A DNA stretch of 64,000 nt, taken from the NCBI GenBank assembly GCA_028712365.1, contig JAQTQE010000002.1, positions 22,366 to 86,365 of the forward strand, read 5' to 3'. Under the pieces are notes generated by a model. The model was not told the origin of the DNA, ran no database searches, and was given only the letters and a program-made list of their open reading frames with translations. How positions within the stretch are numbered: the first letter of the stretch is position 1; the number at the start of each line of letters is the position of its first letter. This DNA comes from a bacterium. Lineage in GTDB: Bacteria; CAYTYR01; UBA6262. Position numbers and translations under genes: made by a program. Positions 1-64,000 of the stretch are shown here, piece after piece.

Positions 1-612
1 GCTGATGAGAGCTGAGACTATACGGAGATAGCCAGTATAGTCTATGTTACGGATTATTACCTCCTCTGGGACGCTGACCATGGCGGTGGTACAGTTAATG
101 ATCCCTTTGATCTTCGCCCGCACTAACTTGTTAGCTATGTCCTGTGCTGCCTCCGGTGGTGTGCAGATAATGCCGATCTCAATTCCCTTGGATCCGATAA
201 TTGATTCAAGCTCATGTATCAGGTGTAGACTGACCTGGCTGACGATCATTTCAATTTTATTCAGGCTGACATCAAAACCAGCGGCTATCTCAAACCCTTC
301 TTCTTTGAATCCCTCGTAAGCCAGGATAGCGGTACCAATGCGCCCTAATCCTATAAGACAGGCTTTCCTGGGTTGAAAGAGCTTCAGATCCTGTCCGATG
401 TACTTTTTTAGCTTGGCTATATCATAATCCCGGCCAGCTACATTAGGCATGCTTAGATAGCTGATATCCTTGCGGACCGTAGCGTTGGTGGCATTGATGT
501 TCTTGCCGATCTGGGTGCTGGATACGGTTTTAATGCCACTTTTCTCCAGCTTCTCAAGTAAGCCGTATATATTGGAGAGTCTTTCTATCGCCGGTAAGGG
601 TATCTTTTTCAT
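1..612 (-). CDS. rex: Redox-sensing transcriptional repressor Rex (3' end truncated by window edge)
   Basis: Manual translation from ATG at 612: MKKIPLPAIERLSNIY...VSSTQIG...ATVRKDISYL (wHTH) then CLIGLGRIG...AAGFD (Rossmann NADH-binding), typical Rex architecture. Absent from the ORF track because it has no stop in the window. Confidence 0.9.
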   Translation of the reverse strand, partial: MKKIPLPAIERLSNIYGLLEKLEKSGIKTVSSTQIGKNINATNATVRKDISYLSMPNVAGRDYDIAKLKKYIGQDLKLFQPRKACLIGLGRIGTAILAYEGFKEEGFEIAAGFDVSLNKIEMIVSQVSLHLIHELESIIGSKGIEIGIICTPPEAAQDIANKLVRAKIKGIINCTTAMVSVPEEVIIRNIDYTGYLRIVSALIS

Positions 613-631
613 AGTGATCCTGTAGTAAATT

Positions 632-655
632 TACCTGTGAAAACTTTCACAGGTA
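632..655. promoter_or_regulatory. Rex operator (autoregulation)
   Basis: Perfect palindrome TACCTGTGAAA-AC-TTTCACAGGTA containing TGTGAA-N4-TTCACA (Rex box), 20 bp upstream of rex and immediately downstream of the -10 box. Confidence 0.8.
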
Positions 656-657
656 TA

Positions 658-686
658 ATAGTACCACCATTGCTTAAACTTGTCAA
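658..686 (-). promoter_or_regulatory. sigma70-type promoter of rex
   Basis: Minus strand TTGACA (686-681), 17-nt spacer ending TGG, TACTAT (663-658). Confidence 0.7.
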
Positions 687-697
687 GAAAATAATTA

Positions 698-1105
698 CTA
701 GGCAGAGATAAAGTCAGAAATGACCTTTTGGCAGGGAGTCCTATCGTACCAACTGCAATTATGGCAGAAATTGCGCAAAGAAGGATTGGTGAGGCGGCGG
801 AGGCGTTGGTGCAGCTCTGCTACATTATATATCCCGGGCTTGATCTTAAGCAGTTTAAAAGCCATTTTGTCAAAAGCTATAATCCTGGAGTTGGGGCCGT
901 CGATCGGGGAAATACAGGTGTTCTTGGACAGGTTAGGGCATTTTTTGCAGGCCATGTCCGGGCCAGCGATTACTTTGATCTTTTCTGTAGGGTTGTTAAG
1001 GTATATCTTTTGGAGTTTTTTAAAGTTACGGGAAAAAGCGGGAGAATACCCTTCTCCCTGGAACGCTATCAAGCATATCAAATGATGTCCTCGTAATGTA
1101 AGCAT
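698..1105 (-). CDS. DUF1284-family Cys/His-rich protein
   Basis: N-terminal LRGHHLICL, GPDMACKKCP and C-terminal CHNCSW...C pattern. Confidence 0.75.
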   Translation of the reverse strand: MLTLRGHHLICLIAFQGEGYSPAFSRNFKKLQKIYLNNPTEKIKVIAGPDMACKKCPNLSKNTCISPIDGPNSRIIAFDKMAFKLLKIKPGIYNVAELHQRLRRLTNPSLRNFCHNCSWYDRTPCQKVISDFISA

Positions 1106-1171
1106 GTTAGTCCTTTAAGGTATTACCGGGGTCCTGTCTCGGGTTGATACTGTGTATCAGTGAACTGGTTT

Positions 1172-1237
1172 TTTTGTTCAGTTAAGGTATATCGGCTCGT
1201 TTTCCCCGGCGCGAAAATCGCTTTTAAAAAAGTCTTA
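1172..1237. repeat. Short copy of the 12.0-12.2 kb structured element with a TIR-like end
   Basis: 1172-1199 matches 12028-12055 at 25/28 nt; 1200-1222 matches 12089-12111 at 21/23 nt; ends in CTTTTAAAAAAGTCTTA overlapping the upstream stop codon. Confidence 0.6.
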
Positions 1238-2005
1238 GGCGAAGTGCATGATCACGCCGGAAGCGATGGGCCAAAGTACAGAGAAAAACATCCGGTTCCA
1301 AACAGGATTGTTAAAATCATATATTTTGAGCGATAAAGCAGATATGGTCATGAGGAATAAAGGCCCCCAGATGAAGATACTGCCCAGATTGGTCAGGATA
1401 TTGAATTTAAGGCTGAAATGGACCACAATAGCAGTAACGGCAGAGACAAAGATCAATATGCGGCTCACAATGAACCCAGTATTGGCGAACAAGTATCCAA
1501 TACTGGAAAAACTGTTGAAACGGGTAACCAGCATCAACAGGAATACTATAAAAGCTGACAAACAAAAATATTTACCCGCGCTCCGGTTCAACTGCCCAAG
1601 GTTAGTAATGCCTTTGGCCATATAATGACTAAGATCGAAATCTTTTAATTGGTTTAAAGTGGCTGCTGGTCCAGGCTTGTTCTTATCCACAATTTTATTC
1701 ATGATGGGGTTAAGGACAACGATATTCTCTTTGTTGATCGCGCTTAACATCTGTTTGACTTCCGGGTCCAGGTCTTTTTCCTGATCTTGCCTGGCCGCGG
1801 CTTGTTTATCAAGTAATGCCCGCAATTGTTCCTGGTCCAGGACTGCCGGTCCTGTTGGATCAGTATCCTTGTTTCCCAGGGCCGCGTTAAATTCTTTTCT
1901 AATGTTGATCAAGTCTTTAGTCAGTCCGGTCAATTTCCCAGTTTGAAATCCAAATACGGCCAGGACCATGATGAAAATTAAAAAACTAAAAAACAGCGTT
2001 CTCAT
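1235..2005 (-). CDS. Hypothetical membrane protein (N-terminal anchor, soluble segment, C-terminal multi-TM)
   Basis: 256-aa ORF overlapping the P-II stop (ATGA-type coupling); hydrophobic N-terminus and about four C-terminal hydrophobic segments. Confidence 0.7.
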   Translation of the reverse strand: MRTLFFSFLIFIMVLAVFGFQTGKLTGLTKDLINIRKEFNAALGNKDTDPTGPAVLDQEQLRALLDKQAAARQDQEKDLDPEVKQMLSAINKENIVVLNPIMNKIVDKNKPGPAATLNQLKDFDLSHYMAKGITNLGQLNRSAGKYFCLSAFIVFLLMLVTRFNSFSSIGYLFANTGFIVSRILIFVSAVTAIVVHFSLKFNILTNLGSIFIWGPLFLMTISALSLKIYDFNNPVWNRMFFSVLWPIASGVIMHFA

Positions 2006-2331
2006 TTCAACATCTCCAGAAAGCCCACCGCCCGGTCAATTTTTTGGACAAAAGCAAATCCCCTTCCCGGCAAGTCAAGTTTGCCAGCGATGATGCAAGC
2101 ATTAAATACTCGGTCCGTAACATCTGACGGGGTGACGATCAGTATGATCTCTTTTTCCGGTTGGATGAGTGACCCGAATATGCCTATTTTCTGGCGCACG
2201 CCGGTGCCGCGGCCATAGTAAACTGTGGCACCCTGCGCTCCTTCTTGCAAGGATTGCTTGACTACTTTGTCTGCTTCTCCTCGTTGGACGATGCAAGTGA
2301 TGAGATCAAGTGATTGCATGCTTACCCCCAT
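2002..2331 (-). CDS. P-II family signal transduction protein
   Basis: GAQGATVYYGRGTG, PEKEIILIV, GKLDLPGRGFAFV. Start may be the ATG at 2319. Confidence 0.85.
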   Translation of the reverse strand: MGVSMQSLDLITCIVQRGEADKVVKQSLQEGAQGATVYYGRGTGVRQKIGIFGSLIQPEKEIILIVTPSDVTDRVFNACIIAGKLDLPGRGFAFVQKIDRAVGFLEMLK

Positions 2332-2407
2332 GAAATAATAAATCAGATTCTAAGTAACTTTTTGTGACTATTTGTGTCTATAGATTAAGAACATAACGGA
2401 GGACACA

Positions 2408-2755
2408 ATGAACAGCCTGTTACAAGAGAAAAGGAAATTCGAGAGATTCAACACCGCGGTTCAGGTCTTGTACCGGAATTCAGAGACTATCAATGCCGCT
2501 TTGTTGAAAAACGTGAGTATGAACGGTATGCTTTTGCATTGTCCCGAAGCATTACCGGTCAATGCTATGCTAACGATCACTCTCTCTGTTCCAGGTTTAA
2601 CCGCGAACAGCCCGAAAATAGCGAGCAAAGTCCTCTGGTGCAAAGAGCTGGAAAATAATGGTTGGTTGGTAGGTACGAGCCTGATCACCAACTTTTCACA
2701 AAGTACGCGGTTCATTACCGATGTTTTTGCTCTGCAGAATAGATCTAATAATTGA
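2408..2755 (+). CDS. PilZ domain protein (c-di-GMP receptor)
   Basis: EKRKFER (RxxxR) and NVSMNG (D/NxSxxG); SD GGAGG upstream. Only convincing plus-strand gene. Confidence 0.75.
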   Translation: MNSLLQEKRKFERFNTAVQVLYRNSETINAALLKNVSMNGMLLHCPEALPVNAMLTITLSVPGLTANSPKIASKVLWCKELENNGWLVGTSLITNFSQSTRFITDVFALQNRSNN

Positions 2756-2760
2756 TATAG

Positions 2761-3498
2761 TTAGTCCAATTCATACCGCACGATAGATGATACTACAATC
2801 CCGGCGGTTTCGGTGCGTAATATTCTTGACCCGAGACTGACCGGGATCACCCCTGCATATTTTGCCGCGGTTATTTCCTTGTCACTGAAGCCGCCTTCCG
2901 GTCCGATAAACACAATGATATCCCGGGCGGCTGTGCCGCGCAGAATATTCTTGAGGCCGGTAGTTTTTTCATTTTCCCAGGGGATAATAGCCAGCTGCCC
3001 GGGAGTAACCTGCTTAAAAAGCTCATTCAGATCAGCTACCGGAGCTACTACAGGTACGGTTGTGCTATGTGATTGTTCCGCTGCCGACCGGGCGATCTTT
3101 TGCCAGCGTTCCTGTTTCTTAGCCGCACCTGCCAAGTCTACTTTAACAATAGTCCGTTCACTCCGGCAGGGAATAAAGGTATCTACTCCGATTTCACTGC
3201 ATTTCTGTATAATAAGATCCATTTTATCGCCTTTGGCCAGTCCTTGTGCCAGGGTCAATTTTATTCTACCCGGAGTCCCGGCGATCACGCGGCTGATTAT
3301 CCTTCCTTCTGGTTCAGGATAGATCTTCTCAAGCTGGATTTCATACTCAAATCCAGTGCCGTCAAAAACAATGCAGCCATCCCCGGGTTTCATCCTGAGA
3401 ACGTTCTTGATATGATTGCCATGTTCTGCCGGGAGGATGACCGTATTGTCCCGGATGTTCTCCTGGGGAACATAAAAACGATGCAGGTTCTTTTTCAT
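2761..3498 (-). CDS. rsmE: 16S rRNA m3U1498 methyltransferase
   Basis: HIKNVLRMKPGD, KGDKMDLIIQKCSEIG, IGPEGGFS, LGSRILRTETA. Start placed at MKKNLH, overlapping the vanZ stop. Confidence 0.95.
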   Translation of the reverse strand: MKKNLHRFYVPQENIRDNTVILPAEHGNHIKNVLRMKPGDGCIVFDGTGFEYEIQLEKIYPEPEGRIISRVIAGTPGRIKLTLAQGLAKGDKMDLIIQKCSEIGVDTFIPCRSERTIVKVDLAGAAKKQERWQKIARSAAEQSHSTTVPVVAPVADLNELFKQVTPGQLAIIPWENEKTTGLKNILRGTAARDIIVFIGPEGGFSDKEITAAKYAGVIPVSLGSRILRTETAGIVVSSIVRYELD

Positions 3499-3875
3499 GT
3501 TTTCCTCAACTTCCGCCACCAAATGAATAGAGCTATGGCCAAGGTGGCTCCGACAGAGTCGCTGATCACGTCACTAATACTCGGGCTACGGGTAGGTTCA
3601 AAAAACTGTACCAATTCATTGGCCAGGCCCCAAATCACTGAATAAATGAAAGACACTATTCCTATGGAAACTATACTATATTTCCAGAATCTAAAGGCCA
3701 GGCAAAGAAGAGCAGCCAGGATGAAATATACTGCGGCATGGGCCAGGCTGGCCAAGAAGTCAAAAGGCAGGAATATTTCCACTTCCGCGGCAGGTTGTAA
3801 AGAAAGAAACAGCAGGAAAAGCGACCAGGTCATGGCCAGTATCAGATATCGTTTGGCGCGTTTAGTATAGGTCAT
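3495..3875 (-). CDS. VanZ-family membrane protein
   Basis: AHAAVYFIL, NELVQFFEPTRSPSISDVISDSVG. Confidence 0.8.
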   Translation of the reverse strand: MTYTKRAKRYLILAMTWSLFLLFLSLQPAAEVEIFLPFDFLASLAHAAVYFILAALLCLAFRFWKYSIVSIGIVSFIYSVIWGLANELVQFFEPTRSPSISDVISDSVGATLAIALFIWWRKLRKT

Positions 3876-3877
3876 AA

Positions 3878-4696
3878 TTAAAGGTCTAATAAAGTACTGG
3901 CATTGAGGGAGACGATCTTTTGCCGATCAGAATCGTCAGTGATCAGAGTTCCTAATTTAGCCAGCTCTTGTTTTTGGTCCTGCCAAGGGGAATCTGTACC
4001 GAATAAAATAAGGTCTGGATCGTGCCGCTCGACCAGTTGGCGAAAAGCATGGCTGGACATATAGTTCATAGCGAAAGAAGTGTCAATATAAACATCTTTG
4101 CCGATAATCTCTTCAAGCACTTCATCCCACATCTGGAATCCGCCCATATGCGCCAGCACCAGCTTCAGGTTAGGGAAAGCCTTGATCAGCCTGGCAAAAT
4201 GGGCCGGGGTACCGTGAACATTTTCAAAAGCAATATCCCTGCCGGCATGGAAAAACGCGATGAGCCTGGCTTTAGCCAATTCTTCATAGAGCGGGAACAT
4301 AGCCGCATCATCAGGAAAAAAATCCTGGTACTCAGGATGGAATTTCACTCCCTTGATACCGCCGGCTTTCAGCCGGGCGATCTCCTTTTGGTAATGGGGA
4401 TATTTCGGATGCAAGGCCCCGAAAGACATGATCCTCTGGTCTGTGATCTTAAGGGCATAGGAATTGATGCTTTCTACCTGGTCGGCCCGCGTAGCTACAG
4501 GGACCTGGATGCTAACCTGCACGCCGGAACGTTGCATGGAATCAAGCAGTCCCTGCCTGGTACCGTTGGTGAAAGCTTTACAGTCTGCTTCCGCTTCCAA
4601 AGCCGCAATGATCCTGGCCGCGCCATGATCGGGAAAAATATGAGTATGAATATCGACAATAGGATCTACTGTGGTATGAAGCTTGGATGTCATCAT
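3878..4696 (-). CDS. Amidohydrolase_2 family TIM-barrel metallohydrolase
   Basis: VDIHTH, GVKFHP, FHAG, LVLAHMGG, YIDTS, ILFGTDSPW. Confidence 0.9.
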   Translation of the reverse strand: MMTSKLHTTVDPIVDIHTHIFPDHGAARIIAALEAEADCKAFTNGTRQGLLDSMQRSGVQVSIQVPVATRADQVESINSYALKITDQRIMSFGALHPKYPHYQKEIARLKAGGIKGVKFHPEYQDFFPDDAAMFPLYEELAKARLIAFFHAGRDIAFENVHGTPAHFARLIKAFPNLKLVLAHMGGFQMWDEVLEEIIGKDVYIDTSFAMNYMSSHAFRQLVERHDPDLILFGTDSPWQDQKQELAKLGTLITDDSDRQKIVSLNASTLLDL

Positions 4697-5832
4697 CTTT
4701 TTTCCAGAGTAATGAAGGTAATTTCAGGAGGAGCCCCTACTCTTATTGGCGGCCCCCAGGTACCGGTACCACGGTTGACATAGACAGTAGTGTCACCGGA
4801 ACGGAATAAACCATAAGGCATAGCGTAGATCTTTTTAACAATATAGCGAAAAGGCCATAACTGGCCCTGGTGAGTATGTCCGCTTAACTGTAAATTTATA
4901 CCCAGGCGTTGCAATTCTGCCATGGTGGTCCCGGGGGTATGATAGAGTAATATTATTGGTTTCTTTGGATCAATGCCTTTCATTATCTCGGCCAGCGAGG
5001 GTATTTTCTCTCCTCCTACCCGCGTACCTGTAGGATCATCACGACCTACTATTTGTAATCCGCCGGCTACTTCTATCCAGCGGTTACGCAGCAAGCTCAC
5101 TCCGCCTCTTTCGATAAAAGCTTCAGCTTTTTCAATCCCGGCAAAATATTCATGGTTACCGGTGCAGGCAAAAACACCATATTTGCTTTTGAACCTTTGC
5201 AGGGGCTCTACCAGTTCTTCCATATGCAGGGCTTGTTCATCTACCAGGTCCCCGGTAATGACGATCAAATCAGGATTAAGATCATTCGTAAGAGTGACAA
5301 TTTTCTCCAGCCTTTTCCCCTGGATGATCAATCCCATATGTACATCGGAGATCTGGGCAATGGTAATTCTTTCCAGTTTTTCCGGTAGGTTGGGTATTTT
5401 TACGTTTAACCTGGTGATGCCAATATTAGTCGCTTCTGATAAACCATAGATGGTGACGGATAAAGCAATGGTTAATACCAGGTAAGTGAAAAGACGCGGG
5501 TTTTGCAGGATGTTATTCCCAGTAAGTTTTAGTACCAGCTTGAGCAGGTCTAATCCGATGGTCGCCAGGAACAAGTACACGATCATGCCCATCCAGACAG
5601 AAGAAATATAGTTGATGATCTCGACTATCAGGCCGTTTTGTCCCCTGGCGACAAAATGCAGCAAAGGGAAAGAAAGGCCTAAGGCGATGAATAATATCTT
5701 GATCAAGATAGAAGTAAAACCAGCCAACCGGAGGGGGTATATCAGCCGGATATAAAGATATAAGTGACTACCGCCATAAACAATGATAAAAATTGTTAAG
5801 AAACTCATAAAAAGCCAAAAGTATTGCCGCAT
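4693..5832 (-). CDS. Membrane-anchored metallophosphoesterase (YkuE-like)
   Basis: N-terminal TMs; SDVHMG, TGDLVD, TGNHE, LYH, SGHTHQGQ. Confidence 0.9.
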   Translation of the reverse strand: MRQYFWLFMSFLTIFIIVYGGSHLYLYIRLIYPLRLAGFTSILIKILFIALGLSFPLLHFVARGQNGLIVEIINYISSVWMGMIVYLFLATIGLDLLKLVLKLTGNNILQNPRLFTYLVLTIALSVTIYGLSEATNIGITRLNVKIPNLPEKLERITIAQISDVHMGLIIQGKRLEKIVTLTNDLNPDLIVITGDLVDEQALHMEELVEPLQRFKSKYGVFACTGNHEYFAGIEKAEAFIERGGVSLLRNRWIEVAGGLQIVGRDDPTGTRVGGEKIPSLAEIMKGIDPKKPIILLYHTPGTTMAELQRLGINLQLSGHTHQGQLWPFRYIVKKIYAMPYGLFRSGDTTVYVNRGTGTWGPPIRVGAPPEITFITLEKR

Positions 5833-5876
5833 GTAAACCTCGCAAAAACAATGTCAAAAAAGAAGTAAGGTGTTAC

Positions 5877-6494
5877 CTACCTCTTCATTACGAAAGGTTT
5901 AATTTTATAATATACGCGCTGGGCGATAATAGCGTACCCGGAAGCATTCGGGTGTATTTCATCGCTTTTTTTCGCGGGATCAGTAAATATGTCTTTAATG
6001 ATATTGGGAATATAGATACATCTCCTGTTATTGCTTACCTGTTCAAAAATATCATCATATTCATCGACTAATAAACCAATACGCACTCCGGCGACCGCGA
6101 CCATAGCCCCTCTTTCCTGGATTCGCCGGACTATCAGGTCCAGGTTGTCTTTGGTTTCGCTTTTAGGTATTTTCCGGAAAAAATCATTGGCGCCGAATTG
6201 TACGATAACGAGCTTAGGGTCCTTGTCCAGGACATCGGTTTGTAAACGCTCCAGCGCCTGGCGGGTAGTGTTGCCGCTGACGCCGGCGTTTATGATTGGC
6301 TGGTCTAAAAGTCTTGCGAGTACTGTAGGGTAATCTTCACCTGGTTTGGCACCATAGCCTTCAGTCAGGCTATCTCCGAAGCAGATAATGTTTCTACCTG
6401 TCGTGCCTGTATTGGCTACTTGCGGCTTACAAGCTACCGTGGGCATGATCATGGTCAGTAATAATAAATTAGTAGTTAGTTTGCACCAGGACAA
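5877..6494 (-). CDS. SGNH/GDSL arylesterase (TesA-like), probable lipoprotein
   Basis: FGDSLT, NAGVSG, GAND, DEIHPN blocks; signal peptide ending VAC. Confidence 0.85.
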   Translation of the reverse strand: MSWCKLTTNLLLLTMIMPTVACKPQVANTGTTGRNIICFGDSLTEGYGAKPGEDYPTVLARLLDQPIINAGVSGNTTRQALERLQTDVLDKDPKLVIVQFGANDFFRKIPKSETKDNLDLIVRRIQERGAMVAVAGVRIGLLVDEYDDIFEQVSNNRRCIYIPNIIKDIFTDPAKKSDEIHPNASGYAIIAQRVYYKIKPFVMKR

Positions 6495-7902
6495 AGGTCT
6501 TCTTGCCCTTCTTTACCGCGATATTGGTTATTTGTTCTTCTGCTGCCTTGCCACCGTTGCGGTTGTAATAATTAACCTTGAGATCATGCGTTCCTGCCGG
6601 TACGGTAAACCTGGCCATCCTGATAGTATCAGGCAGTACCTGCCAGCAGCGCTTATCTGCTTTCTCAGTCATAGCAGACGCTACTTTTACCGTGCTGGAT
6701 AATAAGAAAGTACTAATGGCATTGTCAGATTTTTGTTCTATTTTTTTGATCGCGGCCCTGGATAAGGCGTACTTTACCGCGGCGCGGGCAAAAGTCTTGG
6801 CATAGATGCGGCCAATCCGGTCATTCAGGCTTTTGACCGCGATCTTGCCGATATCTTCCACTACTTCGGTCGGCTTGCTTTTGTCGCCCAGTTCGATAAT
6901 ACTGGAAGTAATATTGTAATTAGTAGGTACATATTGCGGGAAGGCAGCGACGATTTGCTGGTCAGCGGCGATGGACCGGATAGCTGTTCCGGCGGTAGAG
7001 ACACTTTCCGCCGCTTCTCCTTCAGTTTTGACCGCTTTGACGAAGATCCAAGCCTTACTAAAGGCAATTTCCAGGATGTTGTCTATTTTATGCGGGACCA
7101 GCCCATTGTAGTGTATTACTATTATTTCACCGCTGTTCTTATCGGCTTTGGGCTGGTCATAACTGTCCGCCAGTTTAGGAAAATCCTGGCGCAGTTCATC
7201 CATCTCCGCATTGAACTGCAGCCTGGCGGCAGTCACCATGGCGCTGTTGAATAGTTCCTGCGGTATTTCCACCCCCATGGATTTTTGGAGGTCACGGTAG
7301 GTGTATAATGCTTTGCGGTACGAGATGAAGGCATCATTGGTCTCGCCTTCATTTTCGTACATTAAACCCATAAGATAACGTACAAAGCCGTCTTCCTTAT
7401 AGCTATTTTTATAGCCATAATTGGTTTGCAGGAGTTTGAGGTAATCATCGACTGCCCTGGCTTCGACCAGGGCATCTTCACCTTTATTGAGGAAAACATA
7501 ATTGAGCGCGGAGAACACATGAGCCATGGCAGGTTCAAAATCTTCTCCGTAATATGGCCGCATATTATCACTGATCAAAAAGGTAGAGGCTTCCTTGGTG
7601 ATGCTTTTGGTGAAATAGTCTTTAGCCAGTTTCCTGGCTTCATAAAGCATAATGTTGGATTTGGAATAATCTGCTCCAATATGGAACAGATATCCCTGGT
7701 CCAAGTAATACAACAGCAGGTCGTTTTCGCCGTAAAATTTATCAGCGTTATCTTCGACCTGTTTGTAGGCTTCTGTGTAGTTTTTCCGGGCCACATAGTC
7801 ATTAAGGGTATCATAATATGTCAGCCGATTGGCTCCGCACCCGGATAAGAATATACCAGAAAGCAGACTTAAGACAATAAGGAACCTTCTTGTTATATGC
7901 AT
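6469..7902 (-). CDS. COG3014-like lipoprotein
   Basis: Lipobox LSGC; helical TPR-like N-half, YYGEDFE, ADKRCWQVLP; adjacent to lpoB as commonly seen for this family. Confidence 0.7.
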   Translation of the reverse strand: MHITRRFLIVLSLLSGIFLSGCGANRLTYYDTLNDYVARKNYTEAYKQVEDNADKFYGENDLLLYYLDQGYLFHIGADYSKSNIMLYEARKLAKDYFTKSITKEASTFLISDNMRPYYGEDFEPAMAHVFSALNYVFLNKGEDALVEARAVDDYLKLLQTNYGYKNSYKEDGFVRYLMGLMYENEGETNDAFISYRKALYTYRDLQKSMGVEIPQELFNSAMVTAARLQFNAEMDELRQDFPKLADSYDQPKADKNSGEIIVIHYNGLVPHKIDNILEIAFSKAWIFVKAVKTEGEAAESVSTAGTAIRSIAADQQIVAAFPQYVPTNYNITSSIIELGDKSKPTEVVEDIGKIAVKSLNDRIGRIYAKTFARAAVKYALSRAAIKKIEQKSDNAISTFLLSSTVKVASAMTEKADKRCWQVLPDTIRMARFTVPAGTHDLKVNYYNRNGGKAAEEQITNIAVKKGKKTFVLVQTNY

Positions 7903-7937
7903 ATCTCTCTCTTTGCTCTAATCTGTGAAATCCTATG

Positions 7938-8549
7938 TTAGAATTTCGCTTTTGGCCTGGTGACCAGTTTCTTGATCTTTTTCTGGCCGATCCAGACTTT
8001 TTCGTTAGTGAGAATATTGATCATTTCCAGCTCAATCTGGTAATACTTGACTGCCTGTTTGCCAGCTTCATCCATGATAGTGTTGATCTGTCCCTGCAGC
8101 ATGAAATCAGCGCCCTTTTCCTTGCCCATAGCCTTGATAGTGGCTGGATCGGAAAAATTGGCTTGATCGTTCTTTTCATCGCGCACTTCGCCGCGCTGTT
8201 CCCTGGAAGCGACAAATTTTACTTTTCCGGAATTGATGAGCTCACGTTCGAGGTCCTTAACAAAAGTCTCAGTGTTGATATGCTCGCTGGAACGGTTCCT
8301 GACCGTGCCCACGATCACTGTCGGCGATTTGCCCTTTTCAGAGCGGAAATCTCCTACCCAGGGCCGGCCTAGTGAATCAGTGATCATCTCCGCTGACACT
8401 AGCTGGGAATCAGTATCATTCCAGTTACCGCTCAAGTCGATCATTTCGCCGGAGTCGACTCTCTGTACTTTTACTCCGCCGCAACCTGTTAAGAGAACTA
8501 CTGACATAGCGATGATCATGAGTGTTGCCAGATTCAATTTATTCTTCAT
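7938..8549 (-). CDS. lpoB: Penicillin-binding protein activator LpoB-like lipoprotein
   Basis: Lipobox LTGC, DLSGNWNDTDSQLV, VRNRSSEHI, GADFMLQGQI. Start at MKNKL with SD AGGAGG; the longer ORF to 8627 merely reads through a repeat. Confidence 0.8.
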   Translation of the reverse strand: MKNKLNLATLMIIAMSVVLLTGCGGVKVQRVDSGEMIDLSGNWNDTDSQLVSAEMITDSLGRPWVGDFRSEKGKSPTVIVGTVRNRSSEHINTETFVKDLERELINSGKVKFVASREQRGEVRDEKNDQANFSDPATIKAMGKEKGADFMLQGQINTIMDEAGKQAVKYYQIELEMINILTNEKVWIGQKKIKKLVTRPKAKF

Positions 8550-8565
8550 ACTACCTCCTTGTTTT

Positions 8566-8663
8566 AAATTCGAAGCACGAATTTCTAAATCCGAAATAAT
8601 TTCAAATATCAAATCACTAATGTTCAAAACAAAACGTTTAGTATTTCGATATTCGAATTTGTT
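8566..8663. repeat. 7-nt periodic inverted junction element
   Basis: Left arm AAATTCG AAGCACG AATTTCT AAATCCG AAATAAT; right arm GTTT AGTATTT CGATATT CGAATTT GTT. Confidence 0.8.
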
Positions 8664-8665
8664 CT

Positions 8666-9880
8666 TTAAAGGTGCCGAGAGATCTTCCCTTTCAGTTCGG
8701 TAAAGTTCGGGGTAATATTTTCTTTCTTACGCCCGAAACAAACACCCATTCTTTCATGGAACCTGACCTGGTCCAGGTCAACAAAACGCTGTTTGATCGC
8801 TTCAGCCGTAGGAATATACTTTACATCTTTGCCTTCAACTCCGGCTACGGTTACCCCGGTGATGCCTTTTTTCAGGAGCAATACGGCAGCGGCTCCTGCT
8901 TCTTTGCCGAAATTGACGTCATACGCGGAAGAATGGCCGGCTCTGACCAAATGGCCTGGAGTGACCGAGCGGATCTCCGGGATCTCATTAATGCCTTTTA
9001 CGTACATATGGTTCTTAATCATATGCTCTTTGGTTTTTGAATCAGCTTTCATCCGCTTGGAAACTTCCTGCACCACATATTTCGCCGCTCCAGCCAGCTT
9101 CTTATGGCCAAAAGCGTCAATGCCTGACGATTCATCATAAAGTTCGGTACCATCAGAGTTCCGCAGGCCTTCTGCTACTACTATCGTATAAGTGCCGGCC
9201 AGGACATCGCTTTCTTCTATCCGGCTCCAATAACGTTTGCTGATGTGCTGGTATAATAAATCGAAATCCACGGGGATCTCAGGGATCAGGATAGCATCCG
9301 AGTCCGCGCCAATGCCGCCACGGAAAGCAGTATGACCGGCATAACGGCCAAATACTTCAATGACCATGATCCGGTTATGGGTGCGGCCGGTAGTCTTTAG
9401 TTCCTGCACGAAATTAGTGATGCGGTTAATAGTAGAATCCGCGCCGACAGAATAAGTTTGCAGGTCCAGGTCCATGGTCTTAGGGGCATGGACGCAGGGA
9501 ATGCCCTGCTGGATCAGGTCCACCATCACACTGCCGGAATCATCTCCGCCGCTGATGACCAGACCGTCTATTTTAAATTTATTCAAACCGTCTTTGATCC
9601 TTTTATATTTATCCGGGTCATCGATCTTTTTGATCTTGACACGGGAATGCCCGGCTTCACTGCCAGCCAGGTTTGATTCGACTGAATCAATGCGCTCCGG
9701 TTGCAGGCTGACCAATTTTTCAAAGTCAACCAGGTTGTACAATCCGGCATAGCCGTTGGGGATAACAAAGACTTCGATCCCTTCTTTGTGCGCCATTTGG
9801 GCAGTGCCTTTCACCACAGCATTCAAGCCGCCGCAATCGCCACCGCTGGTAATTATGCCTATCCGTTTAATCTCACCCAT
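8666..9880 (-). CDS. pfp: Phosphofructokinase, PPi-dependent signature
   Basis: TSGGDCGGLN, GGDDS (Asp104-type), PKTMDLD (Lys124-type). Start MGEIK with SD AGGAGG. Confidence 0.85.
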   Translation of the reverse strand: MGEIKRIGIITSGGDCGGLNAVVKGTAQMAHKEGIEVFVIPNGYAGLYNLVDFEKLVSLQPERIDSVESNLAGSEAGHSRVKIKKIDDPDKYKRIKDGLNKFKIDGLVISGGDDSGSVMVDLIQQGIPCVHAPKTMDLDLQTYSVGADSTINRITNFVQELKTTGRTHNRIMVIEVFGRYAGHTAFRGGIGADSDAILIPEIPVDFDLLYQHISKRYWSRIEESDVLAGTYTIVVAEGLRNSDGTELYDESSGIDAFGHKKLAGAAKYVVQEVSKRMKADSKTKEHMIKNHMYVKGINEIPEIRSVTPGHLVRAGHSSAYDVNFGKEAGAAAVLLLKKGITGVTVAGVEGKDVKYIPTAEAIKQRFVDLDQVRFHERMGVCFGRKKENITPNFTELKGKISRHL

Positions 9881-9926
9881 GATTCTTTTTCTTCCTCCTT
9901 GGTTTAGGGTTTTCTTGGAATAAAAA

Positions 9927-9955
9927 ATTATAGCAAATAAACAGCTAAAAGTAAA
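9927..9955 (-). promoter_or_regulatory. Putative sigma70 promoter of pfp
   Basis: TTTACT, 17 nt, TATAAT on the minus strand. Confidence 0.5.
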
Positions 9956-9962
9956 TAAATTC

Positions 9963-10673
9963 TTATTGCTTTGCCAGGTCGTAACTAACAAGCAAATCTT
10001 TATTGGAAAGGATCTCAGCCGCCGGGCCAAAAGCCTTTAATCGTCCCCGGTTCAGGATGGCTACCTTGTTGCATAGGATACCGACCAATTCCAGATCATG
10101 AGTGGCGATGAGTTTAGTTATATTCAGGTTTTTCAGCAAGTCGATCAGCTCCCAGCGGTGTTTAGGATCCAGGTTACTGGAAGGTTCATCCAGGGCCAGT
10201 ATCTTGGGTTTCATGGAGAGCACTGTAGCCAAAGAGATACGTTTCTTTTCACCGAAACTTAAATGATGGGAAGAGCGAAATTTAACCGGGAGCATATCTA
10301 CTTCTTGCAGGGCCAAGTCCACCTGCCAATTGACTTTGTCTTTACTCCAGCCCATATTGATCGGGCCGAAAGCTACGTCATCATAAACTGATGGCATGAA
10401 TAGCTGATGTTCAGGATCCTGAAAAACCAGGGCAACTTTTTCCCTGACCTGACGAATGGTATCAGGAGTAACTTCCAAACCGTCTATCAGGATATGGTTT
10501 TGTCCAGGCAAGATGCCGTTCAAATGTAATAACAAGGTTGATTTACCGGCACCATTGGGTCCGATCAACCCGACACAATCCCCTTCTTCCACATCCAGGG
10601 AGACGTTTTCCAGGGCCAGGTTACCGTCAGGATAAGTATAGGAAAGTTCTTTGATCTCGATCAATGGGCTCAT
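9963..10673 (-). CDS. cbiO: ECF transporter ATPase (CbiO/EcfA type)
   Basis: GPNGAGKST, VFQDPEHQLF, LSFGEKKR, LDEPSSNLD. Confidence 0.85.
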   Translation of the reverse strand: MSPLIEIKELSYTYPDGNLALENVSLDVEEGDCVGLIGPNGAGKSTLLLHLNGILPGQNHILIDGLEVTPDTIRQVREKVALVFQDPEHQLFMPSVYDDVAFGPINMGWSKDKVNWQVDLALQEVDMLPVKFRSSHHLSFGEKKRISLATVLSMKPKILALDEPSSNLDPKHRWELIDLLKNLNITKLIATHDLELVGILCNKVAILNRGRLKAFGPAAEILSNKDLLVSYDLAKQ

Positions 10674-11395
10674 CGCAGGCTATACTCCAGTATCTTGATC
10701 AGCACAAAGATGCTTAGCGCTGAAAAACCAAAAATATAATCCCTGTTCTTCAAGCTGAAGTCATCCAAAGTCCTGATAGTCCCGTCAAATCCCCGGGACA
10801 ACATGGCCTTGTAGATACGCTCGCTGCGTTCATAGGAAGAGATAAAAACTACGCCAATAATATTGGCCAATACCTTGGTATGGAACCACGCGGTACCGCC
10901 TACGGTCCGGGAATCCTTAGCCATCCTGATACTCATCAATTCATCAGTGATCACAAAAAGATAACGGTACATGAATGAAAAGATCATGACCAGGATAACG
11001 GGAATTTTTAATTTTTGCAGGGCTTTCAGAAAATAGGAAAAACTGGTAGAAGAGATAAGCAGGATCATGGCCAGGATCGACAAATAAGCTTTAGCCAGTA
11101 TTAATAAACTAAACCAGGGTTGGCTGCGATGGTAAAAAAGCGAGAATAGGGCAAAAATCAGGATCAAAGGCAAACTCGCCAGGGATTTACGCACGATGCG
11201 GCCAGGCGGGACCTTAGTCAGCAGAACACACAGGATAAGAATAAAAGCATAGAAAATCAGGGAAAAAGCTTTGGTTAATGGCGTTAGATTTACCAGGATA
11301 ACGAATAATAAAGCGGCAATTATTTTAAATCGCGGGTCGATCTTCTGCAGTATCCCGTTGACCTGGGAATACTCGTCGGCAAAATGGTGTTTCAT
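10670..11395 (-). CDS. cbiQ: ECF transporter T component (CbiQ type)
   Basis: IDPRFKI, FMYRYLFV, AKDSR, SYERSERIYKAMLSRGF (two X-R-X motifs). Confidence 0.85.
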   Translation of the reverse strand: MKHHFADEYSQVNGILQKIDPRFKIIAALLFVILVNLTPLTKAFSLIFYAFILILCVLLTKVPPGRIVRKSLASLPLILIFALFSLFYHRSQPWFSLLILAKAYLSILAMILLISSTSFSYFLKALQKLKIPVILVMIFSFMYRYLFVITDELMSIRMAKDSRTVGGTAWFHTKVLANIIGVVFISSYERSERIYKAMLSRGFDGTIRTLDDFSLKNRDYIFGFSALSIFVLIKILEYSLR

Positions 11396-12006
11396 TAAAT
11401 ATACCCTTTTAATATATAATACAAGAACTTGATATATTCTTCATTGGTAGACATCATGGCTTTTTCCGAGTGCCACCAGTTGTTTCTGGTGTACCAGCTT
11501 TCCTGCACCGGATAGATCATGACCTTAATGCCGGAGTTTTTATAAACGTTTTTAAAGGTATAGAAGGCACGTTTGGTGTGGAATGGTTCTGAAACAACGA
11601 TCAAGGATTTAAAATTGCGTTTTTTGCACTCTGCCAGGCTTAAGGTCGCATCATCATGCGTGCTCATGGAATCAAGGAGAGGAATGATCCGGTCCCAGGG
11701 TACGCCGCGGGCATTAGCCAGTTTGCGGCCTTGTAGGGCCCAGTGAAATACCGGACCGCTCATGATCTGTTCGAATTCCCCGGTCATCATAACCTGGTCA
11801 GCATATTTTTCGCGATATAGTTTCGCACCCTGCAGGACTCTTTCGCCCCTGCCGCCGCCCAGTACCAGGATAGCGTCGGCTTTTTCGAGCTTGTCCTGGT
11901 AAATGAGCCAGCCCCCCATTTGTCCCAGCCAGAATTTGTAGAATAGCGGGAATTGGAGCATAATGAAGCACAGCACTAATAAAATATATTTTGTTGGTCT
12001 TTTCAT
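11395..12006 (-). CDS. YdcF/DUF218 family protein
   Basis: KADAILVLGGG, STHDDA, IVVSEPFHTKRA, EYIK. Confidence 0.85.
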   Translation of the reverse strand: MKRPTKYILLVLCFIMLQFPLFYKFWLGQMGGWLIYQDKLEKADAILVLGGGRGERVLQGAKLYREKYADQVMMTGEFEQIMSGPVFHWALQGRKLANARGVPWDRIIPLLDSMSTHDDATLSLAECKKRNFKSLIVVSEPFHTKRAFYTFKNVYKNSGIKVMIYPVQESWYTRNNWWHSEKAMMSTNEEYIKFLYYILKGYI

Positions 12007-12027
12007 GATTGTTTTATCTTCAGTGTA

Positions 12028-12315
12028 TTTTGTTCACTTAGGGTATATTGGCTCGCTGTCACGCTGAGTCATTCCGAAAAACGAGTCGATTTCCCCGGCG
12101 CGGAAATCGCTCTCTATCTCGCTTGAGTTCTCCCGCAAGGCGGGAGGTGAAGAGTCCATGCCAACTCAAGCTTCCGAAGGTTTTCTCCATGACATTCAGC
12201 GGCCGCGCTCGCCTATACTTATAGATTCGCTCAAAAAACAACCGAGTTCCCTGATCTATACAGTTACCGTTATCATCAGAGTAACTGGGAGTGGCGAGGG
12301 TATTAGACAAGACCC
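12028..12315. other. Highly structured intergenic element (ncRNA or MITE-like)
   Basis: Nested stems CGCTGA/TCAGCG, GTCAT/ATGAC, CGATTTCC/GGAAATCG, GCTTGAGTT/AACTCAAGC, CTCCCGC/GCGGGAG, plus TATAGAT/ATCTATA, CAGTTAC/GTAACTG, GGGT/ACCC. Confidence 0.55.
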
Positions 12316-12332
12316 TGGTAAACAATATAGTT

Positions 12333-12902
12333 CTATTTCGGTAAATTAAGGGTGATGTCCACGTCTTTCTTTTCATCTTCCGAGATACGGAACATCTCTT
12401 TCTCGCCATAGCCCAGCATATTAGCCACGATCATATCCGGTATCTGGTTGATGCGGATATTGTAGATATTCACACTGTCATTATACAATTCGCGCCGGTC
12501 AGCCAGCTCTGATTCCAGGCCGCTGATGCGGCTTTGTAATTGGGTGATATTGGTATTGGATTTCAGCTCCGGATAGGCCTCCCCTACTGCCCAAATGCTT
12601 CCGAGTGCCCTGGTCAGGTTCCCCTCTTTCGCTGCTTTATCAGCTACACCGGAAGCGTTCATGGCGGCGGTGCGCAATTCAATCACTCGTTCCAACGTGC
12701 CACGTTCATACTGGGTGAACTGTTCGCAGATCTTGATCAGTTTTGGTATCTCGTCATGCCGTTGTTTCAGGATAACATCAATATTAGCCCAGGCTTTTTC
12801 GATATTACGCGAGACCCTGATCAATCCATTGTAGACAGTAAACGCATAGCTAATTACCCCGATCACCAGGAACAGGAATATTAACAACACAAATATACCC
12901 AT
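12333..12902 (-). CDS. lemA: LemA family protein
   Basis: Single N-terminal TM; AWANIDVILKQRHDEIPKL, EAYPELKSN, RRELYNDSVNIYN. Confidence 0.93.
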   Translation of the reverse strand: MGIFVLLIFLFLVIGVISYAFTVYNGLIRVSRNIEKAWANIDVILKQRHDEIPKLIKICEQFTQYERGTLERVIELRTAAMNASGVADKAAKEGNLTRALGSIWAVGEAYPELKSNTNITQLQSRISGLESELADRRELYNDSVNIYNIRINQIPDMIVANMLGYGEKEMFRISEDEKKDVDITLNLPK

Positions 12903-12938
12903 GTTTTCCTCCTTTTTTAAATGCGATCACGTGGCGGA

Positions 12939-13880
12939 TTAAAAATAAATGGTAGCCATTTTAATTAAACCAACGATGCAGCCTGACGCGAGTAAAGCAC
13001 CAACGATGATGGCTAGTAGAGACTGCCAATAGAGTTTCTCTAAAAGTTCTTTTTCACTTTTTTCCGAAATAATAAAAACAGTTTCTTCCTGTCCCTTATC
13101 GATCACGAAACTGGTTTCCTGGGCTTGTTCAGGCTGTTTTAATTGATCTTCCAGCATCCCTTCCTTGATCTTGGCAACTGCCTGCTCCCATTCATACACA
13201 CTTATCGTGCCGTCGCCGTCACGGTCGAATTTCATCATTTCTTCAGGCTTGGCCTTAATTTCCCTCAAGCGCTCATTGAGCTTGATCTTAAAGTCAGAAA
13301 CAAAGTTTTCATTCCTGGCTACGGAGCCTAATACATAGACCTGATCATTAGGACAAATGTTCCATTCCCGGAAGCGCATACGCTGCTTACCGAACCAGGT
13401 CTGGTACCTGATATTATTTTGTTCCAGGAAATTAACTAAATTAGAGGGTATGTCACCCCCGAATAAACCAGATTCGAAACTGAAATCCGGTTGATCTAAA
13501 TTTATCTCAGCGCGCCTGGGATTGATCAGTACCTTTCCTGTGCCATCGTCTAGATGAAAAAGGTTGTCATTACTGGCGCCATTCGCTACTTTAACCCAAC
13601 TGCTATTCTTTCCGTGGCGTTCATAGCGTTCCACCAGGAATTTATAAAAGACGCAATCCCTGCCGGATATGGGACCTTTCAGCGTGTATAGCCATGGAGT
13701 TGCCTTACCCTGCAATTCCACCAATCCCATAGCCATGGAGCGGATCTTGGAGGTAGGGATATTCTCGATCAATCTTTTGCGCCGCCATTTTCTAAATCCA
13801 TCAAAGAACAACCAGATACCGGCGCCGGAAAATATGGCCAGAATAAGTATAGCCTTTATGGTATCGGCATTGCTTTTCAT
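12939..13880 (-). CDS. GIDE-domain membrane protein with EF-hand loop
   Basis: LIENIPTSKIRSMAMGLVELQG, FHLDDGTGKVLINP, DQVYVLG, FVI; DRDGDGTISVYE loop; terminal TMs; adjacent to lemA. Confidence 0.7.
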   Translation of the reverse strand: MKSNADTIKAILILAIFSGAGIWLFFDGFRKWRRKRLIENIPTSKIRSMAMGLVELQGKATPWLYTLKGPISGRDCVFYKFLVERYERHGKNSSWVKVANGASNDNLFHLDDGTGKVLINPRRAEINLDQPDFSFESGLFGGDIPSNLVNFLEQNNIRYQTWFGKQRMRFREWNICPNDQVYVLGSVARNENFVSDFKIKLNERLREIKAKPEEMMKFDRDGDGTISVYEWEQAVAKIKEGMLEDQLKQPEQAQETSFVIDKGQEETVFIISEKSEKELLEKLYWQSLLAIIVGALLASGCIVGLIKMATIYF

Positions 13881-14006
13881 ATATGATCTTTTCCTAACCG
13901 CGGTTGTAGTCTGTCAAAACAATAAACACATTGCAGGTTGCAACGGTTCATAGTTCTTGTGGAATATTCCAGGTAGATTATTTTTATGCAATTCATACGG
14001 AAACTT

Positions 14007-14528
14007 TCAGGGAAGTTCTTTTCTCACCAATGAAGTTATTTTGAGCATCAGGGAGTCAATCGCTGGGCTGGCTGATTTTCCCCAGGCCGGCGATTTCATC
14101 ACAATATACTCACCTTTTTGGAAAGAAAAGCGCGGCGGGTAGGCATCTTGAGTCCCTGCCGGACGGTTATACTGGGCGTTAGCCAGTCGATTATATTTAA
14201 TGATCTGTTCCTCGGTCAGGGATATTTTATAGAGGTATATTTCAAAATAGGGATTATAGTCTTCAGGATGCTGGCTGTCTTTGGTCACGGTATTATTGGT
14301 ATCGGTGACGGTCAGCAGGAAGCCGGGTAATTTGGCATAATCCTGGATCTCCAGTGATTGCGCGGCCCGTTCATACATCGGAATGCCATCAGCTTTTTCC
14401 GTGACTGTCCAGCCCTCAGGCAGGATACGGCGTACTTTTATGGTTAAAGGCTGTTCCTCAGCGTAAAGCGGCAAGGCCAGGACCAAAAACATACTTAAAA
14501 ACAAAGCGAGCAAAATAATTTTTTTCAT
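14007..14528 (-). CDS. Hypothetical exported protein
   Basis: Signal peptide MKKIILLALFLSMFLVLALPLYA, SD AGGAG; no family recognised. Confidence 0.65.
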   Translation of the reverse strand: MKKIILLALFLSMFLVLALPLYAEEQPLTIKVRRILPEGWTVTEKADGIPMYERAAQSLEIQDYAKLPGFLLTVTDTNNTVTKDSQHPEDYNPYFEIYLYKISLTEEQIIKYNRLANAQYNRPAGTQDAYPPRFSFQKGEYIVMKSPAWGKSASPAIDSLMLKITSLVRKELP

Positions 14529-14559
14529 TTTTATTCTCCTAGTTAAATGATTATCAGCC

Positions 14560-15093
14560 TTATCTTTTATTGACAGTAGCGATATCACCGCCAGCCGAGG
14601 TCCGGAAAGCTAGTTGATAATCGATCATGTCTTCCTGGTACACGGAAATAACTTCAAAGGTGCTGACCCTTCCCGCAAGTAAAGGCTGGGCCTGGATCCG
14701 GTCCGTGTCCGTACGAACCAGATTCCCATATTTATCATACCAGCGTACAATAACCTCAACGTTAGGCAAAGTTATAGACTCAAGGTTCTTAACCTCTCCG
14801 GTGACCGCGATCCGGTCAGGCAACGGTTTATAGCTTTGCGAATAGTTGATCTGCAAACTGGCCACTGGGAAAGAAAACACACTATCTTTCCTCGACCAAC
14901 TTCCGGTGAATATGTTCCGTAAGAATGGCATCCTGGTGGCGACTACTAGAGCAATAACCATGATGACCAGCAGGATGATCAGCCGGATCTCTGATTCCAT
15001 GGAAATTTTATGGGGGCTGGCGCCGCAATGGGGACAATACGTGGCTTTAGTGCTTATCTTGTGTCCGCATTCCCGGCAGTAGATTAAGGACAT
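14560..15093 (-). CDS. Zinc-ribbon + TM + FxLYD-like Ig domain protein
   Basis: CRECG...CPHCG, hydrophobic segment, then VTGEVKN...NVEVIVRWYDKYG. Confidence 0.7.
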   Translation of the reverse strand: MSLIYCRECGHKISTKATYCPHCGASPHKISMESEIRLIILLVIMVIALVVATRMPFLRNIFTGSWSRKDSVFSFPVASLQINYSQSYKPLPDRIAVTGEVKNLESITLPNVEVIVRWYDKYGNLVRTDTDRIQAQPLLAGRVSTFEVISVYQEDMIDYQLAFRTSAGGDIATVNKR

Positions 15094-15108
15094 AGAGGCT
15101 CTTGGTAT

Positions 15109-16404
15109 TTAGATTTTGCTCTTTACCAGAATGTCGAAGTCACCCATGGTGGAGATCAATGACACTAACATATATTCATCATCCGCGCCGAATAAGAATT
15201 TATTTTTGCTCCGGTTATCATAGCAAACCGGGGGCAGCGTAGTGAAGTTAAGGCCTACACTGGACAATTTTGAGCAGCTATTGCCATCAATTATATTCAG
15301 GAATTCCTTGACCGCGTCGATAACCGCGTCGTTTACCTGGATGATCTCTTTGCTGTACATGACCGAAGCGGTGCGCAGCGTAACTGCCTCCGAAAGGTTG
15401 AAAATAAAAGCAATGTCAATGTTCCCCTTCCCTTTTTGCTCAAAGGTATAATCTTGCAAGGTGAAAGTTTTGGCCGCCGGGATACAAGCCCTTACTTTAA
15501 CCATTTCCCCGGCTATTTTCTGGAATATCTTGATCGTATAATCAATGAAGCTCTTGACGATGATCTGGTTCTTGACCTTTTCCAACCCTTTGGTGATCTC
15601 CCATTCTTCCTTGCTTTCTTCTTCTTTATAGGCCTTTAGTTCCAGGTCCAGTTCCTGCATGTTCAAGGCGCCGGTTTTGACCAGGGCTTCCCCGATATAA
15701 ATACGTGATTTCTTCTGTTCCGCCAATACCGAGTCCAATTTATCTTTGGTTATCAATTTTTCTTCCAAGATGATGGTCGGCAGATCCTTATCCAGGTTTT
15801 TCTTTTGGATGTCTTTGATGCGCATAATATCTTTGCCGTTCAAGTGGCCGTCCTGGATAAGCAATTGTTCCAGGCTGATATTGATATTCTTCTGGTAAGT
15901 TATGGCATTAAGCAGCTGCTCTTTGGTGATGCGGTGTTTTTCCAGCAGGTATTGGCCGAAAAAGCGCATGCCCATGATAATACCTTTAAATGACAGGCCA
16001 ATACTGACCTTAGTGGATTTTGAATCTTCTTTTTGGCGCAGTTCGCGCAGTTCGCGCAGGAAATGTTCCTGGTCAAATGGTTTTTGGATGAAATGCTTGG
16101 CGCCACGGCGCAGGCAATCTACAACCATATCTTCTGTGCCTAATGAAGAGACCATGATCACCCTGGCGTTGGCGTCAATATCCAGTATCTTATCCAAGAT
16201 TTCCGGGCCGGTTTGTTCGGGTAAAACAATATCCAGCAGGACAATGTCGGGTTTAGTCCGGGCATACATCTCCAAAGCGGTAGCGCCGTCCTGACATTGG
16301 CCGACAATCTCAAATTCTGTTCCTTTGAGCATGTCAGTGATCACTGACAGCATAAAGGAAGAATCATCCACGATCATGATCCTGGTTCTTTTCTCTGCAG
16401 ACAT
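15109..16404 (-). CDS. Receiver domain - MshEN-like repeats - CheX fusion
   Basis: IVDDS, LLDIVLP, VSS, KPF (receiver); FFGQYLLEKHRITKEQLLNAITYQ and YIGEALVKTGALNMQEL repeats; KEFLNIIDGN (CheX ExxN). Confidence 0.75.
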   Translation of the reverse strand: MSAEKRTRIMIVDDSSFMLSVITDMLKGTEFEIVGQCQDGATALEMYARTKPDIVLLDIVLPEQTGPEILDKILDIDANARVIMVSSLGTEDMVVDCLRRGAKHFIQKPFDQEHFLRELRELRQKEDSKSTKVSIGLSFKGIIMGMRFFGQYLLEKHRITKEQLLNAITYQKNINISLEQLLIQDGHLNGKDIMRIKDIQKKNLDKDLPTIILEEKLITKDKLDSVLAEQKKSRIYIGEALVKTGALNMQELDLELKAYKEEESKEEWEITKGLEKVKNQIIVKSFIDYTIKIFQKIAGEMVKVRACIPAAKTFTLQDYTFEQKGKGNIDIAFIFNLSEAVTLRTASVMYSKEIIQVNDAVIDAVKEFLNIIDGNSCSKLSSVGLNFTTLPPVCYDNRSKNKFLFGADDEYMLVSLISTMGDFDILVKSKI

Positions 16405-16462
16405 AGGTTCTCCTTTTTAGAGGCTGTTTTAAAAGTATGGTTATCAGTATATCAGAAGGTAC

Positions 16463-16693
16463 TCACCAGGGCAGGAACCGGTAAATAACCGCTGCCAATC
16501 CCATGGCCATTAAAGCGCCGCCGAAGACAATGCTAAGAGTATATATCATCAGTCCGGTGATCAGCAGAATAAAGCCCAGCACGAACGAGTAATCCTTGAT
16601 CATTTGCCTTTCTTCGTCCTGCCGCGCCTGCAGTGAAACCAGGCGGAATTTTTCCTCAATTTTCTTTTCGTCTTGTGGTAATAATTTTGGCAT
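16463..16693 (-). CDS. Small two-TM membrane protein
   Basis: Charged N-half and two hydrophobic segments; own promoter directly upstream. Confidence 0.55.
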   Translation of the reverse strand: MPKLLPQDEKKIEEKFRLVSLQARQDEERQMIKDYSFVLGFILLITGLMIYTLSIVFGGALMAMGLAAVIYRFLPW

Positions 16694-16707
16694 AAACAAT
16701 TAAATTA

Positions 16708-16736
16708 ATTATAGGAATAATTTAGATTAAAGTCAA
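16708..16736 (-). promoter_or_regulatory. sigma70-type promoter
   Basis: TTGACT, 17 nt, TATAAT. Confidence 0.7.
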
Positions 16737-16739
16737 GAA

Positions 16740-17798
16740 TTATTCGGTTATTTTTGGGAGAGACGGATCAAGTTTCTTAGACTGGGAAGCGTTTTCCAGC
16801 CGGTCACTGAAGCGTTCCAACTGGCGCTCTGATTCTTCAAATTTGTTACGGGCGTTGGTCAGATGGCTGCCGAGAACGCGGAAATCATCTTGAAACTTGT
16901 GGAAATCGTTGCGCAACTGGTTAAGATAAATAATGATCTGTTGGGCATTTTTTTCTACCTGCAGCCCTTTCAGTCCCAGGACTATCGATTGGAGGTAAGC
17001 GAAAAAACTGTTCGGTGAAACAGGCACCACTTTTTTTTGCAAGGCATAATGATAGATTGTGCCTTCTTCTTTGATGATAGTCTCATAAAAAACGTTTTCC
17101 GCGGGGATATACATCAAGGCGAAATCAAAAGTCCCTTCTTCCGGCAGGATATATGAGGAAGATATTTTATCAATGTGGTTTTTTACATCGCGGTAAAAAT
17201 CCTTCTTGAACCGGTTCTTTTCCGGCTCAACCACGCATTCCATGGCCTTTTTGAAATTTTCATACGGAAACTTGGAATCAACCGGTACCAGCTTGTCTCC
17301 CAGCAGGATGACGGCATCGACTTGCTGGCCGTTCTTGAATTTATGTTTCAGGGTATAATTTTGCACCGGGAGGATATCATGCAGAAGGTTCTCCAGCATT
17401 AATTCCCCTATGCCGCCGCGAAAAGATGGCGCGCGCAGCAGGTCACTCAGCTTGGAGATGTCCTTGCCGATCATGAATATCTGTTGGTTTGATTCATAGA
17501 GTTTGCCCAAACTCGAATCTACCCGGCTGATGACCTGGGCAGTGGAATCCAGGCGGTTACCTATGTTTTGGTTGGTTTCCTGCAAGATCTTCGAACTTTC
17601 GAAAAGCCGCTGGTTGACTTGCGTGGATATGGCATTGATCTGGTTATTGAGCTGTCCGCTGATCTGGGAGAGTTGCTGCTGCAGTAAAACGACGGATTGG
17701 TCTGTTTCAGGTTTCCTGGTTTTGTATAATAAAAATAAAATAGCCGCCAAAAGAACAAGTATTATTATTCCTAAGCCGACTATTATAAGGTTGGTCAT
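16740..17798 (-). CDS. rmuC: DNA recombination protein RmuC
   Basis: RGGIGELMLENLL, PVDSKFP, FDFALMYIPAENVF, PVSPNSF. Start MTNL with SD AAGGGGG. Confidence 0.93.
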   Translation of the reverse strand: MTNLIIVGLGIIILVLLAAILFLLYKTRKPETDQSVVLLQQQLSQISGQLNNQINAISTQVNQRLFESSKILQETNQNIGNRLDSTAQVISRVDSSLGKLYESNQQIFMIGKDISKLSDLLRAPSFRGGIGELMLENLLHDILPVQNYTLKHKFKNGQQVDAVILLGDKLVPVDSKFPYENFKKAMECVVEPEKNRFKKDFYRDVKNHIDKISSSYILPEEGTFDFALMYIPAENVFYETIIKEEGTIYHYALQKKVVPVSPNSFFAYLQSIVLGLKGLQVEKNAQQIIIYLNQLRNDFHKFQDDFRVLGSHLTNARNKFEESERQLERFSDRLENASQSKKLDPSLPKITE

Positions 17799-17820
17799 TA
17801 TTGCCCCCTTCAAAGGGGAG

Positions 17821-18168
17821 TTATTTTGAGTCTTTCTTGGTCTGGCAATTAATGCAGAGCGTAGCCGTCGGGACTGCTTCCAGACGTTCCATACTGATCT
17901 TGCCGCCGCAGTCTTCGCAAGTACCGAAATCCTTGTCTTCGATCTTTTTCAAGGCAGTATCGATATCGACCAATTGTTTTCTTTCATTATCGCTCAATTC
18001 AAACAGCACTTCACGCTCGTATGAATTGGAAGCAATATCCACTGAATCACCGACTTCGGTAGTGGTATAATCTTTGCCCTCTTCTTTGGTGTTTTTGATT
18101 GATTTAAGGATGGCTTCTTTCTTGGCCAGGAGCAATTCTTTAAAAGTGCTTAATTCTTTTGCGTTCAC
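17821..18168 (-). CDS. TraR/DksA C4 zinc-finger protein
   Basis: GDSVDIAS coiled-coil tip, GTCEDCG...RLEAVPTATLCINC. Confidence 0.9.
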   Translation of the reverse strand: MNAKELSTFKELLLAKKEAILKSIKNTKEEGKDYTTTEVGDSVDIASNSYEREVLFELSDNERKQLVDIDTALKKIEDKDFGTCEDCGGKISMERLEAVPTATLCINCQTKKDSK

Positions 18169-18185
18169 GATATATCCTCCTTGGT

Positions 18186-18665
18186 TTACTTTCTTAGCGT
18201 GCGCAGGTCTTTGCCGATAATAATAACAGCATCAACGCTGTCATTATGTTCTACTTTGGCTACAATATTATTACAACCGATAATACTGGCCAATTTAGCG
18301 ATCTTTTCAGAATCTCCCGAACGGTTGATGACCATGGTTGGCGTCGGGGAATATTGCCCGGGCAGTTTTTCGATCACCGGGGTGACCCCGTTTTCTTTCA
18401 GCTTGCCGGCTAATAGCTCGGTCAGGTCCGCTTCCCCGCTGGAGTTCAGCAGGCGCACTCTCATACCAGTCACGTCGCCGGCCATTTTCTTGGCGCCAGC
18501 TATTGAATAAGTATCAATTTCCCGGTAATTTTTCAAACCGTACAGCAGGAAAATGACACTGAAAGTCAATAGTGCCAAAAAAATAAAGTTTTTGAAAAGA
18601 AAGGTTTCGCGATAACGCGTCGCCTGGAACTTTCGGATAATAGTTTTTTTGCGTTTCCTGGTCAT
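18186..18665 (-). CDS. LytR C-terminal domain membrane protein
   Basis: TM then VRLLNSSG...LKENG...DAVIIIGKD. Confidence 0.75.
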   Translation of the reverse strand: MTRKRKKTIIRKFQATRYRETFLFKNFIFLALLTFSVIFLLYGLKNYREIDTYSIAGAKKMAGDVTGMRVRLLNSSGEADLTELLAGKLKENGVTPVIEKLPGQYSPTPTMVINRSGDSEKIAKLASIIGCNNIVAKVEHNDSVDAVIIIGKDLRTLRK

Positions 18666-20116
18666 GATTCCTGTACTACTTTAAGAGTTTTAAGCGTATG
18701 GCCTTCCTGACCGCTGACGCGAATACCCATTTTTACTAATTCCTGCAGGTAGTCGCAAACTTCACGGGTGATACGTTCTCCTGGTATCAGCACCGGTATT
18801 CCTGGCGGATACGGTGAAAGTATATGCGCGCTGATCCTGCCCACGGCTTTTTCGATCGGTACCCGTTTCATGCCCATTTCGAGCGCTTGCATCGGGTTGA
18901 TCACCATCTCCGTGGCAAAAGACAAAGGTGGCAGCGCTTTGATCACTTTTTTCTTGGCGTATTTAGAGCAAATATCCTGCAACGCAAAAACGAGCTGCCT
19001 GATATCCTGCTTTGATGTTCCTACACCGCTGATCGCGATAATATTATAAAGATCTTCATAATCCACTTGCAAGTTATATTTTTCATTAAAAAGCGCGGAA
19101 ACGTCATAACCGCTTAATCCGGATTGTCCCAGCATTACCGTGATCTTAGTCGGATCCAATTGGAATCCCGGCAGCAGGTCTTCTTGCCTGAGGCAGGCAA
19201 TATGTTCGATCTTGTTGATCTGCCGCCGTCCTTCTTCGCACATATCAATGAGCTTGTCCAGTATGGCTTCACCCTTGGTGGCCATCTGCATCCGGGCCAA
19301 GTCTATGGAACCCAGTATAAAATAGCTGGGACTGGTTGTTTGCAGTACTGAAACGATCCTTTTGACCCGATGCGGGTCAACTCGTTTACCCTTGACCAAT
19401 AATAATGATCCCTGGCTCATGCCGGAAAGGATCTTATGCGTACTTTGCACACACATATCCGCGCCGGCATCAATGGCGCTGATCGGCAGCCGCGGTGAAA
19501 ATTTGAAGTGAGGTCCATGCGCCTCGTCAACCAGCAATATCTTGTCGTACTTATGTACGACTTCGGCTATCCCTGACAGGTTGGTGGAGATGCCGTGATA
19601 GGTCGGATTGGTAATGATTACCGCCTTGGCTTTTGGGTAACGCTTGATCGCGTCTTCCACTTGTTCAGGCGATACATTGTAAACAATATTATTATTACGG
19701 TCGATCACCGGTTGTATATAGCGCGGCGTGGCCCCGGCCAGGATAATGCCGCCGATAATTGACTTATGGGTATTGCGCGGCAGGATGATCTCGTCAAAAG
19801 TGTTACAGGCGGTCAGGATCATGGCCTGGTTACCTACGGTTGAACCATTGATTAGAAAGAACGCCCTATCCGCTTCATAAGCTTTAGCAGCCAACAGCTG
19901 GGCCTGCCTGATGCAATGATGGGGATCATGCAGCGAATCTACTTCGTTAAAGACCGTAACATCCATATAAAAAATGTTGCGTCCCACAAAATTGCGGAAA
20001 CGCTGGTCAATGCTCTTACCATTTTTATGGCCCGGTGTATGAAAAGAAACCATCCTCTTTTTAGCATGCGCGAGGACGGTGTCAAATAATGGCGTTCGCG
20101 ATTGTTCTGGGTCCAA
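18662..20116 (-). CDS. Orn/Lys/Arg decarboxylase (PLP, class I fold)
   Basis: SFHTPGHKNG, FFLINGST, PRNTHKS, VDEAHG, VQSTHK, PYPPGIPVLIPGE; TTG start. Confidence 0.92.
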   Translation of the reverse strand: MDPEQSRTPLFDTVLAHAKKRMVSFHTPGHKNGKSIDQRFRNFVGRNIFYMDVTVFNEVDSLHDPHHCIRQAQLLAAKAYEADRAFFLINGSTVGNQAMILTACNTFDEIILPRNTHKSIIGGIILAGATPRYIQPVIDRNNNIVYNVSPEQVEDAIKRYPKAKAVIITNPTYHGISTNLSGIAEVVHKYDKILLVDEAHGPHFKFSPRLPISAIDAGADMCVQSTHKILSGMSQGSLLLVKGKRVDPHRVKRIVSVLQTTSPSYFILGSIDLARMQMATKGEAILDKLIDMCEEGRRQINKIEHIACLRQEDLLPGFQLDPTKITVMLGQSGLSGYDVSALFNEKYNLQVDYEDLYNIIAISGVGTSKQDIRQLVFALQDICSKYAKKKVIKALPPLSFATEMVINPMQALEMGMKRVPIEKAVGRISAHILSPYPPGIPVLIPGERITREVCDYLQELVKMGIRVSGQEGHTLKTLKVVQES

Positions 20117-20256
20117 CTAAGTCTTACCTCTTATTTTAAAAAAAATTGGTTACTCTTTACATGAGAATTATTGTTGTGGTTGTTAATTTATAATACTTAC
20201 CATAATTTGTCAAGAATTATTTAAACAAAATATGCGGCGGGGCCAACTTCTCGTCG

Positions 20257-21492
20257 CTATACAGCAGCCGGAGTCTCTTGTATCTCGGTTGGCAATCCCA
20301 TTTTATCGAGTAATTCAATGAACGGATCAGGATCTAATTCTTCGACATTAACCATGGTCTTGACATCCCAGGTGCCTTTAGCGACCAGTATTGCCGCGGC
20401 TACCGGCGGTACTCCGGCGGTATAGCTGATAGCCTGGGATTCCACTTCTTTATAGCATTCGGCATGATCGCAGATGTTGTAGATGAAGATTTCCTTAGGC
20501 ACATCATTCTTCGTGCCTTTGATCAGGTTGCCGATGCAAGTCTTCCCCGTATAGTTCGGAGCCAATGATCCCGGATCAGGGAGTACCGCTTTCACTACCT
20601 TGAGCGGCACCACTTCCAACCCTTCCGCTGTTTTAACTGTCTTCTCGGACAATAATCCCAGTTTGCTCAGGACCGTGAAAACATTGATATAATGATCACT
20701 GAATCCCATCCAGAACCTGATGGTATTGGCATCTACATTCTGGGATAAAGAATGCAATTCATCGTGACCGGTCAGGTAAACGGTTTGTTTGCCTACTACC
20801 GGGAATTCATACACCAGCTTTTTAGTATGTACCTTTTTTTCCACCCATTTACGGTCGATCCAGGTCCATACTTTCCTGAATTCCCGGAAATTGATCTCCG
20901 GATCAAAGTTCGTAGCGAAGTATTTGCCATGATTACCGGCATTCACATCCATGATATCAATGGTATCGATCTTATCAAAATGATGCTTTACAGCCAAAGC
21001 GACATACGCATTCACTACGCCCGGATCAAATCCTATGCCCAGGATAGCGGTGATGCCATTCTCACGACAGCGGTCCTTCTGCTTCCATTCATAATTAGCA
21101 TACCAGGGCGGATCTTCACAGACCTTGCCTGGTTCTTCGTGGATCGCTGTATCCATGTACACTACGCCGGCCTGGATACAGGCTTCCAGTACGGACATAT
21201 TGATAAAAGTTATTCCTACGTTGATGACGATCTGGGAATTGGTTTCCTTGATCAGGGTGACCAATGACGGTATATCCATAGCATTGACCTGGCGGGAATA
21301 GAGCTGTTTGGTTTTGTCTTTCAGGTTATTTTTCTTTTTTATGCTATCAATGATCTTATCAGCTTTGCGCAGCGTCCTGGAAGCAATGCAGATGTCACCC
21401 AGGATATCATTATACTGGGCACATTTATGCGCGACCACATGCGCGACTCCTCCTGCCCCGATGATCAACACATTTTTCTTTTTTTTCATCAC
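20257..21492 (-). CDS. Carboxy(nor)spermidine dehydrogenase (saccharopine dehydrogenase family)
   Basis: IIGAGGVA, GIGFDPGVVN, ATNFDPEINFRE, QAISYTAGVP; adjacent to nspC. Confidence 0.9.
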   Translation of the reverse strand: MMKKKKNVLIIGAGGVAHVVAHKCAQYNDILGDICIASRTLRKADKIIDSIKKKNNLKDKTKQLYSRQVNAMDIPSLVTLIKETNSQIVINVGITFINMSVLEACIQAGVVYMDTAIHEEPGKVCEDPPWYANYEWKQKDRCRENGITAILGIGFDPGVVNAYVALAVKHHFDKIDTIDIMDVNAGNHGKYFATNFDPEINFREFRKVWTWIDRKWVEKKVHTKKLVYEFPVVGKQTVYLTGHDELHSLSQNVDANTIRFWMGFSDHYINVFTVLSKLGLLSEKTVKTAEGLEVVPLKVVKAVLPDPGSLAPNYTGKTCIGNLIKGTKNDVPKEIFIYNICDHAECYKEVESQAISYTAGVPPVAAAILVAKGTWDVKTMVNVEELDPDPFIELLDKMGLPTEIQETPAAV

Positions 21493-21530
21493 TTTATCCT
21501 CTCCCGTGCGAAGTCCGTATGAGATCCGTA

Positions 21531-22640
21531 TTATGATAAGCTGCCGGTAAAATCCTGATAATTAAAATGGCGCACTACTTCCAGTGCGCCATTGAGCCTT
21601 TTGACTACTATTGACGGCATCTGCAGGCCGTTGAACCAGTTTTTCTTAACCATGCTGTATCCGGCCGCGTCCGCTAATTTGATAATATGCCCTGGTTTTA
21701 ACCTGTTCTTAAAACGATAAGTCCCGAAAACATCACCGGCTAAACAAGAACGGCCGGCAATAGTGTACTTGAACCGGCCGTTGCCGGCAGAGTCGATCTT
21801 GGCTGGTGTGCGATAGATCAGCAGGTCCAGCATATGAGCTTCAGTGGAAGCATCCACTATAGCTATATCAGCTTCATTGTGTACAATATCCATTACCGTA
21901 GTGACTAACTCGGCTGACCCGGTAATGACTGCTTCTCCCGGTTCCAAATAAACCTGGACATTATACTTTTCGCTGAAGTCTTTCAACTTACGGCAGAACT
22001 TGTCCAGAGGATATTCGTCCTTGGTAAAATAAAGTCCTCCGCCCAAGCTGACCCATTTTAGCTGTTGCAGCAGTTTCCCGTAGGTCTTTCCGATATAGTC
22101 AAGATTGGTTGAGAAATTTCGGAAATCCGCGTTTTCACAGTTAAAATGGAACATTACCCCGCTGATCATGGGAGCGGCATTTAAAAGCGCTTCCCGGTCG
22201 GTTACGCCCAGCCTGGAATAACGCCGGGCCGGGTCAGCCAGGTCAAAGTGCGAATAACTTATTTGGGGATTTACCCGTAAACCGAGCGGCAGCTTTTTTA
22301 CGTCCCGGTAATAGGTTTTGAGCTGAGATAAAGAATTAAAAATGATCTTATCGGCAAATTGTTTAATCTCCGCTATGTCTGAACGGGAAAAGCCCACACA
22401 GTAAGCGTGCACTTCTTTGCCGAATTTATCACGACCCAACCTGGCCTCATATAATGAACTGCTGGTGGTCCCGTCGAGGTATTGCTTCATCAGGGGAAAA
22501 ACGCTCCAGGTTGAAAAACACTTGAGCGCCAGTACTGACTTGGCGCCGGATCTTTCCCTGACGTAGCGGATGATCTTCAGGTTTTTTAGCAGCTTGCGCT
22601 CATCAATTAAATAATAGGGCGTGACAATATCATTCTTCAT
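21531..22640 (-). CDS. nspC: Carboxynorspermidine decarboxylase
   Basis: TPYYLIDE, LALKCFS, SSSLYEARLG, RVNP...RYSRLG, SLGGG, LEPGEA, YSMVKKNWFNG. Confidence 0.95.
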   Translation of the reverse strand: MKNDIVTPYYLIDERKLLKNLKIIRYVRERSGAKSVLALKCFSTWSVFPLMKQYLDGTTSSSLYEARLGRDKFGKEVHAYCVGFSRSDIAEIKQFADKIIFNSLSQLKTYYRDVKKLPLGLRVNPQISYSHFDLADPARRYSRLGVTDREALLNAAPMISGVMFHFNCENADFRNFSTNLDYIGKTYGKLLQQLKWVSLGGGLYFTKDEYPLDKFCRKLKDFSEKYNVQVYLEPGEAVITGSAELVTTVMDIVHNEADIAIVDASTEAHMLDLLIYRTPAKIDSAGNGRFKYTIAGRSCLAGDVFGTYRFKNRLKPGHIIKLADAAGYSMVKKNWFNGLQMPSIVVKRLNGALEVVRHFNYQDFTGSLS

Positions 22641-22647
22641 AAAAATA

Positions 22648-22676
22648 ATTTTAACAATATTTAATTAATTGTGCAA
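22648..22676 (-). promoter_or_regulatory. sigma70 promoter giving a probably leaderless nspC mRNA
   Basis: TTGCAC, 17 nt ending TGT, TAAAAT, then 7 nt to the ATG; no SD. Confidence 0.6.
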
Positions 22677-22708
22677 GACTTTTTCTTGAGATTGTTTGAA
22701 ATGCTAAA

Positions 22709-22780
22709 CAATCTCTGATTACACCGCTTATTAAGAGCGATTACACTGATTAAAGATTTAGTAGGTAATCTGTGAATCTC
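22709..22780. repeat. GATTACAC/GTAATC inverted junction element
   Basis: GATTACAC at 22717 and 22739, TGATT, then GTAATC-TGTGAATC at 22765-22778. Confidence 0.5.
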
Positions 22781-22785
22781 TTTGC

Positions 22786-24735
22786 TCAATTTTTTAAATA
22801 CAAGTCAAAACTAAACCAGTAAGTACGGCCAGGCAAAGGATAAAAATTGCCGAAACCATCGGTGCGCGTGGCATAACGCTTGTCAAATATATTATCTACT
22901 TTTAACGCCAGGATAGCAGAATTTATTTTTTTCTGTAAGGCAACGCTCCAGATGCTGGCTGACGGGACCTTCAAGCCTCTTTCCCCATCTTGTTCAAAGC
23001 AGGCGCCAAGGAATTGGCTTTGTAAATTGACTGCCACTGTTTCCATGGGCTGGTAGTCCAGCTGATAGGATAATTTGTGTTTGGGCCGAAAAGCCAGCAG
23101 CAGGTAATCAGGGTCACTTTCTTTTTTCCCTTGCGCCTGCATAGCCGTGTAAACAAGTTTGTGCCGTAATTGGCTGGAAAAGGATTGGCTGGTTTCCACT
23201 TCCAGTCCAAGATTCTTTCCCCGGGATACATTTTGGGGCGCATAGCGATATGTGGTCAGGGTGACGTTTTCCTGTTGCCAGATCATCAGGTCCTGGCTAG
23301 CGATATAAAATACGGTCGCTTTGGCCTGGCAGGAATTATTGAATTTGCCTTCCAACCCGAGGTCGTAAGACATGGCTTTTTCCGGCTTCAGGTTACGGTT
23401 ACCGGCGGTGATATAAGTTGTGCCAAAATATGTTTCCTGACTGAATGGCCAAAACAGGTCATTGACGGTAGGTGGACGGAAGCCGCGGGAAATATTCAGG
23501 GAAGTTTTCCAGGTGCTATTTAAAAAATATACCAGGTTCAGACGCGGGTCAAGCTGTCCCCCGCTGATGGAATGGTGGTCATAACGAACACCGAAGGTAT
23601 AAGCCCAGGTTTCGAGCTGGCGCATATACTGGCCATATAGCGATTGGAAGAAAACCGCTTCATCGATCGTGTCGGTATGGGTATTATCATCCCTTTGCCA
23701 GACTGAATCCTGGCGGTATTCTAATCCGGCGCTCCAGCCTGAAAGCAGGTCGAATTGCGTGCTGATACCGTGTGACCGGTTTCGCCGCAGGGTATCAATA
23801 GACCAGTCAGTATTACGATAGACCTGTTTTGTTTCATTCAGGAAAGTACGGACTTTAGCCGTGGTTTCTCCAGCCAGCGCTACCTTATATTCAGCATATG
23901 TTAGATTGGTACGGTCTTCCTGGCGGGCATTAGGTGAAGAGGCTTCCTTTTCGCGTGAATCATCCCAGGAGTCAATAGGTATATTGGAAGGACCGGGCAA
24001 GCCTAAAAAACTCCGGTAATATTGATCATGCAGCCTGAGTGACCCGTATTGCCGCAGGTCATAACCCAATTGCACGCTGTACGCGTTATTATCAAAATCA
24101 TTATTCATTCTCCAGCCATTCGAGAAAGACCGGCTGGCAGACAATAAATAATCAAGCGCGCCTGGCTTCGCGCCATAACTGAACCGGTAAGTCTGGGTAT
24201 TACTGCTGCCAGCCAGTACCGTAATATCCGTCAATGGTTTCTGATCCAGGGGTTTTTTAGTAATTATGTTGACCACTCCCCCAATGGCATTGGCTCCGTA
24301 TATTGCTGATCCGGCGCCGCGGACGATCTCGATGCGTTCTATGTTTTCCAAAGGTATCTGTGATAGGTCAGTCTGTCCCAATGACGGGGAAGTCAAAGGA
24401 AAACCATCCAACAAGACCAGCACCTGATGGCCGGGGACACCGCGAATAGACAAGGTCTGAGCATTACCGAGACTGGCCTGTTTGGGCAAGTCTAATCCCG
24501 CAACCTGGTTCAATATCAGGCTGAGGTCCTGGGTATGGGCCGCGGCGATGTCTTCAGCTTTGATCACGGTGACATTTGTGCCGGTAAGATATGCCGGTTG
24601 GGGAGTCAGGCTGGCGGAAACAACTGTTATGTCTAAGTTGACTTCCGCTCCTTCTTCGGCGTTGACAGGATTAACCGCCATACATAATAATAGCGTTGCT
24701 ACTGTTGCTGCTGTTGCCAAGTAATGCTTTAACAT
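22786..24735 (-). CDS. btuB: TonB-dependent receptor, BtuB-like
   Basis: TonB box ITVVSA, plug SIRG...VLVLLDG...IERIEIVRGAGSAIYGANAIGGVVNIIT, NLKPE, C-terminal GRTYWFSF; last gene of a B12-riboswitch operon. Confidence 0.85.
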   Translation of the reverse strand: MLKHYLATAATVATLLLCMAVNPVNAEEGAEVNLDITVVSASLTPQPAYLTGTNVTVIKAEDIAAAHTQDLSLILNQVAGLDLPKQASLGNAQTLSIRGVPGHQVLVLLDGFPLTSPSLGQTDLSQIPLENIERIEIVRGAGSAIYGANAIGGVVNIITKKPLDQKPLTDITVLAGSSNTQTYRFSYGAKPGALDYLLSASRSFSNGWRMNNDFDNNAYSVQLGYDLRQYGSLRLHDQYYRSFLGLPGPSNIPIDSWDDSREKEASSPNARQEDRTNLTYAEYKVALAGETTAKVRTFLNETKQVYRNTDWSIDTLRRNRSHGISTQFDLLSGWSAGLEYRQDSVWQRDDNTHTDTIDEAVFFQSLYGQYMRQLETWAYTFGVRYDHHSISGGQLDPRLNLVYFLNSTWKTSLNISRGFRPPTVNDLFWPFSQETYFGTTYITAGNRNLKPEKAMSYDLGLEGKFNNSCQAKATVFYIASQDLMIWQQENVTLTTYRYAPQNVSRGKNLGLEVETSQSFSSQLRHKLVYTAMQAQGKKESDPDYLLLAFRPKHKLSYQLDYQPMETVAVNLQSQFLGACFEQDGERGLKVPSASIWSVALQKKINSAILALKVDNIFDKRYATRTDGFGNFYPLPGRTYWFSFDLYLKN

Positions 24736-24751
24736 TATTCCTCCTCGTAAT

Positions 24752-24785
24752 TAGACTGTTTCCAAAAGAGTTGCGACACAGTCTA
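24752..24785. mobile_element. 34-bp TA-flanked miniature inverted-repeat element / IS footprint
   Basis: TA-GACTGT-TTCCAAAAGAGTTGCGAC-ACAGTC-TA; its right end overlaps the btuD stop codon. Confidence 0.45.
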
Positions 24786-25565
24786 GTGGTTTGGGATCAG
24801 GGTAACCTGCAATTTTTTGATCTGCTGGTGCTGTTGTACAGTAACCTGTGTATGATAAACTTTTCTAATGTTTTCCACGGTGATCACCTGCGCCGGGGGG
24901 CCTTGGCTAAAAACCGCCCCTTCCTTCAGTAAAAGTAGTTTGTCGCAATAAAGCGCGGCCAAGTTAAGGTCATGGGTGACGGTGATAATAGTTAACCCGT
25001 GCTGTTCCTGCAGGTTTTTTAGGACATTGAATATTTCGATCTGGTGGTTAATATCCAAATGCGCCGTCGGTTCGTCTAGTAACAATATGGATGGTTCCTG
25101 GGCCAGGGCCTGGGCGATAAAAACTCTTTGCCTCTCACCGCTGGATAACTCATTTATTTTCCTACCGGCCAAATCTTTAATGGAAGTTCTTTCCATACAT
25201 TCGATGGCTTTGCTATGATCATGATGTGACAAAGGCTGCAAAAACGAAAGATGCGGCGATCGTCCCATGAGTACCATTTCCTGCACCGTAAAAGGAAAAT
25301 TAAGGGAAGTTTCTTCAGGCACTAAAGCGATTTTTCTAGCCAGGGTGCGCACTGGATATTTCTTTAGGTCAAGATCATTAAGCATGACTGTTCCTGCTGG
25401 TACCGTCAAAAGCCTGGCCAGGATCTTCAATAAAGTGGATTTGCCGCTGCCATTGGGCCCGATGATCCCTAAAAAGTCGCCTGGCTGGACCGCAAAAGAA
25501 ACATCTTTTAAGACCACGTTCTCGTGATAAGAAAAATGTATATTGGCTACTTCCAGATACGCCAT
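24783..25565 (-). CDS. btuD: Cobalamin/siderophore ABC transporter ATPase
   Basis: GPNGSGKST, LSSGERQRV, LLDEPTAHLD, THDLNLA. Substrate inferred from the riboswitch. Confidence 0.8.
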   Translation of the reverse strand: MAYLEVANIHFSYHENVVLKDVSFAVQPGDFLGIIGPNGSGKSTLLKILARLLTVPAGTVMLNDLDLKKYPVRTLARKIALVPEETSLNFPFTVQEMVLMGRSPHLSFLQPLSHHDHSKAIECMERTSIKDLAGRKINELSSGERQRVFIAQALAQEPSILLLDEPTAHLDINHQIEIFNVLKNLQEQHGLTIITVTHDLNLAALYCDKLLLLKEGAVFSQGPPAQVITVENIRKVYHTQVTVQQHQQIKKLQVTLIPNH

Positions 25566-25568
25566 GAA

Positions 25569-26549
25569 TTATTCCTCAAAAAGTAAATTTGTTCTTTTAC
25601 GCCGAAGCAGATATAAAAAGAATGGAGCGCCAGCCAAGGCTGTGATCACGCCGATAGGTATTTCCAAAGGGACAGCTATGGTCCGGGCCAGGACATCGCA
25701 TGATAGCAGAAAGATCGCTCCCAACAGTCCGGCTACCGGCAGCAGGACTTTATGATCCGGCCCTACCAATAACCTGCTGATGTGAGGAATGATCAATCCG
25801 ACAAAACCGATCATGCCGCAGATAGATACCAGGATCGCAATGATCAATGAAACCATTATGAAAAGTATTTTGCGCATTAACTCAACCGGAACACCGAGAG
25901 ATTGCGCTTTTTCTTCACCTAGGGTAATAATATTGAGATGCCTGCTTACCAGGATTATGCCGCCGGACAAGAATAAGACCACACTTCCTCCCAGCCAAAC
26001 CGCGCCTTGGTCTGACTGTCCCAGGCTGCCCATCAGCCAGAACATAATACTATAAAGTTCCTGCCGGTTCAGGGACATGATCAGGGTAACCAGGCCGGAA
26101 AGGAAAGTATTGACAATTACCCCGGCTAGAAGCAGATTTTGCACAGGCATTTTACCGTCGAGTTGTGCCAGCTGGTAAACAACGACCAAAGTCAATAAGG
26201 CAAAAACAAAAGCGCTGAAGGAAACGCTGTAGATACAAGTTCCTAATCCAAGAGTAATGGCCAGAACCCCTCCCAGTGCCGCTCCGGATGAGGTTCCCAG
26301 GATATAAGGATCAGCTAGTGGATTACGTAAGAGAGCCTGGAAAACAACTCCGCTGATGCTTAATCCTACCCCGGCAATGATAGCCAGGATGATGCGGGGT
26401 AAACGCAGTTTAAACATGATCAAGCGGCTAATCTCATCCTGGAAATGGAAAGGATCAATCTTGATCGCTCCCCAATACAAGGATAGGAAAGCCAGGAAAA
26501 GTAAAACTATCAATAGCAGTATGATCGTTACAAGTTGATTCTTTTTCAT
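25569..26549 (-). CDS. btuC: BtuC/FecCD family permease
   Basis: LRLPR, RNPLADPYILG, GEEKAQSLG, GMIGFVGLIIPH, EIPIGVITA. Confidence 0.85.
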   Translation of the reverse strand: MKKNQLVTIILLLIVLLFLAFLSLYWGAIKIDPFHFQDEISRLIMFKLRLPRIILAIIAGVGLSISGVVFQALLRNPLADPYILGTSSGAALGGVLAITLGLGTCIYSVSFSAFVFALLTLVVVYQLAQLDGKMPVQNLLLAGVIVNTFLSGLVTLIMSLNRQELYSIMFWLMGSLGQSDQGAVWLGGSVVLFLSGGIILVSRHLNIITLGEEKAQSLGVPVELMRKILFIMVSLIIAILVSICGMIGFVGLIIPHISRLLVGPDHKVLLPVAGLLGAIFLLSCDVLARTIAVPLEIPIGVITALAGAPFFLYLLRRKRTNLLFEE

Positions 26550-26559
26550 AAACTACCTT

Positions 26560-27396
26560 TTAACGGACTTTAATATGGTATATTTTTTCTGCCAATTGCT
26601 CCAGGCCATCGATCAACCGGGGGCCGGGGCGGAGCATCAGGTCTGGATTAATATCGTCAATTAAGTGGTTTTGACGCACTGCCTTGGAATTATTCCAGGC
26701 TTTATTGGCCATAAAATAATTCCTGCTTTGCGGGCTGGTTAAGATAATAAAATCAGGATCCTGTTTAAGGACATATTCAGCGCTTATCCGGCAATAGGGA
26801 CGAGCCAGGTCCCCGGCCACGTTGATCGCCCGCAGCATATTGATCATTTCATCCAGGAAAGTATCCCGGGAAGCGGTCATCAATGGTTGTATGGATATTT
26901 CGATAAATATTTTCGGCGGTGACGTGATCTTGGCGGTTATGGCCTGCATCAATTTGCCGATACGCGCTTTAATTGACTGGTTAAGTATGAAAGCGTATGT
27001 CCCGGTACCGGTTAATTCCCCGATACGAGTAATGGCCGCAAAAAGCTGATTGAAATTATGCGGATCGATTACTTGCACGGTAAAACCTAGTTTTTTCAAC
27101 CTTTCCACTGCCGGATTTTGTTCTAATCCGGTTGCCAGTATCAGGTCTGGTTTTAAAGCGGCGATCTTTTCAATGTTCGGATTGGAGAAATCCCCTACTT
27201 TTTCTTTTTGCGCGCATTGGGGTGGATAATTACAATAAGAAGAAACGCCAACTACTTTATCGCCAAGATTAAGCGCGTATAATATTTCGGTATTGGCTGG
27301 CGCCAGGGAGATAATTCGCTGCGGTAGCCTTTCCCCAGCCTGGGCCATACTGCAATACAATAATGTTACTAATAATATTAGTTTCTTCATAATCAT
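26560..27396 (-). CDS. btuF: Cobalamin-binding periplasmic protein
   Basis: RIISLAPANTE, VGVSSYCNYP, NIEKIAALKPDL, LMLRPGPRL. Confidence 0.85.
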   Translation of the reverse strand: MIMKKLILLVTLLYCSMAQAGERLPQRIISLAPANTEILYALNLGDKVVGVSSYCNYPPQCAQKEKVGDFSNPNIEKIAALKPDLILATGLEQNPAVERLKKLGFTVQVIDPHNFNQLFAAITRIGELTGTGTYAFILNQSIKARIGKLMQAITAKITSPPKIFIEISIQPLMTASRDTFLDEMINMLRAINVAGDLARPYCRISAEYVLKQDPDFIILTSPQSRNYFMANKAWNNSKAVRQNHLIDDINPDLMLRPGPRLIDGLEQLAEKIYHIKVR

Positions 27397-27397
27397 T

Positions 27398-27432
27398 GTA
27401 ATCCTTGCCTGCCGGCAGGCAGGTGTGTAATC
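27398..27432. repeat. 16-bp palindrome TGCCTGCCGGCAGGCA between two GTAATC units
   Basis: Perfect palindrome 27406-27421; GTAATC at 27398 and 27427. Confidence 0.75.
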
Positions 27433-27438
27433 ACTCCT

Positions 27439-27484
27439 AAATAAAATAACCCAGCTATCCTAATACGGAAAAAGGAAGCTGAGT
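27439..27484 (-). terminator. Intrinsic terminator of the cobalamin riboswitch expression platform
   Basis: ACUCAGCU-UCCU...AGGA-U-AGCUGGGU followed by UAUUUUAUUU. Confidence 0.65.
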
Positions 27485-27509
27485 CTACCAGGTTTATGAG
27501 TTGACCTGC

Positions 27510-27603
27510 CCTTCCCGCGAAGGATTTCTATATTTAGCAAACAGGTATTCGGACTTTAACCGTTGCGGGGCAGTGTCTGATTTTCACAGACTTCCCCTGT
27601 TTG
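27510..27603 (-). ncRNA. Cobalamin riboswitch (minimal form)
   Basis: CAAACAGG-GGAA-GUCUG-UGAAAAU-CAGAC-ACUGCCCCGCAACGGU-UAAAGUCCGAAUA-CCUGUUUG plus hairpin CCUUC-GCGG-GAAGG whose loop complements CCGC (kissing loop); upstream of btuFCDB. Confidence 0.88.
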
Positions 27604-27622
27604 TTTTCATTTCAATAGTACT

Positions 27623-27651
27623 ATCTTATCATTGTACGATATTAATGTCAA
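27623..27651 (-). promoter_or_regulatory. sigma70 promoter of the btu operon
   Basis: TTGACA, 17 nt, TAAGAT. Confidence 0.7.
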
Positions 27652-27656
27652 TAATT

Positions 27657-27890
27657 TTAAAGGATTGTTTTAATGCTGCTCGATACTTCCCTGGCTTTTT
27701 GGGTCCCGACAAAAACAATTAAAGCTTTTTCAATAGCATCGCCGAGTTTTGGCAAATCCGGGATCGATAATGAATTGGAATTGGTCCCGATCTTCTCACA
27801 TTGTATCTTGACTGTCACTGAGGCCATGATCGCTCCCAATAAGGGAGTAAGGAGTATTTCTATTCTTTTGACTAATTTGTTTTCTGTCAT
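27657..27890 (-). CDS. Small soluble protein, paralogue of 28703-28945
   Basis: Shared IExxLxPLxG, KxQC(E/D)KIGT, LPxL, IExALxxFxG. Confidence 0.8.
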   Translation of the reverse strand: MTENKLVKRIEILLTPLLGAIMASVTVKIQCEKIGTNSNSLSIPDLPKLGDAIEKALIVFVGTQKAREVSSSIKTIL

Positions 27891-27898
27891 GTTTGCAC

Positions 27899-28693
27899 CT
27901 ATACCGATTCAATAAGTTCTTTTTGGAATATACCGCCTAAACCGATCAATAAATAACTTATGTTCTGCAAAAGATCCAGGAAATTACCCGGACCATACAT
28001 GTCATTCCAGCTTAAATAAGAATAGATAATGTCAAAGGTAGTCATACACAAGAACCCCACCGCTATATAGCGCCAGGGACGGGAGATCAGGCCTTTACCG
28101 AACAAATTAGTAATATAGGCCAGGATCATGGCCGGGACAATGATAAATAGATCCGCGATCGGATAATAAAGATACACGAATTTTGCCAGCTTTCCTGTTT
28201 CCGGGTCCTGAATAATAGGTATTAAAAGTTTGTAGATTATCAAGACCGTGATCAATATAAAACAAGAAATGCCAAAAGTATAAGTGCTTTTTGAACCAAA
28301 AGAAAAACCGCTTTTTTTATAGCCTATAACCAGCATGACCAAGCCGATAAATATCGGCACATACCCTGCCATCCAAAAGTAGTCGGCTAAGGTGGGGAAA
28401 ACTTCATTGACATCTATGTTCATGATCACTTCCAGGAAGCCATAGATCGTTTCAGCTGACAGGAACAATACCATGCCGGCCAATAACATGATCCAGGCAA
28501 TCTTGGTCTGGTCAAATCCATGCAAGTTCTTCACGGCAAAGGAGATCCCGATTATTGAGACTAGAACGCAGATCACCGGGAGCAAATCACTGACAATGGT
28601 CAGTATTTTCCCTTCAGGTTTGATCCAAAAGAAAAAAACATTAAAAAGCATGATCATTCCCGTAAGGAACCAAACTTTAGCTGATAATTTCAT
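27899..28693 (-). CDS. Stand-alone ~8-TM protein, paralogue of 28947-29774
   Basis: Shared DLxPVI, PxLADxFW, YPxxD, GKGLxSxPW, DIxYS, QK(E/D)L; no cytoplasmic output domain. Confidence 0.85.
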   Translation of the reverse strand: MKLSAKVWFLTGMIMLFNVFFFWIKPEGKILTIVSDLLPVICVLVSIIGISFAVKNLHGFDQTKIAWIMLLAGMVLFLSAETIYGFLEVIMNIDVNEVFPTLADYFWMAGYVPIFIGLVMLVIGYKKSGFSFGSKSTYTFGISCFILITVLIIYKLLIPIIQDPETGKLAKFVYLYYPIADLFIIVPAMILAYITNLFGKGLISRPWRYIAVGFLCMTTFDIIYSYLSWNDMYGPGNFLDLLQNISYLLIGLGGIFQKELIESV

Positions 28694-28702
28694 TTTTCTC
28701 TC

Positions 28703-28945
28703 CTATTGCGAAATATTCATTTCCAGGATCTGCTTAGATACTCTTTTAGACCTATCACTGCCCAGAAATATGACCAGCGCCTGTTCTATCCTGGGGGCCA
28801 GTTCCGGCAGATGCATAGGAGTTAATTTTTCCACACTGGTGCCTATTTTATCGCATTGCACCTTTAGCGTGGCGGCAGTGAGTAATTCGCCGATCAAGGG
28901 CAGGAGGAACGATTCTATTTTTACAGCGATATAGTTGATAGTCAT
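28703..28945 (-). CDS. Small soluble protein, paralogue of 27657-27890
   Basis: Same motifs; starts 1 nt after the upstream stop. Confidence 0.8.
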   Translation of the reverse strand: MTINYIAVKIESFLLPLIGELLTAATLKVQCDKIGTSVEKLTPMHLPELAPRIEQALVIFLGSDRSKRVSKQILEMNISQ

Positions 28946-28946
28946 A

Positions 28947-29774
28947 TTAGTATTTTTCCATTAAGTCTTTTTGGTAGAACGCGCTCAAAGCAATAAAAAG
29001 GTACCCGCTGTTCCACATCATATCAATATAACTGCCGGTGCTATAGGCCCCCAGCCAATTATAAAAAGAATATAAGATATCTGCTACGGCGATCAAGGCG
29101 AATCCGATCACCAGGAACTTCCATGGTTTTGATAGCAAGCCTTTGCCTAATACGGAAGTGATCAGGACCAGGAAGAAAACCAGCATCAGGATGACCATAT
29201 CCAGTGCCGGATAGACCAGGGAGACCACCTTTTCCAGCACACTGAGATTGGGAGTATAGAGTATGGGCATGCCTATTCTGGCTATTAAGACTATCTCCAG
29301 CATGGCAATGGCTGAAATGACAAAAATGTATTTAGAAGTGTGACCGATGAGAAACCCGGTTCGCTGGTACCCGTAAATAAACAGGATCAAAGCGGTGATA
29401 ATGGGGAAAATACCGCAGAGCCAAAAACCGTCTGCCAACGAAGGTACTCCCGGAGTCCGGCCTAAAGCCAGTTCTGTTACCGCGAAAGAACATTCGCCCA
29501 GGAACCAGCAAAATATGCCAAAGGCCAGCAGCAACCAGGCGGTTTTAGTCAGGTCCCATGTTTTTAGGTAGAAGGTTATTCTGATCAGCGCTCCAACGGC
29601 AAACAGCGAACTGATCACCGGGAATAAATCACCGACTAAGGTCAGCATATCAGGGCCGCCTATCCGGAATTTATAAAAAATAAAATTAATCACCATTAAG
29701 GTAATAATTATCAACCACATTGCCTGTGGTTCATTCATTATCTTTTTTTGGCTGTCCATGTTTTCTCCGTTCAT
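28947..29774 (-). CDS. Stand-alone ~8-TM protein, paralogue of 27899-28693
   Basis: Eight hydrophobic segments with the shared motifs; start overlaps the PilZ stop. Confidence 0.85.
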   Translation of the reverse strand: MNGENMDSQKKIMNEPQAMWLIIITLMVINFIFYKFRIGGPDMLTLVGDLFPVISSLFAVGALIRITFYLKTWDLTKTAWLLLAFGIFCWFLGECSFAVTELALGRTPGVPSLADGFWLCGIFPIITALILFIYGYQRTGFLIGHTSKYIFVISAIAMLEIVLIARIGMPILYTPNLSVLEKVVSLVYPALDMVILMLVFFLVLITSVLGKGLLSKPWKFLVIGFALIAVADILYSFYNWLGAYSTGSYIDMMWNSGYLFIALSAFYQKDLMEKY

Positions 29775-30145
29775 TTTTCAGCCGGCAGGTGTTTTTCGAT
29801 ATAGTCAAAATGTTTTTGCTCGTCATTAGGCCTGATCATCAGGAATTTAATGCCAATACCGCCTTTGCGTTTGTACCAAACCACTTTGCCTAAAGCGGAG
29901 ACCAATCCTTCTTTCTGCGGCAGGTCTATTTTAATATCCAGCAAAGTATCTAATTGTACTTTTTTTTGCTGTAATATTTTCATGCCTGAAGCGCTGACAT
30001 CTTTGGCCAATGAAATGATGCTGCTGCCATTTTTGTTATGCAGTTTATAAACTACATCAACCAGAGTATTCAGCCGGGGATTAGATCTTTTTTCCTTGAT
30101 CTTTTTTAACCTGTTCAGCTTTACCGTCTTGAGCCATTTAAACAT
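29771..30145 (-). CDS. PilZ domain protein
   Basis: EKRSNPR and DVSASG, GKVVW, GIGIKF. Confidence 0.85.
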   Translation of the reverse strand: MFKWLKTVKLNRLKKIKEKRSNPRLNTLVDVVYKLHNKNGSSIISLAKDVSASGMKILQQKKVQLDTLLDIKIDLPQKEGLVSALGKVVWYKRKGGIGIKFLMIRPNDEQKHFDYIEKHLPAEK

Positions 30146-30156
30146 TACTGTCTCCT

Positions 30157-30996
30157 TCAGGTTTTACCTCTTTTATAATCCTGCATTTTTTCCAGAAGCT
30201 CAAAAGGGACATCCATATTGCCCATTAATACCTCATTCTTGTCGATCTCTCCATGGCAATCACTGCCGCCGGTGATCAGTAAATTGAATTCACTGGCATA
30301 TTGGCGGAACCGGTCCATATCAGATTTGCTGTGGCGGCTGTGATAAACCTCGATCCCTTTAAGTCCGAATCCTACCAATAAGTCGATCATATCCCGGTTG
30401 ATCTCGGAAAAATAAGGATGCGCCAATGCCGGTATGCCGTCAACATCAGTGATCATTTTAATAGCTTGCTCCGGTGTAAGCCTGGCTTTAGGCACGTACG
30501 CTGGTTTGTTAAAGCCGATAAAACGCTGGAAAGCCTCCTGAATATTGTGGACATAGCCTTCTTCTAAAAGGGCTTGGGCAAAATGCAGGCGGCCGATGGC
30601 ATTATCATTGGCCATTTCCAGCAGTTTAGCCCCGTCCAGGAAAACATTCAAGTCTTTGAGTTTTTCCAGTATCATAACCGCCCGTTCATGGCGCTTTTTA
30701 CGGAAAAAGCTCAGTCTTTCCTGAAAAGCTGCGTCCTGGTAATCTAAGTAATAACCCAAGATATGCAGTTCCAGATCAGTACGTCCGGGCATCTCTACGC
30801 TTAACTCTACCCCTGGTACCACTTCCAACCCGAATTGCCGGGAATATTCCTGCGCAATAGGAACTCCGTCAGTGGTGTCATGGTCAGTTAAAGCTATGGC
30901 CGACAAATTGCGTTTGACGGCATATTCTACTATCCTCTGCGGGGTGAGAGTCCCATCGCTGAAGATGGAATGTACATGCAAGTCTATATATTTCAT
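30157..30996 (-). CDS. PHP-domain phosphoesterase (YciV/TrpH-like)
   Basis: DLHVHSIFSDG, TDHD, GVELS, HILGY, AHP, TGGSDCHG. Confidence 0.92.
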   Translation of the reverse strand: MKYIDLHVHSIFSDGTLTPQRIVEYAVKRNLSAIALTDHDTTDGVPIAQEYSRQFGLEVVPGVELSVEMPGRTDLELHILGYYLDYQDAAFQERLSFFRKKRHERAVMILEKLKDLNVFLDGAKLLEMANDNAIGRLHFAQALLEEGYVHNIQEAFQRFIGFNKPAYVPKARLTPEQAIKMITDVDGIPALAHPYFSEINRDMIDLLVGFGLKGIEVYHSRHSKSDMDRFRQYASEFNLLITGGSDCHGEIDKNEVLMGNMDVPFELLEKMQDYKRGKT

Positions 30997-32321
30997 TAAA
31001 GCAACTGAGCCGCTAAAGCAGCCAGCGGGCTCCTTTCAGTTTTAGTAAAATTAATATGTCCGTAAATTTCCTGCCCTTTCAGCTTTTCGACGACATAAGT
31101 CAGCCCGTTGGATGATGCGTCCAGGTAAGGATTGTCTATCTGGTACGGATCGCCGGTAAAAACGAGTTTGGTACCCTGTCCCGCGCGGCTGATGATAGTT
31201 TTAACTTCCGACGGGGTCAGGTTTTGCGAGTCATCGATAATAATAAATTGGTTCGGCAGGCTGCGGCCGCGAATATATGTGAGAGCTTCAATTTCCATTT
31301 TGCCGGTTTCCGTGAGATACTGGATCTTCGATTCCGTATCTTCCTCACCAACTTTATCAGTACCCTTTTCCATCAGGAATTCCAGGTTGTCGTATATAGC
31401 GCCCATCCATTGGGTCAATTTTTCTTCTTTGGTGCCAGGCAGGAAACCGATGTCCCGGCCCATAGGCATGATGGGACGCAGGACGAAGAATCTGCGGTAT
31501 AGTTTTTCTTCGACGGTTTTTTGCAGAGCGGCGGCTAAAGCCAGCAAGGTCTTGCCAGTGCCTGCTACGCCTACCAGGGTTACCAGTTTAATATTATCAT
31601 CCATCAATAGGTCAATGGCAAAACGTTGTTCCGTATTAAGCGGTTTCAGGTCCCAAATACGGGTGTCTTTGCGCAGGGGTACTATCTCTTTAGTGGATTT
31701 AACATATTTGCCCAATGCTGACTGGCTTTTATCACCACTGGATTTCAGAATGGTGAATTGGTTGGCAAAAAGGTCATCATCGCTCAGTTTTATTTTTTTG
31801 TTCTGGTAAAAGGCGTCGATCTGTTCACTGCTGATCGCTATTTCTTTGCAACCGGTATATAGTTCATCTATTTTTACTTTAGAGCGCTCATAATCCTGGA
31901 CTTTTAAGCCTATAGCCTCGGCTTTAATACGCAGGTTGATGTCCTTGGATATGAAGTAGACGTCTTCACCCTTGTTTTGGATAGCAAGAGCAGTCATCAG
32001 TATCTGGTTATCATCATTGTGATTACGGAATTCAAACGGCATTTCAATTTTGCTATCAAGCTCTATCTTGAGGATGCCGCCATTATCCAACTCAACGCCA
32101 TCATTTAATTTGCCTTTTTTGCGAAGTTTATCCAAATAGCGGGAAATAATACGTGAATTACGACCGCGTTCATCGTGGAATGTTTTAAAGCGGTCCAATT
32201 CTTCGATCACGATCAAAGGGATCGATATTTTGTTATGTCCGAAAACGGAGAGCGCTTCCGGGTCGTGAATGAGGACGTTGGTGTCTAACACAAATGTTTT
32301 AAATGGTTTTGAAAGGATCAT
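30996..32321 (-). CDS. PIN-PhoH protein (PhoH2/YlaK-like)
   Basis: VLDTNVLIHD (PIN), GVAGTGKT, RGRSL, IIDDSQNLT, GDPYQID. Confidence 0.92.
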   Translation of the reverse strand: MILSKPFKTFVLDTNVLIHDPEALSVFGHNKISIPLIVIEELDRFKTFHDERGRNSRIISRYLDKLRKKGKLNDGVELDNGGILKIELDSKIEMPFEFRNHNDDNQILMTALAIQNKGEDVYFISKDINLRIKAEAIGLKVQDYERSKVKIDELYTGCKEIAISSEQIDAFYQNKKIKLSDDDLFANQFTILKSSGDKSQSALGKYVKSTKEIVPLRKDTRIWDLKPLNTEQRFAIDLLMDDNIKLVTLVGVAGTGKTLLALAAALQKTVEEKLYRRFFVLRPIMPMGRDIGFLPGTKEEKLTQWMGAIYDNLEFLMEKGTDKVGEEDTESKIQYLTETGKMEIEALTYIRGRSLPNQFIIIDDSQNLTPSEVKTIISRAGQGTKLVFTGDPYQIDNPYLDASSNGLTYVVEKLKGQEIYGHINFTKTERSPLAALAAQLL

Positions 32322-32341
32322 TAACCCCCCTGTTGAGATAG

Positions 32342-32425
32342 TTTTAAATTTTGAGTTTTGAGTTTTGAATTATTGTGAAATACTTTTACCTAAACTTAAA
32401 ATTTATAACTCAAAACTTATAACTG
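32342..32425. repeat. 7-nt periodic inverted junction element
   Basis: TTTTAAA TTTTGAG TTTTGAG TTTTGAA ... AAACTTA AAATTTA TAACTCA AAACTTA TAACT. Confidence 0.8.
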
Positions 32426-32441
32426 TTTTTGCTTTTATAAA

Positions 32442-32512
32442 AGCGGGTGATGGGAATCGAACCCACGTATGAAGCTTGGGAAGCTTCCATTCTACCATTG
32501 AACTACACCCGC
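32442..32512 (-). tRNA. tRNA-Gly (CCC), CCA not encoded
   Basis: GCGGGTG acceptor/CACCCGC, D-arm TAGTTCAATGGTAGAA, anticodon stem GAAGC-TTCCCAA-GCTTC, T-arm GTGGGTTCGATTCCCAT, discriminator U. Confidence 0.96.
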
Positions 32513-32516
32513 GTGT

Positions 32517-32848
32517 AAACACCCCAAACCCCGCTCAAAGGGGCTCCCGCCCCTATTGCGTTCGGCCGGCGATTTTACTCCGTAAAATCTGGAGCGTCGG
32601 CCTCACTGTTACCCCTTGGGGTGTTTCCGAAAAATATGCGCCCTGCTGTTTGCTGCGCAAATCAAAGCGCAGGGCTTGCTTTCATAGGAGACACCCTTCG
32701 GGTTTCTCCTTCTGACGTTCGGTTGGCAGATTGGCTACTTAAATCCACCTTTCTTCCCAACCCTCACTGTCATCCTCTTCCAGGCTATCCAAAGGTCAAT
32801 GTTAAAGTTAACAAGGTTAATAATGACCCTTGGGGTGTTTCCTAAAAA
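32517..32848. repeat. MITE-like multi-hairpin element upstream of tRNA-Gly
   Basis: AAACACCCCAA (32517-27) inverted versus TTGGGGTGTTT at 32616 and 32830; 22-bp direct repeat CCCTTGGGGTGTTTCC(G/T)AAAAA; several internal hairpins. Confidence 0.55.
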
Positions 32849-32860
32849 CCGTAAAATCTT

Positions 32861-33862
32861 TTACTTTTTCTTGGCTGGAGCTGCCGGGGTTGCCGGAGCT
32901 GGTGCCGGGCTAGAATGGCTTTCAGTTTCATTGCCGCCCCAATATAAGTTTAAAGCGATCTGATTGGTGTTCTCCATTTTTAATTTATCTACTTTATAAC
33001 AATAATCCAATCCGAGGAAGCCCATCTTCAGACCAAATCCGGCGGTCAGGAAGTTATCCGCCATGCCTGTTCTTAAAGAAAGGTTATACGGCAGGCTGAA
33101 CTCTGTCCCGAAATTGTAACGGATACGTTTCCTGGTAGTATATTTTTCCGCGTCAACAGATAGTTTCACGTTGTAGCTTCTGGCTCCTGGATCAAAAAGG
33201 TCATAACTAGTCCCGATCTTTGCCACCATGGGAACTCTTTCAGAATAATCGCCATCCCATCCGATATTAGTATAGATATCTTGCAGGACCATAGCTGCTT
33301 TTAGTTTTTCAGTTAGCAGGAACATTGTACCCAGGTCAAAGCCGAATCCTGTCCCGGAAGCATCCTGGATCTTGCTCTGCAATATTTTCAGGTTTACGCC
33401 CAAGCTGATATCCTCGGCTAATTTTGGGGCATAAGATAAGAGCAATACAGTATTGCTCTCTTTGAAGCTGCCGGTAGGATAATCGTAAATATCATAACCG
33501 TCAATATCCTTGACCCCGCTCATGATCGCGCTAACCCCGAGTTTCCAGTCAGGCAGTATCACACTGGCATAGTTATAATTCCTATCCAGGGACATTTTGC
33601 TATAGACCAGCCCGACCTGGTTTTGCTTGATGAAAGGGATACCTGCCGGATTCCAGTAGGCTCCGCTGTTGTCATCAGCGACAGCGATAAACGCGCTGCC
33701 CATGGCCAGGGCTCTCGGCCCAACGCCGGTTTTCAGATAGGGAGCAGCTTCCCCAGCCTCGCCAATTTCAGGTTCGGTATTCAGTTCCCAACTATAAGCA
33801 ATTTGTGCGGTAAACGCTAAGATCAGGCACAGCAATAATAGAAGTTTATTTTTCATGATCAT
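32861..33862 (-). CDS. PorV/PorQ-family outer-membrane beta-barrel protein
   Basis: LKTGVGPRALAMGSAFIAVADDNSGAYWNPAG, LGVNLKIL, FGFDLG, NFGTEF, FLTAGFG; C-terminal Pro/Ala tail. Confidence 0.85.
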   Translation of the reverse strand: MIMKNKLLLLLCLILAFTAQIAYSWELNTEPEIGEAGEAAPYLKTGVGPRALAMGSAFIAVADDNSGAYWNPAGIPFIKQNQVGLVYSKMSLDRNYNYASVILPDWKLGVSAIMSGVKDIDGYDIYDYPTGSFKESNTVLLLSYAPKLAEDISLGVNLKILQSKIQDASGTGFGFDLGTMFLLTEKLKAAMVLQDIYTNIGWDGDYSERVPMVAKIGTSYDLFDPGARSYNVKLSVDAEKYTTRKRIRYNFGTEFSLPYNLSLRTGMADNFLTAGFGLKMGFLGLDYCYKVDKLKMENTNQIALNLYWGGNETESHSSPAPAPATPAAPAKKK

Positions 33863-36800
33863 CCCTCCTGCCTGCGGACTACCGCGATTTTTATTATCTT
33901 ACGGACTGTGCGACCGGCATAGTCTGATGCCGAGCCACTGACCTGTATCTCTGCAAAGTAAGTGCCATTAGCTACTTTCCGGCCGTTGTCATTGGTCCCG
34001 CCCCACTTGAATTCGACTAAACCTTTGGACCAAGTGTCATTTCTCTGCAAAATGGTGACCAGATCGCCGTTAAAATCATAGATCCGGCAAGTGATATTGC
34101 CATTTTCACTTAAAATAAACCGGATCGTGGTATCTTCCCGGTCAGGATCAAACGGATTGGGATAGTTGTGGGCATCGCTGAGTTCTTCCATTTTCGTATA
34201 GGTCAATACCCCGCTATATTCAGTATAGTTGCCGACTTTATCTGTTATCCTTAATACATACGGATAATCACTGGCATCAACCAGGCCGGTGGCCTCGAAG
34301 GTCATGAGATCAGAATCCTGGTCGTAGGTGGTACAGTAATATGTCGTACCATTCACTTTAAGATAACTGCCGCCAGCCGCCCAAGCAGAATTGATACCGC
34401 TGCCGTTATCAGTGACTTTTGCGCTGACGATCGGCCCGTTGATGGAAATATCGTTAGCTACCGGCTTGGCATAGTCAGCGATTACGCTATAGATGGAGAA
34501 ATGCGTGGTCGTGCAGGTAGCGCCGGTGTTTCCTGCCGCGGCATGAACTACATTTTTATCCCTGACCCATTTTTGTGTTTCCGCGTTCCAGAAGCAGATT
34601 GTCAGCTTGGACTGCAGGATGGTAGAGTTCGGGTATAATCCACCGGTGTTAGTAAGGTTAGGATAATTGAAGCTTAAGGTCAGCGGCGCAATAGTAGTGA
34701 TCCCATTAGCCAAAGACAAATTCATTGCCGGACCAACCGCAAAAATATCAGGTTGTGTGGTCACTGGTGTAGTTACGGAATTTATTACAATATTTGTATT
34801 TTCTTTTAAAGTGTTCGCATTCATAGTATAGCCAAAACCGAATTGCGCGGTGCCGGCTAAAGTATGTGTTCTTGTAATATCTATAGGGACAACGCCGACA
34901 TTACAGCTGCGGGTGATGGTTTCACCGTTTGAATTCTGGGCAGTCACGCTGATGGCGGCGTAAACGTTATTCGTAATAGCAGCATTAGTAACGGTAGCCT
35001 CCCAACTAGTGCCGCTTCCGGTCACCGTTACTGCGCTTGGTAAAATAAAATTGGTGTCTCCAGAAGAACTATCAGTTAATGTTATACTGATAGTCGGTTG
35101 ATTACTTGAATCCACATGGGCGGTAATCGTGTTGGTAGTAGCGTCCATGGCACCCTGTATGGAAAAGACCGGATCAACCTTAGCCGCAGACTCTACAATG
35201 TCTACGGTCGTCGCTTCTTTTGATATCCAAATATTTATAGCCGACGGACTGGGGTCAACATTGCCAGCCAGGTCAGTCGCTATGGCCCGGAGATAATAAG
35301 CTCCCGTGGCCAGGGTAGTCACATTCCACGGAATGATAAAATTGTCATCATTCTTGGCATCTGTGCCAATAGTTGTCCAAGTAACATTATCCGTAGAATA
35401 TTGGAACTCAACTTTTTTGATGTTAGTTTCCGTATCATTGACATAGGCTCTCAAATCAATACGTGTCGGCCAAATAGTTGTGGTGATAGTCCTGATGAGA
35501 GCATGCGGCACAGTTATATCAGCCATTGGATTAGTGGTAATATTGATAGCCTCTGCGGCTGAAGTATTTCCCGCCCTGTCTACATACGTTACGGTCAGGG
35601 TAGTCACTCCCGCTGCGATCGGCATCGGACACTGGTACGGAGCGGTGAAATCCCAGTATACATTAGTTCCGTCGGTAAAAGCGGCATATTTAATATCTGT
35701 GTCTGTAGGGGTTTGCAATTTTACTTCTACTATACTCCCCTCATTTACCGCAATATTATTAGCCGGAGCAGTGATGATCGGTACTTTTGGCGCATTACCG
35801 TCAATGACTGCCAAATCGATCGCGGTATGATCATTGGAGTTTAAGGCATTATCCCGGATTGTGCCTATCACTATACCGGTCAATCCATCCCCTGTGGTAG
35901 CGTTGATAGCGGCAGTAGGCGTGAAAAAGCACATCGTATTTGTCGGAGCATCTACCCAGAATGGACCAGCCAAAAGTATCGGTGTTTTTCCGGTGGGTGT
36001 GTAGCTGGCATACGCTATATCATAAATTCTTTCGCTGAAAGTAACATAAAACCGCGGAGTCTGGCCATTGCCGATATAACCTACATTATCGGTAAATGAC
36101 CCGTCACCATCTTCATCTACCTGGATGCTGCTCACAGTAGGTTTAACAGTATCAATAATTAATTGTGTTGATAAAGAGTCCTGGGTAAAACCATTTACAT
36201 CTTTGCCTCCGGAAATAGTTACTATTGCTTCTCCGTCGCCGGTAGTATCAGTTATGGCAAAGGTTTGCTTGACCGTGTCACTGGATACTCCTGTTGCTGA
36301 CCAGACTGTATCAGTGCCGGTTATAGCAGTTTTCCCTTTGGGGGTAATGGTAATGTTTGGAGTGACGCTGGTATCCATCTTTCTAAAGGCATTAAAGACA
36401 TTGGTAAACCAGGCGGTGATATCCTGGTTGCCGGCTTTAATGTAGGTTTTGCTGTTTACTACATTAGTGGTACTATAAGCGACAGCTGCTACCTGTGGAT
36501 TCTGGTTGATTTTCAACCAGATCAATCCAGGGCTGGGATCAGTGCCGCTGCTGTTTGAAGCCACAGCGCGGGCTTCATATACTCCGCCATTAGTCAATGA
36601 GCTGATATCCCAGGCTAAGGGATAAGGTGCAGCTGTGCCAGTGCTGCCTAAGACTGTCCAGGTGCTTTCACCCTGAAGTCTATATGAATATTCAATGTTG
36701 GTGGGGACTCCGGTAGTCGATACGGTAAGAGTCAGGTTAGCAGCAGTGGTGCTGGCACTGTAACTGCAAACACTTGTGCCATCCGCATAAGAGTCTATGC

Positions 36801-36891
36801 GCGCGGTTGGAATATCTGCCTGTGCCAGTCCGGGTAAAAATAATGATCCAAGAAGAAGCAAAGCTATAACTGGAAGAAAATACTTCTTCAT
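33859..36891 (-). CDS. Large secreted Ig-like repeat protein with C-terminal FlgD-Ig/T9SS type A CTD
   Basis: Signal peptide; two related Ig units (WDISSLTNGGVYEARAVAS / WNVTTLATGAYYLRAIATD); C-terminus HNYPNPF...IYDFNGDLV...WGGTNDNGRKVANGTY. Confidence 0.8.
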   Translation of the reverse strand: MKKYFLPVIALLLLGSLFLPGLAQADIPTARIDSYADGTSVCSYSASTTAANLTLTVSTTGVPTNIEYSYRLQGESTWTVLGSTGTAAPYPLAWDISSLTNGGVYEARAVASNSSGTDPSPGLIWLKINQNPQVAAVAYSTTNVVNSKTYIKAGNQDITAWFTNVFNAFRKMDTSVTPNITITPKGKTAITGTDTVWSATGVSSDTVKQTFAITDTTGDGEAIVTISGGKDVNGFTQDSLSTQLIIDTVKPTVSSIQVDEDGDGSFTDNVGYIGNGQTPRFYVTFSERIYDIAYASYTPTGKTPILLAGPFWVDAPTNTMCFFTPTAAINATTGDGLTGIVIGTIRDNALNSNDHTAIDLAVIDGNAPKVPIITAPANNIAVNEGSIVEVKLQTPTDTDIKYAAFTDGTNVYWDFTAPYQCPMPIAAGVTTLTVTYVDRAGNTSAAEAINITTNPMADITVPHALIRTITTTIWPTRIDLRAYVNDTETNIKKVEFQYSTDNVTWTTIGTDAKNDDNFIIPWNVTTLATGAYYLRAIATDLAGNVDPSPSAINIWISKEATTVDIVESAAKVDPVFSIQGAMDATTNTITAHVDSSNQPTISITLTDSSSGDTNFILPSAVTVTGSGTSWEATVTNAAITNNVYAAISVTAQNSNGETITRSCNVGVVPIDITRTHTLAGTAQFGFGYTMNANTLKENTNIVINSVTTPVTTQPDIFAVGPAMNLSLANGITTIAPLTLSFNYPNLTNTGGLYPNSTILQSKLTICFWNAETQKWVRDKNVVHAAAGNTGATCTTTHFSIYSVIADYAKPVANDISINGPIVSAKVTDNGSGINSAWAAGGSYLKVNGTTYYCTTYDQDSDLMTFEATGLVDASDYPYVLRITDKVGNYTEYSGVLTYTKMEELSDAHNYPNPFDPDREDTTIRFILSENGNITCRIYDFNGDLVTILQRNDTWSKGLVEFKWGGTNDNGRKVANGTYFAEIQVSGSASDYAGRTVRKIIKIAVVRRQEG

Positions 36892-36943
36892 AAAACCCCC
36901 TATACGTAAATTTTGTTTCTATCAAGTTGTTCTTTAGTATAAA

Positions 36944-38416
36944 TTATTTTGCTGCAGAGGTCAACATTTTTTTACAGTATTCATATGCTTGTGTCTTAGT
37001 AGTGACCAGTTTTTGCGCTTGTGCTTCCTTCAGGTTATTGATCATCTGGCCAATAAGCGGTCCTTCGGACAGTTTAAATCTTGCCATGATCTCATGACCA
37101 TTGAGCAAGTTTCGCGGCACGATCTGTTTGTGTTCGGTATAATATCTTTTTATGATCGCGCGCACTACCCGTAGATGCTGCGCGGCATTTACCGGATAGA
37201 TATCCTGCTTTTTCCTGGTGATCACGGTTTCTTCCGTAGTGTAAGCATCGGCAATGGATAAGACCAAAGTATCCAGCCCTTCTTCTTTCAGGTCCCGGAA
37301 ATAACGGTAGACCGCTTTATCACTGATCTGGTCCAGCGCCGATAAATTTCCCGGCCGCATATGATTCATAATAATATTTTTGATCGTATTCGTTTCCTTG
37401 TTAGAGAAATGCAGGCGCGCCAGTATTTTGTCCGCGTATTGCGCTCCGGCCAATTCATGGCCGAAGAAACGGCTGCGACGGCCCTCTTTTGTTTCCGTAT
37501 CCGGTTTGCCGAAATCATGCAGCAGGTAGGCTATCTTCAGGGTTACCCAGCGGGGAACACCGGTAATGACTGTCGTCTGCAGATGCCGGGTTATTCTAGG
37601 GCCATAGCCAGGCAAGTATTTATTTGTTTTAAGGATAATATTTTCCAGGTGCGACAATCCCGAAAGCGTATGGCTCCAGACGCCTGCCGGGCCATAAAAA
37701 TTCCTGGCCGCGGCTTTTAATTTGTTTATCTCCGGCAATAATACTTCCAGCAGGCCCTGTTTATCCATAGCTTTGATAAAGGTAACGCTAGCGGGGCAGG
37801 ATAATATTTTAAGAAGCTCTTCCCGCACTCTTTCCATAGAAACTTTTTTGATCAAGCGGTTCTGGCGTGATATCAATGATAAGGATTTTGCTTCCATTTT
37901 AAATCCCAGGACCGCGGCCAGGCGGAAAGCCCGCAACATGCGCAGCGGATCATCCTTATATATATCTTTCCCCACCATCCGGATGGTTTTGTTCTTAAGG
38001 TCTTTTTGCCCTCCAAAAGGGTCTATCAGGTTTTTTCTATCAACTATCAACAATGAACTATCAACTAATCCCATCGCCATCGCGTCTATCGTAAAATCCC
38101 GTAATGACAGGTCTGCTTCAATAGAGCCGCCGCGCAATTCAGCGAAATCGTAATTAAAGATCATTGGTGGTTGATCGTTCGTGGTTCGTAGTTTCAGGAC
38201 TACGCGGTAGATTTTGTTTTCTTCATCCAAAGAGAAATAGCTTCCTTTGGTGGCTTTGGCAAATTTCTTTGCCAGGCCCCGGGCGTCTTTGCAGGCCAGG
38301 TCAATATCTTTAGTGTCCCGCCGCAGCAGGATATCGCGCACAATACCGCCGACCAGGTAGATTTTATGGGTATGTTTGATCGTTTGTAATTTATTCTGGA
38401 TTCCAGCAACAGACAA
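36944..38416 (-). CDS. tRNA nucleotidyltransferase with HD domain, CC-adding type
   Basis: YLVGGIVRD, KDIDL, DLSLRDFTIDAMA, DDPLRMLRAFR, H...LLHDFGKP; flexible loop between motifs A and B missing. Start placed at TTG 38416 (SD AAGGAG 9 nt upstream); the track gives GTG 38458. Confidence 0.85.
   Translation of the reverse strand: MSVAGIQNKLQTIKHTHKIYLVGGIVRDILLRRDTKDIDLACKDARGLAKKFAKATKGSYFSLDEENKIYRVVLKLRTTNDQPPMIFNYDFAELRGGSIEADLSLRDFTIDAMAMGLVDSSLLIVDRKNLIDPFGGQKDLKNKTIRMVGKDIYKDDPLRMLRAFRLAAVLGFKMEAKSLSLISRQNRLIKKVSMERVREELLKILSCPASVTFIKAMDKQGLLEVLLPEINKLKAAARNFYGPAGVWSHTLSGLSHLENIILKTNKYLPGYGPRITRHLQTTVITGVPRWVTLKIAYLLHDFGKPDTETKEGRRSRFFGHELAGAQYADKILARLHFSNKETNTIKNIIMNHMRPGNLSALDQISDKAVYRYFRDLKEEGLDTLVLSIADAYTTEETVITRKKQDIYPVNAAQHLRVVRAIIKRYYTEHKQIVPRNLLNGHEIMARFKLSEGPLIGQMINNLKEAQAQKLVTTKTQAYEYCKKMLTSAAK
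38037..38193. repeat. Pair of oppositely oriented heptamer arrays inside the nucleotidyltransferase CDS
   Basis: CTATCAA CTATCAA CAATGAA CTATCAA CTAATCC (38037-71) and GATCATT GGTGGTT GATCGTT CGTGGTT CGTAGTT (38159-93). Confidence 0.65.
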
Positions 38417-39356
38417 AATGTTTTTCTCCTTTTGGTTCAAGTATTGGTACCATTTCACGGCAGCGGTCTTCAGCTTTGGCGCAACGCGCGTAAAAAGCGC
38501 ATCCTTTTACCGGGACAGGGAGTTCATCTTTTTCCAGCCCAGCCAGGACCGCGTTTTTCCTGGTTCTAATAGAAGGGATGCTTTGGATCAGCATTTTAGT
38601 ATAGGGATGAAATGGCCTGGCAAATAATTCCTCACTGTCTGCCAGTTCCATGATTTTGCCCCGGTACATTACCGCGATCCTGTGAGCGATGTGTTTGACT
38701 ACTCCCAGGTCGTGGGAAATAAAAAGGTAGCTTAAGTCATATTTTTGCTGCAAGTCCTTGAACAAGTTGATTATCTGCGCCTGGATAGAGATGTCCAGCG
38801 AAGAAACCGGTTCATCCGCGATGATCAACCGGGGATTAAGCGATAGTATCCTGGCCAGTCCGATGCGTTGTCGTTGGCCGCCGCTGAGCTGGTGCGGATA
38901 GCCATTGACGATATCATTAGGCAGACCGACCAGGCCTAGCAGTTCTTCCACTTTAGTCCTGGTATCCTTTTTATTATGCAGGCGATGGATCCTGATCGGC
39001 TCAGTGATGATATCATAAATACTCTGGCGCGGATCCAGGGAGGAGAACGGGTCCTGGAATAGAACTTGTACTTTTTTACGGAAAGCGGTTAAATGTTTTC
39101 CTCTGAGCGAGTAAATATCCTCATCGTCAAAAAGAACCTGCCCGCCAGTCGGCGGCAGTAGATTAGCGATCAGCCGGCCGCAGGTGGTTTTGCCGCAACC
39201 AGACTCCCCGACCAGCCCCAAGGTTTCTTTGACCGCGATAGAAAAATCAACACCGTCAATGGCTTTGACCGTTCCGACGGACTGTTTGAAGACGCCCTTT
39301 TCCACCGGGTAATATTTCGTGAGGTTTTTTACTTCCAGTAAATCAGCCATGATCAT
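38391..39356 (-). CDS. oppF: Oligopeptide ABC ATPase OppF/DppF
   Basis: [43 protein letters not shown]-terminal Cys cluster. Confidence 0.9.
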
Positions 39357-40048
39357 ATTTTCTGATCCTTATCTACCAGCCAAAGGGTATTCTTCTTGAG
39401 ACAGAATTGGATATTATAGTACCTGAATATCTCTGATCCCAGAATGCCGGTACAGCCAGTCAAAGACAAGTTTTTCATCAACACATCCGGCAGCAAACCA
39501 AAATGAATATCCAGCGGCTTGCCCCTGAGTTCTACCGGGAGATTGTAAATCTCAGTGATAAATACATTAAAACCCGGGTAAAATACTTCCATGGTCCCGA
39601 CATTTTTCATGCCACCCAGCAAACTAGCATCCAGGTAAGATAATTTAGAGCCCGTATCCAGTACCATTTTTACGTCTACTCCGCCCATTCTCATAGTGAC
39701 AATAGGCAAGTTAAAATCCATATTGATAGGCAGCTCACGCATATTTTCTTTAAAGTTGATAAAGAAATCACTGAAAATGATTGCTTCGATACTGTGGGAA
39801 ATATAAAAAACAAATTTACTCAGGATATCCATGCCCAGGAGCGCGTTAATATCTGTTTTTAGAGCCGCGCCTATTTGCCTTATATCCATTCCTAAAAGCT
39901 GTTTTTCCAATTGATAGCGTTGACCAAGAATCATAATATCCGGCGTGTCCCCGACGCTGATCGGCGCGCCGGTACTGATCAATACTCTTTTACCGTTCAT
40001 GATGGCGATAATATGATTTTCAGCTAAACCGATAGAGTGCTTTTCCAT
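39353..40048 (-). CDS. Two-lobed aspartyl protease-like protein
   Basis: LISTGAP...ALLGMDIL and VLDTGS...GILGSEIF. Confidence 0.6.
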   Translation of the reverse strand: MEKHSIGLAENHIIAIMNGKRVLISTGAPISVGDTPDIMILGQRYQLEKQLLGMDIRQIGAALKTDINALLGMDILSKFVFYISHSIEAIIFSDFFINFKENMRELPINMDFNLPIVTMRMGGVDVKMVLDTGSKLSYLDASLLGGMKNVGTMEVFYPGFNVFITEIYNLPVELRGKPLDIHFGLLPDVLMKNLSLTGCTGILGSEIFRYYNIQFCLKKNTLWLVDKDQKI

Positions 40049-40049
40049 G

Positions 40050-41033
40050 TTATCCTTGAGTTACGTTTATTTGTTTAAAACATCGAACAAAATGCTGTTC
40101 TTCAATTTCAACCATCAGCGGGCCGGCGTCTTTGCAAGCAGTAAGCGCTTCAGGGCAACGCGGATCGAACGGACAACCATCCGGCAGGTTGCCTGGATCA
40201 GGAATTTGTCCGGTGATCTGCACCAGGCGCTCTTTCCGGGTGGCAATATCTGGCACTGAATTCAACAATCCGATAGTATATGGATGCAGCGGATTATTAA
40301 ATATTTTTTCCCGGGAAGCTAGTTCTACGATCTGCCCCGCGTACATGATGGCGACCGTATCAGCAATCTGGCTGACAATAGCCAGGTTATGGGTGATCAT
40401 TAAGATCGACATTGTCAGTTCACTTTTAAACTTGACCAGCAAATCCAGGATTTGCGATTGGATGGTAACATCCAAGGCAGTTGTTGGTTCATCAGCTATT
40501 AGTAATTGCGGGTGACAGGCCAGGGCCATAGCCAGCATAGCCCGCTGCTGCATACCACCGGATAACTGGTGCGGATAAGATCCATACCGTTCTTTGGGTT
40601 GCGGTATATTGACTAACCGCAATGCATCAATTGACCTCTGCCGGCATTCTTCCTGGCCGAGATCAGGATTATGCAGTTTGATCGCTTCTTTGATCTGGTC
40701 CCCTACTTTAAATACCGGGTTCAAGCTGGAAAACGCTTCCTGGAATACCATCCCGATCTTATTACCGCGATAATCACGGCATTCATCTTCTGAAAACTTG
40801 ACTATGTCCCGCCCGGCGAAAAGGATCTGGCCTGAGATGATCTTGCCCTGTTTCGGCGGTATCAGGCGCATGATCGACAAGGCGATGGAAGATTTACCGC
40901 AGCCTGATTCCCCTACCAGGCCGATGATCTCTCCCGGTTTAACCGCCAGGTCCACTCCCCTGACTGCTGGAATGGCCTGCCCGCCTTTGTAATACTCTAC
41001 GTTTAAATCTTTAATTTCCAATAAATTTTGCAT
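40050..41033 (-). CDS. oppD: Oligopeptide ABC ATPase OppD/DppD
   Basis: [37 protein letters not shown]. Confidence 0.92.
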   Translation of the reverse strand: MQNLLEIKDLNVEYYKGGQAIPAVRGVDLAVKPGEIIGLVGESGCGKSSIALSIMRLIPPKQGKIISGQILFAGRDIVKFSEDECRDYRGNKIGMVFQEAFSSLNPVFKVGDQIKEAIKLHNPDLGQEECRQRSIDALRLVNIPQPKERYGSYPHQLSGGMQQRAMLAMALACHPQLLIADEPTTALDVTIQSQILDLLVKFKSELTMSILMITHNLAIVSQIADTVAIMYAGQIVELASREKIFNNPLHPYTIGLLNSVPDIATRKERLVQITGQIPDPGNLPDGCPFDPRCPEALTACKDAGPLMVEIEEQHFVRCFKQINVTQG

Positions 41034-41046
41034 TATTTTGCCTTTT

Positions 41047-41070
41047 CAATCAACTATCGACAAGCTACAG
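41047..41070. repeat. Short heptamer arm at the oppC stop
   Basis: CAATCAA CTATCGA CAAGCTA CAG, same type as 38037-38071. Confidence 0.45.
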
Positions 41071-41880
41071 TTTCGGGTCAATTACTTCCCTAAGCCCCTC
41101 TCCAATCAGGTTATATGAAAGTATCGTGACCAGTATAGCCAGGCCGGGGAATAAAGTCAGCCACCAGGCAGATTCGATGTAGTCTTTGCCTGAAGTAAGG
41201 ATATTGCCCCAACTGGGCATCGGCGGCTGTACGCCCAGCCCGAGAAAACTCAATCCTGATTCCACTAATATCGCGTCAGCAATACCCAGCGTGGCGGTTA
41301 CCAGTACCGGTCCCAAGGCATTCGGCAGGATATGCTTAAAAATTATTCTCAAGTCAGAAGCCCCGATAGCTTTAGCCGCATAGACATATTCTCTCTCTTT
41401 CACCGATAAGATCTCTCCCCTGACCAGCCGGGCAATGCCTGGCCAGCTGGTAATGCCGATAATGATCATCACATTATAGATATTCGGTCCTAATACCGCG
41501 ATGATCATCAAGATGAGAAAAAACGAGGGAAAGCAGAACATGATATCGACAAAGCGCATGATCAGGGAATCGATCCAATGGCCATAAAATCCCGCTAGAG
41601 CGCCGAAAAATACGCCAATAAACAAAGAGATGCCCACGGCTATAAAACCCACGGAGAGCGATATCCTGGCCCCATAAATAATGCGTGAGAGCACATCCCG
41701 GCCAAGTTCATCCGTACCTAACCAATGCCTGATCGATGGCTTTTGCAGCCGTTCCAGGATGTTCTGGCTGGTTGGTTCATACGGTACGATCTTAGGCGCC
41801 AATAAGGCTACTGCTACCAGTATGGTTATGATGACCAGGCCTGATACAGCTAAGCGGTTATTTTTTAGTTTCTGCCACAC
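41065..41880 (-). CDS. oppC: Oligopeptide ABC permease OppC
   Basis: HWLGTDELGRDVLSR, EREYVYAAKAIGAS, ESGLSFLGLG; GTG start. Confidence 0.92.
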   Translation of the reverse strand: MWQKLKNNRLAVSGLVIITILVAVALLAPKIVPYEPTSQNILERLQKPSIRHWLGTDELGRDVLSRIIYGARISLSVGFIAVGISLFIGVFFGALAGFYGHWIDSLIMRFVDIMFCFPSFFLILMIIAVLGPNIYNVMIIIGITSWPGIARLVRGEILSVKEREYVYAAKAIGASDLRIIFKHILPNALGPVLVTATLGIADAILVESGLSFLGLGVQPPMPSWGNILTSGKDYIESAWWLTLFPGLAILVTILSYNLIGEGLREVIDPKL

Positions 41881-41892
41881 ATTAACCTCGAA

Positions 41893-42010
41893 GAAGCAGG
41901 TTGTAGGTCTTGGAAGTAAGTATGGAAGTAAGATGTAGGTTTTAAGGCTTCAAGCCCAACTTCCTGAGACTTTAGACTATACCTACTTCTAAACCCAACA
42001 CCCTACTTCT
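41893..42010. repeat. GAAGTARG-unit inverted junction element
   Basis: Left arm 41893-41932 is 33/40 identical to the reverse complement of 49686-49725; right arm contains CCTACTTC units. Confidence 0.75.
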
Positions 42011-42014
42011 ATTT

Positions 42015-42614
42015 TTAATTTAATTCTTTGATGACCATGTCTAAATGCTTTTTATTCGGTCCCAGCGATGATTTGGACGGATAACCTACTGGTATGACTG
42101 CCATGAATTCTCCCTTTGGTTCTTCCAGCAGGGTCAAGACTTCGTCTTTCACCACGAAAAGTATGCCGAGCCAGACCGCGCCTAATCCCAGCGAGGTGAC
42201 GGCCAGCAATAAATTTTCTACCGCCGCGGCTGAACTTTGGATCTCCATGGTACGGAAAAAATCATACGATCTTTCTTTTTCTATCTGGAATAGTCTTGTC
42301 CCGTGTTCGATCAATTCGCCGGTATTGGCGATAGCGATCACGACCGGGGCGCAGGCAATGGAGCGCGAAGCTAACCGTAATAATACTGAAGTCGCCCGGG
42401 GGAACATAGCCGCCTTTTGGGAGACTAATTCAACTAATTGTTCTTTCTTTTTGCCTTTGATGACAATAAACTTCCAGGATTGCTGGTTGTGGGCCGAGGG
42501 GGCTTTATTGGCGGCGTTAAGGATGGTCTTGATATCCTCTTCTTGCACCGGCTGGTCGGTAAAAGTCCGGACACTGCGACGGTAGTTGATATTTTTAATT
42601 ACTTCGTTGGGCAT
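42015..42614 (-). CDS. Nitroreductase family protein
   Basis: RRSVRTF, APSAHNQQSW, ENLLLAVTSLGLG, IPVGYP. Confidence 0.9.
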   Translation of the reverse strand: MPNEVIKNINYRRSVRTFTDQPVQEEDIKTILNAANKAPSAHNQQSWKFIVIKGKKKEQLVELVSQKAAMFPRATSVLLRLASRSIACAPVVIAIANTGELIEHGTRLFQIEKERSYDFFRTMEIQSSAAAVENLLLAVTSLGLGAVWLGILFVVKDEVLTLLEEPKGEFMAVIPVGYPSKSSLGPNKKHLDMVIKELN

Positions 42615-43132
42615 GATGTCTCCTTTTTGGCAAGTCCTAAGACCATAGTATTCAGTAAATGCCGTTTCCCTTTTTTTATTTCCTCCGCACTATAACCGAG
42701 GCTGATGACCGCCATTAATTCCAGGTTAGCCGGTATTCGCAAATAGCCGGCTACCGCTTTTTTGCGCCGCAGTATTTCCCCCAGCCAGCAAGTGCCTATG
42801 CCCAGACTATAAGCTTCCAACAGCATGTTCTGGATACAGGCTCCTATAGCCATTAAGTCTTTATCCCGGTCATAGGTGGCCTGGTGGTCGAGAAATACCA
42901 AGATAAGAGCGGGCGCTTTTTTAATAATACACGAGTATTTAGTAAATCCTGCTAATTTTTCTTTTTGTCCCTGATCATGAATAACCAGGAACCGCCACGG
43001 CTGGTTATTCAATCCGGAAGGCGCCCACTGCCCAGCTGCCAGGACCTTGGTGATCAATTCGTGGCTGACGGGTTTGTCGCTATATTTCCTGATCGAGCGT
43101 CTTTCTTTTAGGATGTTAAAAATGTCCATCAT
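42599..43132 (-). CDS. Nitroreductase family protein
   Basis: RRSIRKY, APSGLNNQPW, QNMLLEAYSLGIGTCW, ISLGY. Confidence 0.9.
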   Translation of the reverse strand: MMDIFNILKERRSIRKYSDKPVSHELITKVLAAGQWAPSGLNNQPWRFLVIHDQGQKEKLAGFTKYSCIIKKAPALILVFLDHQATYDRDKDLMAIGACIQNMLLEAYSLGIGTCWLGEILRRKKAVAGYLRIPANLELMAVISLGYSAEEIKKGKRHLLNTMVLGLAKKETSCPTK

Positions 43133-43151
43133 TGTGAAAGGGATGGCTCTC

Positions 43152-43697
43152 TTATTTATTGGCATATTTTCCTACGAGTTCGCCGTGCGCCAGGATATGA
43201 CCTTCCATCGCTTTAAGGAGTTGCGCCTTGGAGGCTCCGGGATTGAGATACAGTTCCGTATCCAGCGCGTATATTTTAAAAAAGTACCGGTGTGTGCCAT
43301 GGGGCGGCGACGGACCGTCGTAGCCAATATTGCCAAAATCATTCTTCCCCTGCAGCGTTTTGTTATTGGCCATTTCCTGCTTGGCTATTTTTTCAAGCAA
43401 GCCTTTTTCTGTTGCCGGGATATTAAAAATTACCCAATGCACCCAGCTATCTGGCGCGTCCGGATCATCACAGATGATCGCCAGGGTTTTGGCCTTTTTC
43501 GGGATATTGCCCCAGGTCAATGCCGGTGAAACATTACCACTGTGGTAGGCATATTTGTCAGGCATCATCTCTCCATCATTAAAAGACGGACTGGTAAGTG
43601 GTATCTCTATTTTCTTCTCTTTTCCTTGCGCCAAAGCGAACGACATCGCCAGAATCAGAGATGAGATTATAAGCGTGCGTAAAAGTTTAATATTCAT
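43152..43697 (-). CDS. YbhB/YbcL Raf-kinase-inhibitor-like (PEBP) protein
   Basis: Signal peptide; NVSPALTW, DDPDAP, WVHWVIFNIP, GYDGPSPP, HRYFF. Confidence 0.92.
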   Translation of the reverse strand: MNIKLLRTLIISSLILAMSFALAQGKEKKIEIPLTSPSFNDGEMMPDKYAYHSGNVSPALTWGNIPKKAKTLAIICDDPDAPDSWVHWVIFNIPATEKGLLEKIAKQEMANNKTLQGKNDFGNIGYDGPSPPHGTHRYFFKIYALDTELYLNPGASKAQLLKAMEGHILAHGELVGKYANK

Positions 43698-43708
43698 TAT
43701 CCTCTTCC

Positions 43709-44680
43709 CTATTGATAACGTATCCGTGGATCGGCATAAGCGTAAAGAACATCAGCCAGTAGATTGCCCAGCAAGGTCAGGATAGCGCTTAAAACCCCCA
43801 CCCCCATGATGACAGGGTAATCACGGCTCATTACCGCTTCCCAGCCCAGACGCCCCATGCCTGGCCAGGAAAAAATAGTTTCGAAAATAACGCCGCCGCC
43901 GATCAGGCCAGGCAGGGATAATCCCAGTAAAGTGATAATAGGCAATAAGGCATTGCGCAAGGCATGCTGATAGATCACTTTGTATTCCGGCAATCCCTTG
44001 GCCCTGGCGGTACGGATATAATCCTGGTGCAATACTTCCAGCATTTGCGACCGGCTGTAGCGGGTAATAGCGGCAAATCCGCCGAAAGCGGAAACAAATA
44101 CCGGTAAGATCAAATGCCAGGCCAGGTCCAATATTTTGCCTCCGGTAGATAAATATTCAAAGTTGGCTGAATACATACCCCCTAGCGGCAGGATGCGCCA
44201 ATAGACGCCGCACAACATCATTAGCAAAAGAGCCAGCCAGAAGGTCGGCATGGCATAAGCAATAAATGAAACCACAGTCACTGTTTTATCGAAAGCGGTA
44301 TCTTTTTTAGCCGCAGAGAGCACTCCCAAGGGGATCGCTATGATAAAAATGACTAATAAGGCTAAGGTATTCAGCAGCAACGTTGCCGGCAGGCGTTCCA
44401 TGATCTTTTTCATCACCGGCCGGTTATCACTAAAAGAAGTGCCAAAATCCAGTTTAATGAACCTGGTGAGCCAGTGCAGGTATTGTACCGGTAATGGTTT
44501 GTCCAAGCCATAAAGCGTTTCCAGCCTGGCACGGGTATCTGTGCCTAATTTGGGATTGCCATAGGTGATGGCATCAGTAGGACGACCCGGTGACAAATGG
44601 ATAATGACAAAAGTAATGATAGTAATACCCAGTAAGAGCGGTATCATGAATAACAATCGTCGGGCCAGATAATTTAGCAT
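43709..44680 (-). CDS. oppB: Oligopeptide ABC permease OppB
   Basis: YLARRLL, YGLDKPL, DYIRTARAKGL, ETIFSWPGMG, DPRI. Confidence 0.92.
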   Translation of the reverse strand: MLNYLARRLLFMIPLLLGITIITFVIIHLSPGRPTDAITYGNPKLGTDTRARLETLYGLDKPLPVQYLHWLTRFIKLDFGTSFSDNRPVMKKIMERLPATLLLNTLALLVIFIIAIPLGVLSAAKKDTAFDKTVTVVSFIAYAMPTFWLALLLMMLCGVYWRILPLGGMYSANFEYLSTGGKILDLAWHLILPVFVSAFGGFAAITRYSRSQMLEVLHQDYIRTARAKGLPEYKVIYQHALRNALLPIITLLGLSLPGLIGGGVIFETIFSWPGMGRLGWEAVMSRDYPVIMGVGVLSAILTLLGNLLADVLYAYADPRIRYQ

Positions 44681-45621
44681 GATCCTTTTTTCTTTGCCTT
44701 AAAATAGTCTGACAATATCTGCCGGTGGTCAAAAGCCATCTGTTCAGGTACTTCATTTTCCCGGAATATTTTAACATCAGCGGCATCACTATCAGCCTTG
44801 GGCGTACCAGTCGCAGTAGCGGTAAATACCGTGGAAATGGTATGAAAGCGCGGATCACGTTTGGCGTAAGAGTAAGTATGGAACTGTTTGAGATTGTCCA
44901 CTTGCAGAGAGGTTTCTTCAAGAGCTTCTCTCCTGGCAGCGTCTTCCAAAGATTCCCCATAATCCACAAATCCACCGGGGATAGCCCAACCGTACGGCGG
45001 ATTAGTTCTTTTTATCAGCACTACTGCCCCGTTCATATCGATAATCGTATCGACTGTAGCGAATGGGCTCTGTAATTGGTTCTCGAAATAGTCCAAATAG
45101 CCAATAGCGTTCCGCTCAAAAATATCGAAAGCTTTCTGGTCATAGAGGCAGTAAATTATTTCCTTTAAAGTAGACTTGCTTTCCCGCAAGTACCGAAGGG
45201 TTTCCTGGGCCATGATCTTGGCCGCGCCGACCAGCGGGAAATGACCGACGCCACATCCCAAAGCCGGAAAAGCAATTGAGCTGAGCTTGAGTTCATTGGC
45301 AACCAGTAAAGCGTTTTTGCATGATTCCCTGATCTTTACTTCATCAGTCTTAAAGTCTAGGCCCATGGTTGCCGCGTGAATGATATATTTAGCTTTTAGG
45401 GAACCGGCACTGGTCGCGACAGCCCCGCCGATCTCGATCGGTCCTTTGCTGACAGCTTCGTCTTCAATTCGCTGGCCGCCCTTTTGGTGAATTACCCCGG
45501 CTAAACCGCCGCCCATGACCAGTTTGTTATTGGCAGCATTCACGATAGCGTCAACTGCCAAGTCTGTAATGTCTCCCAGGATAACTTTAACCGTAGCCCC
45601 GTATATTTTAAGTTCCTGCAT
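44674..45621 (-). CDS. Macro domain - Nudix hydrolase fusion
   Basis: GDIT, AIVNAAN, GGG, AFPALGCGVG (Macro); GGFVDYGESLEDAARREALEETSL (Nudix box). Confidence 0.88.
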   Translation of the reverse strand: MQELKIYGATVKVILGDITDLAVDAIVNAANNKLVMGGGLAGVIHQKGGQRIEDEAVSKGPIEIGGAVATSAGSLKAKYIIHAATMGLDFKTDEVKIRESCKNALLVANELKLSSIAFPALGCGVGHFPLVGAAKIMAQETLRYLRESKSTLKEIIYCLYDQKAFDIFERNAIGYLDYFENQLQSPFATVDTIIDMNGAVVLIKRTNPPYGWAIPGGFVDYGESLEDAARREALEETSLQVDNLKQFHTYSYAKRDPRFHTISTVFTATATGTPKADSDAADVKIFRENEVPEQMAFDHRQILSDYFKAKKKGSC

Positions 45622-45622
45622 C

Positions 45623-45657
45623 CTCTACCCCTCTAAACCTTTATACCTTTACACCTG
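45623..45657. repeat. 8-nt periodic arm at the yqeY stop / next SD
   Basis: CTCTACCC CTCTAAAC CTTTATAC CTTTACAC CTG. Confidence 0.55.
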
Positions 45658-46107
45658 TTCTTTTTTCCCCAGTTCTTCATTTACGATCTGGCTGATCACT
45701 TTCCCGTCAGCCTGCCCTTTCAGTTTGCCGGTCACTGCTTTCATGACTTTGCCGAAGTCTTTCTTGTTCATAGCCCCGACTTCCGCGATGCTGTCCATGA
45801 TGATCTTCTTGACTTCTTCCAGGCTAGCCTGCTTGGGCAGGTAATTTTCAAGTATGGCCAGTTCTTTCTTTTCTTTTTCCGCAGCTTCGGTACGGCCGCC
45901 GCTTTCAAAACCGGCTATTGCTTCCTTGCGCTGTTTAGCTTGCTTTTGTAATACCATCAGGGCATCTTCGTCACTTACTTCTTTTAACTGCTTCTCTATC
46001 TGGTAATAATTCAAGGCTGATTTGAACATCCTGATGGTATCAGTCTTGAGCGTATCCTTGGCTCTCATCGCGTCTTTCAAGTCTTCATTGATCTTTTCTA
46101 ATAACAT
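45649..46107 (-). CDS. GatB/YqeY domain protein
   Basis: DLKDAMRAKD, KQRKEAI, E...ENYLP, GKVMK, GQADGK. Confidence 0.92.
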   Translation of the reverse strand: MLLEKINEDLKDAMRAKDTLKTDTIRMFKSALNYYQIEKQLKEVSDEDALMVLQKQAKQRKEAIAGFESGGRTEAAEKEKKELAILENYLPKQASLEEVKKIIMDSIAEVGAMNKKDFGKVMKAVTGKLKGQADGKVISQIVNEELGKKEQV

Positions 46108-46176
46108 GTTTGATCTCCTTTTTAATAGTGTACCAGTCAGTACGAGGAGCAGTGGCCAGTAAGTACGAAGTGCAGT

Positions 46177-46401
46177 TTACTTTATTGCTACGAGCTTGTC
46201 TTGGGATTTTTCTCCTCGAATTATATGCACCTGTTTCTTTTTTACCTGAAAGTGTTCTGCCAGCACTTCAATTAATAACTTGTTGGCTTTGCCATCCTGA
46301 GGCGGAGCCGTGAGATATACTTTTAAACGGCCGGGTTCAGTCTTGACCAGGTTTTTTTTCGCGCGGGGAATAACACGTATATTGATGGTTACAGTAGTCA
46401 T
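46177..46401 (-). CDS. DUF167/YggU family protein
   Basis: VIPRAKK, APPQDGKANK, IIRGEKSQDK. Confidence 0.9.
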   Translation of the reverse strand: MTTVTINIRVIPRAKKNLVKTEPGRLKVYLTAPPQDGKANKLLIEVLAEHFQVKKKQVHIIRGEKSQDKLVAIK

Positions 46402-46405
46402 ATTT

Positions 46406-47341
46406 TCATTGTTGCTGCTTCAGATTTTGCAGCCTTTGCCGCGATTTATCTTCTTCCAGATGTTTTATATTCTCAACCGCCTGGGAAACCTGGGCCGCGA
46501 TACCAGACAGCATATTTACCTGATCCGTGCTAAAAGCGTTAACCTTGCTTTTATTGATCAGAATAATGAACCCGAGGATAATATCCCTATTGATCAACGG
46601 CGAAGCAATAAGAGAAGTTCCATACAAAGGCGAGTTTGAGTTTAACTTGAATCGATCATCAGTGGCCAACTCTTTAACCAGCAAATGTTCCTTATGCTCC
46701 AGCAGGTATTTAAAAAGAGGATCCCTGCTATCCAGGAACAACCGGTCCACTTCTTCCTGCGGCAAATTAATCTGGGATTGGACCTCATACTCCCTGATGA
46801 ATTCATTCCAGACCACCACCAAGCCTGCTTCAGCAGAATCTGTCGCTTCCATCAATTTATGCAGTACCATCATGCAAGTTTTCTTCAAATCGTATAAAGA
46901 AGCGACTATTTTACCAGTTTCATAGACTGTCACTAATTCATGGTCGGTTTGCCGTAGCCGTTGCACCAGTGTTTCCAGCAGCCTGAAAATGAAGACTTGG
47001 GCAGCTTGCAAATTATTATTAAGCAATTCCTGGAAACTATTACGGGAAAGCACGTAGACTATCACTTCGCCTTTGGCTACAGCCGAAGCTGAACGGGGAC
47101 CCTGATCGATCAAAGACATCTCACCGAAAAAGTCGCCGGACTGCAGGATAGCCAGGACTTTCAACTTGCTGATCGTTACTTCACCCTGCTTAATGACATA
47201 AAAAGTATCGCCAGCCTGGCCCTCGCTGAAGATCACTGCTCCGTCATTATAGTGTTTTTCCTCTATCTTGACGGCAATAGCGGTAAGGATGTCTGCGGGT
47301 AAGTCACTGAATAGAGGCAAATATCTTAAATCAGGCAACAT
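46406..47341 (-). CDS. cNMP-binding + GAF domain protein without output domain
   Basis: IFSEGQAGD, GDFFGEMSL, PRSASAVA; then SLIASPLI...LGFIIL...FSTDQVNML...AVEN. Confidence 0.85.
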   Translation of the reverse strand: MLPDLRYLPLFSDLPADILTAIAVKIEEKHYNDGAVIFSEGQAGDTFYVIKQGEVTISKLKVLAILQSGDFFGEMSLIDQGPRSASAVAKGEVIVYVLSRNSFQELLNNNLQAAQVFIFRLLETLVQRLRQTDHELVTVYETGKIVASLYDLKKTCMMVLHKLMEATDSAEAGLVVVWNEFIREYEVQSQINLPQEEVDRLFLDSRDPLFKYLLEHKEHLLVKELATDDRFKLNSNSPLYGTSLIASPLINRDIILGFIILINKSKVNAFSTDQVNMLSGIAAQVSQAVENIKHLEEDKSRQRLQNLKQQQ

Positions 47342-47344
47342 GAA

Positions 47345-48412
47345 TTATACTCCTGACATTCCTACATAGCTTTTGAGTTGTTCGGCATTATGGGCTTTGC
47401 TGACTGCTTCTTCCAAAGAAATCATGCCTTCTTTTATCAAATGATGAAGAGCCCGGTCCATACTGACCATTCCCAGTTTGGTTCCGGTTTCAATAGCATT
47501 ATAGATCAAATGGGTTTTACCTTCACGGATGAGATTGGAAATAGCCGGGACATTGAACATTAATTCCCTGGCGGCGACCCTGCCTTTGCCGTCTTTACGC
47601 GGTAATAATTGTTGTGAAATAACCGCGCGCAGGGCTACGGACAATTGCATTCTAACCTGCTGTTGCTGATGTGGCGGGAAAACATCAATGATGCGATCAA
47701 CGGTTTGGGCCGCATCGTTGGTATGTAAAGTGGCAAATACCAAGTGCCCTGTTTCTGCGATTGTAATGGCCGCGGAAATAGTTTCCAGGTCGCGCATTTC
47801 ACCGATGAGCACTACATCCGGATCCTGGCGCAGTATATGCCGCAGAGATTCGGCAATAGAATGAGTATGCGTTCCCACTTCTCTTTGGGTAACGACACAA
47901 TTACCGCTTTCGTAGACATATTCTATCGGATCTTCGATAGTGATAATGTGGCCTTTTCTCTCGCGGTTGATCATTCCTAATAAAGAAGCTAAAGTTGTTG
48001 ATTTACCGCTGCCGGTAGCGCCGGTTACCAGGACCAGGCCGGAATTAAGCTTGGTTAGATCGGTGATGTTCTGTGGCAGCCTGAGATCTACCGGATCGGG
48101 AATGGTAGCGGGAATGATCCTTAAAACCGCTCCCAGACCGTCCTTTTGGCGCAATAAATTCACCCGGAACCGGCTGATCTGTTGCAGCTGGAAAGAAGTG
48201 TCAAGCTCCCATTTTTGCTCGAAGAGAACCTGCTGTTCATTGCCTAGCAAAGCGTAAATCATTGTCTTAATATCAATACTGCTGAGCGCCGGTAAATTAA
48301 GAGGCAGCATTTCCCCGTTGATGCGATTCATTGGCGGCTTGCCCGGGGTTAAGTGGATGTCACTGGCGTTTTTTGCCACGCTGGTTTTTAAGATTTCAAA
48401 AATATCAGCCAT
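47345..48412 (-). CDS. pilT: Type IV pilus retraction ATPase
   Basis: ASDIHL, GATGSGKSTT, TIEDPIE, LRQDPD, GEMRD, ETGHLVFATLHT, AIRNLIRE-like AISNLIRE. Confidence 0.93.
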   Translation of the reverse strand: MADIFEILKTSVAKNASDIHLTPGKPPMNRINGEMLPLNLPALSSIDIKTMIYALLGNEQQVLFEQKWELDTSFQLQQISRFRVNLLRQKDGLGAVLRIIPATIPDPVDLRLPQNITDLTKLNSGLVLVTGATGSGKSTTLASLLGMINRERKGHIITIEDPIEYVYESGNCVVTQREVGTHTHSIAESLRHILRQDPDVVLIGEMRDLETISAAITIAETGHLVFATLHTNDAAQTVDRIIDVFPPHQQQQVRMQLSVALRAVISQQLLPRKDGKGRVAARELMFNVPAISNLIREGKTHLIYNAIETGTKLGMVSMDRALHHLIKEGMISLEEAVSKAHNAEQLKSYVGMSGV

Positions 48413-48430
48413 GTTATCTCCTTCGGAGTA

Positions 48431-48500
48431 AATCCTAATTTCTAAACTCTAAATACTAAACCATGAAAATTCGAATTTAGATCTTAGAATTTCGAGTTTG
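48431..48500. repeat. 7-nt periodic inverted junction element
   Basis: AATCCTA ATTTCTA AACTCTA AATACTA AAC ... TTCGAAT TTAGATC TTAGAAT TTCGAGT TTG. Confidence 0.8.
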
Positions 48501-48505
48501 TTTTA

Positions 48506-48850
48506 TCAACCGGGGGGCCATTGCAGTTTCCTGCCCCCTAACATGTGCAGATGGATGTGACTGACTGCCTGACCGGCATCTGCTCCGTTATTAATGACCA
48601 GCCGGAAACCGCTTTTCTCGATCTTGTATTCCTTAGCCAGTTTTTTGGCGATCAGGTGGAGATAACCCATGATCTCACAGTCCTGGCCGGATAAATCACT
48701 AATGGAAGAAATATGCTTTTTCGGGATAATTAAAATATGAACCGGCGCTTGCGGCCCGATATCGTGAAACGCTAAAACTTTATCGTCTTCATAGGCGATT
48801 TTTGCCGGGATCTTCTTAGCGACTATTTTACAAAATAAACAATTAGTCAT
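48506..48850 (-). CDS. Histidine triad nucleotide-binding protein (HinT-like)
   Basis: CLFCKI, HDIGPQAPVHILIIPK, HIHLHMLGG; start MTNCL with SD AAGGAG. Confidence 0.95.
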   Translation of the reverse strand: MTNCLFCKIVAKKIPAKIAYEDDKVLAFHDIGPQAPVHILIIPKKHISSISDLSGQDCEIMGYLHLIAKKLAKEYKIEKSGFRLVINNGADAGQAVSHIHLHMLGGRKLQWPPG

Positions 48851-48863
48851 ATTTTTCTCCTTC

Positions 48864-48898
48864 AACCCGCAACTCGAAGCTCGCTAACTCGTAACTGT
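48864..48898. repeat. Solo heptamer arm
   Basis: AACCCGC AACTCGA AGCTCGC T AACTCGT AACTG between a stop codon and an SD. Confidence 0.6.
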
Positions 48899-48900
48899 GT

Positions 48901-49590
48901 TTACACGTTAAACTTAATTTCAATAATATCGCCATCCCGGGTCAGGTATTCCTTTCCCACTGTTTTAAGAAATCCTTTGGTCTTGGCTTCCTGCAAGTTA
49001 TGACATTGCATCAGGTCGTCATAACTGACGATATCGGCCCGGATGAAACCGCGAGCCAGGTCAGTATGTATCTCGCCGGCGCACTCTACGATCGTACTGC
49101 CTTCAGGGAAAGGCCAGGCATGGACTTCCTTTTTGCCAACAGTGTAGAAAAAGAGAACTCTGGCTTTATGCAAGACCTGCTGGATATATAAATTAGTATC
49201 CTCCAGCTTGGACGCTACATAGGTGGGTTTCCAACTAAGCGGAGCCAAGCCGCGCATAATAACGGTTTCTTCCGCGTCAAAAGGGACATTGCATAAAGGC
49301 TGTTCCAGTTCCAGGGCTTCCTGACATTTCAGGAGCAAAGCTTTTTCTTTCGGATCCTGGGTTTTAGCCAGGCGGCCTTCTATCTTTTCTATGTCTTGGA
49401 TAAGCAGGTCCAGCAGCTTTTCATATTTGATCAGGATAGCGTCAACATTAAGCATCTCATCTTTGACAAACTCGGCAAAGAACGGTGTTTCTTTTTGCGG
49501 CTCGAATTTATCCACCATTTTCTTGAACCGTTCATCTTCGTACTTTATTTTTCCTTCCTTTAAATCAAACCCAACAAAGCCGATCTTCAC
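48901..49590 (-). CDS. YchF/DUF933-like protein lacking NTPase motifs
   Basis: YchF C-terminus FYTVGKKEVHAW...AGEIHTDLARGFIRA...GKEYLTRDGDII; N-terminus lacks GxxxxGKS and DxxG; GTG start. Confidence 0.8.
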   Translation of the reverse strand: MKIGFVGFDLKEGKIKYEDERFKKMVDKFEPQKETPFFAEFVKDEMLNVDAILIKYEKLLDLLIQDIEKIEGRLAKTQDPKEKALLLKCQEALELEQPLCNVPFDAEETVIMRGLAPLSWKPTYVASKLEDTNLYIQQVLHKARVLFFYTVGKKEVHAWPFPEGSTIVECAGEIHTDLARGFIRADIVSYDDLMQCHNLQEAKTKGFLKTVGKEYLTRDGDIIEIKFNV

Positions 49591-49609
49591 TTATACCTCC
49601 TAATAGAAT

Positions 49610-49725
49610 ATGTCTATGGTTACAGGTTGTGGACGCCAGTATGGTCATTTGGCTATAGTCTTAGGTCCAAACCAAGTACCTTAGACATACTTCCATACCT
49701 ACTTCTAAAACCTACACCTTACTTC
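49610..49725. repeat. GAAGTARG-unit junction element
   Basis: CATACTTC CATA CCTACTTC TAAAA CCTACA CCTTACTTC; related to 41893-42010; overlaps the DUF4416 stop. Confidence 0.7.
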
Positions 49726-50243
49726 AATTGCTGTTGGTAAAGTTTCCTGATGTGATTGAAAATATTAATATATTCCTGCGTGGCATAGTCTGGATAAGTC
49801 CATTCCCAGGGAGTAAAGGAACCATTAGTATACCGCAGGGTCACTTCTCCGAAAATTCCCTGGCCCAGGTACAAGCGATGCTGGTGATCTTTAGTAGTGG
49901 CCAGCACTAGTTTGCCATATTCCAGGTATCCTGGATCAAGGTTGATGGCACGGTGTTGCCGGTTTTGGCTTAATATAAATTCCAGTTTATTGGTCTGTCG
50001 TTTGATCAGGATCAGTTTGTCCGGCAAGATCAGCCGCTTAAACGAAATAAACCGGCGTTGCAGGTTCCGGCCCATCTCTTTTTCATAATAGGATGTTTTA
50101 TCAAAGGGAACTATATCGCTGGTAAAGTCAGCCGGACCGTATATTTTTACCAGGTGCAGCGCAGCCTTTCCAAAAAGCGCAGGATCCCCGGCGATCATCC
50201 CGATAATCAATTTTACTTTTTCTACTTTCCTGATCGCTCCCAT
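49719..50243 (-). CDS. DUF4416 family protein
   Basis: YYEKEMG, IKRQTNKLE, NLDPGYL, LATTKD..HRLYL, WTYPDY. Confidence 0.85.
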   Translation of the reverse strand: MGAIRKVEKVKLIIGMIAGDPALFGKAALHLVKIYGPADFTSDIVPFDKTSYYEKEMGRNLQRRFISFKRLILPDKLILIKRQTNKLEFILSQNRQHRAINLDPGYLEYGKLVLATTKDHQHRLYLGQGIFGEVTLRYTNGSFTPWEWTYPDYATQEYINIFNHIRKLYQQQLK

Positions 50244-50251
50244 AGAACCTC

Positions 50252-50433
50252 AAGTACAAATACTAATTTCGAATATCTAAATTCTCCCCTGCTGATCCCG
50301 ATAAATCGGGATCAAAGACGCGAGGACAGGTAAACAATATCAAATGTCCTAATATCAAAACTAAAGCATGTATTTGTTTGAGAAATTATAATTTTGGATT
50401 TGTTTAGTATTTCGATATTAGATATTAGAATTT
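50252..50433. repeat. 7-nt periodic inverted element with nested 46-bp hairpin insert
   Basis: AAATACT AATTTCG AATATCT AAATTCT [insert 50286-50331] AAAC ... GTTT AGTATTT CGATATT AGATATT AGAATTT; insert has the perfect stem TGATCCCGAT/ATCGGGATCA. Confidence 0.8.
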
Positions 50434-50439
50434 ATCTTT

Positions 50440-52098
50440 TTATTGCTGCAGCGTATATTTCTGCAGTGTTTTGGGCACGTACCACTTAGTGAAATTATGA
50501 CCAATACCGATAGGTTCGACTTTGATATCCTGGAAACGTTTATCGACCGCGATCAACGAATCACGAACATAGAGAAAAGCATATGGCTGGTCTTCCGCTA
50601 TCAAGGCGTGCACTTTATGGTAGATCTTCATGCGTTCTTCCCGGTCGAATGTTTTTCTTCCCAGGGCCAGCAGGATATCTACCTGGGGATTCTTATAGGA
50701 AATAAAATTATATTCGCCTTCCTTGGTCTTTTCAGAAGACCAGATATCGAAACAATCAGGATCAGGGGTCATGCTCCAGCCTAACAAGATGGCTTCAAAA
50801 TTCTTTTTATCTATGTATTGGTGGATCAAAGTACTCCACTCCAGTATCCGCACATTTACTTTGATCCCGACCTTCTTCAATTGTTCCTGAATAATGGTAG
50901 CGGCTAGTTCGCGTTCTTTGTTACCCTGATTAGTGAGAATGGTAAATTCAAATACTTTGCCTCCCTTTTCCAGGTACCCGTCTCCGTTGCTGTCTTTCCA
51001 GCCGATACTGGCCAGCATAGCCCTGGCTTTTTCCGGATCATAATCATAAGGTTTTACCGCCGGGTTGTAAGCCCAGGAGCGGTTCGGGAATGGCCCCGTG
51101 CAAATAGTGCCCATAGACTGCAATGTGCCGTCGATTATTTCCTGGCGGTTGATCGCATAGCTGAGCGCCTGCCTGGTCCAGCGGCTATTTTTAAAAAGAG
51201 GATTATTAAGATTGTAAGCCAAATACGTATAATTAAACGAAGGATACCGGAACCGGTTGATCCCTTGCTCAAATTCCGGATCATTGGCCTCTTTGACATA
51301 CATATCCGCGGTCAAGCTCATCATATCAATAGTATGGGTTTTCAGCGAAAGCAGCTGTACTGATTGGTCAGGAATGATCTGGTAAATATATTTGTCAATA
51401 TAGGGACGGCCTTCAAAATAGTCGGGGTTGGATTCCAATACAACTTTTTGTCCGGTGCGCCATTCCTTGAATTTGTATGGACCGGTCCCGATGGGAAAAC
51501 GGTTAAAATCGCTCTGGTTGAATTCTTCCGCAGTCATTTCACCAAAAACGTGTTTTGGCAGTATGCCCATTCCCCAGGATTCCAGGGCCGGGGCAAAAGG
51601 CTCTTTATACGTGACAGTGACCGTAAAAGGATCCGGGGCCTCTACTTTAGAGACCAATTGGAAATTGCTGGAGAAAGCGGTCTTGATGCCAGGATCGATC
51701 AGTTTCTGGTAAGTAAAGATCACGTCTTCGCTAGTGAAGGGAAACCCATCGTGCCACTTGACGTTTTTTCGCAAAAAGAAAGTGATGGTCAAACCATCTT
51801 TGGAGACATCCCATTTTTCCGCCAGATCCCCTGCCAGTTTAATATCTTTATCATATTTTACCAGACCGTTGAATACCAAGTCGATAATATCGAATGAAGA
51901 ACTATCCGAGGCCAGGATCGGATTTAAAATACTCGGCTCCCCGATGGAACCGTAAATAATGGCATCCCCGTAAACCGGTATACTTTCCACAGTCGCTAAT
52001 CGCGAGCCTGGCCCATTGCTATGGTTTTTCACGAAATAAATAACGGTAACTCCGACCAGAGCAATTAAAATAAACACGAGCAGCATCTTCTTAGTCAC
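50440..52098 (-). CDS. oppA: Peptide ABC substrate-binding protein (OppA/AppA family)
   Basis: LNPI, VFNGLV, LAEKW, FLRKNVKWHDG, PIGTGPYKF, RQALSYAINR; GTG start. Confidence 0.9.
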   Translation of the reverse strand: MTKKMLLVFILIALVGVTVIYFVKNHSNGPGSRLATVESIPVYGDAIIYGSIGEPSILNPILASDSSSFDIIDLVFNGLVKYDKDIKLAGDLAEKWDVSKDGLTITFFLRKNVKWHDGFPFTSEDVIFTYQKLIDPGIKTAFSSNFQLVSKVEAPDPFTVTVTYKEPFAPALESWGMGILPKHVFGEMTAEEFNQSDFNRFPIGTGPYKFKEWRTGQKVVLESNPDYFEGRPYIDKYIYQIIPDQSVQLLSLKTHTIDMMSLTADMYVKEANDPEFEQGINRFRYPSFNYTYLAYNLNNPLFKNSRWTRQALSYAINRQEIIDGTLQSMGTICTGPFPNRSWAYNPAVKPYDYDPEKARAMLASIGWKDSNGDGYLEKGGKVFEFTILTNQGNKERELAATIIQEQLKKVGIKVNVRILEWSTLIHQYIDKKNFEAILLGWSMTPDPDCFDIWSSEKTKEGEYNFISYKNPQVDILLALGRKTFDREERMKIYHKVHALIAEDQPYAFLYVRDSLIAVDKRFQDIKVEPIGIGHNFTKWYVPKTLQKYTLQQ

Positions 52099-53431
52099 TA
52101 GTGCCTCCAGAGTAAGTATCCAGTGGTGGAATAAGTTGTATCTTAGTCAGGTTATTATCGTTTAAATAAGCTTTAGCGACTCTGGCTATGTCATTGGCCG
52201 TGACTGCTTTCAGGTCGGCTAAATATTGGCTGTCGTATTCATACCCTTTCTGTAACAATTCGTAAAATCCCAGATAAAAGGCGATGCTCTGGTTAGTCTG
52301 ATGACTAAGCAGGTATTGGCCGGATAAGTAAGTTTTAATATTATCCAGTTCCTCTGCCGGGACTGGAACAGTTTTTAGGCGGTCAATCTCTTTCATGACG
52401 GATTCCTGCGCCTGTTCCATATTAAATATGTTTAAACCAAGATATATGCACAAAGTACTGGTAAAAGCCCGAGAGGGATAAAAAGAATCCAACTCATAAG
52501 CCAATCCTTGCTTTTCCCGCAAATTGACAAAAAGCCGGGAATTCATTCCCCCGCCAAGCAAGGTGGCTATAATCTTGAATACAGGATAATCTTGTGAAGC
52601 TACAGATGGCACCAGGTATCCCAACATCAGGTAGGCTTGCTTGAATTTAGTCTCATTGGATAATTCCTGGATCTCAAAGCGCTGAGGCGTGGCCGGAGCC
52701 GCGCTCAATGGCTGTAGCATTAAAGAGGCTTCTGCTAATGCCGGGAAATACTGCTCCAATTGTTTGATGATATTTTCCCGGTCAATATTGCCGACTACTA
52801 CCAGGATCATATTTTCCGGCCGGTAGTAGCGCTGGTAGAATTCCATGATCTGGTTCCGGGTGATATTCTGTACCGTCTTCTTGTAACCGATCACCGGCTT
52901 ATGATAAGGGTGTTCACCATACATTTGTTCATGCAACAGGTCAAAAGCCACCGTAAAGATGGAATCCTCACGGGTCCTGATAGCCGCTAAAATATTCGCT
53001 TGTTCTTTTTCCACTTCTTCCTGGGGGAAGGCCGGGTTCAGGACACAATCAAAGAAGACATCACTGAGTGGCGCGAAATAGTTTTTAAAGACCGTAGTGC
53101 TAACCAGGGCATAATCTTCGTCACAAGAACCATTGATCGAAGCCCCGAGCGATTCAGACTCTAAGGCGATCTGCTTGGCTGAACGAGTGGTCGTACCTTT
53201 ATAGAGAAGCTGCTGGATAAAATTGGCTATCCCCGCCTGGTTTTTATCTTCCCTGAAAGCTCCTGCTCTGACAAACAGGTCCAGGGCTACTACCTCACTG
53301 TTTTGTTCATACTGGTGTATAAGCGTAAGGCCGTTGGGAAAAACAGTCTTGGTCGGAGCATTAGCCGCGGCTAGCAACCCCGGTGCAAAAGTCAAAATAG
53401 CGAAACAGGAAAACACAATTAGCTTTTTCAA
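52091..53431 (-). CDS. M16 peptidase, catalytically inactive subunit
   Basis: HxxEH replaced by NFIQQ; GGGMNSRLFVNLREKQGLAY. Confidence 0.88.
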   Translation of the reverse strand: MKKLIVFSCFAILTFAPGLLAAANAPTKTVFPNGLTLIHQYEQNSEVVALDLFVRAGAFREDKNQAGIANFIQQLLYKGTTTRSAKQIALESESLGASINGSCDEDYALVSTTVFKNYFAPLSDVFFDCVLNPAFPQEEVEKEQANILAAIRTREDSIFTVAFDLLHEQMYGEHPYHKPVIGYKKTVQNITRNQIMEFYQRYYRPENMILVVVGNIDRENIIKQLEQYFPALAEASLMLQPLSAAPATPQRFEIQELSNETKFKQAYLMLGYLVPSVASQDYPVFKIIATLLGGGMNSRLFVNLREKQGLAYELDSFYPSRAFTSTLCIYLGLNIFNMEQAQESVMKEIDRLKTVPVPAEELDNIKTYLSGQYLLSHQTNQSIAFYLGFYELLQKGYEYDSQYLADLKAVTANDIARVAKAYLNDNNLTKIQLIPPLDTYSGGTSD

Positions 53432-54759
53432 TTTTTCTGCCCCATTTCCGGCAGTAGTAAGATGGAGGTGAAATTATGGCCTAAATATTTTTTTGCCACT
53501 CTCAAGATATCTTGCTTAGATACACGTTTGATCTCATCCAGGTATTTAAGAGCGTAATCATACTTGGCGATGCTGGCATAATAACCAAGAGTGTTGGCTT
53601 TATCCGCTCTGGTCTGGTTGTCCAGGATGAATCCCGCAGTCAGCATTTGCTTGGCTTTGGCTAATTCTTCATCAGGTACTTCTACGAGGCTAAACCTGCT
53701 GATCTCCGCCATGATGGCACTGGTTACTTCCGGGATCCGGTTAGGAGGATAGAGCGCATTTATTTGGAAGATGCCGTTACCACGCTGGCTCAAGAAACTG
53801 CTGCTGATATTATAGACAAGCTGTTTTTCTTCCCGTAAAGATCCATTTAAACGGCTAGAACGACCTGCTCCCAACATTGTGGCTAAAAGGTCCAGCGCAT
53901 ACTGGTCCCGGTGGTCAATGGCTGGTCCCAGAAAACCGATCATATGGTAAACCAGGTTCACTTGGAACGGCAATTCGATCTTTCGCGGGAACGGGTCATC
54001 ATAAGATTCAACGATAACCGGGGCAACTTTTTTTATGACTGGTTTGCCTTTGGGAGCCGTAGGGAACAATTCATTTATCCTGGCCAGTGCTTGTCCCTGG
54101 GGAAAGTCACCGGAAATAATTAAGGTCATGTTTTCAGGTTTATAATTCTTGCTATAGTACTGTTGCAGCGTTTCCCGGCTTAAAGATTTGAGGTTATCGG
54201 CAGTGCCAAGGATTGTCATGCGGTACGGTGCTTGCCTGAAAATAGTTTCATTGAATTTATTCCAAAGGTAAGCTTGCGGTTCATCATTCTGCCGCTGGAT
54301 CTCTTCAATCACAACCAATCTTTCCTTCTCTAATTCTTTGGCGTCAAAGCTGGCATTCTGCACCATGTCAGCTAAAATACTGACTGCTTCGCTCCAATAA
54401 GCGCCGGGCAAATTTATATAATAGTAAGTGAAATCTTTTCCTGTCGCCCCGTTGATCATCCCACCTTTTGATTCAACCGCTTCTTGAATGGAATTGACCG
54501 GCCTGGTAGCTGTACCTTTAAATAACATATGTTCGATAAAGTGGGAAATACCGTTGTTTTCATGGGTCTCATTACAAACTCCTACTTTTAGCCAAACCTG
54601 GACTGAGACAATGGGCTTGGTAGTGTCCGGCAATAATAGTACGGTTAAACCATTAGCCAGTTGTTTTTGCGTTAATCCGGTGAAAAGACCGTCGGCTGGC
54701 AAAGGGGCAGGCATTGAAAGCAATAGAATGGTAAAAAGGAAAATTATTTTTAATTTCAT
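53428..54759 (-). CDS. M16 zinc peptidase, active subunit
   Basis: GISHFIEHMLFKGT, NGATGKD, ERLVVIEE, SSRLNGSLREEK. Confidence 0.9.
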   Translation of the reverse strand: MKLKIIFLFTILLLSMPAPLPADGLFTGLTQKQLANGLTVLLLPDTTKPIVSVQVWLKVGVCNETHENNGISHFIEHMLFKGTATRPVNSIQEAVESKGGMINGATGKDFTYYYINLPGAYWSEAVSILADMVQNASFDAKELEKERLVVIEEIQRQNDEPQAYLWNKFNETIFRQAPYRMTILGTADNLKSLSRETLQQYYSKNYKPENMTLIISGDFPQGQALARINELFPTAPKGKPVIKKVAPVIVESYDDPFPRKIELPFQVNLVYHMIGFLGPAIDHRDQYALDLLATMLGAGRSSRLNGSLREEKQLVYNISSSFLSQRGNGIFQINALYPPNRIPEVTSAIMAEISRFSLVEVPDEELAKAKQMLTAGFILDNQTRADKANTLGYYASIAKYDYALKYLDEIKRVSKQDILRVAKKYLGHNFTSILLLPEMGQKN

Positions 54760-54767
54760 ATCTAATT

Positions 54768-54796
54768 ATTATATGTATTATTACCTCAAAAATCAA
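54768..54796 (-). promoter_or_regulatory. sigma70 promoter, near-leaderless
   Basis: TTGATT, 17 nt, TATAAT, 8 nt to ATG; no SD. Confidence 0.6.
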
Positions 54797-54810
54797 GCAA
54801 AAAGGAAAAT

Positions 54811-54841
54811 AAAAAAGCACGGGAAAATACTTCCCCCGTGC
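54811..54841 (-). terminator. Intrinsic terminator
   Basis: GCACGGG/CCCGTGC stem followed by U6. Confidence 0.75.
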
Positions 54842-54870
54842 GCTGATATTGTTTTAGCTGGGCAAAAAAG

Positions 54871-55920
54871 TTAGTAACAGGCCTGGTAGTCAATCCTAAA
54901 GAGGATTTCCAGGGTTGCGTTTGTTTTAATGACGATCGGGAAAATCCCCCCGATCCCATCCCATATATTAGCGTAATATTCACCGTTTTCAAGTAAGCAG
55001 ATCGTATACTCTCCCACCGGCAAAACTGTTTCAAAGCTGCCAGTGGTAGCATCGCTTTCAACCATGGCGATTATTTTTTTGTTCAAAGTCGTAAAAAAAC
55101 AGGGGCTGGAATAGACAACGTCGCCTGCCAACATATTTAGTTTTTCAAAAATATACACCTGTCTGCGTACAGGAGTAGCAGTGCCGGTTATTTGTCCGGG
55201 CATGAAATTACCCTCATAAAACATTACCTGGCCCCGCAAAATGCCTGATCCTTGATTTGGAAGTATGGTAATATTTACGATATCGCTGATTGAATCATGT
55301 TGCCCGGGTATTTGGCCATATACCCGTAGTTTAGCGGTGCCCTCTTTATTACCAGCGGTGAATGTTGTGTTTAATCCTTGACTGGTATTTATTGAGCCGA
55401 TATTTGGATCCAGGGGGGAAAGGTTATCATCACAAAGGCTCCAGTGCAAATATTGCGGATAGGGATTTCCATCTGAAGTGGTTACCTTGGCTGTAAAATT
55501 AACACTTTCGCCGAAATGCAAAACATAATAGCTTGGTTCTATATATGTTGATTCGATACTTTGCTGATTGGCCGTAATAAAACAGGCTTCATCCGTGATG
55601 GACATGTCTCCTTTACCATTGGTAGCGGTCAAACGATAATAGTAAGGCGTTTGTGCAAAAAGCCCATCCAGATTAAATTCGCCGTTATTAGTTAAGGCAT
55701 TTATTTCCTGCCTAAACCCATAAGCCGTACTGGTGCCGTAGTCTATTGTTACATAGCAATCTTCATTTAAAGTCCATTTAGTAGTGGCAGAAACTGAAGT
55801 TATCTCATTAACCGTTACTTCCTGGAACACTGGATATTCCTTTGTCAATAAAGTCTTTTTTTGACAGGCTGTTAATAGTATTACCAGTCCCAGAATGGTG
55901 TAAAAAATTAGTCTTTTCAT
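54871..55920 (-). CDS. Lipoprotein with FN3-like and Ig-like domains
   Basis: Lipobox LTAC; IDYGTSTAYG...GLFAQTPYYYRL (FN3 of purple-acid-phosphatase N type); C-terminal carboxypeptidase-regulatory-like segment. Confidence 0.65.
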   Translation of the reverse strand: MKRLIFYTILGLVILLTACQKKTLLTKEYPVFQEVTVNEITSVSATTKWTLNEDCYVTIDYGTSTAYGFRQEINALTNNGEFNLDGLFAQTPYYYRLTATNGKGDMSITDEACFITANQQSIESTYIEPSYYVLHFGESVNFTAKVTTSDGNPYPQYLHWSLCDDNLSPLDPNIGSINTSQGLNTTFTAGNKEGTAKLRVYGQIPGQHDSISDIVNITILPNQGSGILRGQVMFYEGNFMPGQITGTATPVRRQVYIFEKLNMLAGDVVYSSPCFFTTLNKKIIAMVESDATTGSFETVLPVGEYTICLLENGEYYANIWDGIGGIFPIVIKTNATLEILFRIDYQACY

Positions 55921-55943
55921 TTTATTACCTTAAATATAATGTT

Positions 55944-56849
55944 TTAGAATATAACGCCCAAGGATATCCGGTGGTTATCACCCAAGTCGCCTTTGGGAGC
56001 AAAAGCATAGTCCAGGTTGTAACGGTTGATCTTCACACCGAAACCGGCGGTAAAAGAATCAACGTCATAGCCGAACTTGTACCCGGCGCGAATAGCCATG
56101 ATCTGGTTAAAGACATACTCTGCTCCCAAATTGAACCTGGTCGATAGTTCTTTGGGCTTGTTCAGGTCAGCAGAGACGGTTAAAGCATTATTTTGCAATT
56201 CCTTGGTAAAGGCTGCCCCAGCCCTGATAGTAAACGATAACGGATCTTCTTCTTCGATATATTTCATCCCGCCGCCGAGATTTTGCAGGGTTAATCCTAA
56301 GGATAATCCTTCTATTTGCGGCAAGTTATAAAGACAGCCCAGGTCCAAAGTCATAGTGCTGGCTGATTCTGCCTCGGCCAGGGTGCTGCTGAGATATTTC
56401 AAGTTAGCTCCGGCGGAAAAGCTTTCAATGATTTCCTGGCCATAGGCCAGGTTCAAGACAAAATCTTGCTGGGCTTTTACTGTTCTTGATGTGCCATCCA
56501 GGTAATTTAACTCCATTTCACCCGCAGAGAAGCTTTCGATGGCTATGCCTGCGGTGCCGTAATCTGCGAAGGGATGGGCATATTGTATGGACATCAAGCC
56601 CATTTCCGCGATCTCTTTGAAATACATGGCGCTGACTTCAGGATCTGCCATGTCTGCCAGTCCCGCCGGGTTCCAGAAGATAGTCTCCGGGCCGCTGGCT
56701 ACGCCGGTGAACGCATCTCCCATAGCCAGGCTGCGGGCTCCTAGGGATTCTTTCAGGATCACTCCGCCGGTAGTACCGGCTCCGGCATATAAAAAAGTGG
56801 ATACTAATAGCAGGTGAAATAGAATACTGAGTGTTTTTATTATTTTCAT
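55944..56849 (-). CDS. Second PorV/PorQ-family protein
   Basis: LGARSLAMGDAFTGVA...FWNPAGLA, GANLKY, DLG, GAEY, SFTAGFG, HRISL. Start chosen at the signal peptide (MKIIK); alternative ATG at 56939. Confidence 0.85.
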   Translation of the reverse strand: MKIIKTLSILFHLLLVSTFLYAGAGTTGGVILKESLGARSLAMGDAFTGVASGPETIFWNPAGLADMADPEVSAMYFKEIAEMGLMSIQYAHPFADYGTAGIAIESFSAGEMELNYLDGTSRTVKAQQDFVLNLAYGQEIIESFSAGANLKYLSSTLAEAESASTMTLDLGCLYNLPQIEGLSLGLTLQNLGGGMKYIEEEDPLSFTIRAGAAFTKELQNNALTVSADLNKPKELSTRFNLGAEYVFNQIMAIRAGYKFGYDVDSFTAGFGVKINRYNLDYAFAPKGDLGDNHRISLGVIF

Positions 56850-57000
56850 TTTATTTTCTTCATGAGTAGTTATATTTTTATTACTCCGTTTTCTATTTTT
56901 GTCGGTTAGGTTTTTCTTTAATGTCTGCTTTTTGTTCATGTTTTTACCCTACTGCTTGAATTTCAGCGAATATCTTTAATAGGCTTATTTGTTTAGTATT

Positions 57001-57072
57001 CTATAAGTTAAAATAGCGCACGCCTTTGATTATAGGTGTACGCCATGTTTGTCGATTAATACTGTATTTCAT
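57001..57072 (-). CDS. Candidate 23-aa small ORF (MKYSINRQTWRTPIIKGVRYFNL)
   Basis: Strong SD TAAGGAGAAGG just upstream; lies immediately downstream of an attenuator-like terminator. Confidence 0.4.
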   Translation of the reverse strand: MKYSINRQTWRTPIIKGVRYFNL

Positions 57073-57110
57073 GATCCTTCTCCTTAATATCTTTAATCGT
57101 AATAATAAAT

Positions 57111-57181
57111 AAAAAAACCGGGTGATGATAGCCCCGGTTACAGCAATTAGTATAATAAAACAATATTGCTGAGCCGCGGCT
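57111..57181 (-). promoter_or_regulatory. Attenuator-like terminator/antiterminator pair
   Basis: Terminator AACCGGG/CCCGGUU + U run (57111-57139) shares its 5' arm with the competing hairpin AGCCGCGGCUCAGCAAU/AUUGCUGUAACCGGGGCU (57130-57181). Confidence 0.5.
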
Positions 57182-57272
57182 TTTTTATTTATTTTTAGAT
57201 CATAAGGAGTTTTTTGCCTGCTTCTGCCAGGCAACATGAAAATATCATAAATCAAGGATTTGTCAAGCTGAT

Positions 57273-57782
57273 TTATTTTCTTTTCCGGCTTTTCTTCTTA
57301 ATTGAGGTTTTATTTGTTTTTTGGGGTTTATTGAATCTTTTGGTTTTTGCTTTTTTTACTTTTTTGGCGGTTTTGGTTTTTTTTGCTTTCTTAGCCGCTT
57401 TTTTCTTCGATTTGGGCGCCGCTTTCCTGGTCTGGCCGGATAATATTGAAGCGATGATCCCTAACGCAGTCATCGTATTGTCTTTTTGATCGGCTACCAG
57501 TACTACTACATCTTTAGCCGTAGCTTTACAAGCCGCCAATATCTTCTTCTTATCTTCGGCATTGATACCGTATTGCGGTAGTTCATCAGTTGAAATAAAA
57601 CCCCTGACGCCGGCTTTATCCATGATCTCTTTCTGTACGAGATTACTCAACCGGTCGTTATCTATAAGCACACCGTTAGCTCCGTTGATCTTGACTCCCG
57701 CGACAATGCCGCCATTATTGATCACTCCGGCGATGATATGAGACGCGGTCTTGCTAAAAAGAGAAGTCAGGTCCTGGATCAT
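57273..57782 (-). CDS. Stand-alone GatE-type insertion (GAD) domain with Lys/Ala-rich tail
   Basis: IQDLTSLFSKTASHIIAGVINNGGIVAGVK and GFISTDELPQYGINAE...DVVVLVAD resemble the archaeal GatE insert from memory; tail KAAPKSKKKAAKKAKK. Confidence 0.7.
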   Translation of the reverse strand: MIQDLTSLFSKTASHIIAGVINNGGIVAGVKINGANGVLIDNDRLSNLVQKEIMDKAGVRGFISTDELPQYGINAEDKKKILAACKATAKDVVVLVADQKDNTMTALGIIASILSGQTRKAAPKSKKKAAKKAKKTKTAKKVKKAKTKRFNKPQKTNKTSIKKKSRKRK

Positions 57783-57801
57783 GATATCCTCCTATATACA
57801 C

Positions 57802-57833
57802 AATCTCGAAACACTAATATCGAAATTCTAAAC
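57802..57833. repeat. Solo heptamer arm
   Basis: AATCTCG AAACACT AATATCG AAATTCT AAAC. Confidence 0.7.
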
Positions 57834-57846
57834 CAGGTCAGGAATA

Positions 57847-58494
57847 TTATTGGTCAATTAAGCCGATGTCGGCGACTATTACTTTGCCAGTATATTTTTT
57901 AGCAGCGGATTTGGAAAATCCTATTTTAGGAAAACCCAGGGTCACGGTTAAAGCGGCTGAAATGCAGGTACCCAGGGATTGGCCAGTGTCAGCGTTGAGC
58001 CCGCTGGGAATATCAATGCTGATTATTTTTACACCACTTTTATTTAAATCGTCAATAATTATTTTATATAATCCCGTGATCGGGCCATGGCTGCCCGTGC
58101 CCAGTAATCCATCTATGACCAGGTTGAAATACTGGACTTGTTCTTTTAAGCCAGGCCAGTTATCCAGGATCATGTGGATAGGAAGATGCAGGTTTTCGAC
58201 AATGGCGAAATTAAGGCGGGTCTCAGTACTGGAGTTGGCCAGCGCACCGCTGAAAAAGATCTCCACTTTTTGCCCGTAATGATGCAACCAGCGGGCGGCA
58301 ACCAGGCCATCCCCGCCGTTATTGCCAGGTCCGCAAAAAACCGCTACTTTTTTATTTTTCCTGGAGAGCAGTTTGCAGGCTTCGTCAGCCACTGCTTTGC
58401 CGGCATGGTCCATCAGTACCTGGGCGGGAACGCCATACGTATTGATTGTCTGGTTGTCGATAGCGCGCATTTGCTGAGTAGTTACTTTTTTCAT
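57847..58494 (-). CDS. nnrE: NAD(P)H-hydrate epimerase (stand-alone YjeF_N)
   Basis: LMDHAG, CGPGNNGGDGLVAAR, IDGLLGTG, SIDIPSG, TVT, VADIG. Confidence 0.92.
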   Translation of the reverse strand: MKKVTTQQMRAIDNQTINTYGVPAQVLMDHAGKAVADEACKLLSRKNKKVAVFCGPGNNGGDGLVAARWLHHYGQKVEIFFSGALANSSTETRLNFAIVENLHLPIHMILDNWPGLKEQVQYFNLVIDGLLGTGSHGPITGLYKIIIDDLNKSGVKIISIDIPSGLNADTGQSLGTCISAALTVTLGFPKIGFSKSAAKKYTGKVIVADIGLIDQ

Positions 58495-58505
58495 GGGTTT
58501 GTTGT

Positions 58506-59120
58506 TTACTTGAAGAATATTTTATAAGCTTCTTGTATACCGCTACGGATCATCATTACCGCGATAGCGGTCAGAAAAATATCCCCTACTTTGGAAAAGG
58601 CCCGCATGCCATTCAAACCGATGGTCCTGGATATACGGTCACTATTGACCAGGGCGATCCAGGATATCAGCATATTAAGTACCAGCGAAATGAAAGTAGC
58701 GAACATCCCAAAGGCGTCAGTCAACACCAGTGTTGTCGTTAGCACTGCCGGCCCGGTGATCAAGGGCGTTCCGATAGGAAATATACCGGCATCCTGGTAC
58801 TGTTTTTCACGGGCCGAGGAAACACCCGGCAAAAGCAGATTAACTGATAATATCAGTAAGAGGATGCCTCCGCCGATCTTGAAATCAGCGACAGTTATTC
58901 CCATGATCAAAAAGATCAATTTGCCGACGAGCATAAAGATAATAGCGATCGAAGTAGCCGTGATCACTGATTCAACTATATTCTTTTTTTTCTCGACTTC
59001 ACTCATCTCCGCGGTCAGGCTGAGAAAAATAGGCAGGATGCCTAAAATGTTTATAGCTACGAAGATCGGTATAAAACTGAGCAGATATGGTTTAATATAT
59101 AGATAGAGACCACCCATCAT
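58506..59120 (-). CDS. MarC family membrane protein
   Basis: IPIFVAIN, FKIGGGILL, FPIGTPLITGP. Confidence 0.9.
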   Translation of the reverse strand: MMGGLYLYIKPYLLSFIPIFVAINILGILPIFLSLTAEMSEVEKKKNIVESVITATSIAIIFMLVGKLIFLIMGITVADFKIGGGILLLILSVNLLLPGVSSAREKQYQDAGIFPIGTPLITGPAVLTTTLVLTDAFGMFATFISLVLNMLISWIALVNSDRISRTIGLNGMRAFSKVGDIFLTAIAVMMIRSGIQEAYKIFFK

Positions 59121-60136
59121 AGTTTTATTTCCCTTAATAATTGAGCCGCTACTTCCGGCAGGAGCGGTTGGATCTGGGATCCGGTACCGACTTCAAAACC
59201 GGATAATTCCAGAACCTGCGGCGTGATCTCGATATGCCAATGATAGTCATCTTTAATGGTGGCCCAATAACCTTCGCGCTCGCGCATGTAAGGAGCAGAA
59301 TGAAGCATGAAATTCAAAGGGGGATCATCTAATACTTTTTCGATGCGCAACAGGCTATTTTTCATTATTTTAGCGAGGTTCATGAGGCTTTCGGGTGATT
59401 CTTTAAGGAAATCGCAATTATGCCTTTTAGGCATGACCCAAACCTCGAATGGAACTCTACTGGCAAAAGGCGTAACCGCTACATAATGGTCATTTTCTTC
59501 CACTACCCGTTTGGTATCACGCAGTTCTTGCGTGATCACGTCACAATAGAGACAGCGGTCTTTATAACTGTAGTATTCCCGGGAATGAAATAACTCGTCC
59601 TTAATAGTTTTAGGGGTGATCGGCAAGGCAACTAATTGGGAATGAGAGTGACAGAGACGGTATTTGCTGCTTTTGCGCTGGTTCTTAAAGATCAGGGCGT
59701 ATTTAAAACGACGGTCCCCTTCCAGGTCGCGCATCCTGGACTGATAGGTACTGAAGACTTTATTAATTTGTTCTACGGGAAGATTGGATAAATTCTTGAC
59801 ATGCTCAGGGGTTTCAATAATAACTTCATGCGCGCCGACGTTGCTCATGAGATCATACATACCTTCAGGCCGGCGATCAGGATCTGTTTCAATCTGCAAA
59901 GCAGCCTGTTTGGAAACGATCACGCGCACTTCCCACCCGGGAGTATCGGCTGAAGTGCCGGGAGTTCTCAAAGCATATATTTCCTTGCCGCTCACTTTTT
60001 CATTACCCGGGCAGAACGGACAGACCTTCCATTCAGTTTTTTCCTGGGAGGCAAGAGAAGTAAAGAACTCTTGTTCCTTTTCAGTGCCGGTGATGATCCA
60101 TTGCTCGGTAAAAGGATCCTTCCTGATCTCGGTCAT
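59117..60136 (-). CDS. galT: Galactose-1-phosphate uridylyltransferase (GalT/HIT type)
   Basis: EIRKDP, CPFCPGNE, GAHEVIIETPEH, HSHSQ, CLYCD, HWHIEI. Confidence 0.85.
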   Translation of the reverse strand: MTEIRKDPFTEQWIITGTEKEQEFFTSLASQEKTEWKVCPFCPGNEKVSGKEIYALRTPGTSADTPGWEVRVIVSKQAALQIETDPDRRPEGMYDLMSNVGAHEVIIETPEHVKNLSNLPVEQINKVFSTYQSRMRDLEGDRRFKYALIFKNQRKSSKYRLCHSHSQLVALPITPKTIKDELFHSREYYSYKDRCLYCDVITQELRDTKRVVEENDHYVAVTPFASRVPFEVWVMPKRHNCDFLKESPESLMNLAKIMKNSLLRIEKVLDDPPLNFMLHSAPYMREREGYWATIKDDYHWHIEITPQVLELSGFEVGTGSQIQPLLPEVAAQLLREIKL

Positions 60137-60172
60137 TGCTCCTCCATAATTAAGACAATTTCAAATGGGTTT

Positions 60173-60207
60173 AGCTTTAAGCATCTAGCATTCAGCATCT
60201 AGCTTAC
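60173..60207. repeat. Solo heptamer arm overlapping the Memo stop
   Basis: AGCTTTA AGCATCT AGCATTC AGCATCT AGCTTAC. Confidence 0.7.
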
Positions 60208-61008
60208 TATCACTCCGGCGTACCCTACTACTTCTTTAGTGTCTCCGGTGATAGTGCCACTGGTATCATAACTCACCAAACTGGCTTTAGTTGCTCCTAA
60301 CGACCTGGCTGCGTATAGCATGACTGCCGCCGGAGCTACACCGCACATGCTGATGTCATACTTAGTCACCGTGGATAACAATTTATCCGGTTGCAAAGCC
60401 AGGATCTGCTGGATCGCCAGATTATCCTTTTTCCTGGCCTCGTCGATGCTTTCATAATGAGTCATATCAGATGACGCCAGGACCAGGATATCCTGTTTGC
60501 TTTCTTTTATCGCGCCGGCTATCCCTTCTCCCAGGATGCGGCATATTTCGGGAGATTGGGTGCCCAGGATAAGAGGGACGATCTTCACGTCTTTGCGGAA
60601 ATAGCGAAGAAAAGGAAGTTGTATTTCCAGCGAATGTTCCTGGTCATGGGCAGTATCATCGAGCGAAATTGTGCCGCCGCAAAGTTCAGTTATCCTTTTA
60701 CTGAAAGAGCTATCCAGGGTCACTGCCCCACCCGGTGTTTGCCAGGTGTCATGATCTGACAAGGATATCATGTAGCCCTGGCCGATATGATTAGGACCGA
60801 TCATAATGACTGTCGACGGGATCCTGGTAGAAGCATATACCCGAGCGGCTACTTCCCCTGAATATAACCAGCCGGCATGCGGTACCATGATACCAATGGC
60901 TTTACGGGCCATAACTTTTTTATTGGTCAGGTATGAATCAATAGTGTCGTTAATAGTATCTTCCGTGCCTGGATACCAGGTACCGGCATATACTGCTTTC
61001 CTGGACAT
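60199..61008 (-). CDS. Memo-family protein (AmmeMemoRadiSam protein B)
   Basis: AVYAGTWYP, PHAGWLYSG, GPNH, EHSLEIQLPFL, ASSDMTHY, SMCG, VVGYAG. Confidence 0.92.
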   Translation of the reverse strand: MSRKAVYAGTWYPGTEDTINDTIDSYLTNKKVMARKAIGIMVPHAGWLYSGEVAARVYASTRIPSTVIMIGPNHIGQGYMISLSDHDTWQTPGGAVTLDSSFSKRITELCGGTISLDDTAHDQEHSLEIQLPFLRYFRKDVKIVPLILGTQSPEICRILGEGIAGAIKESKQDILVLASSDMTHYESIDEARKKDNLAIQQILALQPDKLLSTVTKYDISMCGVAPAAVMLYAARSLGATKASLVSYDTSGTITGDTKEVVGYAGVIVS

Positions 61009-61054
61009 ATATGGCTCCCTATGCCCGAGATTATAGCTCAAAAATTCGCTAAAG

Positions 61055-61972
61055 TCAAGATTCTTGTATCCAGCCATTGTTCAGGCTAAGTAGTTTGAGT
61101 TTTTCCAGGACAACCGTATACTCTTCTTTAGTGATCTTCCGGTTTAATTCAGGTATGCCGCAGGCTAAGTGCCGTGGTGTGTATTGGCTCATAATGCTTA
61201 GGTAGGTTTGGTTGCTGATCTTGCCGGCAATGAATTCCAGCAAGGGTATGCTGCCGGCGATATTGCCTGGCAGGACCAGGTGCCTGATGATCAATCCCCG
61301 GCAGGCGATCCCTTCGTCATCAAGTATCAGGTCCCCTACTTGCCGGTACATCTCTAGTAAAGCAGCCTGGTTTATCTCGGCGTAATGAGGCGCCTGGGAA
61401 TACTTTTTAGCCATAGCGTTATCACTATATTTGGCATCAGGGAGATAAATGTCAATAATACCATCTAGCAATCGTAGCGTTTCCAGGCTTTCGTATCCGC
61501 CGCAGTTGTAGACCAGCGGCAGGTGAAAACCCTGTGCAATAGCTTTTTCCAAAGCTGCCATGATCTGTGGGACATAGATCGTGCCGGTTACCAGATTGAC
61601 ATTATGGCACTTCTTGCTTTGTAAAAAGAGCATGATCCGGGTAAGTTCGTCGACGGAAATTGTGGTCCCGTTGCCAAAATGGCTAATGGGATAATTCTGG
61701 CAGAAAACGCAACGCAGGTTACAATGAGTAAAAAAGATCGTACCAGAACCGGCGCTGCCGCTAATAGCAGGTTCTTCGCCAAAATGGGCGTTGAAAGAAG
61801 AGATCTCAGGAGACAACCCGGCATGACAGAAACCTTGTTCGTCATGTTGGCGGTCAACATGGCATAGCCGCGGACAGAGGCCACAGTTGGCCAGTTGCCG
61901 GTAAGCCTGTTTTACGCGTTCGGCCAGGATACCGTCTTGGTACAATTTTAAATACGACGGGGTAAAAGACAC
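61055..61972 (-). CDS. Radical SAM protein, PflX-like
   Basis: CGLCPRLCHVDR, HFGEEP, GSGTIFFTHCNLRCVFCQNY, YLPDAKY, IRHLVLPG. Confidence 0.9.
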   Translation of the reverse strand: MSFTPSYLKLYQDGILAERVKQAYRQLANCGLCPRLCHVDRQHDEQGFCHAGLSPEISSFNAHFGEEPAISGSAGSGTIFFTHCNLRCVFCQNYPISHFGNGTTISVDELTRIMLFLQSKKCHNVNLVTGTIYVPQIMAALEKAIAQGFHLPLVYNCGGYESLETLRLLDGIIDIYLPDAKYSDNAMAKKYSQAPHYAEINQAALLEMYRQVGDLILDDEGIACRGLIIRHLVLPGNIAGSIPLLEFIAGKISNQTYLSIMSQYTPRHLACGIPELNRKITKEEYTVVLEKLKLLSLNNGWIQES

Positions 61973-62559
61973 TAGAAGCTCTTGGAAATGAGAGTTATCG
62001 TCAGGATAGTGAACAAGATCAGGGAGACAACCAGCAGGAAAAAAGTAGCAATGAACGGAATAATATATACGGAGATGGCTTTTCCGGTTTGCAGGTGATA
62101 AATTATCTTCAAGCTTTTAACTTGTAAGAACAAGATCCAGATGATAATTACCAGGTAGATGAAAATATAAAGTAAATGACTGCCCAATCCCAAACCCCTG
62201 CTCAAGATCGCTCCGGCCGGCAGGAAGATCAATGGCAAAAGACTGGCCCCGAACAGGATAAAAAGATTATTGATACTGCCTTCTGTTTTATGCCAGGAAG
62301 CGATAAAATGAAACAAAGAAGTCATGGTGATCCAGAATACGACAAAAGCAAAAAGCTTGGCCAGGTACCCGAGGGTAAGCATGCTGGTGACCTGCTCGGA
62401 ACCAAGATTATCTATCAGCAACACCGCTATACTTTGACAGAATAAACCTACGGCCGCTGTTAAGGAAGATAACCACAACGGTTTCCTGGAGGCTAATAGT
62501 TCATTGAATCCCTGCTCCGGATCAGTAATGATCTTAATGATTATTCCTAATTGTTCCAT
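61972..62559 (-). CDS. YIP1-family membrane protein
   Basis: IITDPEQGF N-terminus, five hydrophobic segments, K..YHLQTGKA. Confidence 0.7.
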   Translation of the reverse strand: MEQLGIIIKIITDPEQGFNELLASRKPLWLSSLTAAVGLFCQSIAVLLIDNLGSEQVTSMLTLGYLAKLFAFVVFWITMTSLFHFIASWHKTEGSINNLFILFGASLLPLIFLPAGAILSRGLGLGSHLLYIFIYLVIIIWILFLQVKSLKIIYHLQTGKAISVYIIPFIATFFLLVVSLILFTILTITLISKSF

Positions 62560-62562
62560 TGC

Positions 62563-63519
62563 TTACTCCATTAGATAGGCCAGACGGGTATCGCTTCTGT
62601 CCAATACTTTCGTGAATTGCGCCAGGCTATTCTCTTCTGTCTTATGACCAAATATCTCAAATACCTTTTCCATCGGGGAATAGTCTTTAATAATATACGG
62701 CTCGCCTTTCAGGCCGGCTAAATCAGCGGCTACTTGTATCGCGTCCGGCAAGTTGCCCAGCTGGTCAATCAGGCCTTTATTCAGGGCCTGTTCGCCGGTA
62801 AAGATAGAACCATCAGCCAGCTGTTTTACCTGGTCATAGGTCATTTTCCGGCCGTCTACGATGACTTTAATGAATTGCTCGTAACTATTGTCGATCAGGC
62901 CTTGCAATAATTTTTTCTCCGCTTCATCCGGGGAACGCCAATAAGCGCCGATGTCCTTGGATTTTCCGCTCTTGACCACTTCCATTTTTACGCCGATCTT
63001 TTTAAAGAGTTCCTGCATATTGCCAAAATTGAAGATCACTCCGATGCTGCCGGTGATAGTAGAAGGATTGGCTACGATCCGGTCAGCCGCGCAGGAAATA
63101 TAATAGGCACCGCTGGCGCCGACGTCACCCATGGAGACAACTATTTTTTTGCCGTTCTGGCGCAGTTTTTTTACTTCTTCATAGATCTCCTGGCTGGCTC
63201 CGGTGCTGCCACCAGGGGAATTGATCCTAAGGACCACGGCTTTAATGTATTTATTTTTGTCGATCTTCCTGAGGCGGTCAACGATGGCATCAGATCCCGA
63301 AAGGAATCCAGGGAACATGGAATACTGGCGTTCTACAAAAATCTCGCCATAAATATAGACGATCGCTATGCCTTCCTTGCCCAGTGAAGGCAATTCTAAT
63401 TTGCTTGATTCTTTGAACGAGGAAACAGGAGATTGTTTAAAAACCAGCACCAATCCCAGCAGGACCGAAAGGCCGCATAAACCCAGCAATATGTAAGTGA
63501 ACAGTGTTTTTCTATCCAT
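62563..63519 (-). CDS. sppA: Signal peptide peptidase SppA (36K type)
   Basis: LRINSPGGS, ASGAYYIS, TGSIGV, KSGKSKD, GSIFTG; SD AAGGAG. Confidence 0.93.
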   Translation of the reverse strand: MDRKTLFTYILLGLCGLSVLLGLVLVFKQSPVSSFKESSKLELPSLGKEGIAIVYIYGEIFVERQYSMFPGFLSGSDAIVDRLRKIDKNKYIKAVVLRINSPGGSTGASQEIYEEVKKLRQNGKKIVVSMGDVGASGAYYISCAADRIVANPSTITGSIGVIFNFGNMQELFKKIGVKMEVVKSGKSKDIGAYWRSPDEAEKKLLQGLIDNSYEQFIKVIVDGRKMTYDQVKQLADGSIFTGEQALNKGLIDQLGNLPDAIQVAADLAGLKGEPYIIKDYSPMEKVFEIFGHKTEENSLAQFTKVLDRSDTRLAYLME

Positions 63520-63554
63520 CGGCAAAACTCCTTATTTTTTGGCCAGCATGTTTT

Positions 63555-63716
63555 CTATTCTTCGATATTTTTTTGTTTATGTAGAAGCAAAAGCTGTAAT
63601 TCGCCTTTTCTTTTTTGCAGTTCTACCAGTTCCAGTTGTTTTAAGACGATATCAATTTCCAATTGGTCGAGCCTTTTTTTGATCCCATCTGCCGTTAAAC
63701 CATTTTTTGCGCACAT
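63555..63716 (-). CDS. 53-aa Leu-rich coiled-coil small protein (below the ORF-track cutoff)
   Basis: Manual translation MCAKNGLTADGIKKRLDQLEIDIVLKQLELVELQKRKGELQLLLLHKQKNIEE; SD AAGAGGGGG 5 nt upstream. Confidence 0.5.
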   Translation of the reverse strand: MCAKNGLTADGIKKRLDQLEIDIVLKQLELVELQKRKGELQLLLLHKQKNIEE

Positions 63717-63737
63717 TGCAGCCCCCTCTTAAAATAA

Positions 63738-63860
63738 AAATCCGAAGTACTAATATCTAAACCCTAAACAGATATACCAAACAAATACGATTTGTATTTA
63801 GAACATTTGCAATTGTTTAGAATTTAGAAATTAGATATTATACATTAGAGTTTTAGCATT
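63738..63860. repeat. 7-nt periodic inverted junction element
   Basis: AAATCCG AAGTACT AATATCT AAACCCT AAAC ... TTAGAAT TTAGAAA TTAGATA TTATACA TTAGAGT. Confidence 0.8.
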
Positions 63861-64000
63861 ATCTGGAGTCTATTATGATTGTTACTGGGCCGTCATTCAC
63901 TAAACTCACCTGCATGTTGGCTCCGAAGATCCCGCTGGCTACGGGTACCTGCCCTCTTTTAAGACGATCCAGGAAGCTAAAATATAATTTCTGGGCTTTT
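63859..64000 (-). CDS. dtd: D-aminoacyl-tRNA deacylase (3' part only)
   Basis: Manual translation ...[24 protein letters not shown], the conserved DTD C-terminus with the GP motif. Confidence 0.9.

Follow-up and report, generated by a model that had tools for sequence, protein, structure and literature searches.

Intervening sequences (IVSs) of bacterial rRNA have been known as a class since 1990 and are excised by RNase III, which cuts within their terminal stem; in the Coxiella IVS, GACAGAT heptamers, repeated a variable number of times, stand ahead of the S23p open reading frame (ORF) (PMC4990558). The searchable literature defines IVSs solely as elements of 16S/23S rRNA genes. As to heptamers outside rRNA, Mazel is said to have described the cyanobacterial STRR heptanucleotide repeats in 1990. 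Mrazek 2007 (LSSR), as cited in PMC4692102 and PMC4679880, reports an excess of heptamer repeats in many bacteria, and further examples are the GGGAATC heptanucleotide repeats of Xanthomonas (PMC4692102) and the TAACTGA repeats (PMC4679880). Here, these systems are compared with the periodic elements of a 64-kb stretch of bacterial DNA (the window). The reading that we favour, and hold to be fairly probable, divides them into three: A-type elements of the IVS kind, lineage-specific B-type hairpins and plain arrays (Table 1).

Seven-nucleotide periodicity at operon junctions

The existence of 7-base-periodic intergenic hairpins is confirmed. In 28-nt sliding windows across the 64 kb, 8 loci reached at least 19/28 matches at lag 7 and 5 did so at lag 14, the double period, with 0-2 loci at each of the remaining lags between 4 and 16. 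Dinucleotide shuffles gave 0.05 loci at lag 7, so that the periodicity proposed in the first-pass annotation stands well above shuffled DNA. The match fraction of intergenic DNA had its maxima at lags 7, 14 and 21 (0.314, 0.310 and 0.300; others, ~0.27-0.29), and lag 7 was the best lag in 9 of the 32 intergenic segments that were 28 nt or longer (chance 1/11, p=0.0017). TRF independently called period-7 or -14 arrays at 32340, 32392, 38037, 38159, 50414, 57798, 60172 and 63817, with imperfect units (73-88% matches), and the 8-nt variant expected at 45623 was recovered as a period-8 array starting at 45622. The 18-mer GTTTAGTATTTCGATATT, said to be shared by two loci, is indeed found at 8636 and 50402. 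A further variant proposed at 22709 found no support (lag-7 z = -1.0, nhmmer E > 1).

The placement described earlier, between a stop codon and the next Shine-Dalgarno (SD) sequence within co-directional runs, was also correct: 11 of the 12 elements occupy co-directional minus-strand junctions, the twelfth lying downstream of tRNA-Gly. At the 11 junctions, the upstream stop codon is 0-19 nt from the element end or overlapped by 6-9 nt, and in 10 of them the next start codon is 1-36 nt from the other end. The sense-strand RNA of the A- and B-type loci of the window folds with an MFE of -17 to -45 kcal/mol. Hairpins located 3′ of stop codons might act as intrinsic transcription terminators or attenuators. 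This is very improbable: none of the 8 elements between 44 and 64 kb was called terminator-like, although a canonical terminator was detected at 54841-54817, the stems are AT-rich and without a U-tract, and the elements stand in tightly packed co-directional runs, against the next SD.

Table 1. Periodic elements of the window, with supporting scores and gene context.
Feature	Coordinates	Strand	Evidence	Context and remarks
A-type solo (ORF-less IVS-like palindrome)	8566-8663	.	nhmmer E=1.3e-11; arm-pattern matches; sense fold -29.8 kcal/mol	Fills spacer from PFK-domain gene stop (8666-8668) to SD/start of LpoB-domain gene (8549); neighbours named by Pfam
A-type solo, short copy	48430-48503	.	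nhmmer E=6.2e-5; arm-pattern near-matches; lag-7 19/28	HIT-gene stop (48506-48508) to PilT-like gene start (48412); outer arms present, inner part almost absent
A-type solo with nested insert	50252-50433	.	nhmmer E=5.2e-12 (50331-50432); outer arm 50258-50285 (nhmmer)	SBP_bac_5 gene stop (50440-50442) to DUF4416 gene start (50243); nested 45-nt GC-rich hairpin (50286-50330), -19.2 kcal/mol
Single A-type arm (half element)	57802-57840	.	nhmmer E=5.2e-4; exact arm-pattern match 57814-57833	YjeF_N gene stop (57847-57849) to GAD-domain gene start (57782)
A-type solo	63738-63860	.	nhmmer E=3.4e-11; two exact arm-pattern matches; lag-7 22/28	Abuts stop codon (63859-63861) of gene running off window end (translated C-terminus looks Dtd-like); 212 nt upstream of S49 peptidase start
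B-type hairpin, GAAGTAGG/GGTGTAGG arms	41881-42014	.	Fold -44.2 kcal/mol; z(lag 7)=4.9	Nitroreductase gene stop to OppC gene start
B-type hairpin	49591-49718	.	Fold -32.9 kcal/mol	DUF4416 gene stop to truncated YchF-like gene start
C-type single heptamer array	41034-41070	-	z(lag 7)=2.6, best lag 7	Overlaps OppC stop, ends at OppD SD
C-type single heptamer array, CGAGTTA-like units	48864-48898	-	z(lag 7)=3.2	YchF-like gene stop to HIT gene SD
C-type heptamer/14-mer array, GCTAGAT-like	60173-60207	-	TRF period 14, 2.3 copies; lag-7 19/28, z=2.8	Overlaps Memo-like gene stop (60199-60201)
8-nt array GTNTARAG	45622-45656	-	TRF period 8, 4.4 copies	YqeY gene stop to Macro-NUDIX gene start; every unit SD-like
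Inverted heptamer-array pair	32333-32428	.	TRF; lag-7 22/28, 19/28	14-16 nt downstream of tRNA-Gly(CCC) (32442-32512), 20 nt upstream of PIN-PhoH gene
Two in-CDS heptamer arrays	38037-38193	-	Lag-7 21/28 and 19/28	Inside CCA-adding/poly(A)-polymerase gene

The A-type family and its four-helix-bundle gene

The A-type elements constitute a discrete sequence family with a typical length of ~131 nt, in which each half is a run of ~9-10 heptamers. A 32-nt outer arm of AAATYCT-type heptamers ending CTAAAC (AAATYCT AAATYCT AATATCT AAATYCT AAAC) is followed by a run of AAATTCA-like units on the inner side; the second half has the same make-up in inverted orientation. An nhmmer profile made from 31 metagenome copies and no window copies recovered all five loci of the window, with E between 5e-12 and 5e-4, and gave 1 match in 1.26 Mb of unrelated genomes; the arm pattern matched the window 8 times (0.03 expected). 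The suggestion that solo copies of one family are present was therefore right for these five, the rest falling into at least two unrelated classes. The family is common in environmental metagenomes, on contigs of 27-61% GC. The arm has a sharp outer boundary, where information content rises from 0 to ~1.8 bits, and many of the 67 paired copies found have an identical 32+67+32 nt geometry.

Longer A-type copies carry between their arms a gene of ~120 aa for the four-helix-bundle protein known as 'S23p' in rRNA IVSs (PF05635, E 1e-15 to 4e-18; TIGR02436, E 1e-12 to 2e-16), whose closest solved structure is 2RLD. In the 0.70 Mb of metagenome loci with the arm pattern there were 11 such genes, 7 of them flanked on both sides by the arms seen in the window copies, whereas 1.26 Mb of controls had 0 (p=1.2e-5). 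The window has none, as had been noticed, nor do ~85 kb of relatives. The gene-less copies retain the first ~30 nt of the ORF, its start being the solo inner arm (ATGACCGAAAT..TCAAAAC), which makes them look like internal-deletion derivatives. The association was also seen from the protein side, in a plasmid sample from Cyanobacteriota, Bacteroidota and Chloroflexota collected by protein and not by arms (8 genes fetched from 16 tblastn hits). All 8 are small inserts between two larger genes and all have heptamer-periodic flanks, with a unit that differs by taxon and, where both sides are comparable, upstream and downstream arrays that are reverse complements; lag 7 was the best lag in 14 of 15 testable flanks (z up to 10.5). 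The heptamers AATTCGT, CGTAAAT and CCCCAAT (Nostoc-, Dolichospermum- and Planktothrix-type) bracket four-helix-bundle genes. These results sustain the suggested link with this protein family (23S rRNA IVP-like); the link to GxxExxY genes came down to a single PDDEXK_3 gene, the AT-rich arms of which are different.

In 23S rRNA genes, the classical IVS positions in helices 25 and 45 are taken by members of the same family, which replace the loops there: one copy sits in the helix-25 loop of an LSU rRNA gene (L199, model position 583/584) and another in a helix-45 loop (L161, 1218/1219). The system can therefore not be called undescribed, and the five window loci are best described as gene-less copies of a palindromic element of the 23S rRNA IVS kind. 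In this Elusimicrobiota-like genome, the copies in intercistronic spacers would be co-transcribed with the operon. If they behave like rRNA IVSs, their long imperfect stem may be cut by RNase III; such a cut would split the polycistron, and each of the 3′ and 5′ ends so created would carry one half of the stem. The elements probably spread as selfish DNA. Neither target-site duplications at the A-type ends nor a transposase or recombinase among the cargo was found, so mobility is indicated by indirect signs. Presence is patchy: relatives often lack A-type copies at orthologous junctions. At the SBP_bac_5/DUF4416 junction, L081 and L082 have an A-type copy without the nested insert, and L207, L086 and L085 have other short heptamer arrays in its place. 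Since L081 (85% amino acid identity) shares the element and the closer relatives L207 (95%) and L086 (91%) do not have it, more than one event is needed. Different hairpins occupy the HIT/PilT-like junction in L085 and the YjeF_N/GAD junction in L081, the latter of the GAAGTAGG type.

An alternative that we consider unlikely is that the host has selected these elements as RNA features of polycistronic mRNAs, either intercistronic stabiliser or processing hairpins or regulator-binding arrays near the Shine-Dalgarno sequence. The stop-to-SD space is filled by 10 of the 12 elements, arrays recur at one junction across several relatives, of 7 A-type hairpins folded (six from the window and one from L081), 6 are more stable on the sense than on the antisense strand, and binding of a translational regulator has been proposed for TAACTGA repeats (PMC4679880). 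Against it, sense and antisense stability are divided 18:16 in 34 co-directional metagenome contexts, an absence of strand asymmetry that weakens an RNA-level host function; copies also occur in rRNA and in convergent or divergent spacers (18 of the 44 with ORFs on both sides), and close relatives do without the A-type copy. Further, no covariation or compensatory change between the two arms of a copy was detected: complementarity of the outer arm is 0.74 within copies and 0.756 between copies, and the folding energy is -33.4 kcal/mol for real copies and -36.1 kcal/mol for chimeras. The precise stem is thus under no detectable selection, and the proposed selection on structure is not supported.

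B-type hairpins and plain arrays

The B-type loci are similar in layout but form a hairpin family of their own, which is lineage-specific. The first (41881-42014) is identical to its L081 counterpart over 133/133 nt, with flanking genes ~78% identical, and is absent from the other ~200 loci examined; the second matches L081 over 126/128 nt and has a ~31-33-nt arm in common with other B copies (90-94% identity). No sequence link to the A-type family was found for the GAAGTAGG hairpins or the single-arm arrays; the resemblance is one of layout. The pair beside tRNA-Gly, in which a T-rich arm comes first and TTTTGAG x3 faces AACTCAA, was tried as an A-family member and rejected (nhmmer E=2.9, not significant). 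Because the original list mixed at least three unrelated classes, the statement that the unit varies and the period stays constant in part reflects lumping.

The single-arm arrays change unit from relative to relative. The OppC/OppD junction has AGCGGAT in L081, GTTGATA in L083 and TGGCAGA in L085, and the YchF-like/HIT junction has other units in L081 and L083, a weak array (z 1.1) in L086 and only 16 nt in L085; the octamer array, the only lag-8 locus, is partly conserved in L086. The in-CDS pair does consist of lag-7 arrays, but within genuine coding sequence for variable head-domain loops, translated as GLVDSSLLIVDR and TTNDQPPMI: the poly(A) polymerase head domain gives an end-to-end Pfam match without insertion, in agreement with the alignment to solved homologues from the PDB. 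An intergenic array of L083 closely resembles the first in-CDS array (94% identity over 33 nt). The four single-arm arrays, of which three are heptameric and one is octameric, and the in-CDS arrays are best explained by the known heptamer-biased repeat formation of bacteria, that is, by slippage.

Extending slippage to every array, A-type included, would make all of them neutral by-products of heptamer-biased replication, with chance hairpins wherever an array and an inverted copy adjoin. Heptamer over-representation in many bacterial genomes, for which polymerase-footprint slippage has been proposed (PMC4692102, PMC4679880), unrelated units at orthologous junctions, arrays inside a CDS and arms without covariation are all compatible with this idea. 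For the A-type elements it has to face the sharp outer boundary, the fixed geometry, the recurrence of one 32-nt arm across contigs of such different GC, the tie to one protein family and the residence at classical 23S rRNA IVS sites; moreover, the units are too imperfect to be freshly slipped. As a general explanation it is a minor contender, slightly ahead of host selection.

Comparison with known systems

The bacterial heptanucleotide repeats (STRR, LSSR, GGGAATC, TAACTGA) resemble the window elements in their 7-nt units, their intergenic position, often near start codons, their occasional inverted pairs and the differences in length and sequence at one junction among related strains. The reports on them, however, describe simple tandem arrays that have neither defined ends nor a cargo gene, whereas in the A-type elements the arrays form the arms of a palindrome of ~131 nt that is bounded and tied to PF05635. 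With MITEs and REP/REPIN sequences, the A-type elements have in common that they are short, multi-copy, palindromic and intergenic, that non-coding derivatives exist beside longer gene-bearing relatives and that presence varies between relatives. They differ in lacking target-site duplications, in a cargo that is a four-helix-bundle protein instead of a transposase or RAYT, and in AT-rich heptamer-run arms in place of 20-40-nt GC-rich palindromes. Diversity-generating retroelements have an accessory protein, Avd, that is a homologue of PF05635 proteins; it belongs to the fold family of the A-type cargo protein and works on nucleic acid with another enzyme. In contrast to Avd systems, the elements examined have neither a reverse transcriptase nor a template or variable repeat beside them.

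The closest likeness is to the rRNA IVSs of Salmonella, Leptospira, Coxiella and others, which have complementary termini forming an extended stem-loop, an optional four-helix-bundle ORF (S23p/PF05635) and a sporadic distribution, as the A-type family does; the heptameric repeats beside the ORF start recall the Coxiella IVS, and the A-type family itself has members in LSU helices 25 and 45. The window copies differ from rRNA IVSs in lying in mRNA intercistronic spacers, outside rRNA, in being multi-copy (5 in 64 kb) and in having long heptamer runs as arms. With gene-less relatives at operon junctions, the classical 'intervening sequence' of rRNA would appear to be an operon-junction element that is dispersed and probably mobile.

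Heptamer periodicity and placement of the arrays

The constant 7-nt period attributed to the arrays by the first-pass annotation was borne out by several independent scans. In 28-nt windows, at least 19 of 28 positions matched at lag 7 at eight loci, at the double period of 14 at five loci, and at the remaining lags between 4 and 16 at 0-2 loci; dinucleotide-shuffled DNA gave 0.05 loci at the lag-7 threshold. Match peaks in the intergenic DNA of the window fell at lags 7, 14 and 21, and 7 was the best lag in 9 of the 32 window spacers (p=0.0017). The period 7 or 14 rows of TRF agreed with the lag-scan arrays and contained three or more head-to-tail 7-nt units. The 18-mer reported as common to 8636 and 50402 was verified, and the proposed locus at 22709 gave no lag-7 signal.

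The described position of the elements, between a stop codon and the next gene in co-directional runs, holds for 11 of 12. In these 11 the upstream stop codon lies 0-19 nt from the element end or is overlapped by it, and in 10 of them the start codon of the next gene follows within 1-36 nt. Stop codons in three frames, considered as the cause of the period, occur inconsistently, and this explanation was rejected. Rfam placed a known RNA family at none of the elements. The pair within the CCA-adding enzyme gene consists of real arrays, but they are coding sequence, translated into variable loops in the head domain of the nucleotidyltransferase, and not inserted DNA.

The loci had been taken as one family. 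They fall instead into heterogeneous classes, although five of them do share one specific arm (Table). At the same junction, the units and lengths of the single-arm arrays differ between relatives, which fits open-ended slippage arrays; the A-type arms are unlike these, having a fixed length of 32 nt and a sharp end. For the single-arm and in-CDS arrays the best reading is an origin in the heptamer-biased repeat formation known from earlier reports on bacteria. Three longest-ORF calls extend into elements via a TTG or ATG inside heptamer arms.

Table. Repeat elements and other features of the window.
Feature	Position (strand)	Remarks
A-type arm pattern CKAATWTCKAAAYNCTAAAC		five exact matches and three with at most 2 mismatches in the window; 0.03 expected
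A-type elements	8566-8663; 48430-48503; 50252-50433; 57802-57840; 63738-63860	gene-less copies of an IVS-like palindrome; 57802-57840 is a single arm
Nested 45-nt GC-rich hairpin (CCUGUCC..GAUCCCGAUUUAUCGGGAUC..)	50286-50330	within one A-type arm
B-type hairpins, arm GAAGTAGG/GGTGTAGG	41881-42014; 49591-49718	arm common to both, distinct from the A-type arm
Single-arm arrays, heptamer (three of four)	41034-41070; 48864-48898; 60173-60207	
Single-arm array, octamer (one of four)	45622-45656	
Inverted pair of TTTTGAG arrays	32333-32428	adjoins tRNA; outside the A-type family
In-CDS arrays	38037-38193	inside the CCA-adding enzyme gene
Longest-ORF call	7938-8627	SD-supported start 8549
Longest-ORF call	48506-48865	SD-supported start 48850, agrees with protein length in relatives (HIT, 114 aa)
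Longest-ORF call	60199-61077	SD-supported start 61008, agrees with protein length in relatives (Memo, 269 aa)
AdoCbl-II (cobalamin) riboswitch	27535-27612 (-)	56.7 bits; in 500-nt gap upstream of the 26560-27396 gene
TonB-dependent receptor	22786-24735	further downstream of the riboswitch
YchF-like protein	48901-49590	229 aa; C-terminal DUF933/TGS part, no recognisable GTPase domain; N-terminus VKIGFVGFDLKEG, not a P-loop
Intrinsic terminator	54817-54841 (-)	only clear one in 44-64 kb; 11-bp stem and T-run, in 111-nt gap directly upstream of the first M16 peptidase gene

A bounded palindromic family in rRNA helices and operon junctions

Scanning metagenomes with the A-type arm pattern returned at least 120 stretches. 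Among the matches listed, the copies are strikingly uniform, and the G+C content of the contigs that carry them spans 27-61%. Conservation sets in abruptly 12 nt ahead of the arm pattern, which yields a 32-nt outer arm (AAATYCT AAATYCT AATATCT AAATYCT AAAC); next come AAATTCA-like heptamers as an inner run and then a loop, beyond which the order is mirrored. Paired copies number 67 among the matches listed, many with a geometry of exactly 32+67+32 nt, and copies are present in co-directional, convergent and divergent spacers. A profile built from 31 metagenome copies, including the helix-45 copy of the metagenome locus L161 and excluding all window copies, recovered the five window loci with E values of 5e-12 to 5e-4; in 1.26 Mb of unrelated genomes it found one copy, in a Syntrophales MAG. 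The A-type elements are a bounded, multi-phylum palindromic family that has both gene-bearing and gene-less forms and inhabits rRNA helices as well as operon junctions.

The link to rRNA came from three of the metagenome loci fetched, which are LSU rRNA genes. An A-type copy stands in place of the helix 25 loop in L199 (model 583/584) and also in L161, and another in place of the helix 45 loop in L161 (model 1218/1219); both insertion points are classical sites of intervening sequences (IVSs). The window copies are related in sequence to these copies residing in 23S rRNA helices 25 and 45 (profile E down to 5e-12). The LSU gene of L161 (1509-6155) measures 4647 nt against the 2925 nt of the model and therefore holds several insertions. 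The third gene, L185 1379-5470, contains two group I introns, and L199 has a different heptamer-type insertion (ACAATTA units) where L161 has its helix-45 insertion site.

The family also carries a gene. In the 0.70 Mb of loci listed by the arm pattern there are 11 genes for a four-helix-bundle protein of ~120 aa, versus none in the 1.26-Mb control (p=1.2e-5). Their products match TIGR02436 and PF05635, with 2RLD as the closest solved structure; seven lie exactly between A-type arms and four between heptamer arms of other unit types. In the window, tblastn detected no PF05635/S23p ORF. In gene-less copies the inner 5' arm (..AAATGACCAAAATTCAAAAC) has the same sequence as the ORF start of gene-bearing ones (ATGACCGAAAT..AATTCAAAACAATATGA), and because of this the gene-less copies look like internal-deletion derivatives of the latter. 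In the metagenome locus L130 a PDDEXK_3 (GxxExxY-type) gene (1880-2480) lies between AT-rich repeats other than the A-type arms: a ~40-nt arm (TAGTAATCGCGAATATACAAAAT..) stands in direct orientation on either side, and an inverted copy is found further downstream, giving [arm]-ORF-[arm]-loop-[inverted arm]; the four-helix-bundle gene of L181 has the same layout.

An independent sample was provided by plasmids. When plasmid records were searched by tblastn for one cargo protein, 16 matched, and eight of these were fetched (Nostoc, Planktothrix, Anabaena, Dolichospermum, Pseudanabaena, Bernardetia, Chondrinema and Ca. Chlorohelix). In each of the eight, a small gene annotated as 'four helix bundle protein' is inserted between larger ones, such as an RND adaptor/permease, helicase/methylase or cas2/cas1 pair. 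The best lag was 7 in 14 of 15 testable flanks (z up to 10.5), and the array on one side of the gene is the reverse complement of that on the other, with units that differ by taxon. Since all eight genes have heptamer flanks, inverted where both sides were comparable, the association of such arms with four-helix-bundle genes, put forward in the first-pass annotation, is general, and its remark that the unit varies while the period stays constant proves true across this superfamily. On the Anabaena cylindrica plasmid pANACY.01 the heptamer-flanked gene lies between cas2 and cas1, on the strand opposite to both, and on the Pseudanabaena plasmid it adjoins cas1.

Several sequence details accompany individual copies. 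The flank ..GCGTGGCAATCTC.. recurs 5' of the copies in L133, L148 and L156, three unrelated contigs, which suggests that the element is associated with another repeat or inserted into one. Some arms (L098, L099, L170) include the plant-type telomere repeat as exact CCCTAAA/TTTAGGG units, a likeness that is probably a coincidence. The loci L166 and L146 carry long perfect CTCTAAA tandem arrays and not bounded elements, and unrelated small palindromes sit in the loops or arms of further copies (L118, the helix-25 copy of L161, L105/L137).

Stem formation and turnover at the junctions

Sense folds of the window copies range from -17 to -45 kcal/mol, and the family mean is -33.4 kcal/mol versus -17.6 for shuffles; the stems are a real property of the family. 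Selection on structure, which the first-pass annotation had favoured, did not find support. In an explicit arm-against-arm test, arms were no more complementary within a copy than to the arms of other copies, and chimeric copies folded as well as real ones. Pairing is limited to the periodic CTAA/TTAG positions, the variable triplets being free or, if anything, slightly anti-correlated. RNAalifold recovered no more than 7 pairs, and sense and antisense did not differ in 34 co-directional contexts. RNA-level selection for the stem was rejected on these grounds. Action as intrinsic terminators, with a GC-rich stem and a T-run, was likewise discarded, none of the elements in 44001-64000 being terminator-like. 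The relatives L081 and L085 have a stem and T-run similar to that of the terminator at 54817-54841 in the gap upstream of the same M16 peptidase gene.

Syntenic contigs of relatives with 77-95% protein identity revealed turnover at the same junctions. The SBP->DUF4416 junction holds A-type copies in the window and L081 and short arrays of CAGT-, GCGG- and CAG-type heptamers in L207 (95%), L086 and L085, and the OppC->OppD junction has four different heptamer arrays in four genomes. From their patchy distribution, sharp ends and spread across hosts, we infer that A-type elements are mobile or horizontally exchanged. No recombinase is associated with them, and the 14-nt flanks of 67 copies, among the matches listed, contain no target-site duplication.

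The B-type hairpins behave differently from the genes around them. The first is identical to L081 18094-18226 over 133/133 nt and the second to L081 12298-12425 over 126/128 nt, whereas the flanking genes are ~78% identical. On the upstream side the high identity ends at a sharp boundary, and on the downstream side alone it tapers off over ~700 nt within the gene that follows. This pattern suggests either very strong constraint or a recent transfer or conversion. No B-type hairpin was found among ~200 other loci compared.

The window itself is ~45% G+C and packed with minus-strand cellular genes, including a PFK-domain gene, a TonB-dependent receptor, Opp transport genes, two M16 peptidases, a CCA-adding enzyme and PhoH, together with one tRNA-Gly and one AdoCbl-II riboswitch. 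Rfam found no rRNA in it. The SBP_bac_5 product has 77-95% identical proteins from uncultured 'bacterium' and Elusimicrobia MAGs, and an M16 peptidase query detected no close relative among GTDB species representatives (matches at most 36% identical, no synteny). A cyanobacterial or phage origin was rejected on the cellular gene content, the unmatched phage collection and the Elusimicrobia MAGs as nearest named relatives. The YchF-like protein is kept in its 224-229-aa form in all relatives fetched (L081, L083-L086).

Possible role in operon processing and relation to known systems

Some rRNA IVSs carry an ORF for S23p, a homopentameric four-helix bundle; IVSs have complementary termini and are excised by RNase III within the stem, and in Coxiella variable GACAGAT heptamer repeats precede the S23p ORF (PMC4990558). 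By analogy, an element at an operon junction would be co-transcribed with the operon, and because its stem would then be a substrate of RNase III, the polycistron could be split by a cut at the junction. If the hairpins are RNase III sites, operon processing would be rewired wherever elements land. A bolder idea, to which we give little credence, is that the run of heptamers serves the element's own pentameric four-helix-bundle (S23p/Avd-like) protein as its recognition lattice; the protein would bind five consecutive heptamers, equal to one arm, in nucleic acid that is single-stranded or folded into a hairpin. Protein and arms would then be a self-contained module controlling processing or copying of the element, and cyanobacterial STRR-type heptamer repeats, rRNA IVSs and operon-junction hairpins would be products of one widespread, hitherto unrecognised mobile element class.

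The origin of rRNA IVSs and the role of S23p/PF05635 are questions dating from the early 1990s. A single family found in rRNA helices 25 and 45, at operon junctions and with a four-helix-bundle gene makes the IVS a dispersed element and not an rRNA curiosity, and is a concrete candidate for the origin of heptamer repeats in cyanobacteria and other phyla that have had no explanation. The arm profile also allows simple masking or labelling of such spacers, which avoids over-long ORF calls such as 7938-8627.

Ribosomal IVSs, PF05635 proteins and heptamer repeats are each already known. Their unification, as IVS-type elements that have arms made of heptamer runs, are scattered through intercistronic spacers and have gene-less derivatives, was not found in the searchable literature, whose coverage is incomplete, and an earlier description is possible; the literature searched yielded no four-helix-bundle, GxxExxY or IVS elements outside rRNA. 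MITEs have terminal inverted repeats with a target-site duplication and a related autonomous element that encodes a transposase, whereas A-type copies have inverted arms, no duplication and, as sole recurrent cargo, the four-helix-bundle protein. The window arrays share with STRR/LSSR heptanucleotide repeats at least three head-to-tail 7-nt units. Ribosomal IVSs lie inside rRNA genes, whereas each of the five copies in the window has protein-coding genes on both sides. The S23p ORF is optional in rRNA IVSs; in this family the window copies are without it and 11 other loci have it. In rRNA IVSs and window copies alike, complementary termini fold into an extended stem-loop.

Follow-up and report, generated by a model that had tools for sequence, protein, structure and literature searches.

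The window, a 64,000-nucleotide stretch of bacterial DNA, carries on its minus strand a cca gene whose product, as judged from its sequence, is a class-II tRNA nucleotidyltransferase of the CC- or CCA-adding type. The open reading frame begins with GTG and encodes 504 amino acids, and a start at 38416 corresponds to the 490 amino acids called in relatives. The protein consists of a PolyA_pol head domain with the GGxVRD..DxD and RDFT motifs, an RNA-binding domain, and an HD domain, all detected above the Pfam cut-offs (PF01743, 6.4e-18; PF12627, 4.8e-17; PF01966, 1.7e-7). Its best solved relative is the Aquifex enzyme 3wfo_A (E 1.7e-47), and 1522 homologues were found at E<=1e-10, the nearest named ones, at ~40% identity, coming from Elusimicrobia, Omnitrophica or unclassified MAGs. 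In the homologue alignment, G37, G38, R41, D42, D51, D53, D104, D116, L117, R120, D121, and F122 are invariant. Two arrays of 7-nt units, termed arm A and arm B, lie within the head-domain coding sequence, and the features of the locus are as follows.

36944..38458, minus strand: host gene, predicted class-II tRNA nucleotidyltransferase (cca), from Pfam domains and the solved relative
38159..38193, minus strand: arm A, the 5' arm in the mRNA, from its lag-7 score (15/21), translation, and the structure model
38072..38158, minus strand: inter-arm segment, 87 bp, non-repetitive, from translation and alignment
38037..38071, minus strand: arm B, the 3' arm in the mRNA, from Tandem Repeats Finder (period 7) and its lag-7 score (17/21)
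38042..38193, strand not assigned: span of the inverted match, in which 38042-38065 pairs with 38170-38193

On the plus strand, 38037-38071 reads CTATCAA CTATCAA CAATGAA CTATCAA CTAATCC and 38159-38193 reads GATCATT GGTGGTT GATCGTT CGTGGTT CGTAGTT; in the sense orientation, arm A is AACTACG AACCACG AACGATC AACCACC AATGATC and arm B is (GGAT)TAGTTGA TAGTTCA TTGTTGA TAGTTGA TAG. A preliminary description of this DNA had reported two five-unit heptamer arrays of opposite orientation, 87 bp apart in the nucleotidyltransferase gene, and both the sequence and the repeat finders agree with the arrangement. The count of five is generous, however, as arm B comprises three exact and two degenerate units, and arm A shows a weaker nnTnGTT periodicity on the plus strand with 15/21 lag-7 matches. 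Tandem Repeats Finder reports a period of 7 with 4.4 copies at 38037-38067 (score 48) and a period of 14 with 2 copies at 38159-38186 (score 42), and an inverted-repeat search pairs 38042-38065 with 38170-38193, two stretches of 24 nt that are complementary at 19/24 positions (79%).

The translations confirm that the arms encode LRTTNDQPPMI and GLVDSSLLIVDR on either side of DLSLRDFT, as had been proposed. Arm A codes for (K)LRTTNDQPPMI, the tip of a β-hairpin ahead of the strand that bears the invariant D104, and arm B codes for GLVDSSLLIVDR, the loop after motif B; the program translations of 38159-38194 and 38036-38074 are KLRTTNDQPPMI and MGLVDSSLLIVDR, respectively. The segment between the arms, FNYDFAELRGGSIEADLSLRDFTIDAMA, is part of the catalytic core with the motif RDFT, conserved across all homologues. 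The AlphaFold2 model places arm A at the tip of the β-hairpin E83-90/E99-107 (pLDDT about 73) and arm B at about residues 132-140 (pLDDT<50), so that both arms are predicted to reside in low-confidence, variable surface loops of the head domain, in line with the placement at variable loops suggested earlier.

That the arms arise from chance, from composition or as a side effect of the encoded amino acids is barely credible. The arms are short and arm A of the window is weak (15/21), but each of the controls rejects this reading. In the 64-kb window, lag 7 gives three peaks with at least 20/24 matches, and all other lags from 2 to 16 give none; a lag-7 score of at least 17/21 was reached in 0/100 second-order Markov simulations; CTATCAACTATCAA at <=2 mismatches has four matches against 0.43 expected; and none of 383 random 600-nt chunks of the window reached the 19/24 inverted match, the maximum being 17. 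The periodicity also exceeds that of synonymous recodings of the same peptide, in the window (arm A, P=0.009; arm B, P=0.0005) as in all 16 arms tested (P<=0.022, most <0.002), and the arrays recur at identical positions in 8/8 clade members examined. Codon choice is thus tuned to the 7-nt periodicity in all 16 arms tested, and the periodicity resides in the nucleic acid (DNA or RNA) and not in the protein.

The reading frame leaves its own mark on the units. The arm B consensus, TAGTTGA, carries TAG and TGA, and the one unit with would-be in-frame stops reads TCA TTG instead; 4/5 departures of arm B from a perfect array sit in would-be in-frame stop codons, indicating that arm B comes about as close to perfection as is compatible with an open frame. 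Four arms have a consensus unit that would put a stop triplet in frame, and in each of them the unit is altered at that spot. The enrichment for stop avoidance (odds ratio 2.8, P=0.013) is in part circular, as stops are ruled out by the open frame itself; it serves here only to illustrate that stops occur in some consensus units and that arm B of the window is nearly perfect in other respects.

Close relatives came from exact-protein look-up, and distant homologues (<=37% identity) from scans of genome contigs (family alignment) and metagenome contigs (protein) served as outgroup controls. Lag-7 arrays in matching phase are present at both loops in all eight syntenic orthologues, including the window, across 65-88% amino-acid identity. 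In each 1.47-kb orthologue gene the sole lag-7 peaks of at least 14/21 lie at about nt 218-264 and 344-390, as they do in L148, and among lags 4-12 the highest score is that of lag 7. The unit itself changes with the lineage, from four perfect copies of GTCAGCG in L004 to CTAGCGA/CCAGCGA in L006, GTCGCGG in L005, and CGGTTAG in L007, while units within an arm stay alike, which is concerted evolution. The repeat unit dictates the loop peptide, the loop being the repeat read through three frames; in L004, the four copies of GTCAGCG are translated through three frames into SAVSGQRSA. Between orthologues, the arms share from 21 to 98% of their nucleotides versus 66-85% for the remaining gene, and some arms stand above the gene background (L004-L148 arm A, 98% versus 83%; L001-L007 arm A, 83% versus 67%), a pattern that purifying selection on the sequence would fit too. 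Taken from these alignments, the feature appears to be an old one at the DNA level, fixed in position.

Loop lengths are identical in 7/9 array-bearing orthologues, the exceptions being L144, with nine additional residues in loop 1, and L004, with nine additional residues in loop 2, and the reading frame is open in 9/9. Both arrays are absent from L145/P0011 and one is absent from L144; in the array-free sister lineage P0011, the loops are nine and seven residues shorter, the loss in loop 2 amounting to 21 nt (three units). Two unrelated lineages (L061 and L068) carry an array at the exactly matching cca loop, which in L068 forms part of a longer loop, and the array at the shared loop occurs in a gammaproteobacterium and a Parcubacteria bacterium. 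Such arrays in unrelated lineages could mean a site-specific cause outside the account favoured below.

Within a gene, the arms tend to complement each other and not the arms of other lineages, the mean complementarity score being 12.0 within and 6.3 across lineages. Arm A matches the reverse complement of arm B at 25/25 positions in L006, 28/35 in L007, 19/24 in the window, 14/16 in L005, and 12/14 in L008, so the arms are complementary in about 5/8 orthologues and perfectly so over 25 bp in L006; L001 and L004 have lost the pairing but retain periodicity in both arms. The minimum-free-energy RNA fold of the window pairs the arms with an energy that is unexceptional relative to shuffles (z -0.8 to -1.2), while the hairpin z-scores are -6.6 to -7.1 in L006 and about -2 in L005 and L007, with no signal in L001 and L004. 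This variation in hairpin strength among orthologues is expected of episodic homogenization followed by decay, and not of a constantly selected fold. Rfam scans of the region, with gathering and E-value thresholds, returned nothing relevant.

The other lag-7 arrays of the window are intergenic, except for a T-rich tract at 57337-57365, and the cca arms share their class: a lag of 7, four to five units, and inverted pairs that fold as hairpins. Folding is significant for the intergenic pairs (z -4.3 and -4.9), which are found immediately 5' of ribosome-binding sites or 3' of a tRNA. At the tRNA-Gly/PhoH junction, an inverted pair likewise keeps its position while its unit changes (window, L004, L001, and L006). 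The intergenic arrays of these loci contain no unit identical to the cca arm units, and the 64-kb window holds no further copy apart from a 2-unit match at 41047.

Elsewhere, TAGTTGA/CTATCAA recurs as a common unit of arrays. Depth over 38015-38065 increases by as much as about 170-fold, on unrelated flanks, in metagenomes from landfill, groundwater, and sediment, and landfill and groundwater runs X1-X4 hold the organism itself; in the Logan contigs, the depth at 38030-38068 is swamped by dozens of unrelated (CTATCAA)n contigs. (CTATCAA)n is also present in 15 viral-collection contigs, and a 2240-nt contig of metagenome run X5 carries an unplaced 35/35 match.

The preliminary description had suggested that the junction elements can invade coding DNA and create new loop sequence. 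Kinship with the intergenic arrays is upheld by the shared class, but the proposal of lineage-specific insertion fails on the alignment of homologues, as array-free homologues possess equally long, alignable loops at both positions, the outcome that the preliminary description had itself named as refuting. In L149/P0016 (43% identity, no lag-7 signal), the loops differ by -1 and 0 residues, the array-free L146 and L147 have loops of similar length, and 3wfo aligns without gaps across both segments. Neither extra DNA nor element-specific sequence between inverted ends, as in a mobile element, is found here, and since the inter-arm sequence is conserved catalytic core, the arms and the core cannot be one inserted element. 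Invasion of the coding sequence by junction-type arrays, through insertion or ectopic conversion from arrays elsewhere in the genome, is considered unlikely. The class shared with intergenic arrays, the prevalence of the TAGTTGA/CTATCAA unit in metagenome depth and viral-collection contigs, the arrays at one shared loop of two unrelated cca genes with the longer loop of L068, and the shorter loops of P0011 would all fit it, but the equal loop lengths of array-free homologues, the conserved catalytic core between the arms, the lack of an identical unit in the intergenic arrays of these loci, and a length of 35 nt that is not a multiple of 3 argue against it. As the loops do not differ in length among the closest orthologues, every one of which has its arrays in phase, an invasion event, if any, predates the clade; the loops may have been colonized anciently, although no empty site was seen.

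The arms belong to a known class, the prokaryotic heptanucleotide tandem repeats, as they are built of about four or more head-to-tail 7-nt units above chance, although they lie 220-390 nt inside a 1.5-kb coding sequence and not in the intergenic, near-gene-end position of the class. According to passages in PMC4679880 (citing Mrazek et al. 2007) and PMC4692102, heptanucleotides are the most abundant long simple-sequence repeat class in prokaryotes, and polymerase slippage has been proposed as their cause. Over-representation has been noted since 2007 for heptanucleotide long repeats and since 1990 for STRR, with no accepted cause or function, and as of 2015 there was no detailed literature on heptanucleotide repeats, according to PMC4692102. 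The repeats of Mrazek, Guo, and Shah (2007), as summarized in PMC4679880 and PMC4692102, and the cyanobacterial STRR, such as the Calothrix heptanucleotides cited in PMC4692102, likewise consist of tandem 7-nt units, typically in about four copies, and the junction arrays of the window fit the heptanucleotide long-SSR class directly. Mrazek-type repeats, however, are described in PMC4679880 and PMC4692102 as mainly intergenic and under-represented in coding DNA, whereas the cca arms are in frame within a catalytic domain, inverted, and fixed in position across the clade with turnover of the unit.

Individual heptanucleotide systems share some of these traits. The TAACTGA repeats of marine Beggiatoaceae, cyanobacteria, and some Bacteroidetes (PMC4679880) comprise 2-6 units just upstream of start codons; their unit contains stop triplets in the forward direction and the few copies within ORFs are in the translatable orientation, as here (PMC4679880). 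They use a single genome-wide unit, however, and pairs are almost never inverted (PMC4679880), whereas in the present case the unit varies among arrays, pairs are as a rule inverted, and orthologues share the coding copies. The elements of Geobacter metallireducens with four heptanucleotides (GGGACCG/GGACCGG x4; PMC2700814) exist in 49 BLAST-alignable copies of one consensus, and neither positional conservation with unit turnover nor pairing around a catalytic motif is reported for them (PMC2700814). The (AAGACTC)n repeat in the 5' coding region of neuO (PMC13001214) is translated in frame like the cca arms, three units giving a 7-residue peptide repeat, but it forms long perfect arrays of 3-53 units with strain-variable copy number and phase variation (PMC13001214), whereas the cca arms, within the gene of a housekeeping enzyme, have four to five imperfect units and a constant length.

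The neuO precedent, in which the AAGACTC repeats are in frame only if the repeat number is divisible by 3 (PMC13001214), raises the possibility of a phase-variable contingency locus, with slippage by +/-7 nt toggling the enzyme. This is very improbable for cca: no long perfect array of varying unit number is found, the four to five imperfect units lie in the middle of a housekeeping catalytic domain and not at the 5' end, the frame is intact in each of the nine array-bearing orthologues, and contigs of eight metagenomes, which drop rare variants, contain no array indel.

We hold with middling confidence that an ancient array pair has been tolerated in two β-hairpin tips and homogenized by misalignment and template switching, with selection only keeping the frame open. 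The arms would be an old inverted heptanucleotide array pair in loop-coding sequence of normal length, and not extra DNA. A transient slip of a single 7-nt unit inside an arm would render neighbouring units alike at unchanged length, and intrastrand template switching between the inverted arms (quasipalindrome correction) would render the arms complementary. Selection would remove only frame-shifting, stop-creating or loop-harming variants, and the hairpin potential and loop sequences would be by-products, any effects on expression being secondary. As four to five imperfect units are a poor slippage substrate and a change of +/-7 is a frameshift, we infer a route of homogenization at constant length; the renewal events in this model are read from the array patterns, and why the period should be 7 lies outside its account.

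Mutagenesis of this kind, by template switching at quasipalindromes and by transient misalignment, was reportedly described by Ripley in 1982, by Kunkel, and by Lovett and colleagues. It is length-neutral, perfects inverted arms, equalizes neighbouring repeats, and produces hotspots in laboratory genes. The 25/25 complementarity in L006 and the four perfect units in L004 match its pattern; to our knowledge, it has not been described as a long-term keeper of periodic structure in a gene.

The foremost competitor, which we rate as distinctly less probable than homogenization, is a functional nucleic-acid signal, either an mRNA or single-stranded DNA hairpin around the active-site segment or a set of cooperative binding sites for a protein that reads 7-nt steps. 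Conservation of position and phase down to 65% amino-acid identity, codon choice tuned to the periodicity, the co-variation of arms within lineages with the perfect 25-bp stem of L006 (z -6.6 to -7.1), the arms that exceed the rest of the gene in conservation, and the significant folding of intergenic pairs near ribosome-binding sites or a tRNA are all consistent with such a signal, and CspB has been reported to bind heptamer direct repeats with one protein per heptamer (PMC4679880). Against it stand the unpaired but periodic arms of L001 and L004, a window hairpin no stabler than shuffles (z -0.8 to -1.2), the absence of both arrays from L145/P0011 and of one from L144, and the lack of an Rfam match; moreover, arrays of a single genome have different units, which makes a sequence-specific binder unlikely. 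If a functional signal were nevertheless present, cca expression would be under a post-transcriptional control common to the hairpin-bearing gene junctions. A broader version, in which 7-nt-periodic hairpins are a signal with a trans-acting reader or a renewal mechanism of its own and the two enzyme loops have been co-opted, is doubtful, about on a par with invasion; if it were true, the gammaproteobacterial and Parcubacteria arrays at the shared loop would be convergent. A candidate reader for such hairpins would be an OB-fold or cold-shock-type protein, with one monomer per heptamer. HutP-like UAG-N4 sites were considered and set aside, as the units differ between arrays and arm A often has no NAG.

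Whether homogenization or a signal maintains the arms, the locus offers a clean natural experiment, in which frame and loop length are fixed, the sequence is alignable base by base, and periodicity persists while the unit changes. It separates factors that are confounded in intergenic DNA: protein-level selection is excluded here by synonymous recoding, length-changing slippage is largely excluded by constant length, and the third factor is either length-neutral homogenization or direct selection on periodic structure. The locus also shows that a repeat process acting at the level of DNA can dictate which amino acids make up the surface loops of an enzyme.

Among coding heptamer arrays, the share in cca (4/14 versus about 14% of sequence) is not a significant enrichment. 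Across cca genes overall, the one notable observation is the coincidence of two arrays at one loop.

Two periodic segments of opposite orientation lie in frame within a class-II tRNA nucleotidyltransferase gene (cca), where the sequence and its translation match the coordinates, the 87-bp spacing, the arm peptides and the flanked DLSLRDFT motif of the preliminary description:

36944-38458, minus strand: ORF of the nucleotidyltransferase, containing both arms
38159-38193, plus strand: arm A, nearer the 5' end of the gene (loop 1), GATCATT GGTGGTT GATCGTT CGTGGTT CGTAGTT
38037-38071, plus strand: arm B (loop 2), CTATCAA CTATCAA CAATGAA CTATCAA CTAATCC

The arms translate to KLRTTNDQPPMI and MGLVDSSLLIVDR, and the 87 bp separating them to FNYDFAELRGGSIEADLSLRDFTIDAMA. 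Tandem Repeats Finder reports arm B as period 7 (4.4 copies, score 48) and arm A as period 14 (2 copies, score 42), and a repeat search returns 38042-38065 and 38170-38193 as inverted arms of 24 nt with 79% complementarity. Both segments are periodic, but the earlier count of five units in each is generous, as arm B has three exact units and arm A shows a degenerate nnTnGTT periodicity. The window has a single further near-copy of the arm-B unit, CAATCAACTATCGA at 41047-41060, which matches over two units and falls in the 31 nt that separate genes 40050-41033 and 41065-41880.

PolyA_pol head, RNA-binding and HD domains are all present in the host protein. Among solved structures the closest relative is 3wfo (E 1.7e-47), an entry titled "Poly A polymerase" that we take to be the Aquifex aeolicus CC-adding enzyme. 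In an AlphaFold2 model (mean pLDDT 87.7), arm A forms the hairpin tip between strands E83-90 and E99-107 (pLDDT about 73) and arm B comprises residues 132-140 (pLDDT below 50); both arms are predicted to occupy surface loops flanking motif B, which bears out their earlier assignment to variable, tolerant loops. The 504-aa GTG ORF and the upstream ABC ATPase gene (38391-39356) share 68 nt (38391-38458), and relatives are called as 490 aa, equivalent to a start at 38416 and an overlap of 26 nt. This suggests that translation of the two genes is coupled and that the nucleotidyltransferase gene of the window starts later.

Five independent controls were set against chance, and the outcome was more than chance. 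Peaks of at least 20/24 self-matches occur in the whole window at lag 7 only, where there are three, and other lags from 2 to 16 give zero; lag-7 scores of at least 17/21 are reached in 0/100 second-order Markov simulations of the window. The 14-mer CTATCAACTATCAA has 4 matches at no more than 2 mismatches, against 0.43 expected, and the 19/24 inverted match is reached by none of 383 random 600-nt chunks of the window (maximum 17). Synonymous recoding with the gene's own codons attains the observed lag-7 score in 0.9% of cases for arm A and 0.05% for arm B. From these controls, recoding included, it follows that the periodicity belongs to the nucleic acid and not to the amino acid sequence, and that chance can hardly be the source of the arrays. 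These results confirm the original observation and make it stronger than the sequence alone could tell.

Syntenic orthologue DNA was fetched and the head-domain region aligned. In each aligned syntenic orthologue both loops carry a lag-7 array; the phase is shared and the unit differs. Arm A was also scored against the reverse complement of arm B from the same gene.

Sense-strand units, arm complementarity and RNA fold z in the window and orthologous loci
Window: arm A AAC-CACG type; arm B TAGTTGA; complementarity 19/24; z -0.8 to -1.2
L001: arm A CGACGAA x3; arm B GAGTTGC; complementarity essentially none; no arm stem
L004: arm A GTCAGCG x4 (perfect; type shared with L148); complementarity essentially none; no arm stem
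L005: arm A CCGCGAA; arm B GTCGCGG x4; complementarity 14/16; z about -2
L006: arm A CTAGCGA/CCAGCGA (shared with L008); arm B TAGTCGC/TGGTTGC; complementarity 25/25; z -6.6 to -7.1
L007: arm A CGGCCAA; arm B CGGTTAG; complementarity 28/35; z about -2
L008: arm A shared with L006; complementarity 12/14
L148: arm A GTCAGCG x4

Lag-7 peaks of at least 14/21 are confined to nt about 218-264 and 344-390 of each 1.47-kb gene, lag 7 tops lags 4-12 in each array-bearing orthologue gene, and all arms (16/16) exceed synonymous recoding (P ≤ 0.022, most < 0.002). With the loops set aside, the genes fall into a core group at 77-88% amino acid identity and three deep lineages at about 65%. Among the deep lineages, both arrays are present in L007, L144 shows just a weak arm B, and L145 (protein P0011) lacks the two, its loops being 9 and 7 residues shorter; the 7-residue shortening amounts to 21 nt, or three units. 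Between orthologues, nucleotide identity in the arms ranges from 21% to 98%, versus 66-85% for the remaining gene, and units within an arm are more alike than homologous units across lineages. Such turnover of the unit at a fixed position and phase is concerted evolution at constant length within coding sequence.

Most lineages have complementary arms, and the mean complementarity score is 12.0 within lineages versus 6.3 across them. The arms pair in the predicted RNA fold of 6/8 genes, with uneven stability. Since a stem that disappears while its arms stay periodic is unexpected under constant selection, episodic homogenisation between the arms followed by decay fits better than a constantly selected stem.

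The reading frame has left its imprint on the arrays. The arm B consensus of the window, TAGTTGA, holds both TAG and TGA, and a perfect array would place an in-frame TGA-TAG in one of every three units; the unit due for it reads TCA-TTG, and 4/5 departures from the perfect array fall on would-be stop codons. In L006, TGG replaces an in-frame TAG, and the opposite arm carries the complementary change (CCA). The absence of stops is trivial in itself; what is informative is that the array comes about as near to perfection as it can while the frame stays open. Reading the repeat through three frames yields the loop peptide (GTCAGCG x4, for example, gives S-A-V-S-G-Q-R-S-A), and to this extent the repeat does write loop sequence, as had been proposed.

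The central claim of the preliminary description, that junction elements had been inserted into the gene, was wrong: repeat-free orthologues, expected to lack the segments, have both of them. 3wfo aligns without gaps through both arm segments, and P0016/L149 (43% identity) has loops only 1 and 0 residues shorter, with no lag-7 signal (maximum 13/21, equal to other lags); arrays are likewise absent from the homologues P0015/L146 and P0022/L147. In the closest orthologues (75-78% identity), loop lengths are identical to those of the window. An inserted element comprising arms and core is ruled out, as the enclosed sequence is the invariant catalytic core. What is left of the idea, that junction arrays invaded the gene long ago or converted it ectopically, is improbable, while kinship with junction arrays, the variable loops and the repeat-written peptide stand.

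That kinship is seen in the intergenic lag-7 arrays of the window, which are mostly inverted pairs and more stable than shuffles (z -4.3 and -4.9):

32337-32377 with 32392-32424: AGTTTTG / CAAAACT-type pair between tRNA-Gly (32442-32512) and a PhoH-like gene (30996-32321), hairpin z -4.3
48429-48462 with 48470-48501: inverted CTAAnnn / nnnTTAG pair immediately upstream of the ribosome-binding site that serves gene 47345-48412 (minus strand)
48863-48900: single CAACTCG-type array a short way upstream of the small gene that comes next
50256-50285 with 50401-50441: inverted CTAAnnn / TTAGnnn pair around about 115 nt of non-repetitive sequence with its own small hairpin (GATCCCGAT..ATCGGGATC), resembling the coding pair in arm-core-arm layout and spacing
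60170-60198: single TAGCATC-type array in a 62-nt junction between two genes
63750-63774 with 63811-63853: inverted CTAAnnn / TTTAGAA-type pair, z -4.9

Loci of relatives also hold lag-7 arrays, such as TAGCGTA x4. The orthologous tRNA-Gly/PhoH-like junction has an inverted pair in four lineages (the window; L004, 11972-12059; L001, about 12085-12160; L006, about 7040-7130) with differing units (GAGTTTT, GAGTTnn, TAGCTnn), and none in L007; by this comparison, the junction pair evolves in the same mode as the coding pair. Unrelated outgroup loci hold inverted heptamer pairs too: L030 of Thermoflexales (z -8.4), L096 from a gut metagenome (z -9.7), L031, L059 and L122.

Among 130 distant cca-family genes with a locatable RDFT motif, 128 show no lag-7 signal around it. 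The other two have strong signals (19 and 20 of 21), both in loop 2, right after RDFTINAMA:

L061, 6295-6335: uncultured gammaproteobacterium, TTCAAGC x4
L068, 3982-4019: Parcubacteria bacterium, AAGTTAA x4

No loop of the family varies more in length than loop 2, so tolerance may explain this coincidence, as might a site-specific cause. Long open frames contain 14/36 outgroup arrays, so it is not unusual in general for a heptamer array to be coding. In L105 (131-162) and L122 (3871-3921), CCCACTT-type arrays coincide with the 5' end of the cca ORF or lie just ahead of it.

The array class is known to the literature, and its cause is not. According to PMC4679880, which summarises Mrazek et al. 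2007, heptanucleotide repeats outnumber the other long simple repeats in most prokaryotic genomes, with slippage as the proposed origin, and Geobacter metallireducens has 49 four-heptamer elements, both within and between genes (PMC2700814). What is new is a position-conserved, inverted, in-frame heptanucleotide pair in concerted evolution within a housekeeping enzyme gene, and its main interest is that the question "why heptamers?" becomes testable at a single alignable locus. We give an even chance to a self-renewing array state, in which transient one-unit misalignment within an arm would make neighbouring units alike with no change in length, intrastrand template switching between the inverted arms would render them complementary, and selection would purge frameshifts, stops and harmful loops. 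A functional hairpin or protein-binding periodic signal is unlikely, though the strongest rival: the arrays persist long, and some arms are more conserved than their own gene (98% vs 83% for L004-L148; 83% vs 67% for L001-L007), but pairing is lost in two lineages, the arrays are lost in two others, and units differ within one genome. Phase variation, which arises from an in-frame heptanucleotide array in neuO (PMC13001214), is a highly improbable role for the present pair.

Metagenome contigs from landfill, groundwater and sediment (runs X1-X6 and X8) pile up 7- to 170-fold on about 38015-38068 with unrelated flanks, so other members of these communities commonly carry (CTATCAA)n-like arrays. 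In the same runs, assemblies of the window's organism break at the CTATCAA array; one 2240-nt contig of X5 matches 38032-38066 exactly. (CTATCAA)n is also found in 15 viral-collection contigs, mostly as 3-5 units at gene junctions.

The window, L005 and L006 have two genes separating cca from the tRNA (32861-36891 in the window) that L001, L004 and L007 lack; their products are a 1010-aa protein whose C-terminal domain is FlgD_ig-like and a protein of 333 aa. At 57306-57383, within the 3' part of ORF 57273-57782 (minus strand), about 9 copies of a degenerate, T-rich 9-nt repeat (GGTTTTTTT; 61% matches) would specify a low-complexity tail rich in lysine. An operon that includes a Peripla_BP_2/FecCD/ABC transporter as well as a TonB-dependent receptor is preceded by an AdoCbl-II (cobalamin) riboswitch aptamer at 27535-27612 (minus strand; 56.7 bits vs a gathering score of 36.5).

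Follow-up and report, generated by a model that had tools for sequence, protein, structure and literature searches.

A P-loop-less 229-residue derivative of YchF found in many bacterial phyla

The window analysed here, a stretch of 64,000 nucleotides of bacterial DNA, encodes a protein of 229 residues that has kept the three domains of YchF and lost all of its nucleotide-binding loops. The short family to which it belongs is almost certainly a pseudo-ATPase family derived from YchF. The protein is best read as a nucleotide-independent, ribosome-associated YchF derivative, that is, a pseudo-ATPase that would dock via its helical hairpin and/or its TGS domain, and this reading is given a probability of roughly 0.6. 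We infer the ribosome binding, its site and its regulation by analogy.

YchF/OLA1 is one of the few NTPases that are treated as universally conserved. Its function is debated, and stress response, leaderless mRNA and the splitting of ribosomes on D/E-rich mRNA have all been discussed. The short family can be regarded as a natural deletion experiment on YchF, in which the nucleotide machinery is gone while the hairpin and the TGS domain are kept under strong selection. It marks those parts of YchF whose function can stand alone, and in some lineages no other YchF-like protein is left.

The gene and the parts of YchF that it retains

An intact open reading frame of 229 codons had been described by the first-pass annotation at 48901–49590, and it is indeed intact, beginning with GTG and preceded by a ribosome-binding sequence. 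The annotation did not give the strand, which is minus. The features of the locus are as follows.

48901–49590, minus strand: coding sequence of the 229-residue P-loop-less YchF derivative (GTG start at 49588–49590, stop at 48901–48903)
49596–49601, minus strand: Shine-Dalgarno sequence AGGAGG, 5 nt before the GTG, read from the sequence
49426–49590, minus strand: residues 1–55, the G-domain remnant (strands 1, 3 and 4, together with the hairpin and helix peculiar to YchF)
49237–49425, minus strand: residues 56–118, the helical (coiled-coil) domain with its shortened hairpin
49159–49236, minus strand: residues 119–144, strand 5 (KPT...) and a degenerate G4, joined without a break to the last helix of the G domain
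48904–49158, minus strand: residues 145–229, the YchF-type TGS domain (PF06071)
49719–50243, minus strand: DUF4416 protein, the upstream neighbour, in an order kept in congeners
48506–48865, minus strand: HIT-family (HinT-like) protein, the downstream neighbour, 35 nt away, in an order kept in the genus and its sister genus

The order DUF4416, short YchF, HIT and PilT is conserved in the window's own genus, and no terminator-like site was found between the short YchF and HIT genes.

The loss of the nucleotide-binding machinery becomes evident when eight short forms are aligned, with MAFFT, to seven YchF proteins of full length: the short proteins show five clean, in-frame internal deletions. 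The first removes 27 residues just after strand 1 (MKIGFVG), and with them the P-loop GxxxxGK[ST], helix 1 and the start of switch I. The second takes away 19 residues comprising DxxG, switch II and helix 2. The third (15+7 residues) follows strand 4, and the fourth (5+6 residues) lies at the tip of the helical hairpin. Further, 58 residues are missing after strand 5, with which strand 6, G5, two helices and the remainder of G4 are lost. The YchF-type G4 motif (N/T)(M/L/V)xE is not present, as the window protein reads SKLED against NVxE at a column that is variable in the family. Similarly, the Walker A motif was found in none of the 167 short-form sequences checked. A YchF homologue stripped of its NTPase motifs, from G1 to G4, was what the first-pass annotation had proposed, and the alignment bears this out, with G1, G2 and G3 deleted and the Asn of G4 lost. 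The sequence of the short YchF rules it out as a P-loop ATPase. A split gene was also considered and ruled out from the same alignment, since the deletions are internal, in frame and spread over five sites.

The profile searches are in line with these deletions. Against the whole-protein YchF equivalog TIGR00092, the window protein scores 115.6 bits, below the cut-off of 279.2, and only its C-terminal part is matched. The Pfam family PF06071 (YchF-GTPase_C/DUF933), on the other hand, is matched at residues 147–228 with 107.5 bits against a cut-off of 27 (E 3.9e-31; profile positions 3–84 of 84), and a C-terminal TGS domain of the YchF type is thus present. The only other Pfam match is a weak one to TGS. 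A sequence search of solved structures gave the same picture, with residues 145–229 matching the TGS domain of E. coli YchF (residues 295–379 of chain 8kie_y) and, more weakly, residues 77–140 matching the second helix of the hairpin together with the 'LKPT' strand of that chain.

The fold was predicted with AlphaFold2, with an alignment of 37 sequences as input, at a pLDDT of 95.1 and a pTM of 0.88. Without exception, the best 14 Foldseek matches of this model are structures of YchF/OLA1 (query TM-scores 0.67–0.81). With VIA-align, all 229 residues could be aligned to H. influenzae YchF (1jal_A; Z 20.6, rmsd 2.4 Å) as well as to the ribosome-bound E. coli YchF (8kie_y; Z 19.4, rmsd 2.8 Å, 32% identity). 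In the model, every part of the short YchF is also a part of YchF: of the G-domain sheet a stub remains (strands 1, 3, 4 and 5, along with the last helix and the hairpin and helix peculiar to YchF), and the helical hairpin and the TGS domain are retained. The helical domain is inserted in the G domain, and the model helices at 56–76 and 80–94 align to the YchF hairpin. The statement of the first-pass annotation that the coiled coil and the TGS domain are well conserved thus needs to be qualified in one respect: both are kept, and the hairpin is about 11 residues shorter.

Within this framework, a distinct pattern of conservation is observed. G13, K14, K16 and D19 are invariant in the G-domain remnant, while the TGS domain is the best conserved part, with FFYT, HAW, CAGKIHTDLARGFI and RFNV. 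The hairpin carries a net charge of about -6 and a conserved basic tip (R73, K/R76, K83 and K88), and the family as a whole is acidic, with a pI of about 5.0. Three cysteines, C89, C100 and C170, are 97.5–100% conserved; C89 and C100 are near-invariant and C170 is invariant. Of the three, C100 and C170 are peculiar to the short family. C100 sits where the 'PLR' motif of YchF has its arginine, and C170 where the TGS helix has an alanine. A redox or metal role for the three cysteines is possible.

When compared with YchF/OLA1, the Obg-family TRAFAC P-loop ATPase represented by TIGR00092 and by PDB entries 1jal, 2dby, 2ohf and 8kie, the short form has the same three domains with their secondary-structure elements in the same order, a Z of about 20 and an identity of 29–32% over the positions that align. 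Common to both are the PF06071 TGS domain with IHTD..GF, the KPT strand and a hairpin that is acidic, with a basic tip and with EKC...PL at its base. It differs in being without the P-loop, switch I, DxxG/switch II, the G4 Asn and G5, in its length (about 135 residues shorter), in new invariant residues (K14, K16, C100 and C170), and in a score that is far below the equivalog cut-off.

A family of fixed length and its descent

The short-YchF family is defined here by a length of 224–235 residues, a full-length profile match, the invariant G13/K14/K16/D19, the cysteines C89/C100/C170, the motif IHTDLARGF and the absence of a P-loop, and the window protein shows every one of these features. A homology search returned 1307 matches, the best 120 of which are all 224–230 residues long with 51–91% identity, and more than 120 cluster representatives fall in this length range; their source names are mostly 'DUF933 domain-containing protein', 'ribosome-binding ATPase' and 'hypothetical protein'. 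In the alignment of 37 sequences, the mean column identity is 70% and 36 columns are invariant. In an exhaustive profile search of 1.84 billion representatives, clusters (at 50% identity) with the length of the short form number about 32 before the first full-length proteins come up. Matches of 240–330 residues were considered as a possible second reduced family and were rejected, as most of them are full-length proteins cut at the N-terminus that retain the strand 6/G5 segment.

A scan of species genomes found the 229-residue form in at least 15 phyla. The carriers include Thermodesulfobacteriota (Desulfobaccales and Syntrophobacterales), Elusimicrobiota, Omnitrophota, Lentisphaerota (Victivallis), Kiritimatiellota, Planctomycetota (Scalindua among them), SAR324, Acidobacteriota, Marinimicrobia, Fibrobacterota, Calditrichota, Hydrogenedentota, Latescibacterota, Krumholzibacteriota, Poribacteria and others. 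Desulfobacca acetoxidans (P0061) is a cultured carrier and Victivallis vadensis is probably a second one, which makes the ribosome hypothesis directly testable. In the literature that could be searched, no paper describing the short family was found, the mentions of DUF933 being general domain surveys. Surveys that score 'YchF present' from a DUF933 match conflate the ATPase with the pseudo-ATPase.

The first-pass annotation had named a recent decaying fragment with no intact homologues, or an assembly artefact, as what would speak against it, and had pointed to homologues of similar length, to dN/dS and to a full ychF elsewhere in the genome as worth checking. The homologues form a large family whose length is fixed at 229 residues across phyla, and pairwise dN/dS among six congeners is 0.03–0.08, with dS near saturation in several pairs; both argue against a decaying pseudogene, and so does the strong Shine-Dalgarno sequence before the start. 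An artefact is contradicted by independent contigs that agree without indels: one from a different study (run X3) spans 48700–49659 with four differences and no gaps, and one from a more distant strain spans the whole reading frame with 102 substitutions and no gaps. Neither objection therefore holds. Apart from the missing motifs, nothing speaks for a decaying fragment, a gene split in two or an error of assembly, and the probability of any of these is negligible.

In the genome of the window (1.87 Mb, 98.9% complete), the short form is the sole YchF-like protein; a YchF of full length is absent, and the other P-loop matches are Obg and unrelated GTPases. Its small phylum, represented by nine species genomes, is divided along family lines: all seven genomes of the window's family have the short form only, and both genomes of the sister family have canonical YchF only. 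In the window's genome and family, the short form has taken the place of canonical YchF. Elsewhere the two are found together. A YchF above the cut-off also occurs in 9 of 41 carrier genomes, for 35 of which there is no completeness figure. Among 81 sampled Elusimicrobiota, canonical YchF is present in 75 and the short form in 8, and seven of these eight carriers also have a full-length copy. As the short form may coexist with YchF or occur alone, depending on the genome, it is to be seen as a distinct paralogue; and where it coexists with the full protein, its job need not be the same as that of YchF.

It was also observed that seven Elusimicrobiota genomes (G048, G085, G088, G091, G094, G097 and G100) encode a shortened YchF of about 330 residues that scores above the cut-off, five of them (G048, G088, G094, G097 and G100) together with the 229-residue form.

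The origin of the family was examined in a tree of 47 short, 8 canonical and 21 divergent full-length proteins over 230 shared columns, obtained by a quick IQ-TREE search with SH-aLRT values as the only support. The short forms make up one clade with a support of 94, which rises to 99 without the longest branch (L071). This clade is nested among divergent YchF-like proteins of full length that stem from Planctomycetota, Chloroflexota, Synergistota and Entotheonella, and canonical YchF forms a separate clade with a support of 98. The nearest relatives in the tree are these divergent proteins of about 330–365 residues (L072–L092, L101 and L102), which share with the short form the TGS signature IHTDLARGFIRA / IRF(N/S)V and the EKC motif. 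Unlike the short form, they have the full G-domain length and mostly a GxxxSGK[ST]T P-loop. In some of them the P-loop is eroding and its lysine is lost, as in GLPGSGVTT of L101 (K to V) and GLPGSGQTT of L074 (K to Q). Degenerate P-loops were seen in L101 (from genome G030), L074, L072 and L075, GLPNSSKTT being one of them, and genomes G030 and G019 have only such copies, which score below the cut-off, and no canonical YchF.

The divergent proteins with degenerate P-loops may be intermediates towards the short form. The likeliest history, as far as the sequences tell, is that the constraint on nucleotide binding was relaxed in a YchF paralogue, that a single reduction to 229 residues followed, and that the short form then spread. 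The phyla are intermixed within the short clade, which suggests horizontal transfer of the short form. The extent of the family over many phyla, its probable descent from a divergent YchF paralogue and its coexistence with full YchF all go beyond what had been noticed in the first-pass annotation.

A putative role at the ribosome

In E. coli, YchF binds to the 50S subunit by docking its acidic hairpin on the basic proteins uL14 and bL19, with a lysine tip on H62, and the hairpin is essential for its function (PMC11814078). The ATPase activity probably serves the release from the 50S and not the binding or splitting (PMC11814078), which makes a nucleotide-free binder mechanistically plausible. 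With its net charge of about -6 and its basic tip, the hairpin of the short YchF matches the 50S-binding pattern of the E. coli protein (PMC11814078). Several features speak against carrying the E. coli model over directly. The tip lysines K149, K152 and K156, which touch H62 in E. coli, have no clear counterparts in the shorter hairpin; the positions matching the contacts E166, N174 and L181 are variable in the short family; and the helix after strand 5, which makes additional 50S contacts, falls in a deleted segment. A complex prediction of the short protein with the genome's own uL14 and bL19 scored 0.00, a value that counts neither for nor against binding.

The genomic neighbours give a further indication. 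Among the loci compared, no neighbour is conserved across phyla, and the neighbours are specific to clades. The gene immediately upstream on the same strand encodes a translation factor in 10 of 47 loci: EF-G in five (Planctomycetia/Omnitrophota), EttA, the translational throttle of the ABC-F proteins, in four, and TypA/BipA in one. In most cases this gene overlaps the start of the short YchF or lies within about 35 nt of it. The tree puts these loci in separate clades, and the short-YchF gene has therefore become associated with NTPases that bind the ribosome at least three times independently. In two loci from Fibrobacterota, the short YchF is followed by TsaD.

The retained helical and TGS domains, the E. 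coli-like charge of the hairpin and the translation-factor neighbours in three separate clades are the reasons to propose a role at the ribosome. The first-pass annotation had suggested a pseudo-ATPase acting as an adaptor that binds the ribosome or RNA. Its pseudo-ATPase half now stands on the alignment, the fold, the size of the family and purifying selection, while the ribosome or RNA half we infer. That the protein is a pseudo-ATPase derived from YchF is well supported by sequence comparison. A ribosome- or RNA-binding factor that works without nucleotide is the best-supported mechanism, and a somewhat probable one. In such a mechanism, the acidic hairpin with its basic tip would dock on the ribosome, at the site used by E. 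coli YchF (uL14, bL19 and H62 of the 50S), and/or the TGS domain would do so. The protein would then act, with no need of an ATP cycle, at the subunit interface or on stalled ribosomes, and its binding and release would be governed by something else, possibly its abundance, partner factors or the three conserved cysteines. A bolder version, which is tentative and rather doubtful, would make it an autonomous large-subunit or stalled-ribosome factor that replaces the ATPase in whole lineages and is switched on and off by the redox state of its three cysteines instead of by nucleotide.

The same neighbours can be read differently. The short YchF could be an adaptor or regulator acting in trans on another translational NTPase (an EF-G paralogue, EttA or TypA) or on full-length YchF, either as a hairpin-TGS module or as a competitor for the site. 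Close upstream genes for EF-G, EttA or TypA and the coexistence with full-length YchF in some genomes would fit. Nevertheless, the partner differs by clade and is absent from most loci, including the window, where DUF4416 and HIT are the neighbours; in addition, a search did not find the N-terminal 140 residues in any fused or longer protein, which is weak evidence. We consider such an adaptor quite improbable.

An action away from the ribosome has also to be weighed, in which the cleft between TGS and hairpin would bind a tRNA end, RNA or a ligand, with the cysteines as a redox switch. The strong conservation of the TGS domain and of the cysteines, two of which are peculiar to the short family, could point to such a sensor; after YchF/OLA1, the structures that match next are the TGS domains of RelA/SpoT and Rbg1, and NCBIfam names YchF a 'redox-regulated ATPase'. 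However, the known TGS partners, RelA and Rbg1, are themselves ribosome-bound (PMC11814078), and the whole protein is acidic. A ribosome-independent sensor or RNA/tRNA binder is thus held to be unlikely, and the ribosome-associated pseudo-ATPase is preferred. At 229 residues and with a confident model, the protein is small and suited to ribosome-binding and structural work.

The preferred reading has partial parallels among known systems. PseudoGTPases, a concept from eukaryotes, are proteins such as CENP-M that have lost nucleotide binding. The short YchF is likewise a scaffold derived from a G domain that is under selection without the functions of G1–G5. It differs from them in being bacterial, in having most of the G domain deleted and not mutated, and in preserving its accessory domains. 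A functional analogy is conceivable with RsfS and eIF6, the nucleotide-independent anti-association factors of the uL14 face, near the site of E. coli YchF (PMC11814078); their folds are unrelated to that of the short YchF. The genome also encodes RsfS, and the short YchF is therefore no substitute for a missing RsfS.

Additional observations on the loci

In Planctomycetia and Omnitrophota, the order EF-G, short YchF and PurH (AICARFT/IMPCHase) is conserved (L052, L061, L063, L066 and L071; about 3800–8200). In L052 and L063, no intergenic gap separates EF-G from the short YchF: the reading frame of EF-G ends on the base with which the YchF start begins, an arrangement that points to coupled translation.

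Downstream of the gene in the window, positions 46406–48865 on the minus strand encode the HIT-family protein, a PilT-type ATPase and a cyclic-nucleotide-binding/GAF protein, and the order of HIT and PilT is kept in congeners. On the other side, at 49662–49735, between the stop of DUF4416 and the start of the short YchF, the summed contig depth in four metagenome runs is 50–200 against 4–30 in the flanks, and many loose ends are found. This segment is a multi-copy repeat element.
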